Source of the DNA: Candidatus Omnitrophota bacterium
Lineage (GTDB): Bacteria > Omnitrophota > Gorgyraeia > Tantalellales > Tantalellaceae
Direction: 5' to 3'
DNA: 64,000 nt
NCBI GenBank assembly: GCA_049643885.1
Contig: JBARQV010000033.1
Location: 75,229 to 139,228 of the forward strand
In this document: positions 1-64,000 of the stretch, one piece after another
How the letters are laid out: every line of letters begins with the position of its first letter
How positions within the stretch are numbered: position 1 is the first letter of the stretch
Position numbers and translations under genes: made by a program
Notes under the pieces: model-generated
What the model was told of the DNA's origin: nothing
What the model saw: only the letters and a program-made list of their open reading frames with translations
The model's database searches: none

Positions 1-3000
1 GTAGAAAAAGTCGATGAAAAGAGTGAAAGATTTTCGTTAAAACCCGACCGTAAACGCACGGCGAAGCTGATAGAGAGATTAATAAAAAAGGGCAAAAAGA
101 CGTTCGTCGAATACACCATCGCTGAAAGAAAAGAGATCGCCAAAGCTTTGGCCAGGGATTACGGCCTGAAAGGCGCGGACCTCAAGCTGTTTAACCGTTC
201 TATCCTCACCGAATCAAAACCTGAAGTGGAAAGATGGAAGTCCGGGTCCGCCCTTATTACTATTATATCCCTTATTATGCTGGTTCTTGCTCCGTCCAGG
301 CGCGCTCTCGCGATGCCGGAAATATCAGGAGCAGTTTTCACTGCCGGGAATTATCTAGGCGCGATCGGTATATTAGCGGGTTTAGGCGCCATATTAGCGG
401 TACTGGGCATACTGACGTGGAGAGCGAAGAGGAAAGCGATCGACGGAAAAACGACGGCTCGCGTCAAGAAATTCGGCGCGAAGATCGTGGCAGAAGAGAT
501 CCCTTATGAAAAACTTAAAATATGCCATGATTATGACGGCGTGTTTCTTGTAACTGATCCTAAAGCTCATTTTGATCATCAATATAGATTGTTCAATTAT
601 ATCGCGTTTTTCGAGCCGGAGGATAAACCGGGCGTGGAATCCAGGAGGCTGATCTTTGTCCTGCAGAAAGCATTAGAGCTTATCGAAAACCTTTGCATGA
701 ATTCTGAAAATGAAACGGCAAAAGAGATCTATTCCGCGCTGCATAAAGGCTTGATACGGCATGACCGTATGGTAGTGAGAGTGGCTGAAAACCTTCCCCA
801 GACGGCCGTTCTTTACAAGCGCGGAGAGGTCACCGTCCTTGTTCTTAAAAAGGATCTTGTAGACGAAGCCTACGTTAAAGGCCATGTTGTAGGGGAAGAA
901 GACTGGGAAGTCACCCTGTGGCCTCTATGCGAGAGATTGAACCACGAGCTTGGGCATACTGATATATTCAGGAATGGGCCGAAAAGATCAGACGAAGAAT
1001 GCGACAGTGTATACCGCGACTACCTGCTTCTGAAACTGATCTCGGAAACAAAGCCTGAATTCAAGGAGAACGTTGATATTTACATGAAGAGGCTGGGAGA
1101 GAAATACGGCTCTTCTTTTTATTATGGATTTTTAAACGGTCTTCTGAGGGAAGAGAAAGACAAGAAACTCACCGGCGACCAGGTCAAAACAGAAATAAGA
1201 GAGTTTGTAAGGGAAAACTTTAATGATCTGGATGCAGACAAAAAGGCTTTTCCATTCTTCCGCGGAAGGAAAAAGAGCGTCACGGAGGTTTCCCGTTTAG
1301 CATTTGAAGAGGTTAAGAAATACAAGCACCCGGTCACGCATTACAGTGATATCCGGAACGCGCTCAAGGAACATCATGGCATAGACCTGCAAGACAAAAA
1401 ATACAAGAAGGTCAGGATAGACCTGGTGAAGTATTTCGCGAATGTCGATGCGCTTAATACGATAGTGAATTTTTCGGAATACGGTTTCTTACCCCGGAAA
1501 TACGATGAAGACCGGCAGGAGGTCATCGAGGTCGCCAAGATATGCGCCGGGCATGACGGTTTTGCCGTCGCGCTGCATTACAGGAAACTGGGTTTGGATC
1601 CGGAAAGGTCGGTAGACGAAAGGAGAGCGACCGTCGAGATCGCCAAGATCTGCGCCATGCAGGACGCGGAAGGGACCATAAGGCAATTTAAGAACTTCGG
1701 TCTCGGCCTCACTGAGGAACAGGAAAAAGAGTTTTGCCTTGACGCTGAAAGAGCTTCCGTCCAGACGCTCGTCCAGGGTTTTGCCGGGGGTAAAGACCTC
1801 AGGGCGCTTGCCAGCGCGACCGTTTTGATGAAAGCGGTGGATGTGGCGTTCGGCCAGCTTGACTTTTCAGGCCTGGCAATAGGCACCCAGGCTTATGTAA
1901 AACTTCTTCTTCTTGACAAGGTCATCAAAGAAGGAGAGATATCGGATGAGTTTTTACTATACCTGAGGGACAAGGTCGTTCCTTCCCTCCGGGTGCTTGA
2001 AAACCTGACAAAGAACTACCCGACGCTGGGCATGGAACAGGGTATATATAAATATGACTTTATGGACCGGGACAGTTTTGACCTGGGAGTGAAACTCGTC
2101 AATTTTGTATCCAGGGTCCAGGGGGTCCGCCAGCCGTGGTGGTCCCGTTCAAGACAGGATCCGACCGCCAGCCAGGTAAGAATGCCGCCTACTACATACC
2201 CGATTTTCATATTGATGATAAGAAAAATGCTCAAGATGGGTATCATAAGTTCGGTAGCATATTCGACCGCAGTCGCCGGCGAACACATGGAAGAAGCCCC
2301 GTTCGTTCTTACAATGTCGTATCACTCGGCATATGATTATGACCAATACATGGAGATCAACGGGAAGAAAGTGCTCAAAAAAGGCGAAAAGATGCCCGAG
2401 AGGATAGCGGCGGGGGAAGAAGAAAGCCACGCGGAAAAGAAAGAGAAAGAGAAAAAGAAAAAGATCAAGCCGCAGGTCCAGGGAGTCTGGCAGGGGAAGA
2501 CACAGGACCCGTGGAAGGGGACAAAACTTGGAGCGGATGACGCGAAAACAAGAGGGACACAGACAAAGTATTTCCACTCGCTGGTGCCGAAGGATGTAAA
2601 AGCGGTAGAGAAAGACCTGGAGAGGACATTCCTTCTCGCGACTGCCGCCAGCGCTTCACTGGGAACTTATGGGTTAGAAGATGCGGAACTGAGAAAGGCT
2701 TACAAAAGCTTAAAGGATGAAGTAAAAGGATTTTTGATGTCCAGGTTGGGCCTTCCGGAAAAAGATGTCGAAAAATGGCTTTCTCCCGACCCGGAAAAGA
2801 TGGATGTCGTGGGCGATTATGGCAACAAAGAAACCGGTGAGATGCTGGAAAAAATAGCCCAGAAATTCCTCATGGTCACCGGAGACAGAAGCAAGCTCAT
2901 GTCCTCCGGCGCGGGAGGGACCGCGGTGGCTTCTGACGTGGACGAAATGGATCTCGGTTCCGGGTATGTGGACAGGCCCGCGCTTTACCAGGAATTCCAG

Positions 3001-6000
3001 GATATCATAGAGAAGCACACGAAGAGAATGTTCACGCAGATGTTCCCAGGGGAAGCTGGAAAAGTCTTAAGGATGGGCCTTGCCGAACAGTTCGAACAGA
3101 TAGACCCTGAGAGCGTCAGGATCACCGCTCTTCAGATGTGTTACGACGCCGATCCGGGCAGAAGAAAAAGAGCGCTTAATCAGGTCCAAGCGGCTTACCC
3201 GGATGACTATGCCAAGATCATGGCAGCGGAGAGGAAAAGCGCCGGATCAAAAAGCGTAAAAAAGCACAGGCATAAAGGTGACAAGGGTATAGGCGCTAAT
3301 TTTGACGGCATGATACACCAGGGGCCGGAGTCCGAAGTGGAATTCAATTCCCGCTTGAAAGATATCAGGAGCAGGTCCATAGCCGACCGTTATATGGACA
3401 GGATAAAAAAGCTGCTGAAGGATTTCGTAGACCGGGCGGATATTTCAGTCAGGCAGAGGAACGCGCTTGAGGAGGAACTAAGCAACTTCCAGAAGGGGAC
3501 ATATAAGGTATACGGTTTTAATTCTATAGTGATGAATTCAGAAAATGATTTTTACCTGGGATTGAACGACATTAAAAAAATGGAGCTTTTTATTGCCACG
3601 GACCTGTTGTCCGAACTCGATGAGCTTGGCCAGAAATTCGGCGATGAATACCTGCTTCACGAACTTATATGCCCGGTCCTGGGGCATTATCCCGCCATCA
3701 GGGCCCAGCAGGGATTCTTCACAGGGAATTATCCCGACGAGGAGGCAAAGAAGAAGCAGACCTACAAGAAGCCTTACAAGGGGCTGTTGGGCGTGGCGCT
3801 AAGGAACTTCCTGGAAGGCACCGAGCAGACCATCGATGACTTTTTCGAGTATTATCCCCTGGATGTGAAAAAACAAGGAAGGCGGGTCGTGGATCCCCTG
3901 CCCCCGGCGGAGATAATGAAGCAGGTAAGTGAACAAAACTGGCTTTGGATGCTGGATGAAGGAGGCAGAACACACAAGAGCGTTGTGCCCGTTTCCCAGG
4001 ATACCGTGAAAGGGAGAATAAGGAAGTTCAGGGATGGTCTGGGGCCGGTGATCATCGAGAAAAAGCTTCCCGGTGTTTTCGAAAAAGTGAAGATCGGCGG
4101 AAATATCCCGCTCGATCCGGGGACACCGTTCAGGATATTCGTATCCGGCAGTTATTTCTGGTGTAAAAGGCCCCTGGACGACCTTGAAATGGACGTTATC
4201 GTGGACGGGTATTGTCCTTTGAGCGGGCCTCACGAGCTTGAACTGAGCGAAGACGAGATGAAAACGTTATTTTCAGGCCTGGACGTAAAAACCCAGCCGC
4301 TAAAAATAAAAGTGAATGTTTTCGGAACGGAGCAGCTAGAATGCGCGGCAGGTGACCGAAAGATAAAAGACCTGGAAGCCTTGAGAAAAGGGAAAAAGGA
4401 TGAAGAAGCGGAGCGCGAGGTCTTAAGGAAAGCGGAATTATGCGAAAAGCTTATCAGGCTTCCGCACGAGGCTATCCAGCTCCTTGGCAGGAGAGTGGAT
4501 TTTGAGGAACTGGGCGAGACCAGAGCGGAAAATATCCTGAATCTTTACGGGCTGGACAAAGAGAGAGTGACGCGTTCTAAATGGCTTGGGCCGAAAAAGG
4601 AAAGCAGGGATAAGAAGGAGTCCAGGGATTGGACCGTCGTAAGAATGAGGGGGGTACTGGAATACATAGTGAAATATTATAACGTTTTCGAGGGGGCGAT
4701 AAACCCGCACAAACGGAGCGAGAAACTGATACATTTTATCAGCCTTAACAGGCACCTTCCCGGGCCGACTGACACTATAGTGAAATCTTTCAGGAAGTCC
4801 CTGTTCGAGTATATCGAAAATGGGGAACTCCTGGAAGAGCGGTACCGTTTTCTGCGTCCGCTCGGCGCGGGCGGGATGGCTGCCGTGTACAGGGCTTTTG
4901 ACACCAAGGCGAAAAGAACCGTGGCCGTTAAGATCATAAGCGATCAGTTATCCCTTGACCCGAAGAGCGTGGTGAGGTTTTTGCGGGAGGCACGGAAGCT
5001 GAGCGGCCTGAGGCACGAGGGCATAGTTTCGGTTTATGATCACTTTGATACGGTTGACAGCGGACAGTTTTACACAATGGAGGCTATCAATGGCGTTCCT
5101 CTTAATGAGCATTTTGCCGGCAAAGACTACAATGAAAAAGAGCTTGTAAAAGTATTTTTGAACCTCGCCAGAGGCGTCGCATACGCGCATTCAAGAGGTA
5201 TCATTCACAGGGATCTTAAGCCCGGTAACATATTTGTCAGGAGGAACGGGCAGACCATAATACTGGATTTCGGCCTGGCAAAATACGGCTCCGATGCTAA
5301 AGACCAGGAGAGCGGTCTTACCATGCATGATGAGCTCTTGGGGACGCCCGCATACATGCCTCGCGAACAGTTCAGCGGTTTGTTCGTGGGAGTCGATAAA
5401 GAACTATACGGGTTCCTGGAGATAAATTATGAAGACCCGGCCCTGAAAAAATTAGAGTACATGAAAGACATAGAGACTTTCGGAAATATTATGTATGAGA
5501 TGGCCACGGGCCATGTTCCCTATCCCGGAGATACTACATGGGCTGTTCTCTGGCAAAGGGTAGCAGGCGTCAGAAAGCCGAGGGATCACAGGCCGGAGAT
5601 CAGCCCCGATCTTGAAGCGGTAATATTGAAAGGTATGAGTTGGGATCCCCGCGACCGGTACACGGCGGAGCACCTGATAAACGAATTGCAGAGGATCTAT
5701 GAAGGCAGGCACAGCAAAGAATACGCGGACATGCTCAAAAAGCAAAGGAGAGGATTTTTATACAAACAGATCCCGTGGGTGGCGATGCTGGCGATATCGT
5801 TTTTTGTATTACCCGGATTCTGGGGTAATTTACTTAAACTGCCTGTCCTGCAGGCATTTGACAGGGGAATAGGGGTATTAATGATGACGATAGGCGCGTT
5901 TGTGGGCCTGAGAAAACCCCTGAAATTGGCATTGAAAGGGATCAAATGGGTATTGCAGAAGGTGTTCGGGCTGCGCATCCAGGTAGAGGTCAAGAGGAAG

Positions 6001-9000
6001 CCGGATCTTATTCAAGCCGACAAAGATAAAGAAGAGAAAGGAGTATCACTGCCATGGCTTATGGTCCTGCAATTAGTGCCTGTTACCCTTGCGGTTGTTA
6101 TGGTGTTCTTTAATATTTTATGGGGTTTCTGTAGCTGGGCGCTGATCGGTATCCTGTCGGCGGTCCCGTTCGGTGTATTCGTTGACAAGTTCGTCGCCAG
6201 ACTGGAAAAAGCACTCGGTAAGAAGGAGGAAAAAGACGAATCGGTCCGGAGAATGCTCGCGCAGCAGGCGGCCGTGGCGGCCGATCCGGGGAGCGATAGC
6301 GATTTTGACGTGGACCCCGCGGATTATAGCGGGAGCGCGGATTCTGTTCCGAGGCCGCCGGATGGAGGGGCCATAGGCAAATTGTTCGGCGCCGAAGGCC
6401 GGCAGGTAAAAGAAGGCATCATCGCGAAAGAAAGAAATGAATTTCTTGAATTTCATGACAACGGCAGAAAAGAGGTTCTCCGCACCAAGGACGGCAGAGA
6501 GGCCAGGTTCAAGGTTATGGGGTCATATAAGGACCCGGACTCGGGCCAGATCGTTAAGATAATAGAGGATAACGAGCATATACGCGGTTTCGCCAACAAG
6601 GAAAACTTATACCTTTCCGAGAGCCTTGTCAAAAGCCTCATGCCAACCTACCGTGAAATAGCTACCTATCATGAACTGCGGCATAACTATTATGCCCGGC
6701 ATCCCGAAGAACTTCCCATCGGTATCAATGCCCATACGTTCTTAAGAGGTTGTGGTAAAGAAGTGCGGGAGATGGTGAAGAAAGCCCTGAAAAAGAATGA
6801 CCTGAAAGAATATTTCACCGCGGAAGAAATTATATCTTACCTGGGCGAAAAACTAAGCATAGCCAGGCAGAACCCGGTGGAAATCGCTCTTATACGCTAC
6901 AACGAGGAAGTCCTTGGGGAAAAAGGCATAGAACTTCTGTACGGCGAACAGGACCGCAAGTTCGGGGCCAGAGCCAATGATGATTTCAGCAGGGAATTGC
7001 AAAGGCAGTCCCAGATCATCACCAGTTCAAAACTTCCTCCCAAAACGTATGTCCCGGGCATCGTGGGGATAACGTTAGGTGTTTTTTCATGGTTACTGAT
7101 CTCTTTCGCGAGCGCTTATCTCCTGAAAGGCAGTTTTATAGGTTCAATATTCAGCAGTGACGTGCCTTTGCTGGTGACCAAGGGGATGATCTCTGCCGCT
7201 TTTATCGTTTCCGGTCTTGTAAGCCAGCATTTTATCAATCTCTACCGGGGGTATTACAGGTACAAGGAGCTGTTCGATGATTCGCCGGTGGCTTTTCATA
7301 CACTGGACAAAGATTTCAGGATAACCGGGGTCAATAAGCGCTGGTGTGAACTGCTCGGATACACCGAGAAAGAGGTCAGGAAACATGAGATCTTTGAATT
7401 TATTTATGTCGATCCTTCCGATGAAGTGGATGCCGAAAAGCAGATACGGAACGCCAGGGAACGAGCCGTGGCCAGAATGGAAGGCAAGACCGTCCCGGAT
7501 AAGATCGGTTATGGTCCTTACAGGAAATACAGGACGAAAAACGGTAAACCGGTGATCGTGGAGACAAGGGACACGACTTTGAGAGACACACAAAACAGGC
7601 CGACCGGGATCCAGACCTCGTTTGTCGACGTCACCGAGGCCGTGGAGGCAGTCGAAAGCCTGGAGAAAGAAAGAGGCCTGCTCAAGAGCATTACCAGCAA
7701 CACGCCTGATTTCATTTTTGTCAAGGATACAAAGAGCAGGCTCGTTTTTTCAAATGACGCGCATTTTAAAGCCCTGGGAGCTGCTTCGTTCGAAGAGGTG
7801 AGGGGATCGACGGATTTCGGCCATTTCCCTGATGAACTGGCACGGAAATATTATGATGATGAGCAGGGCGTGATGAAAAGCGGGATCCCGCTCATAGGAG
7901 AGGAGGAGCGTTTTATAGACTCGTCCGGCAGCGAGAGATGGCTTTCGACGACAAAAGTTCCCTTACGGGACTCAGGCGGGGAGATCATCGGCATTGTGGG
8001 GATAAGCCGTGATATCACAGAGCTGAGAAACCTGCAGATAAAAGATCCCAGAACAGGCGCATACGACAGAAAGTTCCTGCTGAAAGACGAATTTCGCGCC
8101 AGATGGAGCATGTCGGTTGAAAGGGCCAAGCACACCGTATCGGTCCTTATGTGTGATCTCGATCATTTCAAGAGGTTCAATGAAGCGCCGTATGACCATG
8201 ATACGGGCGACCTGGTCTTAAGAGCAGTAGTCCGGAGGATCGCTAAAGAGCTGAGAGATGGCGATATTCTGGTCCGCCACGGCGGTGAGGAATTTCTGGT
8301 CATCCTTTTCAATACGGATGCCGAGGAGACAGGGGTTGTCGCAAACAGGATACTGTCATCCGTGAGAGGGTTATTCATTTCTGACGAAAAGAGGGGAGAC
8401 ATCGATGATATCACGATAAGTATCGGCGGAGCGGAGCTTACGGACGAAGAACAAATACAGGTAGGCATTGTTAACAAGCAACTGGCAAAGCTTGTGAAAA
8501 AGAAGGATATAGGCGAAGAAGAACTGGCCGAAGCCACGGAAAAGCTTGCTCCTTTATGGAAGAGAGCGGACCTTGCCCTTGTGCACAGAGCCAAACGGGA
8601 AGGTAGAGACCGTTACGTTTTCAGTGAGCCGAACCATGAGACCGAAAAGCGGGAAGACGCGGGAAAGGATCCCGGCAGCACGACATTGAGTTGTATTGCG
8701 ATGACCCCGCTATTGCCCGTGATCTTAGGCCTGAATGACATCGCAACTTGCCTGACCCTCGTTGCCGTTTTGGCAGTTCTTTTTTACAGTATTGTACATT
8801 TTGCTTCCTCTGAAAGCGCGAGCTCGGGCGGTGAGGGGTCGGAAGAGCATTTAATTTCTATTCTTGACAGTTTCGACCTGGAAGCTAGTTGCCAGGCAGC
8901 GATACAACTAGGCAATATCGGCGGCGAAAAGGCGGCAGAAGCGCTTCTTGGGGGAAGGCTTGTTAATTTGGAGCCTACTTACAAGGCGTACAAAACGGAA

Positions 9001-12000
9001 GCTCTGGGAAATATAGCTGCCTCCCATAATTTATCCCCGGAAACGGCAAAAAGGATATCCGACTTGCTGTTTGTCATGCTGAACGACGGCGATAAGGATG
9101 TTCAGAGGGCGGCTGCCGATGCGCTTGAAGCGATCGGTGAGGCAAAGAAGGACGACATGTGCATTTTATATGCTTATCTTTATGACCCCATAGGGAAGAT
9201 GAAGCATGAGGGGGTCCTGGAGAGGATCGAAATGGGACTTTTGACCAGCCGTCTTATAGGTGCCTTGAATTTGGGATCAAAGGTTCAAGGATCAGCCGTG
9301 AATGTTCTAAGCAGGGTGGCTGACCCGCAAGTAGTCGAGGCGCTGATCGATCAGCTAACGAACGAAGATGCCAATTTCCGTGTCGCTGTCATCAAGGCTT
9401 TGAGAGATATAGGCAAGCGCCTGTCCGAGCGTGTCAATAACGCGAAAGCCAGGGGGAGGAAACCGGATCCGAACGAAGAAGCCACGAAGGGGAGAGTAAC
9501 GGAGGTCCTGTTCTTTTGCTCGGAAAATGACCCGGACACAAGGGTTCGTGAAGCCGCAGCACGTTCTTTGGGGCTGGTCGGCGGTCCGGAGATAAGTCAG
9601 CGGTTATCCGGCATGCTGAAAAAGAAGGATTCCTGGCAGGTTAAGGAGGCCGCGATAGAATCTCTCGGCAAAACGGGTGACGCGAGAGGGGCAACTGCTA
9701 TCTTTGCGATAATGGGCGAAGGCGGTGTGCCGCACGGCGCGTATTTAACCTGTCTCAGGGCCCTGGGCGAGATCAGTCATTCTTTAAGAAGACTTCTCAC
9801 GAGAAATCTGCCTCCTGATATGGAAAAAAGGATAAGAGGATATTTGAAAGCGATAAACAGCAACCTGGTCAAAGGCCTGGAGGACGAGCGCATGGATATC
9901 CGCGCTGTAGCGGCAGAGACGCTGCTCATCAAGTGCGACGTAAGTGAATTAAAGGATATAATCAGCGATCCTGAAAAAGTCCTGCGGGCGCATGTCATTA
10001 TCAACCAGAAGGAAGAACAGGCCTTGCCAACGGCTGCCGGGATCACGCAGGAAATGGCGATAGAGTTTACTACTAAAGCCATCGTTGAAAAGAAATGGAG
10101 CAAATTGGCCGAACTTGGGCAGCACGCTGCTCCCGCGCTGCTGAAGGCGTTAAATGACCCCGTAGCGTTTTTCCGCCAGAAAGCCGCAGAGACCCTGCAG
10201 GTAGTAAGACACCCGCTGACGATAGCGCCGTTGTGGGAACGCCTGTTTATAGAAAAGAGCAATGATGTTTCTTACGCGATCGCGCAGGCTATTCTGGCGA
10301 TGGGCGGGGAGAACGCGGAAAAAGAATTGAAAAAGTTCATCGAGGAACACCCGGATCCTGCTATTTGGAAGGTCACCACGCTGTATCTTATGGGTGAGAC
10401 TAAAAAAGCGTCAACAATGATAAAGAAACTGCTTGAAGAAAACGACCAGGAAATCATACAGAAATTTCTTGAAGACAGGCTGGAAAAAGGTTTCCCAAAA
10501 GAAGAAAAAGAGCCCCTCAAAAAACTTATCGACATGGGCGTAACGATCCATTTTGACATTTTGGCTGATCAGGGATCGAGCAAGACGGCACGCATCGATG
10601 CGCTTAGATTTTTAGGTAAATATGGCGCCGAGAAACAAGTGGATGGCCTGGTCACTGCTTCAAAAAGCAATGATATGGAAATTGTGAAAGAAGCCGGCAC
10701 GGCCCTGGCCAGCATTAATGAGCGCCAAGTGCGGAAAAAGATCCCTACTTATCTCGAAGTTCTGGCTGACCCGGGTGCAAGTTCAAGAGCCCGGGTCGAA
10801 GCGGCGGATTTCCTGGGCGAATACGGCGGGCCGGCCGAACGAAAAGCGCTTGTGAATGCCGCGGGAGGCATGGATTTTAAAGTCACCAAAGCTATCACCA
10901 TGGCCATTTCCAAAATAGACAAGCGTCATGGAGGAAAGAAAAAAGGATCACACGGTTTTGCTTTTCTGCCGTTCGCCATCCCGCAGAACTTCTCTGAGTT
11001 GATCGAGATCATCAAGGAGTCCCCGGTTTGGTGCGGGGCGATCGCCCTCGGCGCTTTAGCCGTCTTCGCAGGCCTTATATTATTTCTACGCTTTGTTTAT
11101 CACAGATTGCGTCCGGTCGTATGGAACCTTAAGAGGATCGGAAGCAAAAATCCCGCAAAGCGCAAAGCCGCCGCAGCGGCATTAGGTGAGCTTGCGCCTT
11201 TTAAGGAAAAAGAAATCGAAGAAGTGATCTCCGCGCTCGAGGAAACCACACGTGATAAGGTCAGTGCTGTCCGTATGGCTGCCGCGGAAGCTATTGGAAA
11301 AATAGGAAAAGAGGCAGAAAACGCGATACCCGATCTTGTAAGACTTGTTATTGAGGACGAAGATCCCCAGGTCCGCATAACCGCCGCCAAGTCACTTGGC
11401 GAAACCGGCCTAATGGGGATCTTCGCCCTCGCTGAAAAGCTGAAGGATGAGGACGCCGCCGTCCGTTTATCCGCGGCGAAAGCCTTCGGCAATGTGGACC
11501 CAAAGACGCCAAAGATAGAACATATATTCGTAAATCTTGAGGGAACCCTGGAAGATCCGGATAAAGATGTCCGTGACGCCGGGATGAACGCTTTTAGCAG
11601 CCTTGATGCCCTGACCCCGGAGCGAAAGGTTAAAAGATATATCGCCGATCTCGGTGACGGGCAGCATGTCGGTGTCCGGGATGAGGCGATGAGACAACTG
11701 GACGAGCTTGATGCCGTGACGATAGGGCTCAGGGTAAAGAAATACATGTTCGACCTGGAAGACGATAACGCGGAAGTCCGTAAGAGCGGCGCGGAAAAAC
11801 TCGGCAAACTGGGCGTTTACGCAAGGGGCCTTGGCAGGAAAATACGTGGTACAGATGAAGAGTTCAGGGAGATGCTAAACGAGCTGAAAAAAGCCGCCCC
11901 TATTCTCGTCCAGATGCTGCAAAAGGATGAAGGTGCGGGTATCCGCGCGGCCGCAGCCGCGGCGCTCGGTGATATAGGGCCTGTTACGTTTGAAGTCGTC

Positions 12001-15000
12001 CCTGCCCTGGTAAAAGCCGTGAAAGATCCTGAAGCTAAAGTTCGCGAATCAGCCATCCTGGCGCTTTGCAAGTTTCCTGCCGCGACTCCGAATATGACCA
12101 ATGCTATTATAGGTGCGGCAGGTGATAAGAATGAGGGGGTCCGGGCTGCAGCTGCACGCTTTTTCGGAGGCGTAAAACCGGCCAGCGACCGGGTGATATC
12201 GGTTTTGGTGAAGCTGTCGGGAGACCCGGACGAAAATGTCCGCAGGGACGCGAGGACGGTTCTTGAAAAACTGGAAAAACCGCAAGCCGCTGTTCCCTCC
12301 CTCATAGAGATCGCAAAAGACGAAGAAAAGGACCTCGACACCCGCGTAGCCGCTATTTTAGGACTTGGAGAGATCACTCCGGTGACCACGGAAGCGATCA
12401 ATAATCTGGTGTCGTTTATCCGTGCAGCCGCAGGCCGGGAAGCAGTACATCAAAAGGCTACAGATAGAGAGCTTGCCGGTAGAAACATTATCGTTGGAAG
12501 GTCTTCTACTCATGAAACTGCTGTTCTTAGTAAATCCGAAGAAGAGAAAACGCACAGGGAAGAGTTTATTGCCGGCGAAGAATTTGACGGCAAAGATGAA
12601 TTTCACCGAGAGGTTGTTGAAAAATCCCAGACCAGGGAGCATGATTCAAGAAGGATCGCTTATGAAGAGGCAGCCGCGCGTGAAGCCTATCTTCGCGAAT
12701 CGGAAACCCGCGAAACATCTCTCAGGAAATCAGCGGAGCGCGAGGCCGCTATCCGCGAAACCGCCGTCGAAGCCCTTGTTAAGATCGGCCCTTCGGCAAA
12801 GCCCATTTTCATGCAGCTATTAGCTGACGATGAAGAGTATGTTCGCGAAGCCGGGGCACACGCTATTGCCAAGATCAGTCCCGATGCGGTTCAAGAACTG
12901 ATCAGTATTATATGCGCGACGGACACGGATACGAAATCTAAAAATTTCGGAAGAGATTATTATTTCCGTAGATATGCCGCGAAGGAACTGGTCAAGATAG
13001 GCCCGGAAGCGGTCTTTGCCTTGATGGAAAATCTTGAAAGCAGAGACCCTCGGTCCCGTAAAGCGGTAGAGAGTGCTCTCGGTATTATCGGGGAGGAACC
13101 CGTCATTGAAGCCGCGGTACACGTTTTTGCCGCGAAAGGTCCTGAAGTGATCCCTGTCCTGGTGAATTTGGCAAAGAGCGAGCATTACCATATCAGGCTT
13201 TTCATGGCCAGGGCCATCCGCAAAGTGGGGCCTGAAGCCATTTCAGCTCTTGCAGAGGAGTTGAATAGCGGAAAAGACAGTGATCTCTCACACGCGGCGG
13301 ACGCGCTTGGCGAGGTGGGGCCTGACGCGGCCTTGGCGGCGGACCGTCTTGAGAAGCTGCTGGAAAATGAGATGTGGTGGGTCCGGAATTCCGCTTTTGG
13401 CGCGCTCAAAAAGATAGGGGCCTTGACCCTGGAAAGGAAGAAAAAGAAGTTCAGGAAAGACTCCGAGGATAAACACAGCCTCGCATATCGGCTATCAGGG
13501 AAGAAAGCCCTTGAGGAACTGGAATTCAGGGAAATGCTTGGCGGTTTGGGAGGATTCGTTCCGGTATTCCTGGCGCAGGGCACGCTTGGAAATTATATTC
13601 GCACCCTGATCTCTAAACTGGAAGAGCTGGAGGCCGCGAACCCGACAGCGTTCTGGGTGATCGCGGGCGCAGCAGGTATCTTATTGACCGCAGGAGTCAT
13701 TCTTGCTGCCCGTCGTGCATTACGTCCTAAAAGAAAAAGATACCTGAGGATGGCCACGGGCGAGATCCTGGCCGAAAGAGTGAAAGGGATAAAGGGCCTT
13801 GCGGAACTCCGGGACAGAAAAGATCTAGCCGGTCTATGTGAGGCTTTGAAGAATGACGATAGCCCGGAAGTCCGTGAAGCGGCGGCTGAAGCTATCGGCA
13901 TGTTTTCGGAAGCGGGTAATACCATGGATGTCAGGGACGTGCTGGAAAGCGCTTTAATGGATCCTGTAAAATCTGTCCGCGCGACTGCTCTCGAAGCGAT
14001 CTTGAACATAGGAATAGGGCCTAGAGCGGCCGCGGAAGCTTTGACCGTGGCCTTATCCGAAAGTAATCCGCTTGATGTCCGTGAAGATGCCGCGGTATAC
14101 CTGGGTGCTCTTGGCGAAAGTCATCGAGACGACGTAGATACTATCGAGGCGATAGCCACGGGACTTGCTCTCGCCATGAAAGACGAGAATACATCTATTC
14201 GCAGGGCCGTTATGCGGTCATTTAATCGCCTTGCGCATCCCAGGGTGGTCGGTTTCTTGGCGATCATGCTTTCCGAGGATGCAGATGCCGATATACGTTG
14301 TGAAGCAGCGGAAGCCCTTGCCAGGACCGACAGCCCGTATGCCGTGATACCTTTAACTGAAGCCATGATCGGCGATGCGGACTCGACAGTCCGCAAGGCA
14401 GCTACGAGAGCCGTAGCCGATATATGCGCTCAAATAAAAGGGGCACCCATCGTGAAGGATAAGGTGGTGCCCGTCTTTGTTGAGGCTCTGGGTGACAGGG
14501 ATAAGGAAGTCCGGAAGAGAGTAGCTTTGGAATTTCCGTCAATAGCCGCCCCGGATGTCCTTGAACAGGTGTTGGGCCCGGATTATCAAGAGATCCTGGA
14601 GGGATACACCCTCGCGGCAAAAGGAGAGCTCGAGAATATAGGCTCTAAAGGCATGCCCGCTTTGACAGCCGCACTTAAAGATAATGATAGTTCTGTCCGC
14701 GAAGCCGCGGCCAGACGTTTGGGCGAACTTGATCTTTCGAAATTGATCCCGCATGTGGCTGAGGCGTTGGAAGACCCGGATGAGTCCGTTCGTGAGAGTG
14801 CGGTCAGGGTCCTTGGCGATTTCGGCGACAGAAGAGCGATAGGGCTGTTGAACCAGGCATTTTATAACGCGCGCACGGGTAGTTCCGTTCACGCTGCGGT
14901 CAGGGAAGCTTTAAAGAAAAGCTTGATGAAATTTGTGTCATCCCTGGACATGGACGGAGATAAACCGGACAAAGGAACGACCCAGATACTGTTCATGGCC

Positions 15001-18000
15001 GTCAAGAGTGACGACAGTTCACTGCACGAAGCGGCCGCAAAGCATATAGCCAGGCTTGATCCTTTAGAAGCATTAAGCAGCCTTGAAAAACATTTAACTC
15101 ATGAAGGCCCGTCAGTTCGATCGGTAGCCGTTAACTTATATAAAGAACGGGCGCTGAAATACCTGTCTTCCGGACCTGTTCCATCCGCTGCCCCGCGTAT
15201 TGTGCGAGTGCTGGCTGATGCCGGCGTCAAGGATGAAGATACGGTAAGCAGGTTGAAGACAGCTGTCTTGTCCATTCTGGATACGCAGCCCGAAACCATG
15301 GTCATCATCGACCTGGTTGCGGCGCTGAAGGGCAATTACGATCCTGTTTTTGATGCTGTGATGGAAAGGATCGAGAGATCTGATTTTTCGCAGCTTTTCC
15401 CGCATCTGGTAAATGCGACAAGTAGTCCGAAAGAGGACATCCGGCACGGCGCTGTTCTGATCCTGGGCAGGTTCCGCGAAGAAAAAGTGATAGCTTTGCT
15501 GGAAAGGATCATAGGCAGAGAAGACCCCGGCAGTCTCGTCCATATAACGGCGATGGAAACGCTGGAGTGGAGCCTGATCGATCTTATATGCGCTCATCCT
15601 GATTCACCCGATACTGAACGTTACAAAGGGCTTCTTTTTGCCTACGGAAATGAAGACACTGTAAAGAAATTGAGATCAAGGCTTGCCGATCTTAAAGAGG
15701 AGTTAAGTCCCGGGCTCTTGAAGATACTGGATGAACTGCAAAAAGCGCTTCACAAAAAGATCGATCCGGGCCTTGAAACTTTCGGCTCCTTTATGTTACT
15801 GCCGCTTGCGTCCGCATCCATGTACGGAGGCGCGCATTATCTGATGATTTTCCTGGCGTATGTCCTGTATGGTGCTGTCATAGCCGGCGTCGGCGTCGCG
15901 ACATACATGTATCTTTTGAAGCGTTATTGTCCCGATGAATATAGGTATTTGACGGACAGATGGGATGATCTAAAAGTCGGATCGTCCCTCAGAAAACAGT
16001 TATGGCAGCAGCTCCGGCAGGAGGAAGGATGGAAAGGAGTCCTGAAGCTTGAATGGCCAAGATTCAAGGCGTCCATGAGAAGGTCCGGGCGCTGGATCGT
16101 TCTAAGGTTCTCCCTGATCGTGTCATATTTTAACCGGGGAAGTTCGAGCCTCCAGGCAAGGGTCCGCCTGCGCGCCATAAGAGAGCTTGTTGAATATTTA
16201 CTGACAGATGAGAATTACGTTGTAAGAAGGAAGGCGATCGAGAGAATAGGCGATCAAGCCGGATTGCTGGATAAAGACGTTTCTTTGGGTGATGATTTTA
16301 TAAGAGTTTTACTTGATGAAAAAATAATAAGGTCTCCCGAATCTACCGTCCGCATAGCGGCGGTAAAGGCCTTAGACAAACTCAGCCGGGGATGGAAAAA
16401 CTGGCTGGGTATGCCTGACAGCCTCAGGGATCCCATGATCGGCGAGCTTGAAACAAGCTTGTCCGACAAAGAACCTGAGGTCCGCAAAGTTGCCTGGAAA
16501 GTCCTTCGTGATCTGAACGAGGAAGATGAAGGACTTATCCGGGCCTTGACCGAAGCTTTAAAGAGCGATGATGTCTCGGTCAGGAGAGACGCGATAGCCA
16601 TGATCATGAAAGTAAAAGAAAATGAAGGCGCGATCAAGCCCCTGCTTGAGCGCTTGACAGATCCAAACCGTCAAGTCCGTCTTGATGCGGCCGGGACAGT
16701 ATGTAATCTTACGCATAAAATAGCGGAGACGCAAGAAGAAGCCGCGGCAGTGGAGAGAGTAAAGGATATATTAATGAACAACGACGAAGTCGCCCGTGAC
16801 GCGGAATTCCGCGAGATCGCAGTAAATATCCTTGGTAATATCGGATACATCAGCCCTGTCAGGCTTCTGAAGGTCACCTTGCTAGACGAAAGCTGGCGCG
16901 TCCGGCGCAATTCGGCCGAAGCCCTGGGGCGGATAGCCAAATGTTTGATAAAGACGCCGATGGGACAAGACATCGCCGAGGTCGGTTATATTATCACCTA
17001 CTTGACCGAAGCCTTGAACGATAAGAACAGGCTGGTCCGCAAGGCCGCGGCCGACACGCTTCTGTCCATGGATTATCCGGCGATGGTGAAAGCAGGGATC
17101 GTCCCGTCGCAGTTCGAGCAGGCAAAGCTGGACAGAATCCTGAGAGGATACATTTTTGCCGCTGACAAAAAATGGGAAGACCTGGGCTGGCTGGGAGAAG
17201 ATGCCGTTCCGGCGCTAATAGGTGAACTTAACGATGAACATGATCCGGCAAGGCAGAAAGCGGCAAGGAGCCTGGGCGATATGGCGATTCCCGATCCTGT
17301 TCTAAATAATAATGCCGTGGAAGCGTTGTTAAAACGCTTAGCGGGAGAGGATGATCCATACGTTCACGCGGTATACATACACGCTTTGGGTAAACTGGGC
17401 GATACGAGGGCCCTGGAACCGTTGAGGAACATATTGCTCTCGGACGAGCGCCCCTTCATGCGCATGGTAAGCATAGAAGCGCTCGGGATACTCGGTTCTC
17501 AGCTAGAGGAAAACTCGATCGAAAAAGGATTCATTTACAAGACATTGATCGCGCGGCTGTATATCGATAAGGGCACTCCGCTTATTAGTCCAATGGTGTG
17601 GACTTTAAGCAAAATGGGCGGCCCCAACGTAGTAGAGTTATTGATCACGACCTTAAAAGGCAAAAATCCGGAAGGGGAAAACGGCCCGGACTGTATGGCT
17701 GCCGTGACAGTCCTGGGTAACCTGGCCGGCGAAATCAAAAAAGACCGCGAGCCGAAAGAAAGAACGATAAAAACTCTGCTTCCTTTCCTTTCGAGTGGGA
17801 ACGCCGAACTGCGTGATGCCGCGGCGAATGTCCTGTCATCCCTCGGGACGACGGATGAACGGTTGGCGATGGGGTATGCCGAAGCCCTGAAAAGTAAATA
17901 TTCCGCCGCCCGCAAGAACGCCGCGTATGTCCTGGGCGTTCTGGCCTATTCATTGGGGCCGGATGCGGTGGAGAGAAAGGAAGTCATCAAGGCCCTGCTT

Positions 18001-21000
18001 GAAATTTTGGCCGGGGACCCGGACATGGATGCCCGCATGGCGGCCTTTTATTCGGTGAACAAGCTGGAAGCTACGTATAAACAACAGGCCCGGGCATACA
18101 TCAAACAGGTGCATAATGAGAATATGGAGATCCGCCGCCATGCCGTGAAGTCGCTGGCTTCTTATGCCGGTATCTTGAAAAGCCCGAGAGCGGTAGCGTA
18201 TGCATTGATGGAGGCCATGGCAGACCCGGAAGCTGATATTCGCCAGACCGCTGCTGAAGGGCTCCGCAAGAGAACGGAAAGTTTCGATGATCCGGAACCC
18301 GAGACAGTATTATATTCTAACCTTTATCACGGGAATATCGATGCGGTTGTCGCCGCGGGGAAAGGAAACGTGGACTTTCTTATCGAAGTTCTGGATTCCG
18401 GCCCCAAGACCCGCAAGTCGGCGATCCAGGCTTTGGGGGGGATTTGCCAGACGTTAAGCCGGGATCCCGAAGATGTTCCGGTAAGAGAAAAGATAGTTTC
18501 GGTCTTGAACGAGGTCGAAACACAGACCGATCAGGATACGATATATCGTGAACACGCGGTTTATGAATTGAGCCAGATCGCGCCGGCCGAGTCTATCCCC
18601 AATATGATCGATGCCTTGAAGGACGCGAATGACTATATCCGCCAGACTGCGGCTATAACACTCGGCAATATAGGTGATGCCAAGACGGTCGAGCCGCTGA
18701 TAGAAGCTTATGAAGCTGAAGGGCAGCAGGCCCAGATCCGCAGGGAAATAGTCCATGCCCTTGCGAAGATAGGCGGGGGCAAGGCAGTGAACGCGGTGGT
18801 AAAGGCTTTAAAAGACGGGGCTATAGGTGTTCGTAAGGTTGCGGCCAGGGACCTGGGCACAATAGCGGCAAAGACCGGCAACGTAAAAGCCATGGTCTAT
18901 AGCAGCCTCTTCAGCGGTGAAGAGAACTGGATCATCAGGATCCTTGTAGGTAAACAGATCATTCACGGCTTGATCGATATTTTAGAAAAAGGGGAACTTC
19001 CTGTCCGGTTAGATGCAATGGAGCATTTAAAGGAAAGAGCGATCGATTTCGCGGAGGATGTTCTCTTCAGCGGGGAGGCCGATCCTGCCACGCTCAAGTG
19101 TTGGAAGATACTGAACGACGAACTTATACGGACTTTGCAGGACCATAAGAGGATCAAGGATGAGATCGAGGCAATGCAAGAAGCGGAGAAAACAGCTAAA
19201 GGCGTGCAGGAGATAAAAGAGACGAAAGAGGAAGAAATAAAGAAACAGATGGGGCGGATCGCCGAAGATACTTTAAAAGAGATAAATGAAATGTTTAAAG
19301 AAAATGCTGAGGCGAAAGAAAGGTTAGAAAAAGCTTTAGCTGAGAAGCCCCAGGAAATAGGCAATATCAGGGATGAAGCGATGGTTCTTTATGACGCCAT
19401 GGATTCGGGCCCGGAAGTCGGGGAAAACGCGAAAAACATCATGTGCCAGATGCTTTCCACTTTGAAAAGGATCCCCAAGTACAGAGGCGTTTTATTTGAA
19501 TTTCGGAGAGATCTCATCACTTGTTTAGCCGTAGTTTTCAAAAGTGACTCTAAAATGATGCGCGACAGCATGGCGGAGCTGTTTAAAGATGTGGATGACG
19601 GTATGGCGCAATTTTACAGGGAACTATACGTAGCTGAAAAAACGGATTGGATCATCGAGAAAATAAAAAGCGAGTCAAGGGAACGAAGAGCTGTGACATA
19701 TCTTTTTCTTATTTCTTCCCTGAACATATGCCCGGAGATACAAAAAACGGCAGCTAGTATTTTGAGCCGGACAATACAGTATTTCAGAAGGGATCCCGTT
19801 TGTATATCTCGCATATTTTCAAGCTTGGTCGAACTTTTTGAAAAAGGCCAGGACGGCGATGCCCGGGCCGCGGCTGCCAGTTCCCTGGGCGAGATCATGC
19901 TTTATCTTGAGAGCGCGCCTGAGGCAAGAAATGCGCTGGAGAAGGAGATAAAAGAAGAACTTGAAAGATTTATTGCTGTTTCAGGAGATCCGCAAGAAGA
20001 CGGCAAGGTCCGCGCTGCGGCAGCCGAAACGCTTGGGCATATAAGTCCCGTTTTGAAGAGGTATCCGGAAATAAAAGACTCCGCGAAAAAAGTTCTGATC
20101 GATACTATAAGGGATGAGGAAGATAACACTGTCAGGGCCGGATTAGCGAAAGGTCTGGGCCGTCTTGGAGATCCCAAGGCGATCCCGGTACTGCTGTATG
20201 TTTATGGATTGCTGGAGGAGTTTAAAAAGAAGGCGGATGACGTAGGTTCAAGGGGGGCGATAATGCTGGCACTGGGGCAGACGGGTTCTTGCCTGAAAGA
20301 ACCTTTGAGGGACGAGATCAAAGAGATACTGCTGGGCATTGATGTTCCGAAAAAAGAAAAAGGAACATGGGAACAGGAAGTTAAAGGATTAGGCAAGTCA
20401 GTTGATACCGGGGCGATCAGGTTTTTGAAGGAAATTCTGGAAACAGAAGAAAATGAAAGTGTTAAAGCGTCCGCAAATAAGGCTATAAAGCAAATAGAAG
20501 CCGCACTAAAAGAAAACAAAAGATTTATCGATATTGTTATCGCCATGCTCCACAAGGGGCTCAAAGACGCCGAAGTTTCAGTAAGGGAGAACGCTGTCGA
20601 GGGATTGGGCCAGATATGTTTGAGGATGCCCGATATAGGCCGAAAGGAAACGCCGTTTCTTCTCCGGGCGATGAGGGACAAGGACAGGTACGTCCGCGGT
20701 GCGGGCGCCAAGGTCTTGCGCCAGAGCGGCGCCAGTGCTCTGGTTGAAAAAGCCTATCCCGAGCGTGAGGTTTTACTTGCTTATGAGATCGTTGCGAAAA
20801 AAGCTCCCAGTATTGGGGGAACATTTACCGCGACACACCTTGGAGTCGCGGCCGGATTGATATCGGCAAGAGAGATAGACCGAAAAGCCTTTCTTGAACA
20901 GGAATTGATCGCCTTGGGCTCAAATTCAATTCCGGCTTTAAAAGACGTATTCGAGGAAAGGCAGCTGGATGACCCCTTTATTTTGACCGCGGCAAATGTT

Positions 21001-24000
21001 TTTGCCATAATAGAGGATCCAAAGACGATACCTATAATGGTCAAGGGTTTTCCATACGTTAACGAGATGGGACAGCTGGGTATAATCGGCGCTCTTGCTT
21101 CTCTTGGCAGCAAGGGAGCCGTAAAATTCATGTCCAAAACCATATTGAGTTCGGCGAATTCAAAGATGCGCGCCATGGCGGCTTTGGAATTGATCACGCG
21201 AGCAGAGTGTGACGACAAAGAGAAGATCTTGGGATCCTTCTTTGGGCCCACTTGCGACAATATCCTCATGGCCTATACTTCCGCTGAACAGGTCAGGGAA
21301 AACGGAGGCCAGTCCATATCTTTAAAGGCTATCATAAAATCCAAAGAAGAAGCCCTAACGAAGGCGAGGGAAGCGAAGCGCCGGGCCGCGATATGGGAGA
21401 AAACCAGGGAACTGGCCGCGGAACAAGGAAAATTAGATAGAGCGGAGAAGGGGCTCAAAGAAAATACGGCAAGATTGATCGTCTTGGGCGAGGACGCCGT
21501 CCCCGCGTTGATACCTCAGCTGAAAGAGGAGAGGGAAGCTATTATGCGCATCGTGGTCGAGATCCTGAGCAAAATAGGAAGCACTAAAGCGATAATACCT
21601 TTAAGCAGAGTTCTGCCGAAAGTCAAGAACCCCGAGATCCAGCTATTGGCCATAGAGACGCTTGAGAAACTTGGCTCTTCGCTGCTCCAGACAAGGGCGG
21701 AGGAAGACGCGAAGAGCAAAGGAAAGATACCCCGCGCTTTGAGGGAAGTATGGAAGTTCATAGCCGGCATTTTTACCGGGATCTTTCACGAGACAGGTTC
21801 ATTCCTTGAATGGATACCCAAAGGCAAGAAGCCCAAAGACCCGAAGAAGACCGCGTTTTTGTCGAAAAAGAGGATCGTTTACTGGGGCAGAAGTTTACGC
21901 TGGAGGATCGTGGATAAGATCAATAATGCGGGCCGTTCCTTGAAAAGGGATCCGTTGAGGGTGGAAGCCGATATGTTGATCGGCACCCTGACCTCAAAGG
22001 ATGAAAAAGCCCTTGATCTCGCGTCGGGGGCATTGGACAACTTACGCATCCCACTAAGGAAGATCATCAATGGTGAGATCAAGGCTTTCAACGAGAGTCC
22101 GCATCCGACGGCGCGGAAGTTCGCGGCGGAACTTTTGTGTGATTACGCTCTTACTGAGGGCGCCGGGCGCTGGGCAAAATTCAGAATAAGAAATCTTTTG
22201 TTCCGGGGTTTAAGTGATGAAAATCTGGACGTGATCGAAGCTTCCCACAAGTCACTGATTAAACTGGGTGTCGCGCCTGAAAGAATTGCGCGAGCCGAGA
22301 TAAGCGCTTTCTCAAATCCACACGCGAAGGCCAGGAAGTTCGCGGTGGAATTTTTGTCCAGGTACATAACGCCGAAAAAATCCGAAGAAGCCGGGGAAGC
22401 GGAAGACGGTAAAAAGTCCGAAGAAAAACTGGAAAGAAAGATAATTGCGATCCTGTTTGACGCTTCAAGGGATATAGACGCCGGTGTCAGGCGGTCTGCT
22501 TCAAACGCGTTGGGTAAACTTGGTCTCACGGGTGAACATCGAATAGAGGATCTAAAGGAAATATGCGGACGAAGCGGCGCAAAGAGCGGCAAAGCGGCAA
22601 GAGCTCTTGTTTACAGTTTATACGACCCCTACGGGGAAGTCGTAGAATTTGCAATGGAAAAATTAAAATCTCCCACGGCCAAAAAGGCAGTTCCGTATCT
22701 GGCAGCTGTCTTATCTGACGAGAGCGCGCCGTTTGTCCGCCTGGCGGCCGCTACGATCCTCGGTGATATCGGCGATACAAAAGCGATCGAGTCATTGCGT
22801 AAGCGTCTTTCGGACAGCGACGTGAAGGTCCGCCGGACTGCATACGAGTCCCTGGCCTTGCTGGATGAGCCGAAAGGACTTATAGAGGCGCTTGTCAGGC
22901 TGCTTGTCAAGACTCCGGAATTAGATGAAAAAGTCCGGAATGATGCCTTGGCATTCCTGGGCGAGATCGCTTCTAATATGGGAAGGGAAGCTCAGGAAGT
23001 GCAGGACGGAATAAACATGTTGGTTAAAGCTTCGTCCGAGACGGTAATGGAGATGCCCCTTTACAGCGCGGTAATAGAGGCCATGAATCAGCTAGGGGCT
23101 TCACAGGAACAATTCATTACTGTTATCAACGGAGCCTTAAACAGCTTTGACGGTAACGTCCGGCAGGCTGCCGCTGAACACCTCGCGGGCATAAATGCTC
23201 CAAGCGTAGAACGGGAAGGCCGTACTGAAGAGCACCGGGAAGCCCAGGATCAGGAAGTTCAGGACCAGGGGACGGTTGAGCTCGGCGGTTTTGCCTTTAT
23301 GCCTTTTGTCCTGGCTGCCGGAGAATTGCGTACCGGGGTTTTATTATGGATTGCGATCGTAAGCATAATTTTACCCGTAGTTTGGGCGATAGTTTTACGT
23401 CATCAAATAAAACAGTGGTGGGGAAAGAGCGGAAGGCCGGGATTATCGGCAGCATGGACGTGGATAAAGGAATGGCGTCCATACAGGGTCAAGCTTTGGT
23501 TCTGGAATGCGATGTCCCATGCCGCGCAGCCATCTTTCAGGGCTGCTGCCATCAGGCGTCTGGGCATATACAGAGGAAAGGTAGACGCGAAGAGATGCGA
23601 TCTGATAGATAGGAGACTTATGGCCTGCCTGTTTGATAATAGGTTCCCTGGGGGTATTGTGGAAGCCATGGAGATCTTGAAAAATATAGGAAACGAACAA
23701 ATGGCAAGATCCCTCGTTGTTATACTTCATGGCGAGGAGGAAGCATCGACCCGCCAGGCCGCGGTAGAAATACTGAGCGAAATAGTGAAAGCCGGAAAGA
23801 TAAAAGATCCTGCTTTTCAAAGATCGGCCAAGGAAACCATGTTTCTCCTCTTACGTGACGATCCCGATACGGATGTTCGCGCGGAAGCCAGTGTTGCCGC
23901 CAGACATCTCGGAGCTACTAATGACCAGATCATCGAAGCGTATATATTAGCTTTAAAGAGCAAGCATGCGGAAGCCCGTAAGGTAGCAGTAATGAACCTT

Positions 24001-27000
24001 GCCGGTCTTGGCGCGAAACACGCAAAAGCCAAAATACTCCGGCTGATTTCCGGGGAAGAGGACGATGAAGTTCTGAACGCCGCTGTTGATGCGGTACGCA
24101 AGCTCGGTGCCAGTGAGGAAGAGATCGGCGCGGCAAGGCTTAGAAGCATTGCCTCTGAGATGAGTGAGCATTTTGGGGAGTCGTGGATAGCGAAAGGAGA
24201 ACCATCCGCGGAGGAGCAGCCTAAAGTTGCGGCCGAAGCAATTACAAAAGCGCAGCCCGCGGCAAGCGCCGAAAAAGCCGCTGTCGAACAGGCGCAAAAA
24301 GCACCCCCGAGAGAAGGCAGGGGATTCAGTGCCTGGCTGGCCGGCACCTGGTTAGGCCGTTTTGGGTTATGGATAGGACGTAAGGTAAAAATACAATGGA
24401 TGCTGATCATGCCTATGAGCGGACAGCCAAAGAAGAGGATAGCCGCTGTCAGATACCTGGCCAAGTACGGCGTTAAACGTGAAAAGATATTGAAAATTAT
24501 CACTAAATACATGGGCGATCCGGACCTGGATGTCGCCGCGGCTGTAATGGAAGTTTTGAGTAAGCCCGAGAATAAAGAAGCCGTTCCATTCCTTATTGGA
24601 GCGTTGGCTGATAAAGATCATATGGTCCGTCTTAGAGCGGTCGCTTCCCTGGGTGCTTTGGGCGCGAAAGAGGCTATAAGGTCTTTACTTGGATGTTTAG
24701 CTGACGAAAACGAAAAAGTCCGCGCAATAGCATACCGGGTTCTTACTGCTAGTCTGAATGCCCCGGATGAGTTCCTTGTGCCGAAACTTGTCAGCCTTAC
24801 AAAGCACCGTGACGCGGGCATCAGAAAGGATGCTATAAAATTCCTGGGAAAACGCGCTTCGGTGCTGGGCAAGGATTCATCTGATGTGCAAAAAGCCATA
24901 AATGATCTGAGTGTCAGGTGTTACAACCGTAAATTATCCGGTGATGAATACAATACAGTCGTAGAAGCTTTTCACGTACTGCCCATTACGCGGGACCAGC
25001 TGGTCAGTGCCATGCTGGCAGCTATCGGAAGCAGCGATGAAAATGTCTGTGTTGCTGCTTTAAATGTTTTAGGGGATTACGGTACTTCTTTCAAAGCGAG
25101 GGATGCCATTGTCCAGATAATACAAAAGGAGGAGCCATCGAGCAGAAAGCACCAGGCGGCACAGGTTGCACTATCGAAAATAACTGCGCGCGAAACCGGA
25201 AGAGCCGACGACCATGATATATTTGACCAGGGTGAAAACGGTTCTACTACTCTCCATTCTTTCGATCTATTCGCTATGGGAACAATGTTGGCTGCCTTGT
25301 CCTCCGTGCATTGGACTATATTGTCGTTTATTGTGATCAGCATCTTAGGTGGTCTTGTAACGTATTTTATCCTCGCCTGGAAGAAAGCGTTTGTTCGTGA
25401 TGCGCCGGACAAATACGCCGCGGCAAAACCGGAACGGCCGGAAGTCAGGTTTATGGGAACGGAATCTCAGACCATAAAGGCTTTCAGGGCGAAAGCTCGC
25501 AGGGCAAAAGATACCGCCACAACCTTAATGAGTGTTTACTGGGAGACGGGCTCTATCGCCGATTCTCACGGTAATGTCGCGAGAGTAAAGCAGCTTGTAA
25601 AGGCTCTGGTAAAGCGGGGAGCCAAGAGGATCGTTCTCCTGGGCGATTATATCGACCGGGATGTTAGAAGCCGGGAACTTCTTGAATATGTAAAATGGCT
25701 CATGGATGGAACCGCTCCCGAGCTTGAAGGAAATAAAATAGAGATCGTGCCCCTTATGGGGAACCATGAGCTTATGTTCATATATGCAATGTTGGGCAAC
25801 CATTTAGCGTTCGATTGGTGGGTCGACAACGGCGGGGATAAAACGCTTGAAAGATTCGGGATCACAAGAGAGATGGTCTTTAGAGAGTTGATGGCGGAAG
25901 GCGAAGTCCCGTCAGGGCAGGAAACAAAGAAGAGGATGTATGAAAAGGCTTTGAAAAACACTGAACTCAGGGAATTAGCAAATTGGATGCGGATGAACTT
26001 CAGATTGAGTTACCTGGATGAAAGGAAGGTACTTTACCTTCACGCCGGTATTAACGTTAATGATAGAGGATTGCCGGACCTGAGGTATGGGAACAAGCAC
26101 AATCTGGAAGCGCTTGAAAAGATGCAAGAAGACCTGCGGTCGGCGGAGAAAAAAGAGGACATCAAGAAGATCTTCAGTGAACTTTCCGATGACTCTTCCC
26201 CGCTCTTTTTAAGGGAAGTCCTTTATGGTGAAGGCCTGGTGCCCTGGTATGAATATATAGCCCGGAAAGGGACCGCGGATGAGTTCTGCAGAAAATTAGG
26301 CGTAAGCGCTATCGTGGTCGGCCACGATCCGCAGGAAGGTGAAGCTGTAAATGTCGGCAATCGCATATTCGTTACGGACATCCTGATGCAGAAGCAATAT
26401 TTCCAGGACGTGAAGAGAGACCATGATACAGGGACGAGACCGCTCAATGCCGCTGAGTTAGAAGCGACTCTTGCCGCTTCCGAGCGCGGCAGGGGAGGAT
26501 TCCTACTTATAGGAATTCAGGGTATAGTGGCAGGTGTCGTTAAATTTGCCGTTGAATTAAGCAGGGAACACAGGATGTCCAGGCCCAGGGGCAAAGAGGA
26601 CAAGGATGTAGTCGGTACGTCTTTACTCGTTTCAAGAAAACAGCTTAATACTTTTGTAGCGGAATGCCTGCAGCTACGCAGGAAAAAGGACGCCCAAAAA
26701 CAAACCAGGGCCAGGAGAAAAGCTGCTAAAAAGAATGAGAAAAAGAAAGGAAGGTCCGGTTTGAAAGGAGGCAGGGCTCTCGGCATTCTCCTTTTCTTGA
26801 CGTTTATCTCAAAATCAGCATTTGGTTTTGAGCCGGAAGGCTTGTTCAATAACGCTATTATTTACTCGCCGGAAGCTGCTGCCGTATTCGCGCTTTCAGC
26901 GGCTGTGATCTTTGTGATCGGGATGTATGCCGCCGCTTTCGTTGTGACAGGGGGGCTTGCCCTTATCGGGCTGACTATCGGAGGTATAGGGAAAGGGGCT

Positions 27001-27807
27001 TCGATCTTATCAGGGACTTTACCGGAAGAAACGTTAGAGCCCGCTCACGCGCCGCCTATGGCAGTGCTTCCCGCCCGGGATAAACTGCCGGAAGCCCGGC
27101 CGGAAGTAACTGTTGAAGAGCCCGGGGAAATGGTCCTTGAAGCGGAACTACAGGAAAACATCTCGCCGCTGGACGGGATAATCACGAGGATCCTGCCGGA
27201 CCTTGTGATCGCGCTGCAGACGCTTAGCTACAGAGCCCAGGAGAAGGGGACAGTGGTCATCGCTATCGATGACAGTCTGGGGTCCGGCTGGACGCAGAAA
27301 AAGATCCAGGCGATAAGAAAAACACTTTCGTTCCTGGCAAGGAGGAACGACGAGCTTGCCAAGTTCCTGAACAGGGTCGAGATCCGGCATGCGGATGGTG
27401 TTGAACTTGCCGGAAAACTCAAGATGCTGGAGAAAAACGGTAAGGCCAGCAAAGAAGACATGATAATCATAACCTCGGAAGAGAACCGCAAATATTACGG
27501 GGATTTTGAAGGCGTTTCCACCATGACATGCGTCAATGACAAGCAGATAAACGGTGAGGTATATTTTCCTTTCGTAGAGATAGTACTTTATACTCTTGCC
27601 CGGGCCCTGGCGAACAGAGGCGTCGCGGTTTACGGGAAAGACGTTGTCAAACGCTATTACAGCCTGATATCCAACATGGAACTTGTCGATGACGGCAGTA
27701 TTTACGGGCCGACAGTTGTCATCAGGCTTATACCCGGCGCTACGCCCATAACCGCCGACAGAGAACTTTATGAAAAAATAGCCAGGTTCATCACCACCGC
27801 CGCATAA
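1..27807 (+). CDS. Giant multidomain membrane signalling protein (>=9219 aa, 5'-partial): Ser/Thr kinase + 2xPAS + GGDEF + PBS-lyase/HEAT-like repeat array + PPP-family phosphatase, >=12 TM clusters
   Basis: Single stop-free frame from nt 1 to TAA at 27805-27807. The first in-frame start codon is TTG at 148, but no stop lies upstream in this frame, so the ORF almost certainly continues past the 5' window edge. Domain motifs read directly from the translation are listed as sub-features. Antisense ORFs across this span are shadow ORFs. Confidence 0.9.
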   Translation, partial: VEKVDEKSERFSLKPDRKRTAKLIERLIKKGKKTFVEYTIAERKEIAKALARDYGLKGADLKLFNRSILTESKPEVERWKSGSALITIISLIMLVLAPSRRALAMPEISGAVFTAGNYLGAIGILAGLGAILAVLGILTWRAKRKAIDGKTTARVKKFGAKIVAEEIPYEKLKICHDYDGVFLVTDPKAHFDHQYRLFNYIAFFEPEDKPGVESRRLIFVLQKALELIENLCMNSENETAKEIYSALHKGLIRHDRMVVRVAENLPQTAVLYKRGEVTVLVLKKDLVDEAYVKGHVVGEEDWEVTLWPLCERLNHELGHTDIFRNGPKRSDEECDSVYRDYLLLKLISETKPEFKENVDIYMKRLGEKYGSSFYYGFLNGLLREEKDKKLTGDQVKTEIREFVRENFNDLDADKKAFPFFRGRKKSVTEVSRLAFEEVKKYKHPVTHYSDIRNALKEHHGIDLQDKKYKKVRIDLVKYFANVDALNTIVNFSEYGFLPRKYDEDRQEVIEVAKICAGHDGFAVALHYRKLGLDPERSVDERRATVEIAKICAMQDAEGTIRQFKNFGLGLTEEQEKEFCLDAERASVQTLVQGFAGGKDLRALASATVLMKAVDVAFGQLDFSGLAIGTQAYVKLLLLDKVIKEGEISDEFLLYLRDKVVPSLRVLENLTKNYPTLGMEQGIYKYDFMDRDSFDLGVKLVNFVSRVQGVRQPWWSRSRQDPTASQVRMPPTTYPIFILMIRKMLKMGIISSVAYSTAVAGEHMEEAPFVLTMSYHSAYDYDQYMEINGKKVLKKGEKMPERIAAGEEESHAEKKEKEKKKKIKPQVQGVWQGKTQDPWKGTKLGADDAKTRGTQTKYFHSLVPKDVKAVEKDLERTFLLATAASASLGTYGLEDAELRKAYKSLKDEVKGFLMSRLGLPEKDVEKWLSPDPEKMDVVGDYGNKETGEMLEKIAQKFLMVTGDRSKLMSSGAGGTAVASDVDEMDLGSGYVDRPALYQEFQDIIEKHTKRMFTQMFPGEAGKVLRMGLAEQFEQIDPESVRITALQMCYDADPGRRKRALNQVQAAYPDDYAKIMAAERKSAGSKSVKKHRHKGDKGIGANFDGMIHQGPESEVEFNSRLKDIRSRSIADRYMDRIKKLLKDFVDRADISVRQRNALEEELSNFQKGTYKVYGFNSIVMNSENDFYLGLNDIKKMELFIATDLLSELDELGQKFGDEYLLHELICPVLGHYPAIRAQQGFFTGNYPDEEAKKKQTYKKPYKGLLGVALRNFLEGTEQTIDDFFEYYPLDVKKQGRRVVDPLPPAEIMKQVSEQNWLWMLDEGGRTHKSVVPVSQDTVKGRIRKFRDGLGPVIIEKKLPGVFEKVKIGGNIPLDPGTPFRIFVSGSYFWCKRPLDDLEMDVIVDGYCPLSGPHELELSEDEMKTLFSGLDVKTQPLKIKVNVFGTEQLECAAGDRKIKDLEALRKGKKDEEAEREVLRKAELCEKLIRLPHEAIQLLGRRVDFEELGETRAENILNLYGLDKERVTRSKWLGPKKESRDKKESRDWTVVRMRGVLEYIVKYYNVFEGAINPHKRSEKLIHFISLNRHLPGPTDTIVKSFRKSLFEYIENGELLEERYRFLRPLGAGGMAAVYRAFDTKAKRTVAVKIISDQLSLDPKSVVRFLREARKLSGLRHEGIVSVYDHFDTVDSGQFYTMEAINGVPLNEHFAGKDYNEKELVKVFLNLARGVAYAHSRGIIHRDLKPGNIFVRRNGQTIILDFGLAKYGSDAKDQESGLTMHDELLGTPAYMPREQFSGLFVGVDKELYGFLEINYEDPALKKLEYMKDIETFGNIMYEMATGHVPYPGDTTWAVLWQRVAGVRKPRDHRPEISPDLEAVILKGMSWDPRDRYTAEHLINELQRIYEGRHSKEYADMLKKQRRGFLYKQIPWVAMLAISFFVLPGFWGNLLKLPVLQAFDRGIGVLMMTIGAFVGLRKPLKLALKGIKWVLQKVFGLRIQVEVKRKPDLIQADKDKEEKGVSLPWLMVLQLVPVTLAVVMVFFNILWGFCSWALIGILSAVPFGVFVDKFVARLEKALGKKEEKDESVRRMLAQQAAVAADPGSDSDFDVDPADYSGSADSVPRPPDGGAIGKLFGAEGRQVKEGIIAKERNEFLEFHDNGRKEVLRTKDGREARFKVMGSYKDPDSGQIVKIIEDNEHIRGFANKENLYLSESLVKSLMPTYREIATYHELRHNYYARHPEELPIGINAHTFLRGCGKEVREMVKKALKKNDLKEYFTAEEIISYLGEKLSIARQNPVEIALIRYNEEVLGEKGIELLYGEQDRKFGARANDDFSRELQRQSQIITSSKLPPKTYVPGIVGITLGVFSWLLISFASAYLLKGSFIGSIFSSDVPLLVTKGMISAAFIVSGLVSQHFINLYRGYYRYKELFDDSPVAFHTLDKDFRITGVNKRWCELLGYTEKEVRKHEIFEFIYVDPSDEVDAEKQIRNARERAVARMEGKTVPDKIGYGPYRKYRTKNGKPVIVETRDTTLRDTQNRPTGIQTSFVDVTEAVEAVESLEKERGLLKSITSNTPDFIFVKDTKSRLVFSNDAHFKALGAASFEEVRGSTDFGHFPDELARKYYDDEQGVMKSGIPLIGEEERFIDSSGSERWLSTTKVPLRDSGGEIIGIVGISRDITELRNLQIKDPRTGAYDRKFLLKDEFRARWSMSVERAKHTVSVLMCDLDHFKRFNEAPYDHDTGDLVLRAVVRRIAKELRDGDILVRHGGEEFLVILFNTDAEETGVVANRILSSVRGLFISDEKRGDIDDITISIGGAELTDEEQIQVGIVNKQLAKLVKKKDIGEEELAEATEKLAPLWKRADLALVHRAKREGRDRYVFSEPNHETEKREDAGKDPGSTTLSCIAMTPLLPVILGLNDIATCLTLVAVLAVLFYSIVHFASSESASSGGEGSEEHLISILDSFDLEASCQAAIQLGNIGGEKAAEALLGGRLVNLEPTYKAYKTEALGNIAASHNLSPETAKRISDLLFVMLNDGDKDVQRAAADALEAIGEAKKDDMCILYAYLYDPIGKMKHEGVLERIEMGLLTSRLIGALNLGSKVQGSAVNVLSRVADPQVVEALIDQLTNEDANFRVAVIKALRDIGKRLSERVNNAKARGRKPDPNEEATKGRVTEVLFFCSENDPDTRVREAAARSLGLVGGPEISQRLSGMLKKKDSWQVKEAAIESLGKTGDARGATAIFAIMGEGGVPHGAYLTCLRALGEISHSLRRLLTRNLPPDMEKRIRGYLKAINSNLVKGLEDERMDIRAVAAETLLIKCDVSELKDIISDPEKVLRAHVIINQKEEQALPTAAGITQEMAIEFTTKAIVEKKWSKLAELGQHAAPALLKALNDPVAFFRQKAAETLQVVRHPLTIAPLWERLFIEKSNDVSYAIAQAILAMGGENAEKELKKFIEEHPDPAIWKVTTLYLMGETKKASTMIKKLLEENDQEIIQKFLEDRLEKGFPKEEKEPLKKLIDMGVTIHFDILADQGSSKTARIDALRFLGKYGAEKQVDGLVTASKSNDMEIVKEAGTALASINERQVRKKIPTYLEVLADPGASSRARVEAADFLGEYGGPAERKALVNAAGGMDFKVTKAITMAISKIDKRHGGKKKGSHGFAFLPFAIPQNFSELIEIIKESPVWCGAIALGALAVFAGLILFLRFVYHRLRPVVWNLKRIGSKNPAKRKAAAAALGELAPFKEKEIEEVISALEETTRDKVSAVRMAAAEAIGKIGKEAENAIPDLVRLVIEDEDPQVRITAAKSLGETGLMGIFALAEKLKDEDAAVRLSAAKAFGNVDPKTPKIEHIFVNLEGTLEDPDKDVRDAGMNAFSSLDALTPERKVKRYIADLGDGQHVGVRDEAMRQLDELDAVTIGLRVKKYMFDLEDDNAEVRKSGAEKLGKLGVYARGLGRKIRGTDEEFREMLNELKKAAPILVQMLQKDEGAGIRAAAAAALGDIGPVTFEVVPALVKAVKDPEAKVRESAILALCKFPAATPNMTNAIIGAAGDKNEGVRAAAARFFGGVKPASDRVISVLVKLSGDPDENVRRDARTVLEKLEKPQAAVPSLIEIAKDEEKDLDTRVAAILGLGEITPVTTEAINNLVSFIRAAAGREAVHQKATDRELAGRNIIVGRSSTHETAVLSKSEEEKTHREEFIAGEEFDGKDEFHREVVEKSQTREHDSRRIAYEEAAAREAYLRESETRETSLRKSAEREAAIRETAVEALVKIGPSAKPIFMQLLADDEEYVREAGAHAIAKISPDAVQELISIICATDTDTKSKNFGRDYYFRRYAAKELVKIGPEAVFALMENLESRDPRSRKAVESALGIIGEEPVIEAAVHVFAAKGPEVIPVLVNLAKSEHYHIRLFMARAIRKVGPEAISALAEELNSGKDSDLSHAADALGEVGPDAALAADRLEKLLENEMWWVRNSAFGALKKIGALTLERKKKKFRKDSEDKHSLAYRLSGKKALEELEFREMLGGLGGFVPVFLAQGTLGNYIRTLISKLEELEAANPTAFWVIAGAAGILLTAGVILAARRALRPKRKRYLRMATGEILAERVKGIKGLAELRDRKDLAGLCEALKNDDSPEVREAAAEAIGMFSEAGNTMDVRDVLESALMDPVKSVRATALEAILNIGIGPRAAAEALTVALSESNPLDVREDAAVYLGALGESHRDDVDTIEAIATGLALAMKDENTSIRRAVMRSFNRLAHPRVVGFLAIMLSEDADADIRCEAAEALARTDSPYAVIPLTEAMIGDADSTVRKAATRAVADICAQIKGAPIVKDKVVPVFVEALGDRDKEVRKRVALEFPSIAAPDVLEQVLGPDYQEILEGYTLAAKGELENIGSKGMPALTAALKDNDSSVREAAARRLGELDLSKLIPHVAEALEDPDESVRESAVRVLGDFGDRRAIGLLNQAFYNARTGSSVHAAVREALKKSLMKFVSSLDMDGDKPDKGTTQILFMAVKSDDSSLHEAAAKHIARLDPLEALSSLEKHLTHEGPSVRSVAVNLYKERALKYLSSGPVPSAAPRIVRVLADAGVKDEDTVSRLKTAVLSILDTQPETMVIIDLVAALKGNYDPVFDAVMERIERSDFSQLFPHLVNATSSPKEDIRHGAVLILGRFREEKVIALLERIIGREDPGSLVHITAMETLEWSLIDLICAHPDSPDTERYKGLLFAYGNEDTVKKLRSRLADLKEELSPGLLKILDELQKALHKKIDPGLETFGSFMLLPLASASMYGGAHYLMIFLAYVLYGAVIAGVGVATYMYLLKRYCPDEYRYLTDRWDDLKVGSSLRKQLWQQLRQEEGWKGVLKLEWPRFKASMRRSGRWIVLRFSLIVSYFNRGSSSLQARVRLRAIRELVEYLLTDENYVVRRKAIERIGDQAGLLDKDVSLGDDFIRVLLDEKIIRSPESTVRIAAVKALDKLSRGWKNWLGMPDSLRDPMIGELETSLSDKEPEVRKVAWKVLRDLNEEDEGLIRALTEALKSDDVSVRRDAIAMIMKVKENEGAIKPLLERLTDPNRQVRLDAAGTVCNLTHKIAETQEEAAAVERVKDILMNNDEVARDAEFREIAVNILGNIGYISPVRLLKVTLLDESWRVRRNSAEALGRIAKCLIKTPMGQDIAEVGYIITYLTEALNDKNRLVRKAAADTLLSMDYPAMVKAGIVPSQFEQAKLDRILRGYIFAADKKWEDLGWLGEDAVPALIGELNDEHDPARQKAARSLGDMAIPDPVLNNNAVEALLKRLAGEDDPYVHAVYIHALGKLGDTRALEPLRNILLSDERPFMRMVSIEALGILGSQLEENSIEKGFIYKTLIARLYIDKGTPLISPMVWTLSKMGGPNVVELLITTLKGKNPEGENGPDCMAAVTVLGNLAGEIKKDREPKERTIKTLLPFLSSGNAELRDAAANVLSSLGTTDERLAMGYAEALKSKYSAARKNAAYVLGVLAYSLGPDAVERKEVIKALLEILAGDPDMDARMAAFYSVNKLEATYKQQARAYIKQVHNENMEIRRHAVKSLASYAGILKSPRAVAYALMEAMADPEADIRQTAAEGLRKRTESFDDPEPETVLYSNLYHGNIDAVVAAGKGNVDFLIEVLDSGPKTRKSAIQALGGICQTLSRDPEDVPVREKIVSVLNEVETQTDQDTIYREHAVYELSQIAPAESIPNMIDALKDANDYIRQTAAITLGNIGDAKTVEPLIEAYEAEGQQAQIRREIVHALAKIGGGKAVNAVVKALKDGAIGVRKVAARDLGTIAAKTGNVKAMVYSSLFSGEENWIIRILVGKQIIHGLIDILEKGELPVRLDAMEHLKERAIDFAEDVLFSGEADPATLKCWKILNDELIRTLQDHKRIKDEIEAMQEAEKTAKGVQEIKETKEEEIKKQMGRIAEDTLKEINEMFKENAEAKERLEKALAEKPQEIGNIRDEAMVLYDAMDSGPEVGENAKNIMCQMLSTLKRIPKYRGVLFEFRRDLITCLAVVFKSDSKMMRDSMAELFKDVDDGMAQFYRELYVAEKTDWIIEKIKSESRERRAVTYLFLISSLNICPEIQKTAASILSRTIQYFRRDPVCISRIFSSLVELFEKGQDGDARAAAASSLGEIMLYLESAPEARNALEKEIKEELERFIAVSGDPQEDGKVRAAAAETLGHISPVLKRYPEIKDSAKKVLIDTIRDEEDNTVRAGLAKGLGRLGDPKAIPVLLYVYGLLEEFKKKADDVGSRGAIMLALGQTGSCLKEPLRDEIKEILLGIDVPKKEKGTWEQEVKGLGKSVDTGAIRFLKEILETEENESVKASANKAIKQIEAALKENKRFIDIVIAMLHKGLKDAEVSVRENAVEGLGQICLRMPDIGRKETPFLLRAMRDKDRYVRGAGAKVLRQSGASALVEKAYPEREVLLAYEIVAKKAPSIGGTFTATHLGVAAGLISAREIDRKAFLEQELIALGSNSIPALKDVFEERQLDDPFILTAANVFAIIEDPKTIPIMVKGFPYVNEMGQLGIIGALASLGSKGAVKFMSKTILSSANSKMRAMAALELITRAECDDKEKILGSFFGPTCDNILMAYTSAEQVRENGGQSISLKAIIKSKEEALTKAREAKRRAAIWEKTRELAAEQGKLDRAEKGLKENTARLIVLGEDAVPALIPQLKEEREAIMRIVVEILSKIGSTKAIIPLSRVLPKVKNPEIQLLAIETLEKLGSSLLQTRAEEDAKSKGKIPRALREVWKFIAGIFTGIFHETGSFLEWIPKGKKPKDPKKTAFLSKKRIVYWGRSLRWRIVDKINNAGRSLKRDPLRVEADMLIGTLTSKDEKALDLASGALDNLRIPLRKIINGEIKAFNESPHPTARKFAAELLCDYALTEGAGRWAKFRIRNLLFRGLSDENLDVIEASHKSLIKLGVAPERIARAEISAFSNPHAKARKFAVEFLSRYITPKKSEEAGEAEDGKKSEEKLERKIIAILFDASRDIDAGVRRSASNALGKLGLTGEHRIEDLKEICGRSGAKSGKAARALVYSLYDPYGEVVEFAMEKLKSPTAKKAVPYLAAVLSDESAPFVRLAAATILGDIGDTKAIESLRKRLSDSDVKVRRTAYESLALLDEPKGLIEALVRLLVKTPELDEKVRNDALAFLGEIASNMGREAQEVQDGINMLVKASSETVMEMPLYSAVIEAMNQLGASQEQFITVINGALNSFDGNVRQAAAEHLAGINAPSVEREGRTEEHREAQDQEVQDQGTVELGGFAFMPFVLAAGELRTGVLLWIAIVSIILPVVWAIVLRHQIKQWWGKSGRPGLSAAWTWIKEWRPYRVKLWFWNAMSHAAQPSFRAAAIRRLGIYRGKVDAKRCDLIDRRLMACLFDNRFPGGIVEAMEILKNIGNEQMARSLVVILHGEEEASTRQAAVEILSEIVKAGKIKDPAFQRSAKETMFLLLRDDPDTDVRAEASVAARHLGATNDQIIEAYILALKSKHAEARKVAVMNLAGLGAKHAKAKILRLISGEEDDEVLNAAVDAVRKLGASEEEIGAARLRSIASEMSEHFGESWIAKGEPSAEEQPKVAAEAITKAQPAASAEKAAVEQAQKAPPREGRGFSAWLAGTWLGRFGLWIGRKVKIQWMLIMPMSGQPKKRIAAVRYLAKYGVKREKILKIITKYMGDPDLDVAAAVMEVLSKPENKEAVPFLIGALADKDHMVRLRAVASLGALGAKEAIRSLLGCLADENEKVRAIAYRVLTASLNAPDEFLVPKLVSLTKHRDAGIRKDAIKFLGKRASVLGKDSSDVQKAINDLSVRCYNRKLSGDEYNTVVEAFHVLPITRDQLVSAMLAAIGSSDENVCVAALNVLGDYGTSFKARDAIVQIIQKEEPSSRKHQAAQVALSKITARETGRADDHDIFDQGENGSTTLHSFDLFAMGTMLAALSSVHWTILSFIVISILGGLVTYFILAWKKAFVRDAPDKYAAAKPERPEVRFMGTESQTIKAFRAKARRAKDTATTLMSVYWETGSIADSHGNVARVKQLVKALVKRGAKRIVLLGDYIDRDVRSRELLEYVKWLMDGTAPELEGNKIEIVPLMGNHELMFIYAMLGNHLAFDWWVDNGGDKTLERFGITREMVFRELMAEGEVPSGQETKKRMYEKALKNTELRELANWMRMNFRLSYLDERKVLYLHAGINVNDRGLPDLRYGNKHNLEALEKMQEDLRSAEKKEDIKKIFSELSDDSSPLFLREVLYGEGLVPWYEYIARKGTADEFCRKLGVSAIVVGHDPQEGEAVNVGNRIFVTDILMQKQYFQDVKRDHDTGTRPLNAAELEATLAASERGRGGFLLIGIQGIVAGVVKFAVELSREHRMSRPRGKEDKDVVGTSLLVSRKQLNTFVAECLQLRRKKDAQKQTRARRKAAKKNEKKKGRSGLKGGRALGILLFLTFISKSAFGFEPEGLFNNAIIYSPEAAAVFALSAAVIFVIGMYAAAFVVTGGLALIGLTIGGIGKGASILSGTLPEETLEPAHAPPMAVLPARDKLPEARPEVTVEEPGEMVLEAELQENISPLDGIITRILPDLVIALQTLSYRAQEKGTVVIAIDDSLGSGWTQKKIQAIRKTLSFLARRNDELAKFLNRVEIRHADGVELAGKLKMLEKNGKASKEDMIIITSEENRKYYGDFEGVSTMTCVNDKQINGEVYFPFVEIVLYTLARALANRGVAVYGKDVVKRYYSLISNMELVDDGSIYGPTVVIRLIPGATPITADRELYEKIARFITTAA
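943..957 (+). other. HExxH motif (HELGH) in the N-terminal unknown region of the giant protein; possible zincin-like metallopeptidase signature
   Basis: Codons cac gag ctt ggg cat. An isolated motif is weak evidence on its own. Confidence 0.2.
4843..5700 (+). other. Hanks-type Ser/Thr protein kinase domain within the giant ORF
   Basis: Gly-rich loop LGAGGMAAVY, VAVK lysine, catalytic loop HRDLKPGN (5206-5229), DFG (5266-5274) and GTPAYMPRE. All catalytic residues are present. Confidence 0.85.
7276..7650 (+). other. PAS domain 1 within the giant ORF
   Basis: FHTLDKDFRITGVNKRWCELLGYTEKEVRKHEIFEFIYVDPSD is PAS-like, and it follows a TM pair at about 7050-7230. Confidence 0.6.
7690..8030 (+). 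other. PAS domain 2 within the giant ORF
   Basis: ITSNTPDFIFVKDTKSRLVFSNDAHFKALG ... GEIIGIVGISRDITE is a typical PAS fold ending (IxGxxxDITE). Confidence 0.65.
8050..8625 (+). other. GGDEF diguanylate cyclase domain (GGEEF variant, RxxD I-site present)
   Basis: The domain begins RTGAYDRKFL. It carries DLDHFKRFN, an I-site-like RDGD five residues before GGEEF (8281-8295), and LRAVVRRI. Confidence 0.8.
8880..25230 (+). other. PBS-lyase/HEAT-like repeat super-array (about 5.4 k aa) interrupted by TM hairpins and E/R-rich or coiled-coil linkers
   Basis: Repeat units of about 31 aa of the form xxVRxxAAxALGxIG(D/G)xxA(V/I)xxL occur throughout, e.g. DSSVREAAARRLGELD...DESVRESAVRVLGDFGDRRAIGLL. 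Hydrophobic TM clusters sit at about 10960-11100, 13640-13720, 15790-15930, 23280-23420, 24320-24420 and 25270-25390. An E/R-rich linker lies at 12430-12780 and a coiled-coil-like EK-rich segment at 19130-19350. Confidence 0.8.
25517..26400 (+). other. PPP-family (calcineurin-like) Ser/Thr phosphoprotein phosphatase domain within the giant ORF
   Basis: IADSHGN is a GDxHG variant, GDYIDRD (25642-25662) is a GDxxDRG variant, and GNHE lies at 25758-25769. A later VVGHD completes the set. A basic juxtamembrane stretch and 2-3 TM helices follow at 26650-27000. Confidence 0.75.
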
Positions 27808-27871
27808 AACCCGTCTCTTAACAAACATTTTAAACGTTCATTAGATGTTTGATCTATCTGAATGCTGAAAA

Positions 27872-27965
27872 GGCCCGGGGGTGTATTCCGTGCTCAGACA
27901 GTCCAAAAAAAAGCGACCTAAAATCGCTTTTTTTTGGAAACTCGCACTGAACACACCCCCGGGCC
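27872..27965. terminator. Nested palindrome 3' of the giant gene, with an intrinsic-terminator-like core
   Basis: Outer GC clamp GGCCCGGGGGTGT (27872-27884) pairs with ACACCCCCGGGCC (27953-27965). It encloses A8-GCGA-cctaaaa-TCGC-T8 (27905-27935), which reads as a terminator hairpin on either strand. Confidence 0.4.
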
Positions 27966-28062
27966 TTTCCGTAACCCTGACAGGTCAAACCTCGCTCGTC
28001 CTCTGTCTTCATGGATCCGGCACAATGAAACCCTTTGCAGCGATAGTTTTAATCCGGACGTA

Positions 28063-28149
28063 AAGTTGCACAGTGCAGTATGTTCCCGTACAGGGAGGAT
28101 CCACGCCGGGCGGAGGGGCCCTGGTAGGGAGCATACTGCACTGTGAACT
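28063..28149 (+). repeat. GC-core hairpin repeat, copy A (family 1)
   Basis: aagttgcacagtgcagtatgttccc GTACAGGGAGGATCCACGCCGGGCGGAGGGGCCCTGGTA gggagcatactgcactgtgaactt. The imperfect stem is about 19-24 bp and the only non-Watson-Crick pair is a G-U wobble on the plus strand. The core matches copy B (35720-35797) and the reverse complement of copies C and D (55556-55729). Confidence 0.85.
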
Positions 28150-28237
28150 TTGCATATTTTTGCCTACGGCCTCGCCCGGGATGACATATTATTTATCTGT
28201 CTTCTGTTATCTGTCCACTGTCTTCTAAACCTCGTGC

Positions 28238-28266
28238 TTGAAGTGTACCCTACAAGCATGTATAAT
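28238..28266 (+). promoter_or_regulatory. sigma70-like promoter candidate for cinA (TTGAAG-17-TATAAT); would give a leaderless or near-leaderless mRNA
   Basis: TTGAAG at 28238-28243, a 17-nt spacer, and TATAAT at 28261-28266. The cinA ATG at 28274 is only 8 nt downstream. Confidence 0.35.
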
Positions 28267-28273
28267 ACCTTTT

Positions 28274-28750
28274 ATGAAAAAAGATGATCTGCCTGAATTT
28301 CTTATCGGCGAAGCGCTTAGAGAAAAGTGCCGGACCCTGGCTATCGCCGAGTCATGTACCGGGGGGTATATTTCTCACCGGATAAGCAATATTCCCGGGA
28401 GTTCCGATTATTTTAAGGGAGGGGTGGTAGCCTATTCTAATGACATTAAGACTTTTCTTCTTTATGTATCGCATAAGATCATAAAAAAACACGGTGCGGT
28501 TTCAAGTCAGGTAGCTAAGGCCATGGCCAAAGGGGCCAGGGAAGCGCTGTGCGCCGATTACGCCGTTTCTATTACCGGGATCACCGGCCCGGCGGGAGGA
28601 AGCCCCGAAAAACCGGTCGGTCTAGCATACATGGCTTTCGCCTCGACTGAAGGGGTGAAGACTAAGAAAGTCCAGTTCGAAGGTAACCGGCAATTTCTTA
28701 AGAGTCAGTTTGCTGATGCGGTCTTGCAGCTTATTTTGAATAATATATGA
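28274..28750 (+). CDS. cinA: CinA C-terminal domain protein (PncC-like nicotinamide-nucleotide amidohydrolase)
   Basis: LAIAESCTGGYISHRI..GSSDYFKGGVVAYSN..LGV is the CinA_C signature. The ORF-track frame runs 28238..28750 and I prefer the ATG at 28274 (MKKDDLPEF). Confidence 0.85.
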   Translation: MKKDDLPEFLIGEALREKCRTLAIAESCTGGYISHRISNIPGSSDYFKGGVVAYSNDIKTFLLYVSHKIIKKHGAVSSQVAKAMAKGAREALCADYAVSITGITGPAGGSPEKPVGLAYMAFASTEGVKTKKVQFEGNRQFLKSQFADAVLQLILNNI

Positions 28751-29322
28751 ACGAGTCCAAAAAGATAAGAAGTTTCATCGCTCTTGAGCTTTCACAGGAA
28801 GCCAGGGCAGAGCTTTCCCGGGTCGAAAATATACTCAAGAGATCCGGAGCCAACGTTAAATGGGTCAGGCCCGAGTCCATCCACGTTACTCTCAAATTTC
28901 TCGGCTATATCACCGAAGACAAGGTCGATCCCATCTCAAAAAAGCTGGAAGAGATCGCCTCACAGACCTCGCCGTTCGATATCGTTTTGAGCGGTATCGG
29001 GGCATTCCCGGGATGGAGCCATGCCAGGGTCGTATGGGTGGGTATAAGTGAAGGAGCTGAACAGGTCAAGACCATTGCGGGCCTGGTGGAAAAGGCCATG
29101 GCCGAAGAGGGATTTGAGGAAGAGAACAGGCCGTTCAAATCACATCTTACTATAGGCAGGGTAAGGTCTTCCAAGGAAAAAGAGGCCCTCGCAAAAGATG
29201 CTGAAGCTATAGAGGTAAAACCTGTTTCAAACCATATCTCGAGGATAATACTTTTTAGATCGGAGCTTACCCCTGAAGGAGCCATCTACACCCCACTTCA
29301 TATCGCTGAGTTTAGCGTATAG
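28747..29322 (+). CDS. thpR: RNA 2',3'-cyclic phosphodiesterase / 2'-5' RNA ligase (2H family)
   Basis: Two HxT motifs are present: HVTLKFLG and HLTIGRV. The start overlaps the cinA stop (ATGA). Confidence 0.8.
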   Translation: MNESKKIRSFIALELSQEARAELSRVENILKRSGANVKWVRPESIHVTLKFLGYITEDKVDPISKKLEEIASQTSPFDIVLSGIGAFPGWSHARVVWVGISEGAEQVKTIAGLVEKAMAEEGFEEENRPFKSHLTIGRVRSSKEKEALAKDAEAIEVKPVSNHISRIILFRSELTPEGAIYTPLHIAEFSV

Positions 29323-29432
29323 CGGACAGCATATAGAAATGGAAGAAAATCCAGATTGCAGTTGTCTATAGGTATGGGCTTCCGAAAGCATTCTATACGC
29401 TATATGCTAGGTATGCTAGTTTCAAAAATTCT

Positions 29433-29461
29433 TTGCAAAAAAAGGAGGCTATAAGTATAAT
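29433..29461 (+). promoter_or_regulatory. sigma70-like promoter candidate upstream of recA (TTGCAA-17-TATAAT)
   Basis: TTGCAA at 29433-29438, a 17-nt spacer, and TATAAT at 29456-29461 in an AT-rich gap. A GGAGGG RBS sits at about 29502 before the ATG at 29512. Confidence 0.45.
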
Positions 29462-29511
29462 ATAGCAGATATTTAGAAGTAAAAATTTTAACTTATTAAT
29501 AGGAGGGTATC

Positions 29512-30579
29512 ATGCTGAAGAAAACTAAAAGCAAACCTGTCGCGAAGGCTGAATCCGGGGAAGAGGAAATAAAGAGTTTCGGGAAGAAAAAGGCACTGGA
29601 GATGGCCCTCAGCAAAATAGAAAAAGATTACGGTGAGGGCGCCATAATGAAGATGGGCAAGGGATACAAACAGGACGTGGAATCTATCTCAACCGGATCG
29701 ATCGCCCTGGACAGGGCACTGGGGACCAACGGGGTTCCCCGCGGCAGGGTCGTCGAGATATTCGGCCCCGAATCCAGCGGAAAGACTACTCTGACCCTGA
29801 GCATACTGGCCAATGCCCAAAAGGCCGGCGGTGAAGTCGCTTTCATAGACGCCGAGCACGCGTTTGACCCGTCATATGCCAAAAAGATCGGTGTGAACCT
29901 GGATGATCTTTTGATATCCCAGCCCGACAACGGGGAGCAGGGCCTGGAAATAGCTGAGACACTTGTTAGGAGCAACGCCGTGGCCGTGGTAGTCATAGAT
30001 TCAGTCGCGGCCCTTACTCCTAGAAAAGAGATCGAAGGCGAGATGGGTGATTCCCACGTGGGACTCCAGGCGCGCCTTATGAGCCAGGCCCTGAGGAAAC
30101 TGACCGGCGCGATAAGTAAATCCAAGACCTGCGTGATATTCATCAACCAGATCAGGATGAAGATAGGCGTGATGTTCGGCAATCCCGAGACCACAACGGG
30201 CGGAAACGCTTTGAAATTCTATTCTTCCGTAAGGATCGATCTCCGGCGGATCGCATCGCTCAAGAAGGATGTGAATGTCGTGGGAAGCCGTGTGAGGGCG
30301 AAAGTCGTCAAAAACAAAGTCGCGCCGCCATTTAAGCAGGCAGAGTTCGACATCATGTTCGACGAAGGCATTTCCCGCGCTTCAAGCGTCATCGACATGG
30401 GCGAAGAGATGGGCGTGATAAAGAAAAGCGGGACCTGGCTCGCTTTCGGCGAGGAGAAAATAGGTCAGGGCAAGGAAAACGCCCGCATTTATCTTAGGGA
30501 AAATCCTAAGCTCCTCAATAAGATCGAGAGCGAGGTCAAAAAGGTCCTGAAAACCGCGGACGCTAACGCATCCCTGTAA
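29512..30579 (+). CDS. recA: Recombinase RecA
   Basis: The translation carries [10 protein letters not shown] (Walker A), the FIDAEHA motif and the L2 loop region. Full length is 355 aa. Confidence 0.97.
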
Positions 30580-30599
30580 GATCCGGTTAAGTCTAATCC

Positions 30600-31088
30600 A
30601 TGAATAGTTTCGACGGGGAGGTAAGGAGAGGGAAGACGTATTGCTTGCGCCTTCTTTCACTCCGGGCCAGGAGCGAAAAAGAGATAGACGACCGGCTTAA
30701 GGGCAAGGGATATGGAGAAGGGGCCAGAAAGTCGATACTCGATTCGTTAAGACAAGACGGCCTTGTAGATGATGAAAGTTTCGCTGGAGATTGGATCGAT
30801 TCCAGGCTAAGGACGAATCCCAGGAGTAGATCGGCGCTTAAAGCGGAATTAAAGAAAAAAGGTATCTCTGAAAGGATCATAGATAAAGTGTTGTCCGAAA
30901 AAAATAAAGAACTGGACGATATGAGCCTGGCCGGTGACATGGTCAGAATAATGATCGCCGAAACGGGACAGGGTCCGGTAAAAAACCTTAAGGGGAAGTT
31001 GTATCAGTATCTTCTCCGAAGGGGTTTTGACGGAGAAACGGCTTTAGAGGCGGTTAATAAGGAGCTTGGCGATGATGACAACGAGTGA
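30600..31088 (+). CDS. recX: RecA regulator RecX
   Basis: Its position directly after recA and the RecX-like helical repeats (CLRLLSLRARSEKEI..) support the call. Confidence 0.8.
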   Translation: MNSFDGEVRRGKTYCLRLLSLRARSEKEIDDRLKGKGYGEGARKSILDSLRQDGLVDDESFAGDWIDSRLRTNPRSRSALKAELKKKGISERIIDKVLSEKNKELDDMSLAGDMVRIMIAETGQGPVKNLKGKLYQYLLRRGFDGETALEAVNKELGDDDNE

Positions 31089-33813
31089 GATAAGGAAAAG
31101 GTTTCTTGATTTCTTCGAGAAGAACGGCCATGCCGTTGTCCCAAGCGACCTGCTTGTCCCCAGGAACGATCCCACATTGCTCTTCACCGGGGCGGGGATG
31201 AACCAGTTCAAAGATCAGTTCATGGGCAAGAACATCACTTTTACCCGGGCGGTTTCGTGCCAGAAATGCCTTAGGACCGGCGACCTGGAAAATGTCGGCA
31301 AGACGCCAAGGCATCACACTTTTTTTGAGATGCTCGGGAATTTCTCCTTCGGCGATTATTTCAAGAAAGAAGCTATACAGTGGGGATGGGAGTTCATGAC
31401 CAAAGAAATGGGACTTCCTGAAGAAAAGTTATGGGTCTCCATTTACGAGGACGACGATGAAGCCTATTCCATATGGCTGGACGATATAAAGGTGCCCGCG
31501 GAAAGAATAGTCAAGCTGGGGGCGCATGATAATTTCTGGCCCGCGGACGCCCCGACTAAGGGTCCCAATGGGCCCTGCGGTCCCAGCTCCGAGATATTTT
31601 ACGACTGGGGCGAAGGGACCGGGTGCGGAAAAAAGGAGTGTGATCCCGCGTGTGACTGCGGCAGGTTCGTGGAGGTCTGGAACCTTGTCTTTACACAGTT
31701 CGAGCGCAGGTCTGACGGTTCATTGCAGCCTCTTCCCAGCAAGAATATCGATACCGGCATGGGTCTGGAACGCATGGCGTCAGTCATGCAGGGAGCGAAG
31801 ACCAATTTTGATACGGACCTTTTTAGACCGATTATTACGTCAATAATGGATAACCTTGTCAGGCTAAGAGAAGATAAGATCTTTACTATAAATGAAAGCA
31901 TATTTGTTATCGCTGATCATATTCGTGCAGTTACTTTTGCTATTTGTGACGGCGTTTCGCCTTCTAATGAAAAGCAAGGGTATGTTATCAGGAAACTCAT
32001 AAGAAGGGCGTATTTAAAAGGCGGGCTAAAGGGGGCATTTTTGTATAAAGTTGTTCCTGCAATAGCAGGGTGTATGAAAGATGCTTATCCCGAATTGATG
32101 GAAAAAAGAGAACATATTGCAGCTATCATCAAGGAAGAGGAAGAAAGATTTCAGAATGCCCTGGATTCCGCGCTTCCTATTCTAAAAGATATGCTTGCAA
32201 AAAGACCCGAAAAACTTAGCGGAGAGCAGTTGTTTAAATTAGTAGATACATTCGGGCTTCCTATTGATGTTATTGAAGAAGAAGTGAATATTGCCCTGGA
32301 TATAGAAGGTTTTGAAAAACTGATGGAAGAAAGGAAGGAACAGTCGCGGAAGGGAAGCGAGATAACAAGTGAATTTATCTTTCAGCCGGATCTTTTTAAG
32401 GGAGCTCCGAAACCGGAATTTTCCGAAAAACTTCCGCTTGAGGCGACAATAGAATTCATCCTCAAGGACGGGAAAGGTTCAGACAGGATCAATGAAGGAG
32501 ACCGTGCCGAGGTCATAACTTCTCCCCAGAGTAGCAGGTTTTACGCCGAAGCCGGCGGACAGGTAGGCGATACCGGCCGGATCGAAAAAGAGGGTGGGGA
32601 GATGAAGGTTCTGAATACTTTTGAAACGGGCGGAAGGAAAGTGCTGGAAGTCTTCGTGAAAAAGGACACCTTTTCGGTAAACGACCGGGTGAACCTTTAT
32701 CTTGACGCGGACAAGAAACAGAATACGGCGCTCAATCATACCGCGACGCATCTACTGCAAGCGGCGCTGAGGAAGATATTGGGAGAACACGTCAAGCAAT
32801 CGGGTTCTCTTGTAAGCGAAAAGCGGCTGAGGTTCGATTTCACTCACATGAAGAAGATGTCAGACCGCGAGCTCCGCAAGGTGGAAGACCTTATTAACGA
32901 TTGGGTGAAAAACGGTATAGAGGTCTGCAAGGAAGTGAAACAGATAAAGGAGGCCCAGGAAGAGGGGGCTCTTTCCTTTTTCGGGGAAAAGTACGGAGAC
33001 ACGGTGCGGGTGGTAACGATAGGTGATGAGTCAAAAGAGCTTTGCGGGGGGACGCACGTCGACAATACCGCGGAGATAGGACTGGTGAAGATCATCAGTG
33101 AAAGTTCCGTTGCCAGCGGTATAAGGCGAATAGAGGCGGTAACGGGCGAGAACACCCGCAAGTGGATAAAGAAGACGCTGGAAGATCTTTTGAACAGGAG
33201 AAAGTTCCTGTGCAGCAACATCAAAGACGCGAAAGAAGCGGAAAGGCAGTGCCCCGGCCTTGCTGAAGCGGGCCAAGACGCGGAGAAAATAGTTTCAGGG
33301 AAGGTTAAAATAGACAGGGCAGTAATGGACGATTTTGAAAATAGATTAAAGCCGACACTGTTAAAGGCTTGTGAAGAAGCTGAAAAAGCGATAAAGAAAG
33401 GAAAGAAGAGCCGGGAAGCGGATATTTTGAACGAAGTCAAGGTAAGGCTGGATAATATTATCACGCGGGGTGAAAAGGTCGCGGATGTAATGGTAATAGA
33501 TGATATCTTACCGGGCGAGATAGGTATGGATATCCTCCGGAAAGCCGCAGGATACGCTGAAAAAAAAGTGCACCCGGCTATCGTTTTTCTTGGAAGCAGT
33601 AAAGACGGCAAGGCGTATTTAAATTGCGCCGTTACATCCGAACTGGTTAAAAGGGGGATCACCGCGCGGGAGATCATAAATAAAGTCGCGGGTAAAATAG
33701 GGGGCGGAGGCGGAGGTAAAGACACATTTGCCCAGGCCGGCGGGGATAATCCCGAAGGTTTACAGGAAGCACGTGAAATAATGAAAAAAATAATTGAGGA
33801 GAAAATAAAATGA
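31066..33813 (+). CDS. alaS: Alanine--tRNA ligase
   Basis: EIRKRFLDFFEKNGH, the WNLVFTQFERR class II motifs, the editing-domain HTATH...CGGTH and a C-terminal DHHA1 domain are present. It overlaps the recX end by 23 nt. Confidence 0.95.
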   Translation: MAMMTTSEIRKRFLDFFEKNGHAVVPSDLLVPRNDPTLLFTGAGMNQFKDQFMGKNITFTRAVSCQKCLRTGDLENVGKTPRHHTFFEMLGNFSFGDYFKKEAIQWGWEFMTKEMGLPEEKLWVSIYEDDDEAYSIWLDDIKVPAERIVKLGAHDNFWPADAPTKGPNGPCGPSSEIFYDWGEGTGCGKKECDPACDCGRFVEVWNLVFTQFERRSDGSLQPLPSKNIDTGMGLERMASVMQGAKTNFDTDLFRPIITSIMDNLVRLREDKIFTINESIFVIADHIRAVTFAICDGVSPSNEKQGYVIRKLIRRAYLKGGLKGAFLYKVVPAIAGCMKDAYPELMEKREHIAAIIKEEEERFQNALDSALPILKDMLAKRPEKLSGEQLFKLVDTFGLPIDVIEEEVNIALDIEGFEKLMEERKEQSRKGSEITSEFIFQPDLFKGAPKPEFSEKLPLEATIEFILKDGKGSDRINEGDRAEVITSPQSSRFYAEAGGQVGDTGRIEKEGGEMKVLNTFETGGRKVLEVFVKKDTFSVNDRVNLYLDADKKQNTALNHTATHLLQAALRKILGEHVKQSGSLVSEKRLRFDFTHMKKMSDRELRKVEDLINDWVKNGIEVCKEVKQIKEAQEEGALSFFGEKYGDTVRVVTIGDESKELCGGTHVDNTAEIGLVKIISESSVASGIRRIEAVTGENTRKWIKKTLEDLLNRRKFLCSNIKDAKEAERQCPGLAEAGQDAEKIVSGKVKIDRAVMDDFENRLKPTLLKACEEAEKAIKKGKKSREADILNEVKVRLDNIITRGEKVADVMVIDDILPGEIGMDILRKAAGYAEKKVHPAIVFLGSSKDGKAYLNCAVTSELVKRGITAREIINKVAGKIGGGGGGKDTFAQAGGDNPEGLQEAREIMKKIIEEKIK

Positions 33814-35033
33814 GACAGGTCAAAGTCGGAAGCGAGACGTTCAATAGTCTCGTAAACAGGCAGGACCAGGGCAAGACGCGGCTTGTAAAAAAAGTCGCTT
33901 CTATCATCGAGGACGTCCGGACCGAAGGGGACAACGCCCTGCTTAAATACACCAAAAGGTTTGATAGGGTAGCCATGACCCGGAAAGATCTCCGTGTCAC
34001 CGAGGGCGAGACGAGCGGCGCGTACCAGGACCTGAAACCGGAACTGGTCAATACCCTCAAGAAGATAATAAGGAACGTTGAAAAGTTTTACAGGAACCAG
34101 ACTCCCAAGTCGTGGCGCATGCGGATCGATTCAGGTATAGAACTCGGAGAGAAGTTCACCCCGATCGAAAAAGTAGGGATATACATCCCGAGCGGGACCG
34201 CTCCCCTGGCCTCGAGTGTTTACATGACCGTTCTTCCGGCAAGGTTCGCGGGCGTGAAAAAAATAGTCCTGGTATCTCCGCCTAACGAGTATAAAAGCAT
34301 AGACCCGCACATCCTTGTCGTGGCCAATCTATTGAAAGTCGATGAGATATATAAGGTCGGTGGAGCGCAGGCTATCGCCGCGCTGGCTTTCGGGACGAAG
34401 ACCATACCCCGGGTGGATAAGATCGTCGGGCCGGGTAATGAATACGTGACCGAGGCCAAGAGGCAGGTCTTCGGCTATTGTGATATAGACATGCTTGCGG
34501 GCCCGAGCGAGGTCCTGGTAATAGCAAACCGGCATGCCAACATCGAGTTCATCAAGAAAGACCTTCTGGCGCAGGCCGAGCACCACAAGGGCATGGCTAT
34601 TCTGGTCACCCCGTCGCGAAAGGTATTCAACGCCCTGCATAAGGATCCGGCGATCAAGGGGTATATCATCAAGGTCAAGAATCTCGATGAAGCCGCGAAT
34701 GTTTCCAATATGATCGCTCCCGAACACCTGCAGCTTATGGTCAAATCACCGGTCAGGCTGCTCAAGAAGATCACCAACGCCGGAGCGATATTTCTCGGGC
34801 AATACACGCCGGTCGCTGTCGGGGATTACGTGGCAGGGCCCAGTCACGTGCTGCCGACCGGAGGGACCGCGCGTTACTCTTCGGGCCTGAACCTAAGGGA
34901 CTTCGTGAAGAGTTCACATATCATCTCTTATTCCAGGAAGGCACTGGGAGGCTCCGCCTCGTGGGTCAAGGAACTCGCGGAGCTGGAAAGAATGGAGAAA
35001 CACTGGGATTCCGTAAAGGCCAGGTGTGAATAA
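33810..35033 (+). CDS. hisD: Histidinol dehydrogenase
   Basis: There is HisD-family similarity across 407 aa (GPGNEYVTEAKRQVFG, DFVKSSHII). The start overlaps the alaS stop (ATGA). Confidence 0.9.
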   Translation: MRQVKVGSETFNSLVNRQDQGKTRLVKKVASIIEDVRTEGDNALLKYTKRFDRVAMTRKDLRVTEGETSGAYQDLKPELVNTLKKIIRNVEKFYRNQTPKSWRMRIDSGIELGEKFTPIEKVGIYIPSGTAPLASSVYMTVLPARFAGVKKIVLVSPPNEYKSIDPHILVVANLLKVDEIYKVGGAQAIAALAFGTKTIPRVDKIVGPGNEYVTEAKRQVFGYCDIDMLAGPSEVLVIANRHANIEFIKKDLLAQAEHHKGMAILVTPSRKVFNALHKDPAIKGYIIKVKNLDEAANVSNMIAPEHLQLMVKSPVRLLKKITNAGAIFLGQYTPVAVGDYVAGPSHVLPTGGTARYSSGLNLRDFVKSSHIISYSRKALGGSASWVKELAELERMEKHWDSVKARCE

Positions 35034-35047
35034 GGACAGGAGGGATA

Positions 35048-35683
35048 ATGGGGATCTTTAAGAAAAAGAGCGAAAAGGACAGGACTATAAGTTACGAAAG
35101 AATAACCAAGGAGACGCAGATCGAGATACCGGAGCTGAATATCGACGGCAAGGGTAAGACGGATATTGCCACTCCCATAGGTTTTCTTACACACATGTTA
35201 ACGCTTTTTTCGTATCACGGTTATTTCGATCTTAAAATGAAAGCATCGGGAGATACCCATGTGGACAACCACCATCTTAATGAGGATGTTGGGATAGCCC
35301 TGGGAGAAGCTTTTAAAAAGGCCCTTGGGGATTGCAATGGATTGACCAGGATGGCGTCGGCGGAAATCCCCATGGACATGGCCAGTGCCAAGGTCCTGGT
35401 GGATATTTCCAACCGCCCCGCGTTCCGGTTCGTTGATAACAGGGGGAAGTATAAGGATGCTATTAAGGAAGAGGAAGGGTACTCTCTGGAACTTGCTAAG
35501 GATTTGTTGGAGAGCTTTGCCAAAAAACTTTGCATGAACCTTTACATCGAGATAACAGGCGAAGGAGATATGCACCACTATCTTGAGGCGACTTTTAAGG
35601 CATTGGGCGTGGCAATGGATAAAGCCACGCGTCTTGACCCGCGGCGCGACGGTGAGGTCCCGTCAAGCAAGGGCATATTGTAA
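35048..35683 (+). CDS. hisB: Imidazoleglycerol-phosphate dehydratase
   Basis: The IGPD motifs TKETQIEI..DGKG and HH..ED..IALG..F are present. Confidence 0.9.
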   Translation: MGIFKKKSEKDRTISYERITKETQIEIPELNIDGKGKTDIATPIGFLTHMLTLFSYHGYFDLKMKASGDTHVDNHHLNEDVGIALGEAFKKALGDCNGLTRMASAEIPMDMASAKVLVDISNRPAFRFVDNRGKYKDAIKEEEGYSLELAKDLLESFAKKLCMNLYIEITGEGDMHHYLEATFKALGVAMDKATRLDPRRDGEVPSSKGIL

Positions 35684-35719
35684 GAAAATGCCGGATAGCA
35701 TAACACAAAGAGCAAGAAG

Positions 35720-35797
35720 CATAGTGCAGTATGTTTCCGTACGGGGAGGATCCACACCGGGCGGAGGGGCCCTGGCAGGGAACATACTGCACTGTAT
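35720..35797 (+). repeat. GC-core hairpin repeat, copy B (family 1), intra-operonic between hisB and hisH
   Basis: catagtgcagtatgtttcc GTACGGGGAGGATCCACACCGGGCGGAGGGGCCCTGGCA gggaacatactgcactgtat. The wobble pair has moved relative to copy A (U-G at a different stem position), so pairing is kept. Confidence 0.85.
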
Positions 35798-35852
35798 AGT
35801 TTGCATCCAAGTCCAGCGCAGAGCAGTGAGTGGTGGACTGAAATGGTGATCT

Positions 35853-36461
35853 ATGATAGGCATTATTGATTACGGTTCAGGAAACCTGAGGAGCGTCTAC
35901 AACGCGTTCCGTTACCTGGGACAGGACGTGAAAATATGCGAGAACCCGGATGAGGTAAGGGCCTTTGACAAGATCGTCCTTCCCGGAGTTGGATCTTCCA
36001 GGGACGCCCTGGAAGGGCTGAAACAGCGGGACCTGGTAGGGCCTTTGATGGGTTCTATTGAAAAAGGTAAACCCTTCCTGGGAATATGCCTGGGGCTTCA
36101 GCTGCTTTTTACGCGCAGCGAGGAAAGCGGCGGATGCGACTGTCTGGGTGTGATCCGCGGCGAGGTTAAACTTTTCCCGCGGGGGGCGGGGCTGAAAGTC
36201 CCGCAGATAGGCTGGAACACGGTGAAGATGCGCGATCCGGGATGCCCGATCTTCAAGGGTTTGAAGGACGAGAGTTATTTTTACTTCGTTCATTCATATT
36301 ATTGCAGCAGCGAGGAGATGGAGTATACTGCCGGGGAGACCGAGTACGGGATATCGTATACCTCGGTCCTCTGGAAGGATAATATTTTCGCCATGCAGTT
36401 CCACCCGGAAAGGTCGCAGGCGAACGGGATGAAAATACTGGAGAATTTCGTCAGAATATGA
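35853..36461 (+). CDS. hisH: Imidazole glycerol phosphate synthase, glutaminase subunit
   Basis: It is a class I GATase with GICLGLQLL and FHPE. Confidence 0.9.
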   Translation: MIGIIDYGSGNLRSVYNAFRYLGQDVKICENPDEVRAFDKIVLPGVGSSRDALEGLKQRDLVGPLMGSIEKGKPFLGICLGLQLLFTRSEESGGCDCLGVIRGEVKLFPRGAGLKVPQIGWNTVKMRDPGCPIFKGLKDESYFYFVHSYYCSSEEMEYTAGETEYGISYTSVLWKDNIFAMQFHPERSQANGMKILENFVRI

Positions 36462-37198
36462 AGATCATACCCGCAGTCGATATCATCGGCGGTAAGACGG
36501 TAAGGCTTGAGCAGGGCAGGTACGACCGCAAATTAAGTTATGACATCTCCCCGGTAGAAGCGGCAAGGGGATGGGAAGCGGCCGGGGCCGAACTTATCCA
36601 CGCGGTGGATCTTGACGGGGCAAAAGAAGGGCGCCCCGTAAATCTTGACGTTGTAAAAGAGATCGTAAAAGCCGTGAACATACCTATCGAGGTAGGCGGC
36701 GGGTTCCGGAAGGAACTTGATATAAAGGCCGCCCTGGATCACGGTGTGTGGAGAGTGATCGTGGGGTCTAAGGCTTTCGAGGATATTGATTTCGCGAGGG
36801 ATTGCCTGGAAAATTTCAAGGACAGGGTGATCCTGAGCGTTGACGCCGCGGGCCTTAAGCTCAAGGTAAGAGGATGGGAAGAAGGTGTGGATGTCGACTT
36901 TTTTGAGATCCTCAAGAAGTTCGCATCCTTCGGAGCGGAAGAGATCATCTATACCGATATAAAAAAGGACGGCATGCTGTCAGGGCCGGACATACCGGGG
37001 CTTGAAAAGATATTGAACAGGACAGGAATGAATATCGTCTATGCCGGCGGCGTGAAAAATATAGACCACATAAAAGAACTGAAAAAACTCGAGCCGGAGG
37101 GACTGGCGGGCGTGATCATCGGACGGGCCCTCTATGAAGGAACGATCGATCTTAAGGAGGCGATAAATGTTGGCAAAGAGGATAATTCCATGTCTTGA
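36458..37198 (+). CDS. hisA: ProFAR isomerase
   Basis: [17 protein letters not shown] and the HisA/HisF TIM-barrel fold support the call. Confidence 0.9.
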
Positions 37199-37925
37199 CG
37201 TGAAAGACGGGCGGGTGGTCAAAGGCGTAAACTTCGTCAATCTCCGCGACGCGGGTGATCCTGTCGATAACGCAAAAGTTTATAATGACGAAGGCGCAGA
37301 TGAGCTTGTGTTTCTTGATATAACCGCCAGTTACGAGGCCCGGAAGACCATGGTAGATGTCGTGAGCCGGGTCGCCGAAAAGGTCTTCATGCCTTTCACC
37401 GTCGGCGGCGGCATCTCTACGAATGAGGATATAAGGAACCTGCTGAATGCCGGCTGTGACAAGGTATCCATTAACACTGCCGCGGTCAACAGGCCCTCTT
37501 TTGTAAGGGAAGCCAGTGAACGTTTCGGGACACAGTGTATCGTTGTTGCCATTGACGCCAGGAAAAAGCCGGACGGGTCTTGGGATGTATTTGTCAAAGG
37601 CGGGCGGGATGCTACAGGTAAAGATGCCGTTGAATGGGCCAGGGAAGTTGAGAAGCTTGGCGCCGGGGAGATCCTCCTGACCAGCATGGACCGCGACGGG
37701 ACCAAGGACGGATATGACATAGAACTGACCCGTGCGATATCAGAAGCGGTGAACATACCCGTTATCGCTTCCGGCGGATGCGGCAGCCTGGAGCATTTCG
37801 GGGAAGTTTTCAGTAAGACCGGGGCTGACGCCGCGCTGGCGGCTTCGGTTTTCCATTTCAGGGAATTTTCCATAGCGGATGTAAAAAAATATTTGAAGAA
37901 AAACGGAGTGATAGTAAGGGAGTAA
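37167..37925 (+). CDS. hisF: Imidazole glycerol phosphate synthase, cyclase subunit
   Basis: [20 protein letters not shown] is the HisF N-terminus. The gene overlaps hisA by 32 nt. Confidence 0.93.
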
Positions 37926-37927
37926 GC

Positions 37928-38308
37928 ATGAGTCTTATAGACAAATTGAATTTTAGCGACAAGGGACTGATCCCGGCGGTGATCCAGGACGCAAGATCTT
38001 CGAAAGTCCTGACTCTTTGTTACATGGATAAAGAGGCGCTGGAAAAGACGCTTGAGGAGAAAAAGATCTATGTTTTCCGCAGGTCAAAGGGCCGGATCAT
38101 GCTTAAAGGCGAGACTTCCGGTTGCGTACAGCATGTTAAGGAGGTTTTTGTGGATTGCGCGGGAAACTCGCTTCTTTTCAAGGTGGACCAGGACAGGGCG
38201 GCCTGCCACAAGGGGTATTTTACCTGTTATTTCCAAAGAGTGAACGAAGAAGGGCATTTCGTCATAGAGGAAGAACGTATATTCGATCCAAAAGATGTGT
38301 ATAAATAA
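37928..38308 (+). CDS. hisI: Phosphoribosyl-AMP cyclohydrolase (HisI domain only, no HisE fusion)
   Basis: It is 126 aa with [34 protein letters not shown]. Confidence 0.85.
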
Positions 38309-38322
38309 CAAACTACAAAATC

Positions 38323-39804
38323 ATGTATTATCCGAGTAAAGAAGAATTCATAGAACTGGCGAAAAAGGGGAACGTCATCCCGGTTTACCGGGAGCTCCTG
38401 GCGGATTTTGCTACACCCCTGTCGGCTTTCCAGAAGATAGACGAGGAGAGGTTCTCTTATCTCCTGGAATCAGTGGAAGGCGGGGAACACATGGCCAGGT
38501 ATTCTTTTCTGGGAAGCAACCCGTACCTGGTCATCAAAAGCAAAGGCGATGAGATCACTTTTACCAGGGGTAAAAAGGTCGACACTTACAAGGTCAAGGA
38601 AGATCCTATCAGCGAGATAAGGTCTTTCATGCAGAAATTCACCTTCGTCAAGGTCAAGGGGCTGCCCAGGTTCTGTGGAGGGCTTGTCGGGTATATCGGC
38701 TATGACATGATCCGGTTTATCGAGGAAATACCTGACGAAAATTCCGACGACTTGAATGTCCCGGACATGGAACTCGTCCTTACGGATACCATCCTTATCT
38801 TCGACCATGTCGACCACAAGATCAAGGTGGTTTCAAATTCCTTGGTTGAAAAAGACGATCCGGGTGAATGTTACGACAAGGCCTGCGGAAAGATAGACAG
38901 GATAATAGAAAGGCTTAAAGGCCCCCTGGGGGAACCGGAAGCGCCAGGGGCAAAACAGTCATCGCCTGAGATCGGATCGAATTTTACGGAAAAAGAATTC
39001 CACGGTATCGTGGAAAGAGCTAAGGAACACATCCGCGCGGGTGATATCATACAGGTCGTTCTTTCTCAAAGGTTAAAAAGAAAGATAGATGTCGAACCTT
39101 TTACTATATACAGGGCGCTCAGGTCCATAAACCCGTCACCTTACATGTTCTATCTCAACTTCGGTAAATATAAACTGGTCGGGTCTTCACCGGAGATCCT
39201 TGTGAGGTGCGAAGATAGCGTCGTGGAGGTAAGGCCTATCGCGGGAACACGGAGGAGAGGGAGGACGGAGGAAGAAGACCAGACCATGGAACAAGAGCTT
39301 CTTGCCGATCCCAAAGAAAGGGCCGAGCACATAATGCTTGTCGACCTTGGACGGAACGATATAGGAAGGGTCTGCGAATATTCCAGCGTCCAGCCTCGCG
39401 AGGTGATGCGGGTAGAAAGATATTCCCATGTGATGCATATTGTCAGTGACGTTGTCGGGAAGCTCAGAAAAAATAAAGACATTTATGACCTGATAAAAGC
39501 GACTTTTCCGGCAGGGACAGTAACGGGGGCCCCCAAGGTCAAGGCGATGGAGCTTATCGAGAAATTCGAAAATACAAAGCGCGGTCCTTACGCGGGGTGC
39601 GTGGGATATATAAGTTTCTCGGGCAACACGGACATGTGCATCACCATCAGGACAATAATGATATCAGGAGACACGGCCTATATCCAGGCCGGCGCCGGTA
39701 TAGTCCTGGACTCAATACCCGAACTTGAATACAAGGAGACGATGAACAAAGCTAAAGCCATGATAAAAGCCATTGAATTCGCGGAGAAAGGTCTGGAAGA
39801 ATGA
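38323..39804 (+). CDS. trpE: Anthranilate synthase component I
   Basis: The translation matches the TrpE chorismate-binding family (LLESVEGG, GYIGYDM, PKVKAMELIE). Confidence 0.93.
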   Translation: MYYPSKEEFIELAKKGNVIPVYRELLADFATPLSAFQKIDEERFSYLLESVEGGEHMARYSFLGSNPYLVIKSKGDEITFTRGKKVDTYKVKEDPISEIRSFMQKFTFVKVKGLPRFCGGLVGYIGYDMIRFIEEIPDENSDDLNVPDMELVLTDTILIFDHVDHKIKVVSNSLVEKDDPGECYDKACGKIDRIIERLKGPLGEPEAPGAKQSSPEIGSNFTEKEFHGIVERAKEHIRAGDIIQVVLSQRLKRKIDVEPFTIYRALRSINPSPYMFYLNFGKYKLVGSSPEILVRCEDSVVEVRPIAGTRRRGRTEEEDQTMEQELLADPKERAEHIMLVDLGRNDIGRVCEYSSVQPREVMRVERYSHVMHIVSDVVGKLRKNKDIYDLIKATFPAGTVTGAPKVKAMELIEKFENTKRGPYAGCVGYISFSGNTDMCITIRTIMISGDTAYIQAGAGIVLDSIPELEYKETMNKAKAMIKAIEFAEKGLEE

Positions 39805-40370
39805 TCCTGGTCATAGATAATTACGACTCTTTTACCTATAACCTGGTCCAGTATCTGGGTGAACTGGGGGCGGATGTCGTTGTCCACCGTAATGACAAGG
39901 TCACCGTCCAGGAGATACGATCCCTTTCCCCCAAAAGCATAATCATTTCGCCGGGACCGGGGAGGCCGGATGACGCGGGGATATCCAAGGAAGTGGTCCG
40001 TGCTTTTACCGGGAAGGTCCCTATCCTTGGCGTATGCCTCGGCCACCAGTGTATAGCCGAGGCCTATGGCGCGGAAATCGTAAGAGGCAGCCGTATCATG
40101 CACGGCAAGGTCAGTGAGATCTATCATGAAGGCGAGGGCATTTTCAAGGATATCCCTTCGCCGTTTATCGCGACAAGGTATCATTCTCTTGTCGTAAAGG
40201 AAGGCACGCTGAAAGACCCGCTTAAACTTGTCGCCTGGACCAAGGACGAAACGGTGATGGGGCTGCGCCACAAGAGTGAAGAGGTCTGGGGCGTCCAGTT
40301 CCACCCCGAATCTATATTGACGAAAGAAGGGAAGAATTTGTTAAGGAACTTCTTAGAGCTCGCAAAGTAG
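39801..40370 (+). CDS. trpG: Anthranilate synthase component II (glutamine amidotransferase)
   Basis: MILVIDNYDSFTYNLVQYL, GVCLGHQ and the HPES triad residues are present. Confidence 0.93.
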   Translation: MILVIDNYDSFTYNLVQYLGELGADVVVHRNDKVTVQEIRSLSPKSIIISPGPGRPDDAGISKEVVRAFTGKVPILGVCLGHQCIAEAYGAEIVRGSRIMHGKVSEIYHEGEGIFKDIPSPFIATRYHSLVVKEGTLKDPLKLVAWTKDETVMGLRHKSEEVWGVQFHPESILTKEGKNLLRNFLELAK

Positions 40371-40399
40371 TAGTTTGTAGTTTGACGATGGAGTGTGTT

Positions 40400-41419
40400 A
40401 TGGATATTAGAAAGGCGATACAAAAAGTTGTTTACCGCGAGGACCTGACGCAGGGAGAGGCCCATCAGGTCTTCGGCGGGATAATGAGCGGAAAGGCTAC
40501 ATCTTCGCAGATAGGAGCTTTTATCACCGCTCTTCGCATGAAAGGCGAGACCGTGGATGAGATAACCGGGGCCACGAGGGTAATGCGGGAGAAGTCTCTC
40601 AAGATCAGGACAAGGGGGATTGTTCTCGATACCTGCGGGACGGGCGGCAGCGGCCTGCATACGTTTAACATCTCGACGGCGTCGGCTTTTGTCCTTGCCG
40701 GGTGCGGGGTAAAAGTGGCAAAACACGGTAACCGCTCAGCGTCAAGCAGGTGCGGCAGCGCGGATGTGCTGGAAGAGCTCGGGGTCAGGCTTGATGTTCC
40801 AGCGAAGGTCACTGAAAAATGCCTCAAAGAAATAAATATCGGTTTCATGTTCGCTCCTTTATTCCATAGCGCCATGAAATACGCGGTTAAACCGAGAAGG
40901 GAGATCGGTATCCGGACCATTTTTAATATCCTGGGGCCGTTATCCAATCCCGCTTCGGCGAATTGCCAGGTTCTTGGAGTGTTCAAGGATGAGCTTACGG
41001 GCATGATGGCGAGGGTATTAAAGGAACTCGGGACGCGAAGGGCGTATATCGTGCACGGAAGTGACGGCCTTGATGAAGTCACCATTGCAGGAAAGACAAA
41101 TGTGAGCGAACTCAAGGGCGGAAAAGTGAAGTCTTTTTATGTGACGCCGGGGACTTTCGGGGTAAAGAAAGCTTCTATCAAGGACATCCGGGGAGGGTCT
41201 GTTAAACAGAACGCCAAAATCTTACGCGATGTTCTTTCGGGAAAGAAGGGCCCGAAACGGGACGTCGTTCTTATCAACGTGAGCGTGGGCCTTATGGCAT
41301 CCGGCCGGGTGAAGAATTTCAGAGAAGGCGTTAAAATGGCCGCCCATTCCATAGATTCGGGAAGAGCGCTGGAGAAGCTTCAGCAGCTTGTAAAGATCAC
41401 TAACCGGGGAGCTAAATGA
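40400..41419 (+). CDS. trpD: Anthranilate phosphoribosyltransferase
   Basis: DTCGTGGSG and KHGNRSASS are present. The ORF-track start is 40382, and I prefer the ATG giving MDIRKAIQK, which has a GGAG RBS. Confidence 0.9.
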   Translation: MDIRKAIQKVVYREDLTQGEAHQVFGGIMSGKATSSQIGAFITALRMKGETVDEITGATRVMREKSLKIRTRGIVLDTCGTGGSGLHTFNISTASAFVLAGCGVKVAKHGNRSASSRCGSADVLEELGVRLDVPAKVTEKCLKEINIGFMFAPLFHSAMKYAVKPRREIGIRTIFNILGPLSNPASANCQVLGVFKDELTGMMARVLKELGTRRAYIVHGSDGLDEVTIAGKTNVSELKGGKVKSFYVTPGTFGVKKASIKDIRGGSVKQNAKILRDVLSGKKGPKRDVVLINVSVGLMASGRVKNFREGVKMAAHSIDSGRALEKLQQLVKITNRGAK

Positions 41420-42192
41420 TACTTACTAAGATCATCGAAGAAAAAAGACGCGAAGTGGAGGATCTACAGAGAGAGGTCCCCTTGCACGAGCTTAAGGACA
41501 ATGCCCGCCGGGTATTTCTTAAGAGCAGCTTTAAGAAGAACATCTCAAGAAAGGGGCATATAAACCTGATCGGAGAGATCAAAAAAAGTTCGCCTTCAAA
41601 AGGCGTCATCCGGGAGGATTTCAATCCGCTGCAGATAGCTCTTACTTACCAGGCTTCGGGCGCGAGCGCCTTGAGCGTCCTGACCGATGAACGTTTTTTT
41701 GACGGTAAGCTTGAACATCTCAAGACGGTCAAGGAGAGAGTGACCATTCCCGTCCTGAGAAAAGAGTTCATCATAGATGAATATCAGATCTATGAATCCG
41801 CCGTGAACGGGGCCGATGCGATCCTCTTGATAGCTCATATCCTTACACAGGAGGAACTTAACCGGTATCATGAGATCGCCAAGGACCTGGGAATGGACGT
41901 CCTGGTCGAGGTGCACAATGAAGAAGAAGTCCAGAAGGCGTTGAACAGCCCGGCTTCCATCATAGGCATAAACAACAGGGACCTTTCTACTTTTGAGGTA
42001 GATATCAATACGACTCAAAGGCTGATCAGGCTGATACCCGACACAAAGATAATCGTCTCTGAAAGCGGGATCGGGAGTTACGAGCAGGTCATGTTCCTGA
42101 AAAGCCTGGGGGTAGATGCCGTTCTTATAGGCGAAGTTTTTATGCGTGCGGCAAATATCGGTGAAAAAGTAAGAGAACTTATGCGGGAATGA
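41416..42192 (+). CDS. trpC: Indole-3-glycerol phosphate synthase
   Basis: The family motifs IGEIKKSSPSKG and LVEVHNEEE are present. The start overlaps the trpD stop (ATGA). Confidence 0.9.
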   Translation: MILTKIIEEKRREVEDLQREVPLHELKDNARRVFLKSSFKKNISRKGHINLIGEIKKSSPSKGVIREDFNPLQIALTYQASGASALSVLTDERFFDGKLEHLKTVKERVTIPVLRKEFIIDEYQIYESAVNGADAILLIAHILTQEELNRYHEIAKDLGMDVLVEVHNEEEVQKALNSPASIIGINNRDLSTFEVDINTTQRLIRLIPDTKIIVSESGIGSYEQVMFLKSLGVDAVLIGEVFMRAANIGEKVRELMRE

Positions 42193-42228
42193 AATTTAGC
42201 GGATAGCATAGAGCGAATAGAGAGAAAA

Positions 42229-42891
42229 ATGATCAAAGTTAAAATATGCGGCGTGACAAACCTGGAAGATGCGGAGAAAGCGTGTGAATACGGCGCGGAC
42301 TTGATCGGGTTTATTTTTGTCAAAGATACCCCGCGGCACGTATGTCCCGAAACTGTCGGCGGTATCATAAAAGAACTCAAGGGGAAACACGCCCAAGTGG
42401 GCATGGTCGGGTTGTTCCAGGGCACGAGCCCCGAGTCTATCGCCGAGACAGTTTCGCGGTGCGATCTTGATTATGTCCAGCTTCACGGTAACGAGACACC
42501 GGGTGAATGCAGCCAGCTGAAGAAAATACTGGAAGAGAAGTACGGCCGGGAGGCCAAGATCATCAAGGCTTTTAAGGTCAAGGGAGAGATACTGGGGCCG
42601 TTCACCCCAGGCGATTACAAAGACGTCGATTATTTTGTTTTCGATACTTATCACCCGGAGATCCCCGGGGGGACAGGAGTTAAATTTGACTGGGAAGTAC
42701 TGGACAGGGAAAAGGAGAAAATAAAAAAGGATTTCTTCATTGCCGGGGGATTGGACGCGAAAAACGTTTTTGACGCCGTAAAGACCGTCCGGCCTTACGG
42801 GGTAGACGTTTCCAGTGGAGTGGAGAAAGAGCCCGGTAAGAAAGATGAAAAAATGTTAAAGGAGTTCATCCAAAATGCGAAAAAAATATAA
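42229..42891 (+). CDS. trpF: Phosphoribosylanthranilate isomerase
   Basis: [24 protein letters not shown] is the TrpF N-terminus. Confidence 0.88.
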
Positions 42892-44065
42892 ATTACCCGA
42901 TAAAAAAGGTTATTTCGGCATATTCGGAGGGGAATATGTCCCGGAGACCCTTATGACAGCTTTAAGGGAACTGACAACGGCGTATAACAAGATAAGCAGG
43001 ACGCGTTCGTTCAGGCAGAAACTGCGTTATTATCTCAAAGAGTATGCCGGCAGGCCCACCCCGTTGTATTTCGCGGAGAAGCTGACCGAAAAGTTAGGAG
43101 GAGGCAGGATATACCTTAAACGGGAAGACCTGCTTCACACCGGCGCGCACAAGATCAACAATACTATCGGCCAGGCCCTTTTGGCGGTAGAGATGGGGAA
43201 GAAAAGGGTTATAGCCGAGACCGGCGCAGGCCAGCATGGAGTGGCTACCGCGACTGTGGCGGCCCTTTTCGGCCTTAAATGTGATGTCTACATGGGGACA
43301 GAGGACATCGTAAGACAGAACCTGAACGTGTTCCGCATGAAGCTTCTGGGGGCGAGGGTCATACCCGTTGAGAGCGGGTCGTGCACTCTCAAAGATGCCA
43401 CCAACGAGGCTATGAGGGACTGGGTGACCAACGTGCGGGATACTTATTATATCCTGGGCTCAGTTGTAGGTCCTCATCCTTATCCCATGATAGTCCGCGA
43501 TTTTCAATCGGTGATCGGCGAGGAGACCCGTGACAGTATGATGAAGACCGAAGGCAGGCTTCCGGATTACCTGGTGGCTTGTGTCGGCGGCGGAAGTAAT
43601 TCGATAGGACTGTTTTATCCCTTCGTGGATGAAAGGAGAGTAAAGTTCATAGGTGTCGAGGCCGCGGGGTTCGGCCTTGCCAGCGGGCATCATGCGGCGG
43701 CTCTCATGAGAGGCAGGGTCGGAGTCCTGCACGGGAGTAAAAGTTTTCTCCTGGAGGACAGTGACGGGCAGATAAAGCTTGCCCATTCCGTTTCGGCCGG
43801 GCTGGATTACCCGGGAGTCGGACCCGAGCATGCGTATTTCAAGAAAACGGGCAGGGCTGATTATGTTTCGGCAACGGACAAGGAAGCCCTTGAAGGAGTG
43901 AGATTGCTTTCCGAGACGGAAGGCATCATTCCCGCCCTGGAACCGGCGCACGCGGTATATTACCTGAAAAAACTTGCGAAGAAAACAAAAAAGAAAGATA
44001 TAATCGTTCTTTGCCTTTCCGGGAGAGGGGACAAGGACATCGATATAATCAAAAAATATATGTAA
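42875..44065 (+). CDS. trpB: Tryptophan synthase beta chain
   Basis: The PLP-lysine region [16 protein letters not shown] and GGGSN are present. Confidence 0.95.
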
Positions 44066-44069
44066 GGAA

Positions 44070-44117
44070 CCCCACACTTCCGTGTGGGGAATGAATACTA
44101 CAGGCGGAAGCCTGTAG
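44070..44117 (+). repeat. Double-hairpin element X1 (family 2) between the trpB stop and the trpA start
   Basis: Hairpin 1 is CCCCACAC-ttcc-GTGTGGGG (44070-44089). The linker AATGAATA follows. Hairpin 2 is CTACAGGC-ggaa-GCCTGTAG (44098-44117). It is homologous to X2 at 47729-47776. Confidence 0.8.
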
Positions 44118-44133
44118 ATGGAGAGGAGTTGGC

Positions 44134-44937
44134 TTGAATAGGATAAAAGAAACGTTTGACAGGTTGAAAAAAGAAAAAAAGAAAGCGTTTATCCCGTATA
44201 TTACCGCCGGGGACCCGAACATCCAGGCCACTAAAAGATTGGTCCAGGCGCTCTCCAGGGCCGGTGCGGATATCATCGAGCTGGGTATCCCTTTTTCAGA
44301 TCCGCTCGCGGACGGGCCCACCATACAACGAGCGGTCTTCAGGTCTCTGAAGGCGGGCTGCACGGTAGGGAAGATCCTGCGCATGGTCAAGGAGGCGAGG
44401 AACGTTGTTGCAACTCCTTTAATATTCATGACTTACTACAATATTGTTTTTAATTACGGCATTGAGCGTTTCGTAAAAGACGCAAAAAAGAACGGAGCAG
44501 ACGGGATCATAGTTCCTGACCTTCCGCTGGAAGAATCGAATGATCTTATAGAAGTGGCTTACAAAAACGATTTTTATGTCATATTGCTGGCAGCGCCTAC
44601 TACTCCGTTAGAGAGGTTTAAAAAAATAGCGAACCGGTCCCGCGGGTTTGTTTATTATGTTTCCCTGACGGGCGTTACCGGGGCAAGAAGAAAACTTTCA
44701 GAAAAGTTGAAAGGTGAAGTAAGGAAACTCAAAAAAGTGTCTGCGACGCCTGTGTGCGTCGGTTTCGGGATATCGAATCCGGTCCAGGCAAAGGAGATCG
44801 CCGAGGTGTCTGACGGCGTCATCCTGGGCAGCGCGACGATCAATGTTATGGAAAAATATCTGCCGGACAAAAATAAAGCGGTAAAAGAAGTGGAAAAATT
44901 TGCCAGGTCCATCGCCCGCGCCGTCCACAGCGCGTAA
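44134..44937 (+). CDS. trpA: Tryptophan synthase alpha chain
   Basis: FIPYITAGDP is the TrpA motif. The start is an apparent TTG preceded by GGAGAGGAG. Confidence 0.9.
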   Translation: MNRIKETFDRLKKEKKKAFIPYITAGDPNIQATKRLVQALSRAGADIIELGIPFSDPLADGPTIQRAVFRSLKAGCTVGKILRMVKEARNVVATPLIFMTYYNIVFNYGIERFVKDAKKNGADGIIVPDLPLEESNDLIEVAYKNDFYVILLAAPTTPLERFKKIANRSRGFVYYVSLTGVTGARRKLSEKLKGEVRKLKKVSATPVCVGFGISNPVQAKEIAEVSDGVILGSATINVMEKYLPDKNKAVKEVEKFARSIARAVHSA

Positions 44938-44941
44938 TAAC

Positions 44942-45376
44942 ATGCGAATACTAGGTTTGGATATAGGGACGAAGAACATAGGGGTAGCGGTCAGCGACGA
45001 GACAGGAACAATAGCCCAGGGAAAGGGCATCGTCAGGCGCACCAGTGACGAGGCAGCGGTAAAAGAAATAGGCGCTTTTATTGAAGAATATAAAATCGAG
45101 GAAGTAGTTGTCGGGCATCCTTTGAACATGGACGGCACGACCGGAGAGAGGGCCAGGGACAGCGAAAGATTCGCAGAAACCTTAAAAAAAGAAACCGGTC
45201 TTCCGGTAAAATTGTGGGATGAACGGTTGAGTACCAAAGAAGCGGAAGATGTCCTGATAGAAGCCGACGTTTCCAGGAGGGGCAGGAGAAAAGTAAAAGA
45301 TAAGTTGGCGGCACAGCTTATATTGCAGGGTTATTTGGATAGTAGAAAAAGGGATGAGATAGTGGATAATGGATAG
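44942..45376 (+). CDS. ruvX: Putative pre-16S rRNA nuclease / Holliday junction resolvase-like YqgF
   Basis: MRILGLDIGTKNIGVAVSDE is the YqgF N-terminus. The ORF-track frame starts at 44900 and I prefer the ATG at 44942. Confidence 0.85.
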   Translation: MRILGLDIGTKNIGVAVSDETGTIAQGKGIVRRTSDEAAVKEIGAFIEEYKIEEVVVGHPLNMDGTTGERARDSERFAETLKKETGLPVKLWDERLSTKEAEDVLIEADVSRRGRRKVKDKLAAQLILQGYLDSRKRDEIVDNG

Positions 45377-45385
45377 TGGAGGGGT

Positions 45386-46657
45386 ATGTATAAGAAAAAG
45401 CAGTTAAAGAACGGACTCAAGATGGTAGTTTCACCGATGCCCCAGATGGCCTCGGTTTCCCTGGGAGTTTGGATCGGTATCGGCGGCCGTTACGAAAAAG
45501 CGAACTGGAGCGGGATGAGCCATCTTGTCGAACATATGCTTTTTAAGGGCACGTATGAACGCAGCGCTGAGCAGCTCAAGCGATCGATAGAAGGCATCGG
45601 AGGGGCGTTCAACGGTTTCACTTCGGACGAAGTTACCTGTTACATGGTAAAAGTCCCGGCCAAGTACCTGGAGCTCGGCGTCGATATACTTACCGACATG
45701 GTCTTCAATGCCAGGTTCGACGAGATCGACATAGCCAAGGAGAAGTTCGTCATATGCGAAGAGATAAAGATGTATAAAGACCAGCCTGCCGATTACGTGA
45801 TGGAGCTGCTCGGAAGCATCACGTGGCCGGACAATCCCCTGGGCAGGCCCCTTACCGGGAGCAGCACGACGGTAAGAAGTTTCAAGAGGAGCGATATGGT
45901 CGCTTTCAGGGATAATAACTATCATCCGGCTAACATGTCTGTCATCGCGGCGGGGAAAATCGCTTCCGACAGGTTTTTCGATTGCGTATCGAAAAAATTC
46001 ACCGGCCGCAAGAAAAAGAAGACGCCGACATTCAGGTCTCCTGTTGTGGACCAGAACAGACCGCGTGCGAAGTTCATGAATTCGAATACGAAACAGACGC
46101 ACGTTGCTTTGGGCTTTCCGCTTTTGGTAAAAGATGCCAGGGAAAGGTTCTCATTGAAGCTGATGAACGTGATCCTCGGCGGCAATATGTCATCGCGTCT
46201 TTTTGAGGAGTTGAGAGAAAAACACGGCCTTTGTTACGAAATAAGTTCTTCCTACAAGAGGCACAGTGACCTGAGCGAGTTGGTTATTCATTCCGGAGTG
46301 GATTCGTCCAGGGTCTTGAAATCAATTGTCAGTATACTCGACGAACTAAAAAAGATCCGTGATTACGGCGTGACGGAAGAAGAGCTTCTCCGGGCCAAAG
46401 AATACGCCAAGGGGCAGTTTCTTCTCGCCATGGAAGGCACGGCTACCAGGATGTTGTGGCTGGGGGACAGGCTCATGGTCCATCGGGATATCCCGGAGGT
46501 CAGGGAAGTGATCAAAAGGGTGGATGAGGTCGAGGCCGGGGATATTAAGAAAGCCTGCGAGAAGGCTTTCAGGGCGGCACTTGCCAATCTTGCCGTGATC
46601 GGTAACCTGAAAAAAAACGAGATAAAAGATATAAGAAGAGAGTTGGGTAAACTATGA
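45386..46657 (+). CDS. M16-family zinc peptidase (insulinase-like)
   Basis: The inverted zinc motif HLVEHMLFKG (HxxEH) is present. It is preceded by a GGAGG RBS. Confidence 0.85.
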   Translation: MYKKKQLKNGLKMVVSPMPQMASVSLGVWIGIGGRYEKANWSGMSHLVEHMLFKGTYERSAEQLKRSIEGIGGAFNGFTSDEVTCYMVKVPAKYLELGVDILTDMVFNARFDEIDIAKEKFVICEEIKMYKDQPADYVMELLGSITWPDNPLGRPLTGSSTTVRSFKRSDMVAFRDNNYHPANMSVIAAGKIASDRFFDCVSKKFTGRKKKKTPTFRSPVVDQNRPRAKFMNSNTKQTHVALGFPLLVKDARERFSLKLMNVILGGNMSSRLFEELREKHGLCYEISSSYKRHSDLSELVIHSGVDSSRVLKSIVSILDELKKIRDYGVTEEELLRAKEYAKGQFLLAMEGTATRMLWLGDRLMVHRDIPEVREVIKRVDEVEAGDIKKACEKAFRAALANLAVIGNLKKNEIKDIRRELGKL

Positions 46658-47727
46658 GAGGATCTTTCAGACTCGCCAGGATTTTCGGCATCTATATCGA
46701 TATACATTTTACGTTTTTTCTGCTGCTTTTGCTCTTTTTCATCCTTTTGGGCCCCAGGGGGCTGATCCTTATCCTGGGAGTGTTCTTTTTTGTGACGGTC
46801 CACGAGCTGAGTCATAGTCTTGTCGCTTTGCGTTTCGGGATCAAAGTCACAAAAATAACGCTTTTGCCGATAGGCGGTGTCGCTTCCATGGCTGAAATGC
46901 CCACAAAACCATACCAGGAACTTCTGATATCTCTGGCCGGGCCGCTTTCAAATTTGGCCGTCGTCGTTATCTTTTATTTCCCTCTATATTTTTTCCTCGG
47001 CGAAGAGACGTTGATGTATCCTTTACGGGTGATCACCGGGCAGGCTCCTTTTTCCGGTAACTTCAATATCCTGGCCCATATTTACTGGATAAATCTGATC
47101 CTCGCGGTCTTTAACATGATCCCGGCGTTTCCCATGGACGGGGGGCGTGTCCTTCGCTCTATTCTGTCCTACCGGATGGGCTTCAAGGCGGCGACAGGCG
47201 TGGCTGTGAGGCTGGGGCACATCTTCGCGTTATTATTCGGTTATATCGGGATCGTCCACGGGCACATTTTCCTTCTCCTCATAGCCGTATTTATATACAT
47301 GGCCGCTTCGAGCGAAGGCATCCAGGTGGATGTCCAGGAGACCATAAAAAAGTTCACCGTGCGCGATGTCCTGGCCAGAAGTTTTGTCCATGTCGGCCCG
47401 GAAACTACGCTGGCGCAGGTCCTGGAACTCATGTTTCACACCCACCAGGAAGATTTTCCGGTCTTGGAAGACGGTCAGATAAAGGGATTTGTTACCCGCA
47501 GGGAAGTTATCCAGGGCGTGCACATAAAAGGAAAAGATGCCAGTGTCAGCGAGATCATGAGAAAAGACATACCTGTGGTAAAGACTACGACCCGGTTACA
47601 TGATGTGCAGAAACTCATGATAAAATATCACACCAGCGCTATGCCCGTGGAAAGGAGTGGGCACGTGATCGGCGTGGTGACATTAGACGATATAAACAGG
47701 GTCTATATGGTTGTTGGAGAACATTAA
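46654..47727 (+). CDS. Site-2 protease family metalloprotease with tandem CBS domains
   Basis: Multiple TM helices, HELSH (HExxH) within a TM segment, the downstream FNMIPAFPMDGG motif and a C-terminal CBS pair are present. Confidence 0.8.
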   Translation: MRGSFRLARIFGIYIDIHFTFFLLLLLFFILLGPRGLILILGVFFFVTVHELSHSLVALRFGIKVTKITLLPIGGVASMAEMPTKPYQELLISLAGPLSNLAVVVIFYFPLYFFLGEETLMYPLRVITGQAPFSGNFNILAHIYWINLILAVFNMIPAFPMDGGRVLRSILSYRMGFKAATGVAVRLGHIFALLFGYIGIVHGHIFLLLIAVFIYMAASSEGIQVDVQETIKKFTVRDVLARSFVHVGPETTLAQVLELMFHTHQEDFPVLEDGQIKGFVTRREVIQGVHIKGKDASVSEIMRKDIPVVKTTTRLHDVQKLMIKYHTSAMPVERSGHVIGVVTLDDINRVYMVVGEH

Positions 47728-47728
47728 A

Positions 47729-47776
47729 CCCCATGCTTCCGCATGGGGAATGGATACCACGCACGGAAGTGTGTGG
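47729..47776 (+). repeat. Double-hairpin element X2 (family 2) between the S2P stop and the rpe start
   Basis: Hairpin 1 is CCCCATGC-ttcc-GCATGGGG. The linker AATGGATA follows. Hairpin 2 is CCACGCAC-ggaa-GTGTGTGG, with one G-U pair. Relative to X1, both stems changed sequence and kept pairing, while both loops are unchanged. Confidence 0.8.
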
Positions 47777-47794
47777 AGGAATAGAGGGGATAAT

Positions 47795-48442
47795 ATGAGC
47801 AAGAGAATTCTTATTGCGCCGAGCATATTGGCTGCTGATTTCAGCAGGCTCGGAGAAGAAATGAAAGCGGTTGAAAATGCCGGGGCGGATTGGGTCCATG
47901 TCGACGTGATGGACGGCATGTTCGTCCCGAATATCACGATAGGCCAGACGGTGGTCAAGTCCGTAAGATCCGTGACAGATCTGTTTTTCGATGTCCATCT
48001 CATGATCAACGATCCGATCAGGCACGTAGACCAGTTCGCCGATGCGGGTGCCGATATGATAACTTTCCATCTTGAATCCTGCGAGAACTGCTGCGTGGAT
48101 ATTGTAAAGAAAATACGAGACAAAGGAAAAAAAGCGGGTGTTTCGATAAAACCGGGAACGGACGTTTCGCTCTTGGAGGGCAAGTTAAAAGATATCGATA
48201 TGGTGCTCGTCATGACGGTCGAGCCCGGATTCGGTGGCCAGTCTTTCATGCCGGGGATGCTGGATAAAGTAAGGAAGCTTAAAAAAAATTATAATGGCCT
48301 GGTCCAGGTGGACGGTGGAATAAACAAGGAGACCGCGGCCGAGTCGCGTGCGGCGGGAGTCGACGTTCTTGTAGCAGGGACGTTCATTTTTAAGCACAAG
48401 GATTACGCAAAAGCGATAAAAGAACTGAGAGGGGAGGAGTAA
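47795..48442 (+). CDS. rpe: Ribulose-phosphate 3-epimerase
   Basis: ILIAPSILAADFSRLGEE..HVDVMDG..VPN is the Rpe signature. The ORF-track frame starts at 47711 and I prefer the ATG at 47795 after a GGAGGAATAGAGGGG RBS. Confidence 0.9.
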   Translation: MSKRILIAPSILAADFSRLGEEMKAVENAGADWVHVDVMDGMFVPNITIGQTVVKSVRSVTDLFFDVHLMINDPIRHVDQFADAGADMITFHLESCENCCVDIVKKIRDKGKKAGVSIKPGTDVSLLEGKLKDIDMVLVMTVEPGFGGQSFMPGMLDKVRKLKKNYNGLVQVDGGINKETAAESRAAGVDVLVAGTFIFKHKDYAKAIKELRGEE

Positions 48443-49867
48443 ATGGCAAAGATAAAATTCGGCACCGATGGTTGGAGGGCTATTATAAGCGATGATTTTA
48501 CTTTTGAAAACGTAAAGGTCGTAAGTCAGGCTATCGCGGATTTCATCAAATCCCACAGGGAACCTGTTTACAAAAAGAAAAAGGTAGCGATAGGTTTCGA
48601 TACGCGTTTTCTTTCGGATAGATACGCGAAAACTGTGGCTTCTGTTCTGGCCGCGAACGGGGTAAAGTCCGTCCTTTGCGACAAGCCGTGCCCTACGCCG
48701 GCCTTGAGCCTGTATATCAAGGATAAGAAGCTGACCGGCGGGATAATGATAACTGCAAGCCATAACCCTCCCGAGTATAACGGTATCAAATACAAAGGAT
48801 ATTTCGGTGGGTCCGCGGGCAGCGATATCATCAAAGGGATCGAGAAACGCCTGCACAAGAAGCCTGTCAAGTCCATGTCCTTTGAAAAAGCGGTGAAGGA
48901 AAAGAAGATCTTATATGATGATTTCATTAAACTTCAACTTGATCACGTAAAAAATTATGCCGACATGAAAATGCTGAAGAACGCCAAGTTGAAGGTCCTG
49001 GTCGATTCAATGAACGGCACTGGAGGGACTTACCTTGAACAGCTTCTCAAGAACACCTCGATCAAGCTGGATTTCATGAACACTGAGATAAACCCGGGGT
49101 TCAAGGGAAGGGCTCCCGAACCCAACGAAAAACACCTGAAAAAACTCATGCGCCGGGTGAAAAAAGGGAAATATGACCTGGGGATAGCGACTGACGGTGA
49201 TGCGGACCGCGCGGGTATTCTTGACTCCAATGGCAATATGCTTTCAGGGCATAAAGTCATGGCCCTGCTCTTGCTGCATCTTGTCGAGAACAAGAAGATG
49301 ACCGGCGGAGTCGTCCAGACTATTTGCGGGACGGTCCTGATAGACAAGATCTGCCGGGAGTTCGGCCTGGACGCGTACAAGACCCCGGTCGGGTTCAAAT
49401 ACATCGCCGAGCTCATGACAAAGAAGAAGATCCTTATAGGGGGAGAGGAGACCGGCGGGATAGGTTTTATAAATCACATCCCCGAAAGAGATGCCTTTCT
49501 CACTTCTCTTTTGGTCATGGAGGCCATGGTAGCTTATAAAAAGCCCCTTAAGAACATCATAGATGACCTCAATAAAAGGTATGGAACTTATGTCTATGAA
49601 AGAGAGGATTTTGTTTTCAAAGAATCGAAAAGGAAGAAGTTGATGCAGGGCATGAAAAAGAAGCCTCTCGGGAAGATCCTTAATAAGAAGGTGGTCGGGA
49701 TAGACGATTCTGACGGGACCAAGTTTATCTGTGATGACGATAGCTGGCTTCTTCTGAGGCTGTCGGGGACCGAACCGAAGCTCAGGATATACAGCGAAAC
49801 AAAATCCAAAAAGGCTTCTCTCAGGTACGTGGAATACGGAAAGAAATACGCTTTTGGATTAATGTAA
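48443..49867 (+). CDS. Phosphoglucomutase/phosphomannomutase family protein (COG1109-like)
   Basis: FGTDGWRA, the active-site serine loop TASHNPPEYNGIKY and GDADR are present. Confidence 0.85.
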   Translation: MAKIKFGTDGWRAIISDDFTFENVKVVSQAIADFIKSHREPVYKKKKVAIGFDTRFLSDRYAKTVASVLAANGVKSVLCDKPCPTPALSLYIKDKKLTGGIMITASHNPPEYNGIKYKGYFGGSAGSDIIKGIEKRLHKKPVKSMSFEKAVKEKKILYDDFIKLQLDHVKNYADMKMLKNAKLKVLVDSMNGTGGTYLEQLLKNTSIKLDFMNTEINPGFKGRAPEPNEKHLKKLMRRVKKGKYDLGIATDGDADRAGILDSNGNMLSGHKVMALLLLHLVENKKMTGGVVQTICGTVLIDKICREFGLDAYKTPVGFKYIAELMTKKKILIGGEETGGIGFINHIPERDAFLTSLLVMEAMVAYKKPLKNIIDDLNKRYGTYVYEREDFVFKESKRKKLMQGMKKKPLGKILNKKVVGIDDSDGTKFICDDDSWLLLRLSGTEPKLRIYSETKSKKASLRYVEYGKKYAFGLM

Positions 49868-49883
49868 ATCATACGTGCGAATT

Positions 49884-49941
49884 TATCCCGTCCGAAATAA
49901 AAACGTCCCAAGTGGCGTCGGGGATGATAGCGGACGGGATA
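49884..49941 (+). promoter_or_regulatory. Long hairpin abutting the lepA start codon
   Basis: TATCCCGTCCG (49884-49894) and CGGACGGGATA (49931-49941) form an 11-bp perfect stem with a 36-nt loop. The right arm ends 1 nt before the ATG at 49943, and no obvious SD lies outside the stem. Confidence 0.35.
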
Positions 49942-49942
49942 A

Positions 49943-51760
49943 ATGATGGATCTTAAAATTATGGATAAACTCTCACAAATACGTAACTTCTGTATTATCG
50001 CGCACATAGACCACGGAAAGTCTACTCTTGCCGATCGGATCATTCAGGCTACCGGTGCGGTAAGCGCGAGGGATTTCAGGGACCAGTTCCTGGATGACAT
50101 GGATCTGGAACGGGAAAGGGGTATAACCATAAAGTCAAGCGCCGTGAAGCTTAACTACACGGCAAAAGATGGTAATACTTACTTTTTGAACCTTATAGAT
50201 ACTCCTGGCCATGTGGATTTTAGCTATGAGGTCTCCAAGACGATCGCCGCCTGCGAGGGAGCGCTTCTCGTTGTGGATGCCGTCCAGGGCGTGGAAGCGC
50301 AGACGATCGCTAATCTTTGCCTGGCCATGGAACATGACCTCAAAATAATACCCGTTATAAACAAGATCGACCTCAAAAGCGCCCGCGTGGAAGAGGTCAA
50401 GCAGCAGATGAAAGAGATATTGGACATCAAAGATGAAGAGATCATTTTGACCAGCGCCAAGGAAGGCGTAGGCACGGAAGAGGTCCTGAACGCGGTAGTT
50501 GAAAGGGTCCCCCCGCCCTCAGGGGGATATGAGAAGCCCTTGCAGGCTTTGATCTTCGATTCTTCATATGACACGTACAGGGGAGTCATCATTTATGTCC
50601 GTATAGTCAACGGCTATCTCAGGGCCGGCATGCATGTAAAGATGATGAACACGGGAACAAGTTATGAGATCAGGGAGGTCGGGATATTCACGCCGCAGGG
50701 TCAGGAAGTCGAAGAGCTGGTCTGCGGTGAAGTCGGATATATGGTTTGTAATATCAAAGAAGCCAAAGAGGTCGTAGTGGGAGACACCATAACATCCCTG
50801 GAAAACCCCGCGGAAAAGCCCCTTCCGGGTTACAGAATGGTGAAACCCATGGTCTACAGCGGCATATATCCCGTCAGCAATGAAGATTATGAAGAGCTTA
50901 AAAGCGCGATGGAAAAACTCCGGCTGTCTGATTCTTCTTTTATCTACGAACCGGAGACGTCGGCTGCGCTGGGATTCGGCTTCAGGTGCGGTTTTCTCGG
51001 GCTCCTGCACATGGAGATCATACAGGAACGCCTGGAAAGGGAATTCGACCTGGACCTGATAGTATCCAGTCCAAGCGTGAATTACAGGATAAAACCGTTG
51101 AAAGACGATATGATCGAGATCGATAACCCCACTAAATATCCCGACAGGCAGAAGGTCGAATACGCGGAGGAACCGTTCGTGAGGTGTTATATCATCTCGC
51201 CGAGCAACTCCCTCGGGACCCTTATGAAACTTTGCGAAGGCAAACGCGGTGAATTTGTCAGTACTAAATATCTTAATCCTGAGAAGGCCCAGCTGACCTA
51301 TAACGTACCGCTTTCGGAGATAGTGGTGGATTTTTACGACAAGATAAAATCATCCACCCAGGGATACGGCTCACTTGATTACGAATTTATAGGCTACCGG
51401 AAGTCGGACGTGGTGAAACTTGACATCCTTATCAACGGGATCCCCTGCGACGCGCTTTCATCCATCGTCCACAGGCAAAAGGCCAGGGGCAGGGGGCAGG
51501 AGCTCGTCCTGAAATTGAAGGAGACCATCCCCAAGCATATGTTTAAAATAGCCATCCAGGCGGCTGTGGGAGGGGATATACTGGCGCGCGCGGACATATC
51601 CGCGCTCAAAAAACACGTTACCGGTAAGTGTTACGGCGGTGACATTACCAGGAAAAGGAAACTCTGGGAAAAACAAAAGAAAGGTAAACAAAAAATGCGC
51701 AAAGTGGGAAAAGTGGACGTCCCGAAAGAAGCGTTCCTGAAAGCGATGAGGGTGACATGA
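49943..51760 (+). CDS. lepA: Elongation factor 4
   Basis: IRNFCIIAHIDHGKSTLADR and DTPGHVDF are G-domain motifs, and the LepA C-terminal domain follows. The start may instead be the ATG at 49961. Confidence 0.95.
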   Translation: MMDLKIMDKLSQIRNFCIIAHIDHGKSTLADRIIQATGAVSARDFRDQFLDDMDLERERGITIKSSAVKLNYTAKDGNTYFLNLIDTPGHVDFSYEVSKTIAACEGALLVVDAVQGVEAQTIANLCLAMEHDLKIIPVINKIDLKSARVEEVKQQMKEILDIKDEEIILTSAKEGVGTEEVLNAVVERVPPPSGGYEKPLQALIFDSSYDTYRGVIIYVRIVNGYLRAGMHVKMMNTGTSYEIREVGIFTPQGQEVEELVCGEVGYMVCNIKEAKEVVVGDTITSLENPAEKPLPGYRMVKPMVYSGIYPVSNEDYEELKSAMEKLRLSDSSFIYEPETSAALGFGFRCGFLGLLHMEIIQERLEREFDLDLIVSSPSVNYRIKPLKDDMIEIDNPTKYPDRQKVEYAEEPFVRCYIISPSNSLGTLMKLCEGKRGEFVSTKYLNPEKAQLTYNVPLSEIVVDFYDKIKSSTQGYGSLDYEFIGYRKSDVVKLDILINGIPCDALSSIVHRQKARGRGQELVLKLKETIPKHMFKIAIQAAVGGDILARADISALKKHVTGKCYGGDITRKRKLWEKQKKGKQKMRKVGKVDVPKEAFLKAMRVT

Positions 51761-52389
51761 GATTTAACAAAAAGTCTTGGAACTACTGGTGGAAAGAATG
51801 GATAAAACCTATACTGATAGCGGCCGTTTTGGCCCTTATAATCCGGACGTTCGTGGTTCAGCCTTTTAAGATACCTTCGAATTCGATGTATCCGACGCTG
51901 AAGCCCGGGGACAGGATATTCGTCAGCAAGTTCATTTACGGCGCGAAAATACCTTTTACGAATATACGTTTACCGGAAGTAAGAGAACCCATGTTCGGTG
52001 ATATCGTCGTCTTTCTATCCCCGGAAGAGAAGAAAAAGTATCTTGTTAAAAGATACATCGCGAGCGGCGGTGACAGGGTCCAGATAAAAGACGGCAGTGT
52101 GTATGTAAACGGAGAAGAGAAGGTCGTTTTAGTAGAGGATGAGAATGCTTCCGGCGGCGAGACCTATAAAAGGGCTTTTTATTTCGGCCGCGACAAATAC
52201 GGCATAGAGGGAAAGATCATACATGTCCCCGAGGGACATTTTTACGTTCTAGGGGATAACAGCGCCAACTCGAGAGATTCGAGGTACTGGGGTTTTGTTC
52301 CCGGTAAAAACCTTGTGGGAAAAGTGTTTGTCATTTACTGGCCGATAGGGAGATGGCAGCTGATCCGTGGTACGGGGGAAAGCAAGTGA
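51757..52389 (+). CDS. lepB: Signal peptidase I
   Basis: The catalytic serine lies in PSNSMYPTL, with the lysine box KRYIASGGDRV and GDNSANSRDSRYWG. The start overlaps the lepA stop (ATGA). Confidence 0.9.
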   Translation: MRFNKKSWNYWWKEWIKPILIAAVLALIIRTFVVQPFKIPSNSMYPTLKPGDRIFVSKFIYGAKIPFTNIRLPEVREPMFGDIVVFLSPEEKKKYLVKRYIASGGDRVQIKDGSVYVNGEEKVVLVEDENASGGETYKRAFYFGRDKYGIEGKIIHVPEGHFYVLGDNSANSRDSRYWGFVPGKNLVGKVFVIYWPIGRWQLIRGTGESK

Positions 52390-52919
52390 ATTGGGCGAAT
52401 AGGATAACCATCCTCAGGATAATACTTGTTCCTGTTTTTATCACGTCGGTTCTTTACCACTGGTTGTACCTGGCCCTGGGTGTATTTATTTTTGCCGCGA
52501 TCACGGATGGTCTTGACGGTTACCTGGCAAGGGTGCGCAAGGAGAGGACGCAGCTGGGCAGGATACTGGATCCGGTTGCCGATAAGATGCTCCTTAACAG
52601 CGCCTTTATAAGTCTCAGCCTCGTGTCGGGATTGCCTGATTATCTGGATATGCCCGCGTATGTCCCGATAGCCGTTATCAGCAGGGACGTCATCATTTTA
52701 TTGGGAGCGATAGTCATATACTTGTTGACCCAGAAGATAAATATCAGGCCTACGGCCCTCGGCAAAGTCACCACTTTTTTCCAGATGTTGACCATCATGT
52801 CCCTGCTGTTGGGTTTCATTTATTCAAACTGGATCTGGAACATCACGGTTTTTTTTACCATCCTTTCCGGGGTGGATTACATCAGGATAGGAGCCGGACA
52901 GTTAAATGAAAAGCAGTAG
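52386..52919 (+). CDS. pgsA: CDP-alcohol phosphatidyltransferase (PgsA-like)
   Basis: AITDGLDGYLAR..G..LDPVADK is the CDP-OH phosphatidyltransferase signature. A GTG start overlapping the lepB stop (GTGA) is preferred, and the ORF-track frame alternatively starts at 52353. Confidence 0.75.
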   Translation: MNWANRITILRIILVPVFITSVLYHWLYLALGVFIFAAITDGLDGYLARVRKERTQLGRILDPVADKMLLNSAFISLSLVSGLPDYLDMPAYVPIAVISRDVIILLGAIVIYLLTQKINIRPTALGKVTTFFQMLTIMSLLLGFIYSNWIWNITVFFTILSGVDYIRIGAGQLNEKQ

Positions 52920-54246
52920 CCAGTTCCCTACAGTCAGTATAGTCGGCAGGCCGAACGTGGGGAAATCTTCCCTGTTCAACTGTTTGCTTGGTGAGAGAAG
53001 AGCCGTGGTCGTGGAACAATCCGGGACGACCAGGGACAGGCTGGAAGCGGTCATCAATGTCAGCGGGATAAGCCTGAAAATAGTCGACACCGGCGGGTAC
53101 ATGGCGGAAGATAAGGATGATCTATCCCTCCAGATAAAGGAACAGATAAACCAGGCCATGGAGGAGGCTTCCGTCATCCTTCTGGTCGTTGACACTATGG
53201 CCGGGATCTCTCCGATGGACAGGGAAGTCGCCTCTATTCTGAGGAAGTTCGGTAAGCCTGTTATCTTGGCGGCAAACAAGGCCGATAACGAGAGGATAAA
53301 GGATAACGTTGTGGAATTTTACCAGCTGGGTTTCGGGGATCCCGTGCCCGTATCCTGTGTGCATCGCAAGGGCATAAGGGACGTAAAGGAGTGTATTTCC
53401 AGGTCCCTGGAAGGAGTCGAGCCCCAGGAGCATAAGGGTGAATTTTTAAAGATAGCCGTGGTGGGAAGGCCTAATGTAGGCAAATCATCGTTCATAAATA
53501 ACCTTCTTGCCCGCAAGCGCGTGATAGTCAGCGAGGTCCCCGGCACGACCAGGGACTCGATCGATACTCATTTCACCTATGAGAAAAAAGATTACATACT
53601 GATCGATACGGCCGGGATCCGCCATCGCAGAAAGATCAAGACAGCTGTGGATACATACAGCACCATGCGCGCGAAAGAATCGATCAAAAGGGCCGATACC
53701 GTCATATTATTGCTTGATGCAGCTGACGGCATAACAAGGGACGATCTTGGAATACTGGGTTTTGTGGAAGAGAACGGGAAAGCATGCCTTATACTTGTCA
53801 ACAAGTGGGACCTGGCGGAAGAGGCCGGGAACATCACAATGGAAGATTACACGAGGCATCTGGTATCCGCGTCAAGCAGGATCGGCGTCTTTCCGATGAT
53901 GTTTATTTCCGCGACGACCGGTAAAAATGTCCTGGAAAGCATTTCCCTTGTAGATGTCCTTGATGCCAACCTGGACCTCCAGGTTTCTACGCCGTATTTG
54001 AACAAGTTGTTCGAGAAGAAGGATCCTTCAAGGATCCCCATTTCGAGGAGAAAGAAAAGGCCGAATTTTATGTACATTACCCAGACCGGCCGGAGACCCG
54101 TTGAGTTCAGCGTTTTTGTCAACGACCCGGCGGCGGTTCTTCCTGTCCATTTGAGTTACATTAAGAATTTACTTAGAAGAAATCTGCCCCTCAAGGGGAT
54201 ACCTGTCAAGCTGAGGGTCAGAAAATCCCGAAAGGGAAGAAAATGA
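52906..54246 (+). CDS. der: Ribosome-biogenesis GTPase Der (EngA), two GTPase domains plus KH-like C-terminus
   Basis: Two G1 motifs are present, VSIVGRPNVGKSSLFN and IAVVGRPNVGKSSFIN. DTGG and DTAG G3 motifs and NKAD/NKWD G4 motifs follow. Confidence 0.95.
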   Translation: MKSSSQFPTVSIVGRPNVGKSSLFNCLLGERRAVVVEQSGTTRDRLEAVINVSGISLKIVDTGGYMAEDKDDLSLQIKEQINQAMEEASVILLVVDTMAGISPMDREVASILRKFGKPVILAANKADNERIKDNVVEFYQLGFGDPVPVSCVHRKGIRDVKECISRSLEGVEPQEHKGEFLKIAVVGRPNVGKSSFINNLLARKRVIVSEVPGTTRDSIDTHFTYEKKDYILIDTAGIRHRRKIKTAVDTYSTMRAKESIKRADTVILLLDAADGITRDDLGILGFVEENGKACLILVNKWDLAEEAGNITMEDYTRHLVSASSRIGVFPMMFISATTGKNVLESISLVDVLDANLDLQVSTPYLNKLFEKKDPSRIPISRRKKRPNFMYITQTGRRPVEFSVFVNDPAAVLPVHLSYIKNLLRRNLPLKGIPVKLRVRKSRKGRK

Positions 54247-54848
54247 TCTATATTATTTTCGCCGTTCTTGCTGCATACCTTCTTGGTTCGTTCCCGACCG
54301 CGTATGTCTTCGGAAAAGTTTTGAAGAATATAGACATCCGCGAACACGGGAGCGGGAACGTGGGAGCTACAAATGTTTTCCGCGTTATAGGCAAGACGCC
54401 GGGGATCATAGCCCTGGTAATAGATTTTGCCAAGGGTCTTGTGGCAGTGACCGTATTGCCGGCGGTTTTGGTGAATCTGATGCCGGGAGAGTTGCCCTCA
54501 TATGTATACATTCTGCTGGGTACCGCAGCCATTGCCGGGCACATATGGACGATATTTTTGAGGTTTAAAGGCGGCAAAGGCGTGGCGACTACCGCGGGCG
54601 TGATGGCGGGCCTGGCTCCCGTGCTGTTTGCGGTCTGTCTTTCGGTATGGGTGTTTTTTTTCGCAGTTTGGAGATACGTGTCCGTAGCGTCGATAGCCGC
54701 GGCAGTCTCATTACCGTTCTTTGCCATGGTTTTCGGGAAGGACCTGTCATTTGTAATTTTTTGTTCGGCTATATGCATGGTCGGAGCTTATAGTCACCGT
54801 TCCAATATTAAAAGGCTTTTGAATGGGGAAGAGAAGAAGCTGTTGTAA
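54243..54848 (+). CDS. plsY: Glycerol-3-phosphate acyltransferase PlsY
   Basis: GSGNVGATNVFRV is the PlsY signature, in a polytopic membrane protein of 201 aa. Confidence 0.9.
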   Translation: MIYIIFAVLAAYLLGSFPTAYVFGKVLKNIDIREHGSGNVGATNVFRVIGKTPGIIALVIDFAKGLVAVTVLPAVLVNLMPGELPSYVYILLGTAAIAGHIWTIFLRFKGGKGVATTAGVMAGLAPVLFAVCLSVWVFFFAVWRYVSVASIAAAVSLPFFAMVFGKDLSFVIFCSAICMVGAYSHRSNIKRLLNGEEKKLL

Positions 54849-54875
54849 AAGATACAAAAGATAGAAATTTCCCTC

Positions 54876-54903
54876 TTGAAATATATTTTTTTTGTAGTAT
54901 ACT
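54876..54903 (+). promoter_or_regulatory. sigma70-like promoter candidate at the left edge of the low-GC islet (TTGAAA-16-TATACT)
   Basis: TTGAAA at 54876-54881, a 16-nt spacer, and TATACT at 54898-54903. Confidence 0.35.
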
Positions 54904-54913
54904 AGTTTATGTT

Positions 54914-54944
54914 AATTCATTAAAAAGCAATCTTTTAATGAATT
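54914..54944. promoter_or_regulatory. Operator-like palindrome AATTCATTAAAAAG-caat-CTTTTAATGAATT
   Basis: It is a 13/14-bp inverted repeat between the candidate promoter and the small ORF start at 54998. Confidence 0.4.
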
Positions 54945-54997
54945 TTTTAAGTATAACTTATTCATAACTTTTTTAAAGTATTAATTTTGAGGTCCTT

Positions 54998-55372
54998 ATG
55001 AGGCAAATGGTTTTTCGAAATATCCTTGGCAATAATCCGAGGAAGTACGAAATATCACTTGAGGAGATAAGTGACCGGTATAGGTCCACATTGGCCAGGA
55101 AAATTATTTCTAAATATTTCGTCAAAGATAAATATGAGGCAAAAGACCAAGATGACGCACAGTTGTGGATAGATCTGAACAAGAGAAGCGATATGCCCCA
55201 TAATTGCCATATATTGACCACGATAAACTCCCGCACAGGAGATCATAAGATGATATGCAAGGCGATGGGAAACTTTTACATGATAATACGGTCTATGGTC
55301 TATAAGCTGGTGTATATAAACGAGGTACGGATCCAGATAAAGAATGTCAGGAAGGTGAAAAATGAAGGCTGA
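54998..55372 (+). CDS. Hypothetical small basic protein (124 aa) in the low-GC islet
   Basis: The ATG has a GAGG RBS 7 nt upstream. AT-rich codon usage differs from the neighbouring genes. I recognise no domain. Confidence 0.5.
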   Translation: MRQMVFRNILGNNPRKYEISLEEISDRYRSTLARKIISKYFVKDKYEAKDQDDAQLWIDLNKRSDMPHNCHILTTINSRTGDHKMICKAMGNFYMIIRSMVYKLVYINEVRIQIKNVRKVKNEG

Positions 55373-55478
55373 GATAATAAAAAATACAGTGCATTTACTT
55401 ATGGTTTTTGTGGCTATGTGGAAACTTAGTCTTCTTAAGGGGCAGATCATCCTTATGGAGATATTACATAGGGTTTAA
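55362..55478 (+). CDS. Hypothetical 38-aa hydrophobic peptide (MKAEIIKNTVHLLMVFVAMWKLSLLKGQIILMEILHRV)
   Basis: The ATG overlaps the upstream ORF stop in ATGA fashion, and an AGGAAGGTGA RBS precedes it. A terminator follows at 55523. Confidence 0.35.
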   Translation: MKAEIIKNTVHLLMVFVAMWKLSLLKGQIILMEILHRV

Positions 55479-55522
55479 ACAAGAGAGGACATAATTATTC
55501 GTATCTCTTTCCTCCAGATAAA

Positions 55523-55548
55523 GGGGCGGCTGATCGCCGCCTCTTTTT
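55523..55548 (+). terminator. Rho-independent terminator (GGGGCGGC-tgatc-GCCGCCTC-TTTTT)
   Basis: It has an 8-bp GC-rich stem, a 5-nt loop and a T5 run, and it closes the islet transcription unit. Confidence 0.65.
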
Positions 55549-55555
55549 ATATATA

Positions 55556-55626
55556 GCTGCGGTATATTTCCTACCAGGGCCCCTCCGCCCGGTGTGGATC
55601 CTCCCTGTACGGAAACATACCGCAGC
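55556..55626 (-). repeat. GC-core hairpin repeat, copy C (family 1, minus orientation)
   Basis: The reverse complement reads ctgcggtatgtttcc GTACAGGGAGGATCCACACCGGGCGGAGGGGCCCTGGTA ggaaatataccgcag. The single non-Watson-Crick stem pair is A-C on the plus strand and G-U on the minus strand. Confidence 0.85.
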
Positions 55627-55666
55627 TATTCGATTAAAATAAGCACAAGACTTGCAATTATAAAAT

Positions 55667-55729
55667 CGGTATATTTCCTACCAGGGCCCCTCCGCCCGGT
55701 GTGGATCCTCCCTGTACGGAAACATACCC
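55667..55729 (-). repeat. GC-core hairpin repeat, copy D (family 1, minus orientation), tandem with copy C
   Basis: The core is the same as copy C with a shorter outer stem of about 11 bp. It lies 40 nt downstream of copy C. Confidence 0.8.
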
Positions 55730-55825
55730 CACTATGTATTATACATTCCACATTATCTTTAAGGGTACTCTTATAGCTTCCAACATTGACTATAACTATT
55801 ATATATGTTAAACTCTTGTGATATT

Positions 55826-56812
55826 ATGGACAAAGTGACTGTTATAGGTGACGGCGGCTGGGGCACGGCATTGGCTCTTTTGTTGCATTCACGGGGAGTT
55901 GATACTGTTCTGTGGAGCGCTTTTCCGGAATATGCCGAATATCTGAAAAAAAACAGGGAAAACACCAAATTTCTGGAAGGGGTTCCTTTACCGGGGGATC
56001 TTGCGATAACCTCTGATGAGAGTAAAGTAAAAGAAGCTGATTATGCGATTTTTGCCGTTCCCTGCAAATACCTGCGTCCGGTAGCGGAAAGGTTCAGGGA
56101 CGCGTCATTTAATTGCATAGTAAGTGTGATAAAGGGGATAGAGAACGGTTCTTTAAAAAGACCATCGGAAATACTCGCGGAACATTACCCTGATAACTGC
56201 ATATGCGTTTTAACCGGTCCGAGTATCGCGCACGAAGTGGCGTGCGGTGCGCCCACTACTGTGGTTGCGGCATCCCGGGATGAATGCAGGTTTTCCGTGC
56301 AAAAGCTTCTCACGACGGAAAGTTTCAGGGTCTATACGTTGAAGGATGTGACCGGCGCTGAACTGGGGGGAGCGCTGAAGAATATCATAGCGATAGCGGC
56401 GGGTATTTCGGACGGACTCGGTTTCGGGACAAATTCAAAAGCGGCGCTGTTGACCAGAGGCCTGGCGGAGATAAGCCGCCTGGGAGTAAAGATGGGCGCC
56501 GAAAAAGAGACCTTCAGCGGATTAAGCGGCATAGGCGACCTGACAACTACGTGCATCAGTCTATACAGCCGTAACCGGTGGTTCGGGGAACAGATGGCAA
56601 AAGGCAGGACTAAGGAAAACGTCCTGAGCGAGACCGAAATGGTAGTAGAGGGGCTTTCGACCTGCAAAGCCGCGTATGATCTTTCCAAAAAATATGAAGT
56701 GGAAATGCCCATAACTGAAAAGATATATCAGGTGATCTATGAGGGCAAAGATCCTAAAGTCGCAGTAAAGGAACTGATGACAAGGGATCTTAAAGAAGAG
56801 AATCATAATTGA
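55826..56812 (+). CDS. gpsA: NAD(P)H-dependent glycerol-3-phosphate dehydrogenase
   Basis: VTVIGDGGWGTALA is the Rossmann motif, and GLKNIIAIAAG is the GpsA signature. The ORF-track frame starts at 55805 and I prefer the ATG at 55826. Confidence 0.9.
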   Translation: MDKVTVIGDGGWGTALALLLHSRGVDTVLWSAFPEYAEYLKKNRENTKFLEGVPLPGDLAITSDESKVKEADYAIFAVPCKYLRPVAERFRDASFNCIVSVIKGIENGSLKRPSEILAEHYPDNCICVLTGPSIAHEVACGAPTTVVAASRDECRFSVQKLLTTESFRVYTLKDVTGAELGGALKNIIAIAAGISDGLGFGTNSKAALLTRGLAEISRLGVKMGAEKETFSGLSGIGDLTTTCISLYSRNRWFGEQMAKGRTKENVLSETEMVVEGLSTCKAAYDLSKKYEVEMPITEKIYQVIYEGKDPKVAVKELMTRDLKEENHN

Positions 56813-56818
56813 TAGAGT

Positions 56819-56897
<79 letters not shown>

Positions 56898-57058
56898 TTT
56901 GTAAGTGTCATCCCGGAATTCCGCAAAGCGGAATATCCGGGATCAAGTGGAAATACTTTTATTTTTATGAGATCCCCGCCCCCGCTTTCGCGAGGACATG
57001 CTTTCGCGGGGATGACATATCATTAACAAATAGTTTTCTTTTACGGAAAAGGTGAGCT

Positions 57059-58360
57059 ATGAAGGAAGTAAAGATAGGGCTTATAGGACTTGGCACTGTC
57101 GGCATGGGTGTCTATGACGCTGTAGGATCGAACGGTAAGCTTATTGCCGAAAGGACCGGGGTGTCCCTGATGATAAAGAGCGTGTGCGATAAGGATCGGA
57201 AGGTCCTGGACAGCATCGAGGACAAGAAGGGCCTTATCAAGACCTCGGATGCCAAGGATATTATAAACGACAGTGATATCGATATAATTGTTGAGCTCAT
57301 CGGCGGCGTCGATCCGGCCAAAAACATCATATTGGATTCGCTGCGTAACAAGAAGCACGTGGTTACCGCGAATAAGGTGCTACTTTCAAGCCACTGGAAA
57401 GATATCTTTAAAACCGCTTCCGAAAACCAGGTTTTTGTAAAATTCGAAGCCAGCGTGGGTGGAGCCATACCCGTGATACGAGCTCTCCAGCAGAGCCTGG
57501 TGGCCAACAGGCTGAGCATTATTTATGGCATACTGAACGGCACCACCAATTTTATATTGACTGAGATGTCGCAAAGCGGTTGTCCTTTCGACAAGGCCCT
57601 GGCGATAGCCAAGGAAAAAGGGATAGCCGAAAAGGACCCTTCGCTTGATATCAGCGGGAAAGACAGCGCCCATAAGCTGGCCATATTGGCTTTGCTCGGG
57701 TTCGGGATAAACGTTTCTCCTGATGATATTTATACCGAAGGTATCGAAAACATAGGACCGCAGGACCTGAGTTACGCGAACCGATGGGGATACACCGTAA
57801 AGCTCCTGGCGATCGCGAAAGATACCCCGGAAGGTGTCCAACTCCGGGTCCATCCGACCTTGTTGCCTTCGTGTCATCTTCTTTCGGGCGTGAGAAGTGA
57901 AGATAACGCTATTTTTGTGAAAGGAGACCTGGTCGGGGAATCTCTTCTTTTCGGTAAAGGCGCGGGTAGAAAACCGACCGCCAGTTCTGTTTTGGGAGAT
58001 ATTGCCGAGATCGCCAAACACGTGGCGTTTTTCGGGAAGAACAATCCTGTGCCGTATAACCTTGATTATGCTTCGGGGACAAAGAATGTAAGCCGCATGG
58101 AAGAATTGTCGATATCTTATTACCTGAGGTTCTCTGTTATCGATAAACCCGGTGTCCTTGCCGGGATCTCTTCTATACTGGCGGAAAATAATATAAGCAT
58201 CGCCAGCGTTGACCAGGAGGAGAGAAAAGAAGGAGAGACCGTTTCGGTGATCATATTGACCCATAAAGCCGAAGAAGGAAAATTGCGGCAAGCCATATCA
58301 AAAATAGACAAGCTGGACTATGTGACAGACAAGACGGTGATCATTCGGAGAGAAGAGTGA
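57059..58360 (+). CDS. hom: Homoserine dehydrogenase
   Basis: IGLIGLGTVGMGV is the N-terminal NAD motif. A Hom catalytic domain and a C-terminal ACT domain follow. Confidence 0.9.
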   Translation: MKEVKIGLIGLGTVGMGVYDAVGSNGKLIAERTGVSLMIKSVCDKDRKVLDSIEDKKGLIKTSDAKDIINDSDIDIIVELIGGVDPAKNIILDSLRNKKHVVTANKVLLSSHWKDIFKTASENQVFVKFEASVGGAIPVIRALQQSLVANRLSIIYGILNGTTNFILTEMSQSGCPFDKALAIAKEKGIAEKDPSLDISGKDSAHKLAILALLGFGINVSPDDIYTEGIENIGPQDLSYANRWGYTVKLLAIAKDTPEGVQLRVHPTLLPSCHLLSGVRSEDNAIFVKGDLVGESLLFGKGAGRKPTASSVLGDIAEIAKHVAFFGKNNPVPYNLDYASGTKNVSRMEELSISYYLRFSVIDKPGVLAGISSILAENNISIASVDQEERKEGETVSVIILTHKAEEGKLRQAISKIDKLDYVTDKTVIIRREE

Positions 58361-58384
58361 TTCGTCGGTCGTAAAGGAAAGAAT

Positions 58385-59446
58385 ATGGGAGTGATCGAGA
58401 GATATAAACAGTATTTGCCTGTCAGTGATAAGACGCCGATTATTACGCTGGAGGAAGGGAACACCCCGCTGATCAGGGCGGAAGAGATAGCCAGGAAGAT
58501 AGGTCCCGGATACAACGTCTGGCTGAAATTCGAAGGGCTTAACCCTACCAGCAGTTTTAAGGATAGGGGCATGACCATGGCGGTTTCCAAGGCCGTCGAA
58601 GAAGGGTCTAAAGCGGTAGCCTGCGCTTCAACCGGCAATACATCCGCTTCCGCGGCGGCTTACGCGGCCAAGGCTAAGATAAAATGCGTGGTCGTCATAC
58701 CGGAAGGGGCGATAGCCCTTGGAAAACTGGCTCAGGCGCTGATTCACGGCGCCAAGGTCATAGCTGTACGCGGTAATTTCGACGATGCGCTGAAGATAGT
58801 ATGTGAAATGACCGAAAAATATCCGATAACCCTGGTGAATTCGATCAATCCGTACAGGATAGAAGGACAGAAGACCGGTTCGTTCGAGATCTGCGATCGG
58901 CTCGGGCGCGCTCCTGATTATCACGCTTTACCCGTGGGTAATGCCGGGAATATCACGGCATACTGGAAAGGGTACAAGGAATACAAGCAAGCGGGCAAGA
59001 TCGACAGGCTTCCGAAGATGCTCGGGTTCCAGGCTGCGGGAGCGGCGCCGATAGTGGAAGGCCATGTGTTCGAGAAACCGGAGACCATCGCCACCGCGAT
59101 AAGGATAGGGAACCCGGCAAGTTGGAGACAGGCTGAAGCTGCCAGGGATGAATCTTTCGGGCTTATAGATAAGGTCACCGATGATGAGATCGTGGATGCC
59201 TATAAGTTAATGGCGAGCACGGTGGGCGTATTCGCCGAGCCGGCGTCTGCAGCAGGCGTGGCCGGCATCCTTAAAAAAGCGAAAGAAGGATATTTCCCGG
59301 AGGTTTCCGGCGGAAAGAAGAAAGATATCGTTTGTGTTTTAACCGGTCACGGCCTGAAAGATCCCGACCGGGCTATAAAATGTGTCGAACGCCCAGCTGT
59401 AGTGGGCGCGACACTTAAAGAAGTGGTCAAAGAGGCGGGGCTTTAA
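58385..59446 (+). CDS. thrC: Threonine synthase
   Basis: The PLP-lysine lies in [12 protein letters not shown], and the glycine loop is [10 protein letters not shown]. Confidence 0.92.
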
Positions 59447-59447
59447 G

Positions 59448-60653
59448 ATGAAATATGTGGTTCTGGTCCCGGACGGCATGGCGGACACGCCGCTTGAGGA
59501 GCTGAATGACAGGACGCCCATGGAAGCATCCAACGCTCCTAACATGCACATGATCGCCAGAAAGGGCATTGTCGGGACGGTGAAAAATGTGCCCAGGGGC
59601 ATGATCCCGGCGAGCGATGTAGCTAATCTTTCGATACTGGGGTATAACCCTAAGAAATATTATTGCGGGCGCGGTCCTTTGGAAGCTGCCAATCTTGGCG
59701 TCGAGCTCGGTGAAAGTGACGTAGCTTTTCGTTACAATACGGTTACCGTATATGATGACAAGATGATCGATTACAGTGCCGGTCATATCAGCACCCAGGA
59801 AACAACGGTGGTGGCGAAGGCACTGAACAAGGAACTCGGAAGCGAAAAATACAGTTTCTATCCGGGGGTAAGCTACCGTAATCTTCTTATGGTCCACTGT
59901 GATTCTCCGAAAGAAGCGGACAGGTTATCGAAGATAATGTGCCATGCGCCGCATGACATCCTGGACAAGTCTGTGACCAGGCATTATCCAAAGGAACCGG
60001 AGCTTGTCAGGCTTATGGAACGGTCTAAGGACATACTGCGTAAATCCGATATAAATAAAGTCCGGATCGACCTGGGTCAAAACCCGGCAAATATGATATG
60101 GATATGGGGGCAAGGAAAGAAACCCGATATCCCCAGATTTGAAGACGCTTTCGGCATAACTGGTGGGATCATATCGGCGGTGGACCTGCTTAAAGGACTG
60201 GGCAAGATCTTAGGCATGGAGGTCGCTAATGTTCCCGGAGCGACCGGCTACTACGATACGAATTACGAAGGCAAGGCTGAAGCCGCGCTTGACATACTCA
60301 CAAAGAACGACATGGTGTTTGTCCATGTTGAAGCCCCCGACGAGGCGGGGCATAACGGCCATGTCCGGGAAAAAATAGCGGCTATAGAAAATTTCGACAG
60401 TAAGATCACCGGAAAGATCATCAAGGAACTGACCGATAAAGGTGAGGATTACAGGGTTTTGATCCTGCCCGACCACCCGACTCCTATAAAGAAGAGGACG
60501 CACACCGCGGACCCGGTACCTTTTGCCATGGCCGGCAAGGGCATAAAACCGGATGACGTGACGGTTTTCACTGAAAGATCAGCAAGGGCCGGAAGTTACA
60601 CGCTGGAACAGGGGTCGGAGCTTATGAAGATGTTGCTTTCGGAAAATCTGTGA
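59448..60653 (+). CDS. Cofactor-independent phosphoglycerate mutase-like protein (archaeal ApgM type); candidate non-orthologous homoserine kinase
   Basis: MKYVVLVPDGMADTP and the HVEAPDEAGHNGH metal-site motifs are typical of iPGM/alkaline-phosphatase superfamily ApgM-type proteins. The gene sits in the thrB position between thrC and lysC. Confidence 0.75.
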   Translation: MKYVVLVPDGMADTPLEELNDRTPMEASNAPNMHMIARKGIVGTVKNVPRGMIPASDVANLSILGYNPKKYYCGRGPLEAANLGVELGESDVAFRYNTVTVYDDKMIDYSAGHISTQETTVVAKALNKELGSEKYSFYPGVSYRNLLMVHCDSPKEADRLSKIMCHAPHDILDKSVTRHYPKEPELVRLMERSKDILRKSDINKVRIDLGQNPANMIWIWGQGKKPDIPRFEDAFGITGGIISAVDLLKGLGKILGMEVANVPGATGYYDTNYEGKAEAALDILTKNDMVFVHVEAPDEAGHNGHVREKIAAIENFDSKITGKIIKELTDKGEDYRVLILPDHPTPIKKRTHTADPVPFAMAGKGIKPDDVTVFTERSARAGSYTLEQGSELMKMLLSENL

Positions 60654-60673
60654 AATAAGATCGAGGATAAATA

Positions 60674-61915
60674 GTGAAAAAGAAGGGAATAATTGTTCAG
60701 AAATACGGCGGGACTAGTGTCGCCAATCCAAAAAAGATCGCCGGGGTGGCGAAAAGGGTCGCCGGGTACAAGAAAAAGGGATATGATGTCGTTGTGGTAG
60801 TTTCCGCTTTGGGTGGTACGACCGACGAGCTTTTGAAACTGGCATCGGAGATCAGCAAGAGGCCTTCGGAAAGGGAACTTGACATGCTCATGTCCACCGG
60901 CGAGCAGGTTTCCGTGGCCCTCTTGGCCATGGCCCTGCACAGTCTCGGGCAGAAAGCGATCTCGTTCACGGGCGCGCAGGTAGGGATCAAGACGGACTCA
61001 TCCCATACCAAAGCCAAGATCATAGACGTGAATACCAACAAGATCATGAAGCAGCTGCGCCGGGGAAAAATAGTGATCGTCGCGGGGTTCCAGGGGATGA
61101 ACATGGACCAGGAGATCACTACCCTCGGAAGAGGAGGCTCGGACATGACGGCCGTGGCTCTGGCCAAAGTCTTGAAGGCGAAGATCTGCGAGATATATAC
61201 CGATGTCAAGGGAATCTATACCGCTGACCCCAGGATCGTTGATAACGCTCGCAAGCTGGACAGCATAAGTTATGAGGAGATGCTGGAACTGGCATCCCTG
61301 GGGGCCCAGGTCATGCAGGCGAGGAGCATGGAGGTCGCCGGCAAGTTTAATATCCCCATTCACGTGAGGGCGAGTTTTTCTAATGAAGAAGGCACTCTGG
61401 TAACCAAGGAGGTTAAAGCGATGGAAGACGTCTTGGTTCGCGGCGTTACAGTTAATAAAAATGAAGCAAAAGTCACGATTTGCGATGTTCCCGATAGGCC
61501 CGGGGAGGCCAGCAGGTTGTTCGAAAATCTGGCGGAGGCTAATGTAAACGTGGATATGATCATCCAGAACATTTCCAGGACCAGGGCGACGGACATCACG
61601 TTTACCGTGCCTACCAGTGATCTTGAGAAGACCCGCGAGGTGCTCAAAAAAGTCGTCAAGGAGATTGGGGCCGGGAGAACTAAATATGATAAAAATGTCG
61701 CTAAGGTCTCGGTTGTCGGTATAGGCATGCGCAGCCATTCCGGCGTGGCGGCGAAGATGTTCGCGGCTTTGGCTTCCGCGAAAATAAACATCGAGATGAT
61801 ATCTACCAGCGAGATCAAGATCTCCTGTGTGATAGGGAAAAAGCATGCCGACAAGGCCGTAAAGGCTATCCACAAAGCGTTTAAACTTGGGAAGTCCGGA
61901 AAAAAACGTAAATAA
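60674..61915 (+). CDS. lysC: Aspartate kinase (with C-terminal ACT domains)
   Basis: IVQKYGGTSV and VVVVSALGGTTD are present. A GTG start is used. Confidence 0.93.
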   Translation: MKKKGIIVQKYGGTSVANPKKIAGVAKRVAGYKKKGYDVVVVVSALGGTTDELLKLASEISKRPSERELDMLMSTGEQVSVALLAMALHSLGQKAISFTGAQVGIKTDSSHTKAKIIDVNTNKIMKQLRRGKIVIVAGFQGMNMDQEITTLGRGGSDMTAVALAKVLKAKICEIYTDVKGIYTADPRIVDNARKLDSISYEEMLELASLGAQVMQARSMEVAGKFNIPIHVRASFSNEEGTLVTKEVKAMEDVLVRGVTVNKNEAKVTICDVPDRPGEASRLFENLAEANVNVDMIIQNISRTRATDITFTVPTSDLEKTREVLKKVVKEIGAGRTKYDKNVAKVSVVGIGMRSHSGVAAKMFAALASAKINIEMISTSEIKISCVIGKKHADKAVKAIHKAFKLGKSGKKRK

Positions 61916-61925
61916 CGGAGTCGAA

Positions 61926-63506
61926 ATGGACAAGATCATAATATATGACACGACATTAAGGGACGGGGCGCAGTCGGAAGGGATCTCCTTTACGGTAAAG
62001 GATAAATTCCGCATCGCGCAAAAACTGGACGAGCTTGGGATCGATTTTATCGAAGGCGGCTGGCCGGGATCCAATCCGAAAGACGACGAGTTCTTCAAGA
62101 AGGCGAAAAAATCCCTTAAGCTGAAAAATTCCAAGCTTGTGGCTTTCGGCAGTACCCGTAGGGCCGACACTAAAGCTTCGTCCGATACTATCATAAAAAA
62201 CCTTTTAGATGCCGAAACGAAGTACGTGACCATTTTCGGTAAGAGCTGGGATCTCCATGTGAAATCCGTTTTAAAGGCTTCTCTCAAGGAGAACCTGAAG
62301 ATGATAACCGATTCGGTCAAGTATCTTAAAAGGAAAGGCCGTCATGTTTTCTTTGACGCGGAGCATTTTTTTGACGGGTTCGAGGATAACCCGAAGTACG
62401 CCGTCAGCTGCCTGGAAGCGGCGGTTGAAGGCGGAGCGGAATGTCTGGTCCTTTGCGATACGAACGGCGGTACCCTTACAAGCCAGATATTTGAGATCGT
62501 CGAGGAAGTGAGGAAAAAGATAAGCGTTTCGCTGGGGGTCCACACTCACAACGATAATGATATGGCGGTCGCCAATTCCATCGCCGCGGTACAGGCGGGC
62601 TGTATCCATGTCCAGGGGACTTTTAACGGTTACGGCGAGCGGTGCGGAAACGCGAACCTTGTTTCGATCATTCCGGCTTTGAGGGTAAAGCTCGGTGCGG
62701 ACTGCCTGTCCGATTTTGCCGTCAAAGAACTGACAGAAGCCTCCAGGTATATTTCAGAGATATCCAATGTCAAGCAGCAAGACAACCAGCCGTATGTGGG
62801 GGCGAGCGCTTTCGCGCATAAAGCGGGCGTCCATATCAACGCCATGTTGAAAAACCCCAGGACTTATGAACACATCGATCCTGCCACGGTAGGCAACAAG
62901 CGGAGGATGTTGATCTCGGAGCTTTCGGGGAAATCAAGTATATTCAGCAAGGCCGAAGAATTAGGCCTTGATATAGCAGAGTCTCACGATAAGGCCAGGA
63001 ATATCCTTGCGCACGTGCAGGACCTTGAAAAGCAGGGATACCAGTTCGAATTGGCTGAAGCTTCTTTAATGCTTCTGATGCAGAGAGCTTCGGAGGTGTT
63101 TAAAAAACACTTTGAGATGACGGACCTCAGGGTCATTGTCGAAAAACGGGGCGACGGCGAGATCATTTCGGAAGCGACGGTCAAACTAAAGATCGGTAAT
63201 GAAAAGAGGCACACGGTCGCTCTCGGAGACGGTCCGGTCCACGCCCTGGACCAGGCTCTTAGGAAAGCGCTGGCAGATTTTTTTCCTTCCCTTAAAGAGA
63301 TGCACCTGTCGGATTTCAGGGTAAGGGTTTTGGACGAAAAAGCGGGGACAGCCGCGAAAGTCCGCGTTCTTGTTCAGTCGCAGGATGCGTCAGACTCGTG
63401 GTGGACCGTGGGCGTATCTGAAAACATCATAGAAGCCAGCTGGCTCGCGCTCATCGATTCCATCGAATACAAGTTTCAAAAGGACGAGAAAAGAAAACAA
63501 AGATGA
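61926..63506 (+). CDS. cimA: (R)-citramalate synthase / LeuA-family 2-alkylmalate synthase
   Basis: YDTTLRDGAQSEGISF, GGWPGSNPKD and HTHNDNDMAVANS (HxH) are present, with a C-terminal LeuA-dimer regulatory domain. The ORF-track frame starts at 61887 and I prefer the ATG at 61926. Confidence 0.85.
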   Translation: MDKIIIYDTTLRDGAQSEGISFTVKDKFRIAQKLDELGIDFIEGGWPGSNPKDDEFFKKAKKSLKLKNSKLVAFGSTRRADTKASSDTIIKNLLDAETKYVTIFGKSWDLHVKSVLKASLKENLKMITDSVKYLKRKGRHVFFDAEHFFDGFEDNPKYAVSCLEAAVEGGAECLVLCDTNGGTLTSQIFEIVEEVRKKISVSLGVHTHNDNDMAVANSIAAVQAGCIHVQGTFNGYGERCGNANLVSIIPALRVKLGADCLSDFAVKELTEASRYISEISNVKQQDNQPYVGASAFAHKAGVHINAMLKNPRTYEHIDPATVGNKRRMLISELSGKSSIFSKAEELGLDIAESHDKARNILAHVQDLEKQGYQFELAEASLMLLMQRASEVFKKHFEMTDLRVIVEKRGDGEIISEATVKLKIGNEKRHTVALGDGPVHALDQALRKALADFFPSLKEMHLSDFRVRVLDEKAGTAAKVRVLVQSQDASDSWWTVGVSENIIEASWLALIDSIEYKFQKDEKRKQR

Positions 63507-64000
63507 AGGATCTCCCTTCCAGATACGATTCAAAAAATATTGAGAGAAACATATACGACGGGTGGTCGGCCGATAACCTTTTCCACGCCGATACGGAAAC
63601 CAGGAGAAAACCCTATAGTATAGTCATACCTCCGCCTAACATCACCGGTATCCTGCATATGGGGCACGCCCTTAATAATACTATCCAGGATGTCTTGATC
63701 CGTTGGAAGAAGATGCAGGGGTTCGAGGTCCTTTGGATGCCTGGGACGGACCATGCCGGGATAGCTACCCAGAATGTGGTCGAGCGGGAATTGGCCAAGG
63801 AAGGCATAAAGAGGCATGACCTGGGTCGCGAAAAATTCCTTGAAAAAGTATGGCAGTGGAGGGAGGAATACGGTTTGACCATCATCCGCCAGCTAAAAAG
63901 GCTGGGATGCGCCTGTGATTGGGACCGGACGCGTTTTACAATGGACGAAGGGCTTTCACGCGCGGTGAGAGAAGTATTCACAAGGATGCACAATGAAGGC
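63503..64000 (+). CDS. valS: Valine--tRNA ligase (3'-partial, runs off the window)
   Basis: PPPNITGILHMGHALNNT is the HIGH motif, and WMPGTDHAGIATQ is present. The ATG at 63503 overlaps the cimA stop (ATGA). The frame is open to the window end, so it is absent from the ORF track. Confidence 0.9.
   Translation, partial: MKDLPSRYDSKNIERNIYDGWSADNLFHADTETRRKPYSIVIPPPNITGILHMGHALNNTIQDVLIRWKKMQGFEVLWMPGTDHAGIATQNVVERELAKEGIKRHDLGREKFLEKVWQWREEYGLTIIRQLKRLGCACDWDRTRFTMDEGLSRAVREVFTRMHNEG

Follow-up and report, generated by a model that had tools for sequence, protein, structure and literature searches.

The window, a 64,000-nucleotide stretch of DNA, begins inside a giant gene on the forward strand. 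An ORF scan revealed that frame +1 is open from nucleotide 1 up to a stop codon whose last base is position 27807, and comprises 9,268 sense codons. The following features were recognized in this part of the gene, with amino acids (aa) numbered along the visible protein.

1..27807, forward strand: 3' 27.8 kb of the giant gene, 9,268 codons plus stop (stop-free frame, uniform coding signal, gene call in a sister MAG)
241..420, forward strand: membrane hairpin of paired hydrophobic segments (aa 81-99 and 108-140), then a basic cluster (hydropathy scans)
466..1266 (aa 156-422), forward strand: X1 block with the HExxH motif ERLNHELGHT (H315, E316, H319; local conservation)
1348..1755 (aa ~450-585), forward strand: short repeat units of ~33-65 aa, IEVAKICAxxD...FKNFGL (multi-stretch matches)
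1837..2328 (aa 613-776), forward strand: X3 block, a conserved domain of unknown function (local HMM)
3304..3816 (aa 1102-1272), forward strand: X5 domain with a predicted zincin-like metallopeptidase fold, H1220-E1221-x-x-C1224-x4-H1229 replacing HExxH
3892..4671 (aa 1298-1557), forward strand: NTase-like block, G1383-S1384-x9-D1394-x-E1396...D1398...D1402 (motif)
4843..5682 (aa 1615-1894), forward strand: Hanks-type Ser/Thr protein kinase domain (Pfam, NCBIfam, motifs)
5767..6183, forward strand: cluster of about four hydrophobic segments (aa 1923-1945, 1956-1970 and 2014-2061, the last counting as two; hydropathy)
6364..6990 (aa 2122-2330), forward strand: X6 block, a conserved domain of unknown function (alignment of relatives)
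7045..7245, forward strand: membrane hairpin (aa 2349-2375 and 2395-2415; hydropathy)
7258..8523 (aa 2420-2841), forward strand: PAS-PAS-GGDEF diguanylate cyclase (Pfam, TIGR00254, motifs)
8671..8811, forward strand: membrane hairpin (aa 2891-2912 and 2914-2937; hydropathy)
8848..25200 (aa ~2950-8400), forward strand: five blocks of diverged HEAT / PBS-lyase-type repeat arrays, ~5,450 aa (Pfam, NCBIfam)
10948..11088, forward strand: junction of GFAFLPF, spacer, TM segment and basic cluster (aa 3650-3696; hydropathy, motif)
13534..13710, forward strand: hairpin junction (aa 4512-4533 and 4545-4570), then RRALRPKRKR (hydropathy)
15778..15918, forward strand: hairpin junction with a 47-aa uncharged run (aa 5260-5306; hydropathy)
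23281..23397, forward strand: junction of GFAFMPF and TM segment (aa 7761-7799; hydropathy, motif)
25267..25380, forward strand: hairpin junction (aa 8423-8460; hydropathy)
25555..26334 (aa 8519-8778), forward strand: PPP-family (calcineurin/ApaH-like) metallophosphatase (Pfam, NCBIfam, motifs)
26779..26991, forward strand: two or three hydrophobic segments (aa 8927-8944 and 8959-8997; hydropathy)
27208..27771 (aa 9070-9257), forward strand: conserved C-terminal cap domain, found in 22 proteins; the protein ends with ...ITTAA

The probability of a stop-free run of 9,268 codons by chance is about 1e-218, given a random stop probability of ~0.053 per codon derived from the base composition of the window (49.8% GC). 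Across positions 1-27807 the two other forward frames showed 20-42 stops in every 500 codons, and totals of 178-454 stops were counted in the three reverse frames. GC1 > GC3 > GC2 was observed in every 1.5-kb bin of the giant frame, as was a purine frequency of 0.62-0.73 at codon position 1; the downstream housekeeping genes agreed in both properties. The first ATG, GTG or TTG in frame is a TTG at nucleotide 148, which reproduces the 9,219-codon count of the preliminary description. The expectation that the gene continues beyond the visible part was borne out by the sister MAG GCA_049644745.1 (contig JBARSM010000028.1, 146 kb), which is 99.92% identical over 21 kb and in which the gene was called at 11,637 aa. 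The full gene thus measures ~34.9 kb, and ~7.1 kb encoding the N-terminal 2,369 aa lie upstream of the window. The frame is open in both assemblies with no stop-creating SNP between them, a comparison that had been named as a check. The earlier concern about a collapsed repeat array was unfounded, as neither a blastn self-comparison (no self-hits) nor TRF (no arrays) revealed a DNA repeat in positions 1-27807. SD and start signals indicative of internal gene starts did not cluster at the module junctions, and protein-pattern scans of genome and metagenome contigs for the 5' end (aa 1-500) yielded no match. With its stop-free frame, its uniform coding signal and the open frame in the sister assembly, the 27.8-kb frame is part of one real giant gene, as had been proposed. 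A single polypeptide is indicated because relatives with 31-41% identity are collinear with it across the module junctions.

The 3' flank of the giant gene carries cinA-thpR-recA-recX-alaS-his-trp. The 36 kb that follow the giant gene hold genes of housekeeping and biosynthesis only, and no gene for a T2SS, a pilus, a glycoside hydrolase or carbohydrate import was detected. Among the GTDB r232 species representatives, none of them close, the best RecA matches were from Candidatus Omnitrophota MAGs (75% and 73% identity), and the next ones, at 68% or less, were from mixed phyla. This single marker suggests that the host is probably an Omnitrophota bacterium, in agreement with the lineage guessed initially. 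A giant ORF or a homologue was found near recA in none of the 80 recA loci examined, including those of four Omnitrophota MAGs. The preliminary description had also considered such genes rare and mostly uncharacterised, which does not hold within Omnitrophota: two preprints, of 2023 and 2026, have catalogued thousands of proteins of at least 10 kAA, and these occur in ~94% of complete Omnitrophota genomes (10.64898/2026.06.07.730766; 10.1101/2023.11.21.568195). Because of this frequency, the giant gene is a new member of an already documented class.

Three signalling enzymes were identified by family models and active-site motifs. The kinase domain matched Pfam Pkinase (E=1.2e-35) and a PknB-like NCBIfam model (2.7e-64), and its intact catalytic motifs VAVK1641, HRDLKPGN1736 and DFG1756 suggest an active enzyme. 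The cyclase was recognized by Pfam GGDEF (2.6e-25) together with PAS and PAS_4, and by TIGR00254 (4.3e-29). It possesses a GGEEF active site at aa 2761 and, five residues upstream, the RxxD I-site RDGD at aa 2752. The phosphatase matched Pfam Metallophos (3.2e-12) and an ApaH-like NCBIfam model (3.7e-6) and has retained the motifs DSHG8521, GDYIDRD8548, GNHE8587, HAG and GH; PDB sequence and profile searches with this domain gave no significant match.

The modules preceding the kinase were characterized mainly through their conservation among relatives, and PDB sequence and profile searches with the N-terminal region returned no significant match. The X1 block was present in 12 copies in 11 proteins, with E311, R312, H315, E316 and H319 kept in 11 of the 12; it had no Pfam, NCBIfam or PDB sequence match and is probably a zincin-type module. 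X5 was predicted with high confidence to adopt the zincin catalytic fold, consisting of a sheet, a backing helix and an active-site helix. It lacks HExxH, having a cysteine in place of the second zinc-ligand histidine on the active-site helix; C1224 is conserved at 86-90% or more and H1229 is invariant. X5 was not matched in a word-indexed homologue search or in PDB sequence and profile searches, and recurs across ~50 related large proteins, up to four times per protein and between unrelated modules. X5 and X1 are thus predicted to be metalloprotease-like domains of the HExxC type, according to the structure model, and of the HExxH type, according to the conserved motif, respectively. A search by eye had spotted two HExxH stretches, for which no paralogy was found. 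HELRH at aa 2224 in X6 was rejected as a protease motif since it is not conserved among relatives: in 12 copies of X6 in six proteins, only H2224 was conserved. The NTase-like block is conserved in seven proteins and, having no Pfam match, was assigned by motif alone. X3 was present in 24 proteins according to a local HMM, and the short repeat units occurred in up to 22 stretches in the relative P0003 in an exhaustive search.

HEAT repeats are the most frequent domain of the giant protein. Pfam assigned 34 HEAT_2 stretches to this zone (E=1.7e-127, 3.7e-106 and 4.1e-47), NCBIfam added CpcE/NblB-like matches, and all 40 occurrences of the HEAT signature fell within aa ~2950-8400. The blocks are 25-38% identical to each other at the protein level, with no repeats at the DNA level. 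The C-terminal cap, predicted to be alpha/beta, was found in 22 proteins, of which the 21 others were retrieved via N-terminal similarity only, and always ended 11-54 aa from the C-terminus (11 aa in the giant). In a syntenic relative, which likewise has cinA as the next gene, the cap is 47% identical. An AF2 model from two sequences was poor (pLDDT 51.5) and its Foldseek matches were uninformative (TM <=0.35). PDB sequence and profile searches with the cap gave no significant match, and the cap alignment likewise matched nothing when metagenomes were scanned a second time.

A word-indexed homologue search with aa 1-1600 found no match and missed even the query protein itself; an exhaustive HMMER search retrieved 190 representatives matching the N-terminal region. 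Collinearity with the giant was observed for P0010 (aa 1026-2129 and 3598-4467), P0002 (aa 491-1908) and P0058 (aa 1152-1935 and 2117-2878, followed by the cap). These sequence relationships place the giant in an apparent mosaic family with a leader, variable modules and the C-terminal cap, whose members share the cap and the HExxC domain. A signal-peptide-like leader with an SPase-I-like site, ...LFLxNxIAWA/xPD (the slash marking the site), was present in 15 of 17 complete cap-bearing relatives. Close and distant relatives also show the build logic of such proteins: a conserved kinase-to-GGDEF cassette and the cap, with ~6,200 aa of HEAT arrays and phosphatase inserted between them.

Hydropathy scans detected ~20 hydrophobic or TM segments in the visible protein. 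Four plus two of them lie in the interval from the kinase to the GGDEF domain, and the later junctions mostly consist of paired segments with K/R-rich flanks. At aa 3650-3696 and 7761-7799 the TM parity is uncertain, as each has one strong TM segment and a short GFAFxPF element; P0010 carries the same junction as aa 3650-3696. The GF... start was not enriched family-wide (p=0.16) and was kept as a paralogous feature of the giant and P0010 only. The junctions were also considered as PEP-CTERM or LPXTG-like sorting signals, which was rejected as NCBIfam gave no match and the GF... start is unenriched. The kinase and the GGDEF domain should reside on the same side of the membrane, because four plus two segments separate them and both need cytoplasmic nucleotides. 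We infer a topology in which all large soluble modules are cytoplasmic and about ten helical hairpins staple the protein to the inner membrane. In complete relatives, the signal-peptide-like leader (AWA/xPD) would place the first module outside the cytoplasm. For Archaeovorins the HEAT repeats were predicted to be extracellular, and the authors themselves call these predictions unreliable (West-Roberts et al., 10.1101/2023.11.21.568195).

We consider it probable, at roughly 60%, that the ~35-kb gene encodes a mosaic megaprotein that is stapled to the inner membrane, faces the cytoplasm and serves in signalling and as a scaffold. The five blocks of HEAT arrays would gather partner proteins along the membrane. 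Phosphorylation states would be under the local control of the tethered kinase and phosphatase, and c-di-GMP levels under that of the PAS-regulated cyclase with its product-inhibition site. As the most likely mode of action, the whole protein may operate as a cis-organised signalling hub and scaffold. The sequences establish that the ORF is real and how long it is, which domains it encodes, that their catalytic motifs are intact, how the family is related and that relatives are collinear; the topology, the scaffold function and the substrates are inferred.

It is very improbable that the locus is an artefact in which adjacent genes were fused by misassembly, a collapsed repeat or a sequencing error and that no 35-kb gene exists. 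Such a fusion might be suspected from three other same-species assemblies, which end ~300-450 nt past the stop of the giant gene, and from an 85-bp patch with 14 differences between two MAGs. However, no DNA repeats are available for collapse, the frame is open with an even coding signal throughout 27.8 kb, the same frame is open in the independent MAG, where the gene was called at 11,637 aa, and distant relatives are collinear across the module junctions; it is implausible that genes were fused by chance at about ten junctions without any stop or frameshift arising. A self-processing polyprotein is more conceivable, albeit still unlikely. Here, X1 and X5 of the single precursor would cut at or near the hydrophobic junctions and free membrane-anchored HEAT scaffolds and signalling enzymes. 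The zincin metallopeptidase fold of X5, in which H, E, C and H are conserved, the HExxH of X1 kept in nearly all copies, the repeated placement of X5 between unrelated modules of the family proteins and the junction layout of motif, TM segment and basic cluster that recurs in the giant and P0010 are in accordance with this proposal, and autocatalytic cleavage was left as an open question by West-Roberts et al. (10.1101/2023.11.21.568195). Yet there is no known cleavage site, the GF... start is not enriched in the family, and the visible part has one X5 and one X1 versus about ten junctions. In addition, with Cys instead of His as second zinc ligand the peptidase activity of the modelled X5 is only putative, and a protease fold could equally act on other substrates.

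Somewhat less likely still is that a predatory or episymbiotic cell uses the protein, exposed on its surface or secreted, for adhesion or attack, as in the Archaeovorin model: the leader would export the N-terminus, the HEAT repeats would bind the host or prey surface outside, and the enzymes would work extracellularly or within the host. The SPase-I-like leader of complete family members fits this model, as does the location of the family member P0031 next to GH94 and Laminin_G_3 genes, and published work has placed HEAT repeats outside the cell and linked giant proteins to predation (10.1101/2023.11.21.568195). On the other hand, the kinase, the GGDEF domain and the NTase-like block depend on ATP or GTP from the cytoplasm, and the hydrophobic segments are mostly paired. 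Moreover, the 36 kb downstream are devoid of T2SS, pilus and glycoside hydrolase genes, and a comparison of the visible 9,268 aa with Pfam and NCBIfam detected neither a SecA_DEAD nor a dockerin, lectin or CAZyme domain. The membrane-stapled signalling and scaffold protein thus is the preferred reading.

Giant genes are by now documented in most complete Omnitrophota genomes, and in this respect the locus is ordinary. It is valuable as a compact, well-assembled and readable case with ~35 kb, no DNA repeats and active-site motifs in three signalling enzymes. According to its structure model, X5 may be a concrete candidate for the processing protease on which earlier papers speculated, and its ~175 aa are suited to expression and assay. 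A bolder proposal, which we regard as doubtful, is that the giant belongs to a large, so far undescribed, Omnitrophota-like family with a Sec-type leader, at least one HExxC zincin-like domain and an invariant cap, in which the giants are polyprotein precursors cut by that protease into membrane-anchored working parts. If true, the question whether bacterial giant proteins act whole or in pieces would become testable via a defined protease domain.

The Archaeovorin class was defined on genes >90 kb (>30,000 aa), in which HEAT_2 outnumbers all other domains, GGDEF is frequent, and many TM segments and peptidases occur (10.1101/2023.11.21.568195). The giant shares the prevalence of HEAT repeats, the GGDEF domain, the many TM segments and a peptidase-like content. 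It differs in its size (~35 kb, 11,637 aa), in lacking, over the visible 9,268 aa, any SecA_DEAD or SecA preprotein-binding match (Pfam, NCBIfam) and any domain of the glycosyltransferase, glycoside hydrolase, methyltransferase or NUDIX type, and in a downstream region of 36 kb without secretion or carbohydrate-import genes. Unlike dockerin-type giant proteins, it has no dockerin and TSP3 repeats in its visible part (Pfam). The modelled zincin fold of X5 resembles the minigluzincins (selecase, projannalysin, proabylysin) and the M48/M56 zincin catalytic domains, with no detectable sequence similarity. In contrast to these, X5 has HExxC for HExxH followed by P-x-x-G-H, carries an extra helical N-terminal extension of ~70 aa and is embedded in giant mosaics. 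The MARTX toxins (multifunctional autoprocessing RTX toxins) are also very large mosaics, in which the termini are conserved, the enzymatic modules between them vary and a protease lies inside. The giant, too, is a large mosaic with an internal protease-like module that could release parts; this is an analogy of working mode without homology, as the giant has many TM hairpins and HEAT arrays and lacks RTX repeats, the cysteine protease domain and a T1SS context.

In the Omnitrophota catalogue of proteins of at least 10 kAA, the commonest class (46%) is 'TM-only, cytoplasmic-domain', and the mean number of TM helices is 22 (Nielsen and Lui 2026, 10.64898/2026.06.07.730766). It also describes a signalling module, scaffolds of HEAT repeats, repeats that are old and diverged with no tandem arrays at the nucleotide level, and Trp/His biosynthesis that is intact (10.64898/2026.06.07.730766). 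Within this range the giant is at the short end, and its flank consists of housekeeping genes instead of T2SS, pilus, GH or mobile elements. Its combination of Ser/Thr kinase, PPP phosphatase and GGDEF domain, its HExxC zincin-like domain and its cap are not described in the catalogue. With RecA suggesting an Omnitrophota host, the giant agrees with the class in its length of 11,637 aa (>=10,000), its ~20 hydrophobic segments, its signalling-type enzymes with HEAT scaffolding and its old, diverged repeats free of nucleotide tandems.

The preliminary description had proposed a genuine giant gene with a reading frame open over 27.8 kb, and this was borne out by a stop-free frame and a uniform coding signature. 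Frame +1 of the window contains no stop from nt 1 to the one ending at nt 27807 (9,268 sense codons); counted from the first possible start codon, a TTG at nt 148, it comprises the 9,219 codons described before. With a random stop-codon probability of about 0.053, obtained from the base counts of the window (49.8% GC), the calculated chance of a 9,268-codon run is about 1e-218. Over the same span the other two forward frames contain 20-42 stops per 500 codons and the reverse frames 178-454 stops. The order GC1 > GC3 > GC2 and a position-1 purine fraction of 0.62-0.73 were found in every 1.5-kb bin of the gene, and this codon-position composition matches that of recA, alaS, hisD and other downstream genes. 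A scan for in-frame Shine-Dalgarno and start sites revealed no clustering at the junctions, the hydrophobic stretches between the soluble modules.

The same locus was sought in independent assemblies by exact-match lookup of the RecA encoded in the window, which yielded four other assemblies. The longest matching contig, JBARSM010000028.1 (146 kb) of the sister MAG GCA_049644745.1, is 99.92% identical to window 19512-40579. In this assembly the giant gene is called at 11,637 aa, which places about 2,369 codons (7.1 kb) upstream of the window, in agreement with the earlier expectation of a gene longer than its visible part. The two sequences differ at 16 positions, 15 of them within the giant gene, and none of these 15 creates a stop. 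Fourteen differences are packed in an 85-bp patch inside a HEAT repeat (window 23988-24072). The patch, in which most changes are to G in the sister MAG, keeps the frame; four codons change their amino acid and the remaining changes are synonymous. Recombination or microdiversity at the level of strains could account for it, as could a local artefact of assembly or sequencing. For the same species, two independent and more fragmented assemblies, Logan SRR29492073 and GCA_049645405.1, have contigs that start at window positions ~28092 and ~28250, about 300-450 nt 3' of the giant stop. Short-read assemblers thus seem to lose continuity at or close to the giant gene, which agrees with a published remark that long ORFs are under-reported in fragmented MAGs.

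No Pfam, NCBIfam or PDB sequence matches were obtained for three regions of the giant: its first 1,600 visible residues, aa 2100-2340 and its last 350 residues. An exhaustive HMMER search with aa 141-1340 against 1.84 billion cluster representatives retrieved 190 proteins at E <=1e-3, 32 of them at <=1e-30 and many with 2,000-7,000 aa. Recurring blocks were resolved by local HMMs built on these relatives.

Modules and junctions of the giant protein (+ strand; residues of the visible 9,268)
aa 156-422: X1, with 'ERLNHELxHS'; H315, E316 and H319 kept in 11 of 12 copies
aa ~450-585: short repeat unit, recurring block
aa 613-776: X3, present in 24 proteins
aa 1102-1272: X5, 65 near-complete copies in 50 proteins, at most 4 per protein
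aa 1298-1557: pre-kinase block, invariant G-S-x9-D-x-E...D...D
aa 1615-1894: Hanks-type Ser/Thr kinase (Pfam/NCBIfam, E=1e-35)
aa 2122-2330: X6, recurring block
aa 2420-2490: PAS (Pfam/NCBIfam)
aa 2566-2676: PAS_4 (Pfam/NCBIfam)
aa 2682-2841: GGDEF (Pfam/NCBIfam)
aa ~2950-8400: 34 HEAT_2 stretches (Pfam/NCBIfam), resembling CpcE/NblB-type PBS-lyase HEAT repeats
aa 2891-2937, 4512-4570, 5260-5306, 8423-8460: paired-segment junctions (hydropathy)
aa 3650-3696, 7761-7799: junctions with a single strong TM and a preceding 'GFAF(L/M)PF'
aa 8519-8778: calcineurin/ApaH-like metallophosphatase (Pfam/NCBIfam)
aa 8927-8997: complex cluster of 2-3 segments (hydropathy)
aa 9070-9257: cap, in 22 of the retrieved proteins, always 11-54 residues from the C-terminus

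The cap-bearing proteins had been retrieved through N-terminal similarity, and 15 of the 17 complete ones share a leader resembling a signal peptide at their start, '...LCLFLxNxIAWA|xPD'. Judged from the shared blocks and the C-terminal cap, the giant is a member of a mosaic family in which the ends are conserved and the interior is shuffled. The pre-kinase block carries an apparent Pol-beta nucleotidyltransferase signature, a motif-level lead. The repeat unit 'IEIAKxCAxxxG...F(K/Q)N(F/Y)G(L/I)' (window 1348-1755) also occurs in 4-10 copies in a second group of proteins of about 1,000-1,300 aa, which end in '...PYEYVDA..G...', contain neither X5, cap nor leader and form a separate repeat-protein family. 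A complete family member of 2,046 aa with leader, kinase, X5 and cap (JGI 3300038439, Ga0394675_117121) begins 13 nt after a gene for an 867-aa methyltransferase-domain protein and has two Laminin_G_3 genes and a GH94 gene upstream, a more 'surface/CAZyme' context than that of the window.

Distant relatives align collinearly with the giant across module junctions. The relative P0010, which occupies an entire 7.8-kb contig of GCA_046759285.1 with both ends open, covers aa 1026-2129 (41.5% identity) and 3598-4467 (38%), and P0002 covers aa 491-1908 (36%). P0058, a complete protein of 6,377 aa, aligns with aa 1152-1935, 2117-2878 and then the C-terminal domain. It shares with the giant the cassette X5-NTase-like-kinase-TMs-X6-TMs-PAS-PAS-GGDEF, after which HEAT blocks and the phosphatase add some 6,200 residues to the giant before the cap. 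Frame continuity preserved at such divergence is the strongest available argument that the giant is probably translated as a single polypeptide.

The catalytic signatures are intact in the kinase (VAVK, HRDLKPGN, DFG), in the diguanylate cyclase (GGEEF, with the I-site RDGD exactly five residues upstream) and in the phosphatase (DSHG, GDYIDRD, GNHE, HAG, GH). The HEAT arrays are interrupted by a highly charged E/R/A-rich stretch, '...REAYLRESETRETSLRKSAEREAAIRE...' (window 12400-12800, aa ~4140-4260), which is kept in P0010. This stretch may form a coiled or disordered linker. Hydropathy scans revealed about 20 hydrophobic segments, with about four between kinase and X6 and two between X6 and the PAS domains; these even counts are consistent with a cytoplasmic location of both kinase and GGDEF domain, as their nucleotide substrates require. 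Later junctions mostly consist of two adjoining segments, the second followed by K/R-rich sequence. The 'GFAF(L/M)PF' motif occurs three times in the giant (0.015 expected by chance) and also in P0010. Since the family as a whole shows no enrichment of this motif (p=0.16), its recurrence reflects HEAT modules duplicated together with their anchors. In the simplest reading every junction would be a hairpin and all soluble modules would face the cytoplasm, which matches the 'TM-only, cytoplasmic-domain' class, 46% of the catalogue of Nielsen & Lui 2026 (bioRxiv 10.64898/2026.06.07.730766).

The AlphaFold2 model of X5, calculated on a 29-sequence alignment, reached a mean pLDDT of 93 and a pTM of 0.88. 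Residues D1183, E1216, Y1217, H1220, C1224 and H1229 are invariant or nearly so, and the helix after the sheet carries H-E-x-x-C-P-x-x-G-H. This helix motif suggests a putative zincin variant with Cys in place of the second zinc ligand. Since HExxH, the defining feature of the zincin peptidase family, is absent, the domain was named 'zincin-like' and assigned to no named peptidase family.

The best-supported reading, to which we assign a probability of roughly 60%, is that the giant acts as a signalling hub and scaffold stapled to the inner membrane and facing the cytoplasm. Together its five HEAT solenoid blocks comprise about 5,450 aa and would offer extended protein-binding surfaces along the membrane, the tethered Ser/Thr kinase and PPP phosphatase would write and erase phosphorylation locally, and the PAS-gated diguanylate cyclase with product inhibition would provide a local supply of c-di-GMP. 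A self-processing polyprotein cut by X1 and X5 would fit the predicted protease fold of X5 and the recurrence of this block between unrelated modules in relatives; we regard it as unlikely, and whether giant proteins are cleaved was also left open by earlier authors. Slightly less probable still is a surface or attack protein according to the predatory model. HEAT repeats were predicted to be extracellular by West-Roberts et al. 2023 (bioRxiv 10.1101/2023.11.21.568195), who warn that such predictions are unreliable. An assembly artefact is highly improbable: window 1-27807 contains no DNA-level repeats or tandem arrays and protein-level identity among the HEAT blocks is only 25-38%, so that a collapsed-repeat chimera has no substrate and the earlier concern about chimerism across a repeat array did not hold.

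The RecA of the window is 75% and 73% identical to its closest matches among GTDB r232 species representatives, both from Ca. Omnitrophota MAGs, and the next matches, at <=68%, come from mixed phyla; by this single marker the host is most likely an Omnitrophota bacterium without close representative. The 36 kb downstream of the giant contain housekeeping genes, all on the + strand.

Genes downstream of the giant (+ strand)
cinA, thpR/ligT, recA, recX, alaS, hisD-B-H-A-F-I, trpE-G-D-C-F-B-A
M16 and M50 peptidases, rpe, glmM, lepA, lepB, der, plsY, gpsA
56819-56897: tRNA-Pro(GGG), between gpsA and hom, the sole RNA gene found in the window
hom, thrC, apgM, lysC, leuA

In the neighbourhood of 80 recA loci, neither a giant ORF nor a protein homologous to the giant was found. 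On a 1-kb contig of JGI metagenome 3300048990, an edge-truncated ORF 47% identical to the last ~200 aa of the giant ends in ...ISTAA* and is followed by cinA (76% identity). The arrangement is thus kept in a closer relative, and the tail of the giant is conserved yet evolving much faster than its neighbour. In the 64-kb window the + strand carries all credible genes, every 2-kb bin has a positive GC skew and the cumulative skew climbs monotonically to 4.57, which suggests that window 1-64000 is one long co-oriented, probably leading-strand, stretch. GC content falls to 0.43 in the 54-56 kb bin, and the stretch of about 950 nt from plsY to gpsA (54849-55804) contains only a 124-aa ORF (54998-55372) and no Rfam match.

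The observation of a giant gene is confirmed and its interpretation supported; the phenomenon itself is already known. West-Roberts et al. 2023 (bioRxiv 10.1101/2023.11.21.568195) described Omnitrophota giant genes encoding up to 85,804 aa and distinguished an 'Archaeovorin' from a 'Dockerin-type' class. Nielsen & Lui 2026 (bioRxiv 10.64898/2026.06.07.730766) reported sizes up to 147,155 aa, clustered 5,761 proteins of at least 10 kAA (80% singletons), and found TM helices or a signal peptide in 94%, old and diverged repeats, and at least one such protein in 93.8% of complete genomes. The giant, from a probable Omnitrophota host, agrees with this general long-protein class on every feature examined. 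It departs from the narrower Archaeovorin definition in its size and, over the visible 9,268 aa and the 36 kb downstream, shows neither SecA_DEAD nor GT/GH/MT/NUDIX domains and no neighbouring secretion genes. Supplementary catalogues aside, neither study mentions the C-terminal cap, the HExxC zincin-like domain or the combination of kinase, phosphatase and cyclase. What the present giant adds to those already described is an anatomy at the level of a family and, among its domains, a specific protease candidate.

Follow-up and report, generated by a model that had tools for sequence, protein, structure and literature searches.

Giant Proteins of Omnitrophota

Giant, modular proteins with many transmembrane (TM) segments have been described in Omnitrophota; HEAT_2 is their commonest domain, GGDEF ranks within the top 20, and the inventory also names Ser/Thr phosphatases (West-Roberts et al. 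2023, bioRxiv 10.1101/2023.11.21.568195). More recently, Nielsen & Lui (2026, bioRxiv 10.64898/2026.06.07.730766) assembled a catalogue of 916 proteins, and the accessible part of their text includes a 'tandem-repeat scaffold' class, which takes in HEAT PF13646 arrays, and a 'TM-only' class with a membrane-anchored cytoplasmic topology. The protein examined here shares several features with the giants as that part of the text presents them. It comes from Omnitrophota and exceeds 10 kAA (the class begins at 10 kAA at least), HEAT PF13646 is dominant by copy number with other content variable, TM helices are many (roughly one per few hundred residues), the repeats are old and diverged without nucleotide tandems, and there are no close sequence homologues. 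In contrast, its cargo of Hanks kinase, PAS-PAS-GGDEF and ApaH-like domain goes unmentioned in the accessible text of the catalogue.

The 'Archaeovorin' giants of West-Roberts et al. are similar in their numerous TMs, in HEAT as the most frequent domain, in frequent GGDEF domains and listed Ser/Thr phosphatases, in the high divergence of the domains and in a largely unannotated N-terminal region. The present protein differs in being much below their 30,000-aa threshold, and, in contrast to the majority of published giant loci, no PilZ gene was found downstream of it. In the 9,219 residues available, Pfam detected no glycosyltransferase, methyltransferase, glycoside hydrolase, NUDIX, peptidase or SecA_DEAD domain. 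The original prediction had called the architecture unprecedented, with no described family; giant modular proteins in which HEAT_2, GGDEF and Ser/Thr phosphatase domains recur were already on record for Omnitrophota.

The Open Reading Frame

In the window (the whole stretch of 64,000 nucleotides that was analysed), one uninterrupted open reading frame (ORF) occupies 1..27807 of the forward strand, open at base 1, with no in-frame stop upstream and a stop codon at 27805-27807. The earliest start-like codon is a TTG at 148, which gives 9,219 codons; residues are numbered from this TTG. In another metagenome-assembled genome (MAG), GCA_049644745.1, this gene lies on a 146-kb contig, where it is called at 11,637 aa and begins some 7.1 kb ahead of base 1. 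Thus about 2,370 N-terminal residues fall outside the window, and the domain analysis covers 9,219 aa. The stretch first singled out, 4843-26400, begins exactly where the kinase domain does; the reading frame itself is longer and runs off the window upstream. Fragments 100% identical to the gene carry the NCBI label Candidatus Omnitrophota, and the best matches of RecA are Omnitrophota MAGs (75% and 73%). The downstream neighbours are unrelated housekeeping genes.

Within the window, unannotated N-terminal modules are followed by a PknB-like kinase, four TMs, a family-specific X domain, a TM hairpin and PAS-PAS-GGDEF; after these come a TM hairpin, five HEAT blocks parted by junctions, an ApaH-like phosphoesterase, a TM cluster and a conserved C-terminal cap. 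Pfam matches along this single ORF bear out the claim that all the named domains share one polypeptide. The product is probably a single, genuine inner-membrane protein of great length (about 11.6 k aa) that belongs to the giant, modular, membrane-anchored class of Omnitrophota, of the HEAT 'tandem-repeat scaffold' type. All features below lie on the forward strand.

N-Terminal Modules and Kinase

Hydropathy and charge identify a TM hairpin, J0 (aa 32-91; 241..420), with basic flanks on both sides. It is followed by a region (aa 100-976; 445..3075) with no match in Pfam or NCBIfam, of which aa 568-967 are homologous to the ORF after P0149 in L085 (27% identity, E 2e-30). A family-specific pre-kinase module (aa 977-1565; 3076..4842) is conserved in two relatives, P0162 (44%) and P0149 (33%). 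Its motifs are YGF..DEYLLHE..C, with an invariant His nearby downstream, and SGSYFW..DD.x.DVI.DG. The latter has a nucleotidyltransferase-like look, but no profile backs that assignment.

The Hanks-type Ser/Thr kinase domain (aa 1566-1847; 4843..5688) is matched by the Pfam Pkinase profile at aa 1566-1845 (E 1.8e-35), in agreement with the kinase predicted near residue 1,570 from HRDLKPGN and DFG. Its best matches in the PDB are PknB (alignment E 6e-38), StkP and PknA. As in membrane kinases of the PknB type, all the catalytic motifs are intact (VAVK, HRDLKPGN and DFG among them), and a juxtamembrane stretch leads into TM segments. In contrast to those kinases, PASTA domains and any other extracellular sensor are absent: hydropathy of the block after the kinase (aa 1875-2014; 5770..6189) indicates four TM segments in two hairpins with short loops. 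The domain also carries a family-specific insert of 17-27 aa after the APE-like motif, common to P0162 and P0149, and is embedded in a giant chain.

X Domain and Diguanylate Cyclase

The 'X domain' (aa 2068-2300; 6349..7047) is conserved in P0149 and occurs twice in P0147. Structure comparison of its AF2 model (mean pLDDT 76.6) gave no significant fold match. A HELRH sequence within it was considered as an HExxH motif and rejected, since the relatives do not keep HExxH.

After a TM hairpin, J3 (aa 2303-2360; 7054..7227; hydropathy and charge), Pfam detects two PAS domains (aa 2371-2497 and 2512-2627; 7258..8028) and a GGDEF domain (aa 2633-about 2825; 8044..8622; Pfam match aa 2633-2769, E 5.6e-25). 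The prediction of two PAS domains and a GGDEF domain with GGEEF and an RxxD I-site on the same chain as the kinase is confirmed by these matches and by intact motifs. PleD- and WspR-type PAS-GGDEF cyclases show the same features: GGEEF, RxxD (here RDGD) five residues upstream as in PleD, a DxD/N metal/GTP motif (here DLDHFKRFN) and tandem PAS domains directly upstream. Unlike those cyclases, the domain has a family-specific insert of about 55 aa ahead of the last helix, also found in P0149, and is set between two TM hairpins, the second being J4 (aa 2846-2886; 8683..8805; hydropathy and charge). Judged by sequence, catalysis looks possible for the GGDEF domain as well as for the kinase, and an I-site is present, in line with the suggestion of an apparently active, product-inhibitable cyclase.

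HEAT Blocks and Junctions

Pfam HEAT_2 profiles give 21 and 12 significant stretches (E 6.5e-173 and 1.1e-120) from about aa 2890 to 8350, and PPP2R1A-like_HEAT matches one stretch. The repeats form five blocks of about 620-2,450 aa each, with charged non-HEAT stretches inside and hydrophobic TM junctions between. Block A (aa 2889-3600; 8812..10947) ends at junction J5 (aa 3603-3650; 10954..11097), a strong TM with a GFAFLPF segment and basic flanks. Block B (aa 3653-4475; 11104..13572), which shares with P0162 a charged non-HEAT insert (here near aa 4100-4200), is followed by J6 (aa 4479-4523; 13582..13716), block C (aa 4526-5210; 13723..15777) and J7 (aa 5213-5256; 15784..15915). Block D (aa 5258-7710; 15919..23277) is the longest and has two inserts, charged or coiled, near aa 6330-6400 and 7050-7100. 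Junction J8 (aa 7714-7751; 23287..23400), a strong TM with a GFAFMPF segment, precedes block E (aa 7755-8375; 23410..25272), in which aa 8106-8304 are a paralogue of aa 7475-7675 (35% identical). The last junction is J9 (aa 8377-8411; 25276..25380); like J6 and J7 it was assigned by hydropathy and charge. The predicted HEAT array of about 5.4 k aa is thus real, with more than 30 HEAT_2 stretches, but it is split by junctions and forms no single continuous solenoid. A scaffold hundreds of nanometres long, as once envisaged, does not fit five membrane-tethered blocks.

Metallophosphoesterase and C-Terminus

The metallophosphoesterase (aa 8470-8729; 25555..26334) is matched by Pfam Metallophos over its length (E 8.3e-12; score 46 bits, cut-off 21.5), and its five PPP/ApaH-type motifs are intact (DSHG, GDYIDR, GNHE, HAG and GHD). 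These correspond to the D-x-H-G, G-D-x-x-D-R, G-N-H-E, H-A-G and G-H motifs of ApaH and ApaH-like PPP phosphatases. Searches of PDB and NCBIfam gave signals to ApaH (symmetrical Ap4A hydrolase) alone, weak and collinear over three segments. In contrast to ApaH the cap region is longer, and the score of 32 bits falls far short of the equivalog cut-offs for ApaH (176). Sequence searches for homologues found none beyond the same species. The enzyme may act on nucleotides, a dinucleotide for example, instead of phosphoproteins. The PPP-family phosphatase of the original prediction stands by its motifs and Metallophos match, but the opposing phospho-signalling attached to it is unproven: the closest relatives, weakly, are ApaH Ap4A hydrolases.

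HEAT repeats are also associated with a PPP phosphoesterase in the eukaryotic PP2A A-subunit and catalytic subunit, and with a kinase in PIKK kinases, an analogy of principle only. Unlike those systems, the kinase is Hanks/PknB and not PIKK, the phosphoesterase is ApaH-like and not PP2Ac, and the domains stand thousands of residues apart on one covalent, membrane-tethered chain.

The chain continues with a hydrophobic cluster (aa 8783-8948; 26494..26991) of 3-4 TM segments around a very basic linker. It ends in a 'cap' domain (aa 9018-9219; 27199..27804) that recurs at the C-terminal end of P0149 (29% identity; E from 1.7e-12 to 2e-17, varying with the comparison made) and is weakly similar to L086.

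Relatives

P0162 has a kinase and then HEAT, with the GGDEF block absent in between; it is collinear with aa 977-1945 (44%), 2901-3526 (35%) and 3549-4418 (37%). P0149 has the kinase, PAS-PAS-GGDEF and the same C-terminal cap, with HEAT and phosphoesterase absent, and is collinear with aa 1103-1886, 2068-2744 and 9018-9219. Sequence searches found the full four-way combination in this species only. That relatives combine the same modules differently shows the architecture, as judged by sequence comparison, to be a lineage-specific mosaic of shuffled modules.

Membrane Topology

By hydropathy and charge counts, each strong TM ahead of a module is basic on its C-terminal side, and five junctions are basic on both flanks. 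The soluble blocks contain no internal TM; both ends of a HEAT block therefore lie on one side of the membrane. The 20 residues after a junction hold 5-6 Lys/Arg for J5, J6, J7 and J9, and 3 for J8. From these counts we infer that all soluble modules face the cytoplasm, with the junctions as membrane staples. The kinase needs cytoplasmic ATP, and the cyclase cytoplasmic GTP.

TMHMM-based predictions place the HEAT repeats of Omnitrophota giants exclusively in extracellular regions, and binding to host or prey surfaces has been proposed for those of the 'Archaeovorin' giants (bioRxiv 10.1101/2023.11.21.568195). It is possible, though unlikely, that some or all of the present HEAT blocks are exposed beyond the cytoplasmic membrane, where they bind such surfaces, the kinase and cyclase passing contact signals inward. 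In the full-length relatives the N-terminus resembles a signal peptide and ends in W-A-x-P, which counts against an all-cytoplasmic arrangement. In J6-J9 the N-flank of the initial hydrophobic segment is not basic, and the segment itself (12-19 aa) is too short for a confident TM, which would permit an alternating topology. However, the strongly basic start of every HEAT block is cytoplasmic by the positive-inside rule, the lack of internal TMs also speaks for the inside, and the flanking GGDEF and metallophosphoesterase normally work in the cytoplasm. The charge analysis thus puts the present blocks inside where the published prediction puts such repeats outside, and the preprint itself flags its TM predictions as unreliable.

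One Protein or Several

It is equally doubtful that the chain is a polyprotein, translated as one and cut at or near its stereotyped junctions into separate membrane-anchored proteins. A kinase, a cyclase with its PAS domains, a number of HEAT proteins and a phosphoesterase would result, and the cutting enzyme could be built in or encoded in the N-terminal part outside the window. A G-F-x-F-[LI]-[PG] segment plus strong TM occurs in 2 copies each in the giant, P0162 and P0149; a TM follows every copy, and shuffled sequences yield 0.2-0.5 copies per protein. The modules behave as independent units shuffled among relatives, and cleavage has been posed as an open question for giants (bioRxiv 10.1101/2023.11.21.568195). 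However, profile searches detected no peptidase family in the 9,219 aa, and the motif may merely mark the start of a TM hairpin.

The source is a MAG, and at the protein level the HEAT region consists of repeats, but a chimeric assembly or error-made fusion of domains from separate genes, the artefact that the original prediction itself named as a possible refutation, is very improbable and already largely refuted: a stop-free ORF of 27.8 kb cannot arise by chance, only 16 of 21,068 bases differ between the second assembly's contig and the window, and the modules are also found fused, in unchanged order, in relatives that come from other species and samples. Fragments from further assemblies, 100% identical, bridge the module boundaries, P0002 from the TM block through X and PAS-GGDEF to HEAT A/B, and P0001, P0272 and P0273 from HEAT E through the phosphoesterase to the C-terminus. 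Repeat mis-assembly is also unlikely because the ORF contains no DNA tandem repeats and identity among its internal protein repeats does not exceed 35%.

A Possible Role

For a single membrane-anchored protein, a tentative scheme can be drawn. The HEAT blocks would offer a membrane-proximal docking surface for putative partner proteins, the kinase and metallophosphoesterase might set the phosphorylation or nucleotide state of scaffold or clients, and the PAS-gated cyclase might supply a local, product-limited pool of c-di-GMP. The protein is an interesting addition to a described class of giant proteins, rather than an unprecedented machine.

Domain architecture of the giant protein

The giant open reading frame occupies window positions 148..27807 on the + strand (9,219 codons, numbered from the TTG at 148), and its frame is already open at window base 1, with no stop before that first start-like codon. 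According to the gene call in a second assembly, GCA_049644745.1, the gene would begin ~7.1 kb before the window does, which leaves ~2,370 N-terminal residues outside. The original prediction placed a kinase, PAS domains, a GGDEF domain, HEAT repeats and a phosphatase-type domain on this one chain, and Pfam searches, run on three overlapping pieces, found all five. Pkinase (PF00069) covers aa 1566-1845 (123 bits versus a cut-off of 31.7, E 1.8e-35), and is followed by PAS domains at aa 2371-2497 and 2512-2627 and GGDEF (PF00990) at aa 2633-2769 (88.4 bits versus 23.8, E 5.6e-25). HEAT_2 is found as 21 + 12 = 33 significant stretches over aa ~2890-8350, and Metallophos (PF00149) at aa 8470-8729 (46.4 bits versus 21.5, E 8.3e-12). 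The predicted limits were correct, with window position 4843 the kinase start and 26400 just beyond the phosphoesterase, and all of the motifs cited can be read in the translation.

Judged by their motifs, the three enzyme domains look active. The kinase is best matched by PknB, StkP and PknA (E 6e-38) and retains every catalytic motif (LGAGGMAAVY, VAVK, HRDLKPGN, DFG and the APE-like TPAYMPRE); profile and catalytic residues are those of a probable Hanks-type (eukaryote-like) Ser/Thr kinase. An insert after the APE-like motif is common to the relatives. The GGDEF domain has GGEEF, an RxxD (as RDGD) at PleD spacing, and the metal/GTP motif; the motif test for GG[DE]EF with RxxD five residues upstream returned ELRDGDILVRHGGEEF. 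By these features it is probably a working cyclase that its product can inhibit.

The metallophosphoesterase has five of five metal-site motifs (DSHG, GDYIDR, GNHE, HAG and GHD). No PDB sequence, any protein phosphatase included, matches it at E 0.01. The sole PDB/NCBIfam signal, a weak one, is to ApaH Ap4A hydrolases: PDB ApaH aligns weakly (E 0.007) and collinearly across three segments. Assignment as an ApaH equivalog was rejected, both NCBIfam scores being far under their cut-offs (NF001204, 32 bits versus 176; TIGR00668, 19.7 versus 222.85). The domain is best described as a predicted PPP-superfamily, ApaH-like domain, with protein or a dinucleoside polyphosphate as putative substrate. 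A single-sequence AF2 model made with no alignment (pLDDT 43.8) was too poor for use. In a word-index search the phosphoesterase and C-terminus found only fragments from the same species. HEAT_2 and Metallophos PF00149, at times with NACHT, also occur together in unrelated bacterial proteins (P0027, P0043, P0073). The Metallophos domains of these three are unrelated to that of the giant, so HEAT repeats and a phosphoesterase have been combined on more than one occasion.

Two modules have no annotation. The pre-kinase module (aa 977-1565) gave no Pfam, NCBIfam or PDB-profile match; within it, window 3445-4527 (aa 1100-1460) contains an invariant YGF..DEYLLHE..C with a His, likewise invariant, nearby downstream, and a second invariant motif, SGSYFW..DD.x.DVI.DG. 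The latter resembles a Pol-beta-type nucleotidyltransferase signature, a reading set aside as mere resemblance, since no profile from Pfam, NCBIfam or the PDB backs it. Two HExxH motifs (aa 266 and 2175) were likewise rejected as zincin sites, with no profile hit and two mutually unrelated segments; in the X domain (aa 2068-2300), moreover, the second His of HELRH is not kept in relatives. The motifs of the pre-kinase module and X domain are leads only.

Membrane junctions and topology

Hydropathy scans show a chain punctuated by hydrophobic junctions, with at least 20 TM-like segments. Clear two-helix hairpins occur at aa 32-91, 1875-1921, 1969-2014, 2303-2360 and 2846-2886. The later junctions J5-J9 (aa 3603-3650, 4479-4523, 5213-5256, 7714-7751 and 8377-8411) are built differently, from a short Gly/Phe/Pro-rich hydrophobic segment, then a strong TM helix, then a basic cluster. 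Because junctions interrupt the HEAT region, what had been described as a continuous solenoid of 5.4 k aa is instead five HEAT blocks, A (aa 2889-3600), B (3653-4475), C (4526-5210), D (5258-7710) and E (7755-8375). Charged non-HEAT inserts also occur inside blocks. The one in block B (window 12445-12750, aa ~4100-4200), also present in the relative P0162, is Glu/Arg-rich with repeated ARE-A-Y-L-R-E-S-like units and is not a HEAT repeat.

On which side of the membrane the HEAT blocks lie is a point of disagreement. The literature proposes that such arrays are extracellular. In the giant, the C-terminal side of every strong TM that comes before a module is basic, and hydropathy detects no internal TM within the blocks; by the positive-inside rule the modules would begin, and hence wholly reside, in the cytoplasm. 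We infer that all modules are cytoplasmic, with an even count of membrane crossings at each junction. J6-J9, with a first segment of no more than 12-19 residues, are the weakest points of this reading.

A second alternative is that the giant is processed after translation into separate proteins. A recurring junction cassette bears on this. It reads G-F-x-F/Y-[LI]-[PG], often with K/R before it, and a strong TM helix follows within ~25 residues; a basic cluster follows that helix in most copies. Three related giants have two copies each, versus 0.2-0.5 expected from shuffles: window 10954-10974 and 23287-23307 here, aa 1065 and 1740 in P0162, and aa 1773 and 2514 in P0149. The cassette could be a processing site, a hairpin start or an insertion signal. 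Most likely the giant is a single protein stapled to the inner membrane.

Relatives and module shuffling

When the N-terminal part, the C-terminal part and the HEAT blocks served as word-index queries, the only hits were fragments from the same species and generic HEAT proteins, the latter not above ~30% identity. For the N-terminal 1,609 aa there was no homologue among the best 8,000 word-index candidates (a weak negative) nor in a scan of GTDB representatives. True relatives were revealed by an exhaustive HMMER search with aa 1566-2765, the output of which was dominated by multi-PAS proteins. P0162, a partial Omnitrophota protein of 2,597 aa, matches giant aa 977-1945 (44%), 2901-3526 (35%) and 3549-4418 (37%). 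It passes from kinase and TM block directly into HEAT blocks A and B, lacks the X-PAS-PAS-GGDEF cassette, and has a PAS domain after block B. P0149, full length at 6,377 aa on a 499-kb contig, matches aa 1103-1886 (33%), 2068-2744 (30%) and 9018-9219 (29%). Its order is pre-kinase module, kinase, TM, X, hairpin, PAS-PAS-GGDEF and C-terminal cap, with neither HEAT nor phosphoesterase; Pfam confirmed its Pkinase, PAS and GGDEF domains. P0147 (4,964 aa) has the X domain twice, a hairpin-PAS-GGDEF cassette close to the N-terminus, and HATPase_c domains. The full-length relatives P0147 and P0149 begin with a signal-peptide-like N-terminus (basic, hydrophobic, then Q/Y-D/N-I-x-W-A-x-P).

The C-terminal cap (aa 9018-9219, window 27199-27804) is a weakly conserved end of giant ORFs, mostly finishing TAA, TNA or SSA. 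It is also found at the C-termini of P0149 and P0147 and in the DNA loci L086 (9000-9636), L087 (~15530-16174) and L005 (1420-2066); pairwise E values run from 2e-17 to 0.007, and members are joined only transitively. The pre-kinase alignment found four loci in metagenomes. In the locus encoding P0149 (L085) a second long ORF (15936-21164) begins 11 nt before the P0149 stop and contains a homologue of giant aa 568-967. Genes of this kind thus overlap in tandem, and modules pass from one giant gene to its neighbor.

Since the relatives share modules in other combinations, the giant belongs to a family in which giant genes have had their modules reshuffled. These relatives, too, have the domains fused, which answers the suggestion that orthologues might carry them as separate genes. 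Conservation of domain order among relatives, also raised in the original prediction, holds only in part: some order and content is kept, and the full set of kinase, GGDEF, HEAT and phosphoesterase has been seen only in the species of the giant.

Gene integrity and genomic setting

The giant is very unlikely to be a fusion or mis-assembly artefact, given a second assembly, fragments that bridge module boundaries, and the lack of DNA tandem repeats. Contig JBARSM010000028.1 (146 kb, GCA_049644745.1) carries the gene, called at 11,637 aa, upstream of recA; the RecA gene 1.7 kb downstream of the giant has an exact match there. The two sequences differ at 16 of 21,068 bases. Fifteen differences are in the ORF, of which 14 fall within one 85-base patch and the frame is intact. 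This patch (window 23988-24072, aa 7947-7975, in HEAT block E) alters four residues and looks like a small strain-variable or recombined stretch. Among 100%-identical partial proteins from other assemblies, P0002 (2,141 aa) spans aa 1911-~4051 and joins the TM block, X domain, PAS-PAS-GGDEF and HEAT blocks A and B on one chain; P0001, P0272 and P0273 join HEAT block E, phosphoesterase and C-terminus. No DNA tandem repeats were found in the ORF, and internal protein repeats reach at most 35% identity.

The best internal duplication (35%, E 7e-24) pairs window 22570-23172 with 24463-25059 (aa 7475-7675 and 8106-8304), each copy being the last ~200 residues ahead of a junction. Block E is itself divided into two halves by a degenerate segment that resembles a junction (GFSAWLAG..., aa ~8060-8085). 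Within the ORF, scans for terminators (at or below chance) and for promoter-like sites (a little more frequent than in shuffles, whichever strand was read) were uninformative.

The genome is that of an Omnitrophota: NCBI labels the 100%-identical fragments 'Candidatus Omnitrophota bacterium'. Among GTDB species representatives, where the giant's own species is absent, RecA is closest to Omnitrophota MAGs (75% and 73%), and the next matches, from other phyla, are at most 68%. The nearest Omnitrophota genome in GTDB (L005) keeps the recA-recX-alaS-his block. An ORF upstream of that block has no BLAST similarity to the giant and only a faint transitive link through the cap. Given where it lies, this ORF may be the giant's counterpart at that position, though a highly diverged one.

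Every gene called in window 28238-63506 is on the + strand and housekeeping, and GC skew is positive throughout. These are cinA, ligT, recA, recX, alaS, hisDBHAF, trpE-A, ruvX, M16 and M50 peptidases, rpe, a PGM, lepA, lepB, der, plsY, gpsA, hom, thrC, apgM, lysC and a leuA-like gene. The sole Rfam match in the window is a tRNA at 56819-56894 (+). None of the other genes in the window has a functional link to the giant, and window 27808-28237, directly after the giant ORF, has neither a PilZ gene nor a terminator-like hairpin.

Comparison with published Omnitrophota giants

West-Roberts et al. 2023 (bioRxiv 10.1101/2023.11.21.568195) described 46 Omnitrophota genes of >90 kb with numerous TM regions, the Archaeovorins; by that threshold (>90,000 bp) the proteins have at least 30,000 aa. 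HEAT repeats are their most frequent domain, GGDEF is in the top 20, and Ser/Thr phosphatases are among the shared domains. Glycosyltransferases, methyltransferases, glycoside hydrolases, peptidases and NUDIX are consistent features, SecA_DEAD is common, and one or more PilZ genes lie immediately downstream in the majority. The giant is similar in its many TM segments and in having HEAT as its most frequent domain. It falls outside the Archaeovorins in size (11,637 aa), in the absence of all of these enzyme families and SecA_DEAD from its 9,219 in-window residues (Pfam), and in its neighborhood, where cinA, ligT, recA, recX and alaS take the place of PilZ.

A better fit is provided by Nielsen and Lui 2026 (bioRxiv 10.64898/2026.06.07.730766), who catalogue 916 Omnitrophota proteins of ≥10 kAA and place HEAT (PF13646) arrays, among others, in a 'tandem-repeat scaffold' class. 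As given there, 80% are sequence singletons, repeats are diverged and lack nucleotide tandems, and 46% are 'TM-only', taken as membrane-anchored cytoplasmic architectures. With an Omnitrophota genome, at least 10,000 aa, 33 HEAT_2 stretches and at least 20 TM-like segments, the giant belongs with that class as described there, and the earlier view of an architecture with no known family is not sustained. A Hanks kinase, or this exact domain combination, is mentioned in the text of neither study. The giant is real and striking, yet it opens no new class of system by itself. What is new here is the clean module map, the evidence of module shuffling among relatives and the recurring junction cassette, together with a charge-based argument that the HEAT arrays are probably cytoplasmic.

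Possible function and significance

On a scaffold-and-client hypothesis for the membrane-stapled giant, clients would dock on a platform of cytoplasmic HEAT blocks, with the PknB-like kinase, the ApaH-like phosphoesterase and a c-di-GMP cyclase gated by PAS domains next to it. A 'beads-on-a-membrane' assembly line is a further, improbable reading. In it, the cassette (G-F-x-F-[LI]-[PG], TM, basic cluster) would define self-contained modules that are exchanged among the giant genes of Omnitrophota, with the HEAT arrays cytoplasmic. The modules might be cleaved after membrane insertion, as in a polyprotein, or held by a cytoplasmic HEAT platform, in which case the covalently tethered kinase, ApaH-like phosphoesterase and c-di-GMP cyclase would act on recruited clients.

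The giant is a well-dissected example among the poorly understood giant proteins of Omnitrophota: module boundaries are clean, the three enzyme domains look active and could each be expressed on its own, and relatives that show module shuffling can be identified. On the orientation of HEAT arrays in these giants, toward the cytoplasm or outward, it also raises a disagreement that is concrete and can be tested. If the assembly line were true in either form, the arrays would be cytoplasmic, against the published extracellular prediction; in its platform form, the giant would stand as a membrane-bound bacterial counterpart to PP2A and similar phospho-signalling complexes organized on HEAT scaffolds.

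Follow-up and report, generated by a model that had tools for sequence, protein, structure and literature searches.

A stretch of 64,000 nt from a contig of a Candidatus Omnitrophota bacterium (the window) carries four copies of a short hairpin with a nearly identical tip, which raises the question of what kind of element is repeated here and which strand and molecule its fold belongs to. The earlier note had suggested a small family of REP-like or structured-RNA elements under selection for an RNA fold. After a survey of the family beyond the window, the element looks like selfish mobile DNA rather than regulatory RNA, and we give a probability of roughly 60% to the reading that the family consists of small, gene-less, non-autonomous mobile palindromic elements spread in trans by a factor encoded elsewhere in the genome.

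The four window hairpins, of 60 to 88 nt each, are built round an invariant core, GGGAGGATCCAC(A/G)CCGGGCGGAGGGGCCC. A 31-nt core pattern, GGAGGATCCACRCCGGGCGGAGGGGCCCTGG, matched with no mismatches at 28094-28124 (+), 35745-35775 (+), 55574-55604 (-) and 55681-55711 (-), and had no matches in 100 dinucleotide-preserving shuffles of the window, where none are expected by chance. A covariance model, an approach proposed in the earlier note, was trained on 53 family members and applied to the 64-kb window with all filters off; it matched exactly the same four elements, copies A to D, at 73.0 to 90.9 bits, confirming the copies first reported at essentially the same positions. Reverse complements of the four copies scored merely 9 to 30 bits with the same model, and the folds of their opposite strands were worse by 5.7 to 9.0 kcal/mol.

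Copy A (28063 to 28150, + strand; 90.9 bits; ΔG of -55.2 kcal/mol, z of -8.3) is a full hairpin of the type called class 1 below and lies in the spacer between a 9219-aa ORF (stop at 27807) and cinA. The variable 5′ arm of its outer stem (28064 to 28087) pairs with the 3′ arm at 28127 to 28150, leaving a G bulge at 28068, a pairing drawn from the fold and from family covariation. The 5′ half of a symmetric GUA/GUA internal loop follows at 28088 to 28090 (partner, 28124 to 28126), and the invariant 29-nt core, GGGAGGATCCACGCCGGGCGGAGGGGCCC, occupies 28093 to 28121, its GGG/CCC clamp enclosing an apical loop of 23 nt (28096 to 28118), all on the + strand. Copy B (35714 to 35801, +; core, 35744 to 35772; 81.6 bits; ΔG of -43.3, z of -6.1) sits in sense to the his operon in a 169-nt spacer between hisB and hisH, whose products were identified by Pfam as IGPD and GATase. 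Copy C (55548 to 55635, -; core, 55577 to 55605; 88.5 bits; ΔG of -47.6, z of -8.0) is antisense to its neighbor genes and begins just past a terminator-like site at 55520 to 55546. The partly degraded copy D (55656 to 55742, -; core, 55684 to 55712; 73.0 bits; ΔG of -30.8, z of -3.5) lies upstream of a promoter-like site for gpsA at 55786 to 55814 and has lost most of its outer stem, of which approximately 11 bp remain. Copies C and D share 98% identity over 65 nt in direct orientation, 107 nt from start to start, and as near-identical direct neighbors they are not independent copies.

The layout of the window copies runs from an outer stem of 19 to 24 bp through the symmetric GUA/GUA loop and on, by way of an inner stem of 5 bp whose last pairs are GGG/CCC, to the 23-nt apical loop. 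The nearly identical cores, the compensatory differences between outer stems and the change of an inner-stem A-U pair to G-U in copy B, all described in the earlier note, were seen in the alignment. Its statement that every non-Watson-Crick stem pair is a G·U on the claimed strand also held when the alignment and folds were read by hand (one in A, three in B, one in C and one in D). A strand statistic from four copies is weak by itself; the one obtained from the family-wide survey, given below, is strong.

The exact core was found in at least 230 further stretches, from Omnitrophota metagenome-assembled genomes (MAGs) mostly, one single-cell genome and metagenomes, so that further copies, for which the earlier note proposed searching related genomes, do exist. 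A scan of species-representative genomes with a 25-nt core returned at least 113 stretches in at least 33 species-level assemblies, and a scan of metagenomes at least 120 additional stretches. MAGs with the label Candidatus Omnitrophota make up most of the core-bearing assemblies, which include one single-cell genome; the label is Planctomycetia for several "binchicken" MAGs, one of them syntenic with the window, and the core also occurs in a few MAGs labeled Deltaproteobacteria and in one complete 2.9-Mb chromosome labeled Bdellovibrionota. A larger structured RNA around the Bdellovibrionota-labeled copy was considered and was unsupported (z = -1.2). The core was absent from the viral (IMG/VR, 2.9 million contigs), plasmid (PLSDB) and phage (INPHARED) collections. 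In a single MAG with dozens of copies, many lie on short contigs or at contig ends, and the Logan short-read contigs encoding the exact HisB of the window all end approximately 90 nt past hisB, within the core of copy B; both are the behavior of a dispersed repeat in assembly.

No known RNA family accounts for the element, as the earlier note had surmised from the letters. In the window, tRNA-Pro was the sole pass at the Rfam gathering threshold, a permissive scan of copy A gave matches at chance level only (E > 2), and six further loci yielded one tRNA and nothing else. The core sequence appears in no paper of the literature searched, which describes no such repeat in Omnitrophota either. As far as Rfam and that literature go, the family is apparently undescribed.

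Across the family, the 29-nt module is the only constant part. When ∼1.57 Mb of retrieved DNA was compared with the core by Hamming distance, 230 exact cores and 33 with one mismatch (263 copies) were obtained, the common single change being A/G at position 13, and the same fuzzy matching gave just 11 windows with two or more mismatches (the poorest, with 8 of 29 positions matching, may be due to chance), which argues against the invariance being an artefact of ascertainment by exact matches. Purifying selection on the core is claimed here for propagating lineages and not for every copy, the unbiased sample of secondary copies being small. Three short palindromes (GGATCC, CCGG and GGGCCC) can be read in the core, which is free of stop codons in all six frames.

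Around this frozen tip, hairpins have a median length of ∼85 nt, with some subfamilies reaching ∼195 nt, and at least three stem architectures were distinguished. Class 1, to which the window copies belong, reads ..CCGUAC-N-GGG[loop]CCC-N-GGUAGG.. with a GUA/GUA loop in which the GTA of the 5′ half is invariant and that of the 3′ half nearly so. In class 2 the corresponding position holds a tandem GA/GA loop, and many copies add a second conserved motif at the base of the stem (GCGGGUGRC...GNCAGGNCCCGC). Helices are uninterrupted in a third group. Most copies have a symmetric, purine-rich internal loop in the stem, either GUA/GUA or tandem GA/GA. Each of the multi-copy genomes examined holds mostly one architecture, which argues for long vertical diversification of stems on a frozen tip and not for one recent transfer.

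Covariation was assessed in a gapless alignment of 53 distinct class 1 copies, with slid partner columns and shuffles as controls. Standard pairs filled 92.6% of stem cells, against 35 to 47% when the partner column was slid, and the outer-stem columns were 91% paired. Double-sided compensatory changes were found in 23 of the 24 outer-stem pairs (499 such cells, compared with 168 in shuffles), and the covariation score was 0.773 against at most 0.178 in the controls. Single outer-stem columns showed up to five pair types, and the termini of copies from one genome are unlike each other. Even the pair adjoining the clamp varied across 235 copies (UA, 100; AU, 73; CG, 32; GC, 8), with 13 non-pairs. 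Pairing of the stem is under selection.

To compare the strands, the constant core was swapped for a GAAA loop and both strands of 248 unique copies were folded, comprising two independent samples of 126 and 122. G·U pairs numbered 564 on the sense strand and 314 on the opposite one, and 1-by-1 A/C mismatches 50 and 177, respectively; the sense fold was the better one in 214 of the 248 copies. The genome sample (126 copies; G·U, 300 versus 152; A/C, 28 versus 93; sense fold better in 109) and the metagenome sample (122 copies; G·U, 264 versus 162; A/C, 22 versus 84; sense fold better in 105) agreed. The asymmetry was present in each architecture class and was the same in loci where the sense strand is the G-rich one as in loci where it is the C-rich one. 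The GAAA replacement excludes the constant core as its cause, and its independence of skew orientation excludes GC skew or strand-biased mutation. The strand-specific wobble that the earlier note had read from four copies is therefore a property of the whole family and passed the test by which that note would have refuted it, A/C mismatches being far from equally frequent on the two strands. Folded single-stranded DNA, however, also tolerates G·T wobbles and tandem G·A pairs, and selection on an RNA fold rather than on DNA, which the same note had drawn from the wobbles, does not follow from them.

The strand asymmetry also bears on a signal acting in the host's DNA, for example a DNA-uptake signal, or a site that a nucleoid, topoisomerase or segregation protein binds or recognizes as a cruciform (a role proposed for the BIMEs of E. 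coli). An invariant sequence that lies in both orientations, between and within genes, does resemble uptake sequences, and the three short palindromes of the core could bind dimeric proteins. A duplex or cruciform nonetheless gives no reason for G·T to be favored 2:1 and A·C disfavored 3.5:1 on one strand, the copies within genes are insertions of 90 to 130 nt and not motifs that arose by point mutation, and the density of the element is low, at approximately one per 16 to 130 kb. We regard a host DNA signal as quite unlikely.

The position of the copies relative to genes was examined using crude ORF-based gene calls, which gave 26 elements co-directional with the flanking genes, 26 opposed to them, 15 between divergent and 10 between convergent genes, as would result if elements inserted at random between genes. 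Relative to local GC skew, orientation was weakly biased (45 versus 67; p of about 0.05, with copies that are non-independent). The skew of the window is uniformly positive, yet two copies lie in each orientation within this one replichore. Copy A follows the end of the giant ORF and a 150-nt hairpin and precedes a good promoter-like site for cinA-thpR-recA, while C and D are antisense between a conserved terminator-like site and the gpsA promoter-like site. The spacers holding A, C and D are apparently untranscribed, and of the four, copy B alone is expected to share a transcript with its neighbors, in sense. The copies are solitary among housekeeping genes. Comparison of flanks across copies revealed no conserved promoter or terminator, and reading of the sequence 3′ of the window hairpins revealed no U-tract. 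Random orientation and the missing U-tract together exclude a co-transcribed 5′ or 3′ untranslated-region element or a terminator.

These observations weigh most on the possibility that the hairpins are functional structured RNAs of the host, either small RNA genes or cis-regulatory or stabilizing hairpins. Such RNAs would fold in the sense orientation, and the invariant loop, with its two GGAGG/GGA motifs, would bind a conserved partner that recognizes RNA, for instance the anti-Shine-Dalgarno tail of the ribosome or a CsrA-like protein. The strand-specific tolerance of G·U, the very strong covariation, and internal loops (GUA/GUA and tandem GA) that are typical RNA motifs all fit an RNA; the invariance of the core over many species suggests a conserved partner, and copy B does lie in sense in the his operon. 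On the other hand, orientation to genes is random, the flanks vary among copies and share no promoter or terminator, three of the four window copies occupy spacers between a terminator and a promoter (two of them antisense to their neighbors), 15 of the 19 copies found inside genes are antisense to the mRNA, occupancy is unequal between syntenic genomes, and Rfam has no match. The genomic context argues against a transcribed functional RNA, and we consider host RNAs of this kind unlikely.

Copies inside genes were identified by requiring a frame that stays open through ±240 nt, which was the case for 19 of 225 testable copies (∼8%; about a tenth lie within long ORFs), 15 in antisense and four in sense. 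Pfam confirmed seven host genes, encoding a CCA-adding/poly(A) polymerase, a CcsA-like cytochrome c assembly protein, a RimO/MiaB-type radical-SAM enzyme, CobQ, HypF, YfhO and a class II aldolase. In four of the seven (HypF, the RimO-like enzyme, CobQ and the CCA-adding enzyme), Pfam or PDB homology was detected on both sides of the insert, and alignment to solved structures placed inserts of ∼30 aa in HypF and ∼43 aa in the RimO-like protein, each between well-aligned blocks. Relative to homologues, the genic copies are insertions of whole hairpins, 90 to 130 nt long, which excludes the insertion of a core into hairpins that the host already possessed. The element is read in all three antisense frames (GPLRPVWIL, APPPGVDP and GPSARCGS) and in two sense frames, and the use of at least five reading frames indicates that no particular peptide is preferred.

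Every genic copy seen keeps the reading frame open without stops. Together with the antisense majority, this argues for translation through the insert and against its removal at the RNA level. Structured inserts within essential genes could otherwise suggest a miniature intron or a bypass element, removed from or skipped in the host mRNA. An excised element would have no need of an open frame, and with most copies antisense, the mRNA holds the strand that folds poorly. Four tightly flanked copies were also inspected, and none of the four splits a gene; in each case one gene simply ends and the next one begins. We judge an intron or bypass element extremely improbable.

Evidence that sites are gained or lost came from synteny. 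Positions 50 to 58 kb of the window are syntenic with a second locus (L001) at 72 to 74% nucleotide identity, and a small ORF (54998 to 55372 in the window) is present in both, as are its terminator and the promoter of gpsA. In the window, copies C and D occupy the spacer between that terminator and promoter; they are missing from L001. Conversely, a family member directly adjoins the 3′ side of tRNA-Pro in L001, a place taken in the window by a hairpin of another kind. Turnover of occupied sites, judged from this presence and absence between syntenic genomes, is high; mobility is deduced from genomes that are ∼27% diverged and not from empty sites with exact junctions. Among near-identical strains, look-ups with HisB and GpsA found no empty site; copy B is present in all assemblies encoding the identical HisB, with a spacer of equal length in three NCBI assemblies.

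The element does not appear to carry or accompany the means of its own movement. The longest shared unit is ∼195 nt, with no gene and no ORF, and this, together with the lack of matches in IMG/VR, PLSDB and INPHARED, excludes its being part of a larger IS or prophage. Clustering of ORFs within 2 to 3 kb of 113 and then of 233 loci identified no recurrent neighbor gene (maximum, five loci per family), the most recurrent clusters being housekeeping or generic proteins such as kinases, glycosyltransferases, and TPR and ABC proteins. Around the 233 loci no RAYT-like gene, IS or reverse transcriptase was found within the same distance, so the RAYT-like or other cognate protein that the earlier note proposed looking for is not a neighbor. 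Flanking direct repeats were near the level of a chimera control (4-mers, 33 versus 17.5 expected; 5-mers or longer, 11 versus 7.6), the palindromic ends making the boundaries ambiguous. With element boundaries this fuzzy, no target-site duplication stands out.

An element of the SINE type would also lack a linked transposase. In that case a folded sense RNA, its loop recognized by a reverse transcriptase encoded elsewhere, would be copied back into DNA, and RNA-type structural constraints would act on one strand only, as is seen. The copies nevertheless have no 3′ tail, their ends being symmetric and palindromic, and they show neither a clear target-site duplication nor an internal promoter; no reverse transcriptase lies within 2 to 3 kb of them. 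To our knowledge, retro-mobile SINE-like elements have no bacterial precedent besides group II introns. We consider retro-mobility very unlikely.

Among known systems, the Rickettsia palindromic elements (RPE), reportedly described by Ogata and colleagues in Science in 2000, behave most similarly in genes. Like the present family, they are small, palindromic, gene-less repeats dispersed in a compact genome without obvious terminal repeats or target duplications, and they lie both between genes and, in frame and free of stops, inside housekeeping genes, to which they add a few dozen residues, as seen here for HypF, the RimO-like enzyme and five others. The host lineage here is instead one of uncultured bacteria of the PVC type, and the likeness claimed is one of mode of action, not of membership in an RPE family. 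The present family further differs in an apical 29-nt module that is invariant over dozens of species, in stems that are free to change and in its use of at least five reading frames.

REP and REPIN sequences with their RAYT proteins share with the family short imperfect palindromes in tens to hundreds of copies, often clustered (as in C and D here and in triplets at locus L008), as well as a non-autonomous nature, folded single strands and a proposed mobilization in trans; class 1 even has GTAG beside the clamp. RAYT is a Y1 HUH transposase, and REP and REPIN elements are known from Proteobacteria. They conserve the stem and a 5′ GTAG and are species-specific, whereas here the loop is conserved, the stem is the most variable part and class 2 lacks GTAG. 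REPs are also extragenic, in contrast to the 19 of 225 copies in open frames here, and RAYT genes are typically flanked by REPs, unlike anything found near the 233 loci. Of the two descriptions offered in the earlier note, REP-like is therefore the better half, although the conserved loop, the lack of an adjoining RAYT and the copies within genes set the family apart from true REPs; structured RNA is disfavored by context.

MITEs with predicted RNA structure, such as the Correia elements of Neisseria, ERIC of enterobacteria and bcr1 of Bacillus cereus, are likewise non-autonomous and palindromic, 70 to 200 nt long and occasionally located in ORFs, and compensatory changes are reported for some of them, as here. 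The family is small, non-coding and multi-copy in the same sense (median, 85 nt; no ORF). MITEs, however, have terminal inverted repeats matching a parent IS and target-site duplications, whereas the termini here are the most variable part, no IS adjoins and no duplication is evident. Integron attC sites are also imperfect palindromes (57 to 141 nt) read as one folded DNA strand, with structure kept over sequence. Their stem base is conserved (R″/L″-L′/R′ boxes) and their apex variable, the reverse of the arrangement here, and they stand in cassette arrays beside an integrase and not singly among housekeeping genes. Derivatives of the IS200/IS605 type (PATEs) show a strong bias with replication direction; the family splits 45 versus 67 relative to local GC skew and shows both orientations in one replichore. 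Hairpins of organelles, namely the GC clusters of yeast mitochondria, the "byp" elements and the double-hairpin elements of Allomyces, are also GC-rich and spread in compact genomes and coding sequences, although they belong to eukaryotic organelles and have other sequences, and byp is bypassed by the ribosome where the copies here are in frame. An invariant loop on free stems is the reverse layout of REPs, MITEs, attC sites and IS200/IS605 derivatives.

The reading that we prefer, a mobile palindrome spread in trans, would take the following form. What matters would be a single strand in its folded state, namely the sense strand (GGGAGGATCC...GGGGCCC), and the intermediate is more probably single-stranded DNA than RNA. 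The invariant tip may be the recognition, and possibly the cleavage, module for a mobilizing protein, most plausibly a structure-specific nuclease or transposase of the HUH type by analogy with REP/RAYT or IS200/IS605. Copies lie either way round in the few intergenic spacers of these compact genomes and occasionally within genes, where they would be translated as inserts of 30 to 43 aa in the manner of RPE. Single-stranded DNA is favored by the lack of a promoter, a tail or a reverse transcriptase and by the half of the copies that face away from transcription; the best-understood mobilizers that recognize hairpins (RAYT, the TnpA of IS200/IS605 and Rep proteins that nick a conserved loop) likewise act on single-stranded DNA, which by analogy points the same way. 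The sole lineages still producing copies would be those with an intact tip and a paired stem, so that tip and stem would be maintained by selection among element lineages and not by benefit to the host. Selection at the level of the element would explain the invariant core, the compensatory evolution of the stem and the strand-specific wobbles together.

Several observations count against this reading. The search of neighboring genes yielded no mobilizing enzyme, no target-site duplication is apparent, and the presence and absence from which mobility is deduced come from diverged genomes, whereas near-identical strains all carry copy B. Orientation shows a weak skew bias, unlike the strong one of single-stranded-DNA transposition of the IS200/IS605 type. 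In addition, 29 nt invariant across dozens of species, including some with labels of other phyla, is unusual for a selfish repeat and could instead point to a function in the host or to a host partner that is itself conserved. REP sequences normally co-diverge with their RAYT. An invariant tip in more than 250 copies, on stems that have turned over wholly into at least three architectures, is hard to square with a selfish repeat co-evolving with its own transposase. An alternative of which we are doubtful is therefore that the tip is the ligand of a deeply conserved machine. The element might then be mobile and hijack an essential host enzyme (or be copied from RNA templates, as a bacterial analogue of SINEs), or it might be a phylum-wide structured module with a host function, for example, a decoy for the ribosome or CsrA through its two GGAGG/GGA motifs, that also spreads.

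If the family is mobile palindromic DNA, it would mean that, after Rickettsia, palindromic selfish DNA has colonized protein-coding genes a second, independent time, here adding peptides to core enzymes such as HypF, RimO, CobQ and the CCA-adding enzyme. Known from assemblies alone, Omnitrophota and their relatives are uncultured bacteria of ultra-small size, possibly predators or parasites, and a dispersed repeat that breaks their assemblies needs recognizing. With its unusually clean strand-specific structural signal, the family opens the old question of how gene-less hairpins move to direct tests; the invariant 29-mer can serve as bait for the partner protein, and phylogenetic profiling is possible with the 176 complete Omnitrophota genomes reported in 2026. 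What the family offers is not a new principle but a case of small non-autonomous palindromic repeats that is unusually clean and widespread.

The credible genes of the window lie nearly all on the plus strand, with ends that overlap or abut, and GC skew is uniformly and strongly positive (+0.11 to +0.18). The repeats occupy its scarce spacers of more than about 150 nt. A single plus-strand ORF of 9219 amino acids (148-27807) accounts for 43% of the window; genes of giant size have been reported as a hallmark of Omnitrophota. It carries internal periodic repeats of roughly 37 nt (family D2), and no Family-1 copies were found within it. A hairpin of ∼100 nt inside this ORF (11340-11443; ΔG, −47.2; z, −5.8) may represent a further palindromic insertion that keeps the frame, belonging to a family different from Family-1. 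Directly after the stop codon of the giant ORF lies a near-perfect 150-nt hairpin (27844-27993; ΔG, −76.7; z, −11.2), the apex of which carries a bidirectional terminator-like A8-GCGA...TCGC-T8 motif at about 27907-27940. This hairpin is 70 nt upstream of Family-1 copy A (28063-28150, plus strand), and its sequence is unrelated to the Family-1 core.

Other small structured sequences were identified in the window. A double-hairpin motif, CCCCACAC-UUCC-GUGUGGGG ... ACAGGC-GGAA-GCCUGU, is present in two copies of ∼76% similarity in inverted orientation (44070-44117, plus strand, and 47732-47776, minus strand), within or adjoining short intergenic gaps, and represents a second small repeat family. 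A further hairpin of 64 nt (49881-49944; z, −3.6) takes up most of a 76-nt gap between two plus-strand ORFs.

In the Family-1 core (e.g., 28093-28121 in copy A), two Shine-Dalgarno-like motifs (GGAGG/GGA) were seen in the loop on the sense strand, that with the better fold, along with the palindromes GGATCC, CCGG, and GGGCCC. Judged by eye, GGAGGAUCCA in the core appears complementary to the universal 3′ tail of 16S rRNA, save for a 2-nt bulge.

Direct tandems of two or three Family-1 copies, 80 to 430 nt apart and with identical flanks, were found at several loci outside the window (L008, 5448-6132; L095, 1329-1512; L161, L169, and L173), and these resemble the neighboring copies C and D (55548-55635 and 55656-55742, minus strand). 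The arrangement suggests local duplication of the element together with its flank. In assembly CAZTCI01 (loci L003, L030, L044, and L066), the Family-1 element is nested in a longer repeat of about 150 nt, where an extra outer inverted repeat, TCTCATAAATGGC...GCTATTTATGAGA, surrounds it; this repeat is a composite Family-1 sub-family.

The spacer 3′ of tRNA-Pro (tRNA, 56819-56894; spacer, 56896-57035) contains a non-Family-1 hairpin at 56910-56944 (z, −5.5), whereas the same site in the syntenic genome (L001, 1284-1308) holds a Family-1 copy. As different hairpins occupy this one spacer in the two genomes, it seems to attract palindromic insertions.

Follow-up and report, generated by a model that had tools for sequence, protein, structure and literature searches.

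A 48-nt twin-hairpin repeat in two operon spacers of an Omnitrophota genome, probably built from the palindromes of an IS200/IS605-family transposase gene

The window analysed here is a 64-kb stretch of DNA from a Candidatus Omnitrophota bacterium, and on its forward strand two elements of 48 nt, X1 and X2, fill the spacers between neighbouring genes. X1 (44070-44117, +) separates trpB (PALP domain; 42875..44065, +), whose TAA stop codon at 44063-44065 lies 4 nt before it, from trpA (Trp_syntA; 44134..44937, +), whose TTG start codon at 44134 lies 16 nt after it. A Shine-Dalgarno-like run, GGAGAGGAG (44120..44128, +), read directly from the sequence, stands 5 nt before this TTG. X2 (47729-47776, +) lies between a peptidase M50/CBS protease gene (46654..47727, +; TAA stop at 47725-47727, 1 nt before the element) and rpe, encoding ribulose-phosphate 3-epimerase (47795..48442, +; ATG at 47795, 18 nt after the element). 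The purine-rich runs before the rpe ATG, likewise read directly, are GGAGG, composed of the last two G of the element and the AGG that follows it, and GAGGGG (47775..47789, +). Both elements are found within an operon and directly before a ribosome-binding site. The original prediction had two copies at exactly these positions, which is confirmed. It had also placed both 4-5 nt after the upstream stop codon, which holds for X1 and fails for X2, and about 17 nt before the downstream start codon, for which the actual distances are 16 and 18 nt. Two independent Logan assemblies of the same strain (L004, L006) have contigs that start at window position 44078, inside the first hairpin of X1, consistent with an assembly break at a repeated sequence.

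Each element consists of two hairpin units of 20 nt (an 8-bp stem and a 4-nt loop), H1 and H2, joined by a short linker. In X1, both stems are perfect: H1 (44070..44089, +) reads CCCCACAC-TTCC-GTGTGGGG, the linker (44090..44097, +) reads AATGAATA, and H2 (44098..44117, +) reads CTACAGGC-GGAA-GCCTGTAG, with a loop of the GNRA type. In X2, H1 (47729..47748, +) is CCCCATGC-TTCC-GCATGGGG, the linker (47749..47756, +) is the family consensus, AATGGATA, and H2 (47757..47776, +) is CCACGCAC-GGAA-GTGTGTGG, with one G:T pair and AGG directly 3' of it. The two linkers both fit AATGRATA. As RNA, X1 and X2 are each predicted to fold into the twin hairpins at -29.7 kcal/mol (z of -4.4 and -4.8), and as single-stranded DNA they give the same twin hairpins at -18.1 and -17.3 kcal/mol (z of -6.5 and -5.5). 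The twin-hairpin pattern, with the inner stems left free, matches the window exactly twice, at X1 and X2, and never in 100 shuffles, and among all tetraloop hairpins of the window with 7-bp stems the TTCC and GGAA loops are restricted to these two elements; chance is therefore no explanation. The stems are stable and GC-rich, as might be expected of intrinsic terminators or of fortuitous hairpins, but no T-run follows either hairpin, 35 related copies exist elsewhere, and X1 and X2 stand inside operons immediately ahead of ribosome-binding sites, such that a terminator was rejected and the likelihood that remains for either reading is close to nil.

A search of Rfam 15 at gathering and at permissive thresholds returned no family matching the twin hairpin (best overlapping hits 10.8 and 11.5 bits, E > 1), in agreement with the earlier statement that the element matched no named motif. 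Several other candidates were considered and set aside. A self-cleaving ribozyme would have to lack any known core motif as well as an Rfam hit; a start codon at the AUG of the linker was rejected given that its frame relative to the downstream gene varies; and a CsrA-type GGA site in the linker was dropped because the linker of X1 is AATGAATA.

The two copies belong to a larger family. A genome scan in which loops and linker were fixed and stems left free recovered members from another Omnitrophota MAG (L007) and from two Planctomycetales MAGs (L012, L009), and a metagenome scan in which the loops were free added about 34 further copies. Chance or coding matches, which made up three of the six hits in genomes and three of the 37 in metagenomes, were discarded. 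A scan of viral contigs yielded no twin-hairpin copies. The family thereby counts 35 or more distinct copies, from Omnitrophota, Planctomycetales MAGs, and metagenome contigs, with a degenerate 36th in the second Planctomycetales MAG, L009. In the partial genomes covered there are two copies in the 64-kb window, three full and one split in 13.5 kb of L035, and four on one 214-kb contig (L019, L033). The 35 de-duplicated copies align without gaps. Pairing is kept in 95.7% of H1 cells and 98.2% of H2 cells, and compensatory changes occur at six stem pairs, such that the difference in stems between X1 and X2 with pairing preserved, on which the original prediction had drawn, holds across the family and recurs in the further copies. 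Its claim that the loops TTCC and GGAA and the linker are invariant is true of X1 and X2, whereas across the family both vary, and in some members the linker is expanded or replaced.

Wherever both neighbours are resolved (23 independent sites), the AATGGATA form has the sense orientation and lies between co-directional genes. At most sites a stop codon lies 0-23 nt upstream and the next start codon 7-43 nt downstream. AGG directly follows H2 in 23 of the 35 copies and A directly precedes H1 in 33 of 35, the left flank being otherwise merely A-rich (AA, AAA, or TAA). In the L007 and L012 copies, the repeat itself supplies the TAG stop codon of the upstream open reading frame. A target-site duplication or exact insertion boundary was sought and none could be defined, as filled and empty sites are too diverged. 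The downstream genes are some 20 unrelated housekeeping genes, including trpA, rpe, those for V-ATPase subunits A, B, D, and E, nusB, acpS, asd, and accB, as well as hisI, rplA, fusA, pfkA, rpsP, argF, iscS, and others, and several cistrons of one V-ATPase operon each have a copy of their own. Given that these genes are unrelated, a ligand- or pathway-specific switch is ruled out. In architecture alone the element resembles the guanidine-II (mini-ykkC) riboswitch, which also has a pair of small hairpins in tandem, with tetraloops able to pair, just ahead of a ribosome-binding site; unlike that riboswitch, its loops are not ACGR, it has no link to a gene class, and it has no Rfam hit, and a riboswitch of this kind was rejected.

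Not all relatives of the element are intercistronic. One copy (L038 799-846) contributes 16 in-frame codons, PHLRVGNGYHTHECVG, to the uninterrupted open reading frame of a type VI secretion sheath gene, where it separates the VipA domain from the VipB domain, and a single H1 (L058 508-527) lies in frame in the signal-peptide region of a gene that follows a transposase gene. On L033 a related form occurs twice (10002-10051 and 11379-11428), between cistrons and right after the stop codon; relative to the genes its hairpins stand in reverse order, and they are joined by a 10-nt linker, AATTATAATW. Finally, on a 1.26-Mb Omnitrophica contig, two single H1+AATG units (L056 7300-7610, -) mark the start of two repeated non-coding units, each of about 230 nt, close to a toxin-antitoxin pair; Rfam gave no match for these units.

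Comparison of orthologous junctions is informative with respect to the age of X1 and X2. Four related Omnitrophota (TrpA 81, 74, 71, and 70% identical) have the same gene order from hisD to plsY, and their trpB-trpA gaps of 7, 31, 98, and 53 nt lack the element, as do M50-rpe gaps of 51, 32, and 176 nt in relatives. The family covariance model had no hit in 68 kb of the four syntenic relatives. Since the trpB-trpA gap of the nearest relative is 7 nt, insertion of X1 would have loosened an otherwise tight junction. Similarly, in the V-ATPase operons of L020 and L035, whose proteins are 72-93% identical, presence differs at three junctions, one being filled only in L020 and two only in L035, and alternative sites are occupied by other palindromic inserts. 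At one such junction, a third relative has a single chimeric hairpin composed of the H1 5' arm, a TTAC loop, and the H2 3' arm. The twin hairpin is a dispersed repeat that is gained, rearranged, and lost, and no ancestral regulator of the trp or rpe loci. Where orthologous sites are both filled, however, the element is identical at 43-48 of 48 positions, as against 45-57% of adjacent third codon positions in the most diverged pairs. Together with the sense-only orientation, this high identity exceeds what a passive repeat would predict. Both observations could reflect selection for a function at the RNA or DNA level, concerted evolution with a tnpA master copy, or repeated insertion at preferred sites.

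The same L020 operon holds further palindromic sequence. Two MITE-like inserts of 213-258 nt (AGTGACTAAAGTG...GACAC-TTAC-GTGTC...), in opposite orientations, lie in its spacers at 5816-6028 and 9821-10078, and a third spacer (11858-12090) is packed with four other tetraloop hairpins.

The origin of the repeat is suggested by weak hits of the covariance model, which are split copies in which H1-AATG and GATA-H2 are separated by about 85 nt. Translated, the split-copy region matches Pfam Y1_Tnp (E 3.5e-29). The associated proteins score 80-92 bits against the NCBIfam IS200/IS605 model NF033573 (cut-off 55) and 27-36 bits against the model for REP-associated tyrosine transposases, NF047646 (cut-off 80). 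L054 carries an intact tnpA gene of 120 aa between the V-ATPase E and C genes, and here H1 is ACC CCA CAC TTA CGT GTG GGG AAT, encoding T-P-H-L-R-V-G-N, while H2 is ATA CCA CAC ACG TGA GTGTGTGG, with the stop codon forming the H2 loop. Omnitrophota homologues with 45-50% identity have the same layout. Across the clade, H1 coincides with the codons for T-P-H/R/C-L/F-R-V/M-G-N, and H2 overlaps the tnpA stop codon or sits in frame within the gene; both hairpins are present, within the gene and at its end, in the tnpA of L054, L055, L056, L057, L058, and L059. Given that TPxLR aligns with the FPxLR motif of ordinary IS200 transposases, H1 evolved from native codons.

The correspondence between protein and repeat extends to individual variants. 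PHLRVG corresponds to the H1 stems of the TTAC class; PHFRVG, as in transposase P0159, gives CCCCACAC-TTCC-GTGTGGGG, identical to H1 of X1; PRFRVG gives CCCCACGC-TTCC-GCGTGGGG, the H1 of L007, L030, and L039; and PCFRMG, as in the L057 tnpA (P0169), gives CCCCATGC-TTCC-GCATGGGG, identical to H1 of X2. These matches of protein variant to stem were confirmed on the DNA of L057 and L058. Likewise, the intact tnpA of L059 contains an in-frame 48-nt element with the AATGGATA linker that is identical to X1 at 44 of 48 positions and whose H2 (YYRRKPVE) is that of X1, and a second, split copy lies immediately 3' of the gene. The protein P0142 (...TPHLRVGN|GYHTRECVEE...) may be read at the protein level as the product expected of a tnpA bearing the mini-element deletion. 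The clade is rare, with 69 cluster representatives at E <= 1e-10 among 1.84 billion, and its genes co-occur with copies of the element on L020, L035, L047, L055, and L059. A tblastn search of the 64-kb window for tnpA found none, which counts against the preferred explanation and leaves a transposase of this clade a candidate for the cognate enzyme in this organism.

In several relatives, tnpA, intact or decayed, occupies the position between the V-ATPase E and C genes (L054 6001-6363; L035 6229-6585; L020 7199-7414; L047 2682-3042), where it has the character of a domesticated gene passed on by vertical inheritance. The open reading frame of the V-ATPase C subunit in L020 apparently begins within the 3' end of tnpA and continues across H2.

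Taken together, X1 and X2 are probably diverged copies of one 48-nt dispersed repeat of the REP/REPIN kind, built from the H1 and H2 palindromes of a small tnpA clade of Y1 (HUH) transposases of the IS200/IS605 family. By sequence, the element would be a miniature, non-coding derivative of the H1-to-H2 segment of tnpA, organised like a REPIN as two inverted palindromes. Single-stranded DNA hairpins are bound by IS200/IS605 TnpA as well as by REP-associated transposases, with cleavage adjacent to the hairpin (PMC6006769), and the element is probably mobilised likewise, as single-stranded hairpins. The Y1 transposase would bind the hairpins in single-stranded DNA, cut them, and rejoin them, spreading the mini-element and inserting it 3' of A-rich or TAA-like sites; selection would then retain mainly those copies that lie in short post-stop spacers and are oriented with AGG, the core of a Shine-Dalgarno sequence, facing the next gene. 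In the lineage of the window, the element would have been inserted in this manner into the trpB-trpA and M50-rpe spacers. H2 would be an inverted and diverged H1, so that the same hairpin is presented on both strands, and a protein that reads it on both strands would keep the loops complementary.

Several of these traits have precedents. REP/BIME/REPIN sequences and the Y1 transposases that accompany them (REPtrons) similarly combine short palindromes in inverted doublets, compensatory stem changes, and a HUH-Y1 transposase gene of low copy number which bears the repeats itself. REPs have been found within 20 bp of the ends of upstream open reading frames, some supplying a TAG stop codon (PMC6006769, PMC3733652), and REP copies inserted in frame in tnpA(REP) genes, as well as "double-foot" REPs, are on record (PMC6006769). 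A canonical REP/REPIN system run by a REP-associated tyrosine transposase (RAYT) is an alternative, and the short inverted doublet near the ends of upstream open reading frames, an H2 that ends in GTAG or GTGG, and the GTAG-type REPs reported in the PVC superphylum (PMC3733652) all speak for it. It is nevertheless very improbable. The proteins stay far below the cut-off of the RAYT model and pass the IS200 model, and REPs carry an unpaired 5' GT[AG]G foot, whereas here GT[AG]G closes H2 on its 3' side and is base-paired in the stem, with C[TC]AC as its partner, and the foot of H1 is CCCC/GGGG. Moreover, the transposase is of the IS200 type by sequence, H1 consists of native transposase codons, and the doublet, unlike REPINs, is just 48 nt long and, in its AATGGATA form, locked in the sense orientation between cistrons.

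A further parallel is the TnpA(REP) subclass 2.4 with in-frame REP insertions (Quentin et al. 2018, PMC6006769), whose double-foot REPs have GT[AG]G and C[TC]AC at their two ends, as does the element described here. The order of the feet is reversed, however, being 5'-C[TC]AC...GT[AG]G-3' here, the host phyla differ, and the proteins carry DH[VI]H and YIR[EN]Q, motifs characteristic of class 1, rather than the NH[IFV]H and YIxNNP of subclass 2.4 (PMC6006769). Non-autonomous IS200/IS605 derivatives (palindrome-associated transposable elements) are likewise tiny and non-coding, keep only the hairpins recognised by Y1 enzymes, and have neither terminal inverted repeats nor a target duplication. 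Classical IS200/IS605 ends, by contrast, lie outside the open reading frame, with hairpins that face the same way on one strand and a conserved target of 4-5 nt 5' of the left end, whereas here H1 lies inside the frame, H1 and H2 are mutually inverted, and the left flank is AA, AAA, or TAA. Rickettsia palindromic elements and intragenic REPs resemble the element in that palindromes are tolerated in frame within genes (L038, L058, tnpA), and differ from it in that the copies described here are mostly intercistronic and unrelated in sequence. The IS200-type score and an H1 inside the open reading frame fit neither classical insertion sequence ends nor classical REPtrons, which counts against the preferred explanation; failing two defining tests of the canonical REP/RAYT system and one of classical IS200/IS605 ends, the element is set apart from both.

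The question of a regulatory RNA deserves separate consideration. The loops of X1 and X2 are complementary, as originally noted, and this holds for the family, in which two loop classes predominate, one combining TTCC with GGAA or GGGA and the other TTAC with GTGA or GTAA, while one copy has TTGC/GTAG. The four loop-loop positions are 95% paired, the central pair being AU, CG, GU, or UG. Loop 2 is nearly always a GNRA tetraloop (GGAA, GGGA, GUGA, or GUAA), and the partner of TTAC is far more commonly GTGA than GTAA. These observations, in concert with the sense orientation at 23 of 23 sites, the nearby stop and start codons, the AGG after most copies, the conservation of the element well beyond that of neighbouring synonymous sites at orthologous positions, and the separate copies of several V-ATPase cistrons, speak for a co-opted cis-acting RNA module, in which the transposase explains spread alone and the hairpins dock via their loops (UUCC with GGAA, UUAC with GUGA) and tune re-initiation, coupling, or the stability of downstream mRNA. 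Such a module is, on balance, unlikely. The same junctions lack the element in close relatives, the element precedes unrelated genes, the same hairpins occur inside coding sequences, and a related form has the hairpins in reverse order with a different linker. Stem mismatches are G:U in 13 cases and A:C in eight, G:U being not clearly commoner, which is no clean RNA signature. Loops of four nucleotides would form a very short kissing helix at most. In addition, the loop covariation mostly reflects a single split between two clades and is automatic if H2 is an inverted H1.

When H2 is compared with the reverse complement of H1, 15-17 of 20 positions agree in most TTAC-class copies, 12-17 overall, and 12-13 in X1 and X2. 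In a TTAC copy, the centroid fold is one long hairpin that competes with the twin fold, while in the class of X1 and X2 the stems have diverged and the twin fold alone is stable. Because H2 resembles an inverted H1, loop complementarity is explained without a kissing interaction, and the inverted-copy origin alone could account for it; the kissing-loop compaction that had been suggested as possible is not needed. Part of the earlier picture of a cis-acting RNA modulator survives, namely the hairpin structure, the compensatory stems, and the sense placement from stop to start codon. What does not survive is a dedicated role at trpB-trpA or rpe, given the absence from four syntenic relatives, the patchy presence in the V-ATPase operon, the roughly 20 unrelated downstream genes, the copies in open reading frames, and hairpins that are transposase-gene sequence. 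The mobile repeat that had been named as the alternative is the better description, although it was reached by evidence other than the refutation tests originally proposed.

X1 and X2 are co-transcribed, and each must form a pair of stable hairpins in the transcript, beginning 1-4 nt downstream of the stop codon and ending 16-18 nt ahead of the next start codon. Hairpins so placed must have some influence on termination and re-initiation. Translation or mRNA stability may plausibly be affected; likely forms of such an effect are a break in tight translational coupling and a barrier to exonucleases, as a by-product of insertion or at most a secondary adaptation. In E. coli, a REP hairpin that follows a stop codon by no more than about 15 nt reportedly lowers expression of the upstream gene. 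A stronger version, to which we assign a low probability, is that a domesticated IS200-like tnpA in the V-ATPase operon seeds operons with a cassette of stop-adjacent hairpin, GNRA hairpin, and AGG that the host has co-opted for coupling or for the stability of mRNA segments, with loop complementarity and sense-only orientation as functional RNA features.

The probable derivation of the twin hairpin from a transposase gene has broader implications. An RNA-like motif in an uncultured phylum is explained without a new regulator, and caution is warranted in that compensatory stem changes and loop covariation can arise from a DNA-level repeat. The unusual parts of the system are the palindrome kept within the transposase frame, with amino acids that co-vary so as to keep the hairpin, and the orientation-locked spread into operon spacers. 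This compact Y1 transposase system has its palindrome inside the enzyme's own reading frame (PHLRVG, PRFRVG, PCFRMG), and the 48-nt element derived from it occupies spacers of essential operons in a single orientation. It may serve as a model for the emergence of REP-like elements from IS200-type genes, and could show how translational coupling, for example that of trpB and trpA, is reshaped.

Other features of the window merit brief mention. At the gathering threshold, Rfam matches the window only once, at a tRNA gene (56819-56894, +). A single uninterrupted open frame of more than 9,200 codons extends from the first position of the window to 27807 (+); it has 37-nt repeats at 11942-22772 and looks like a giant gene. 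A second repeat family, unrelated in sequence to the twin hairpin, consists of imperfect intergenic palindromes of about 65-93 nt at 28063-28155, 35714-35806, 55560-55624, and 55667-55731, two in each orientation.
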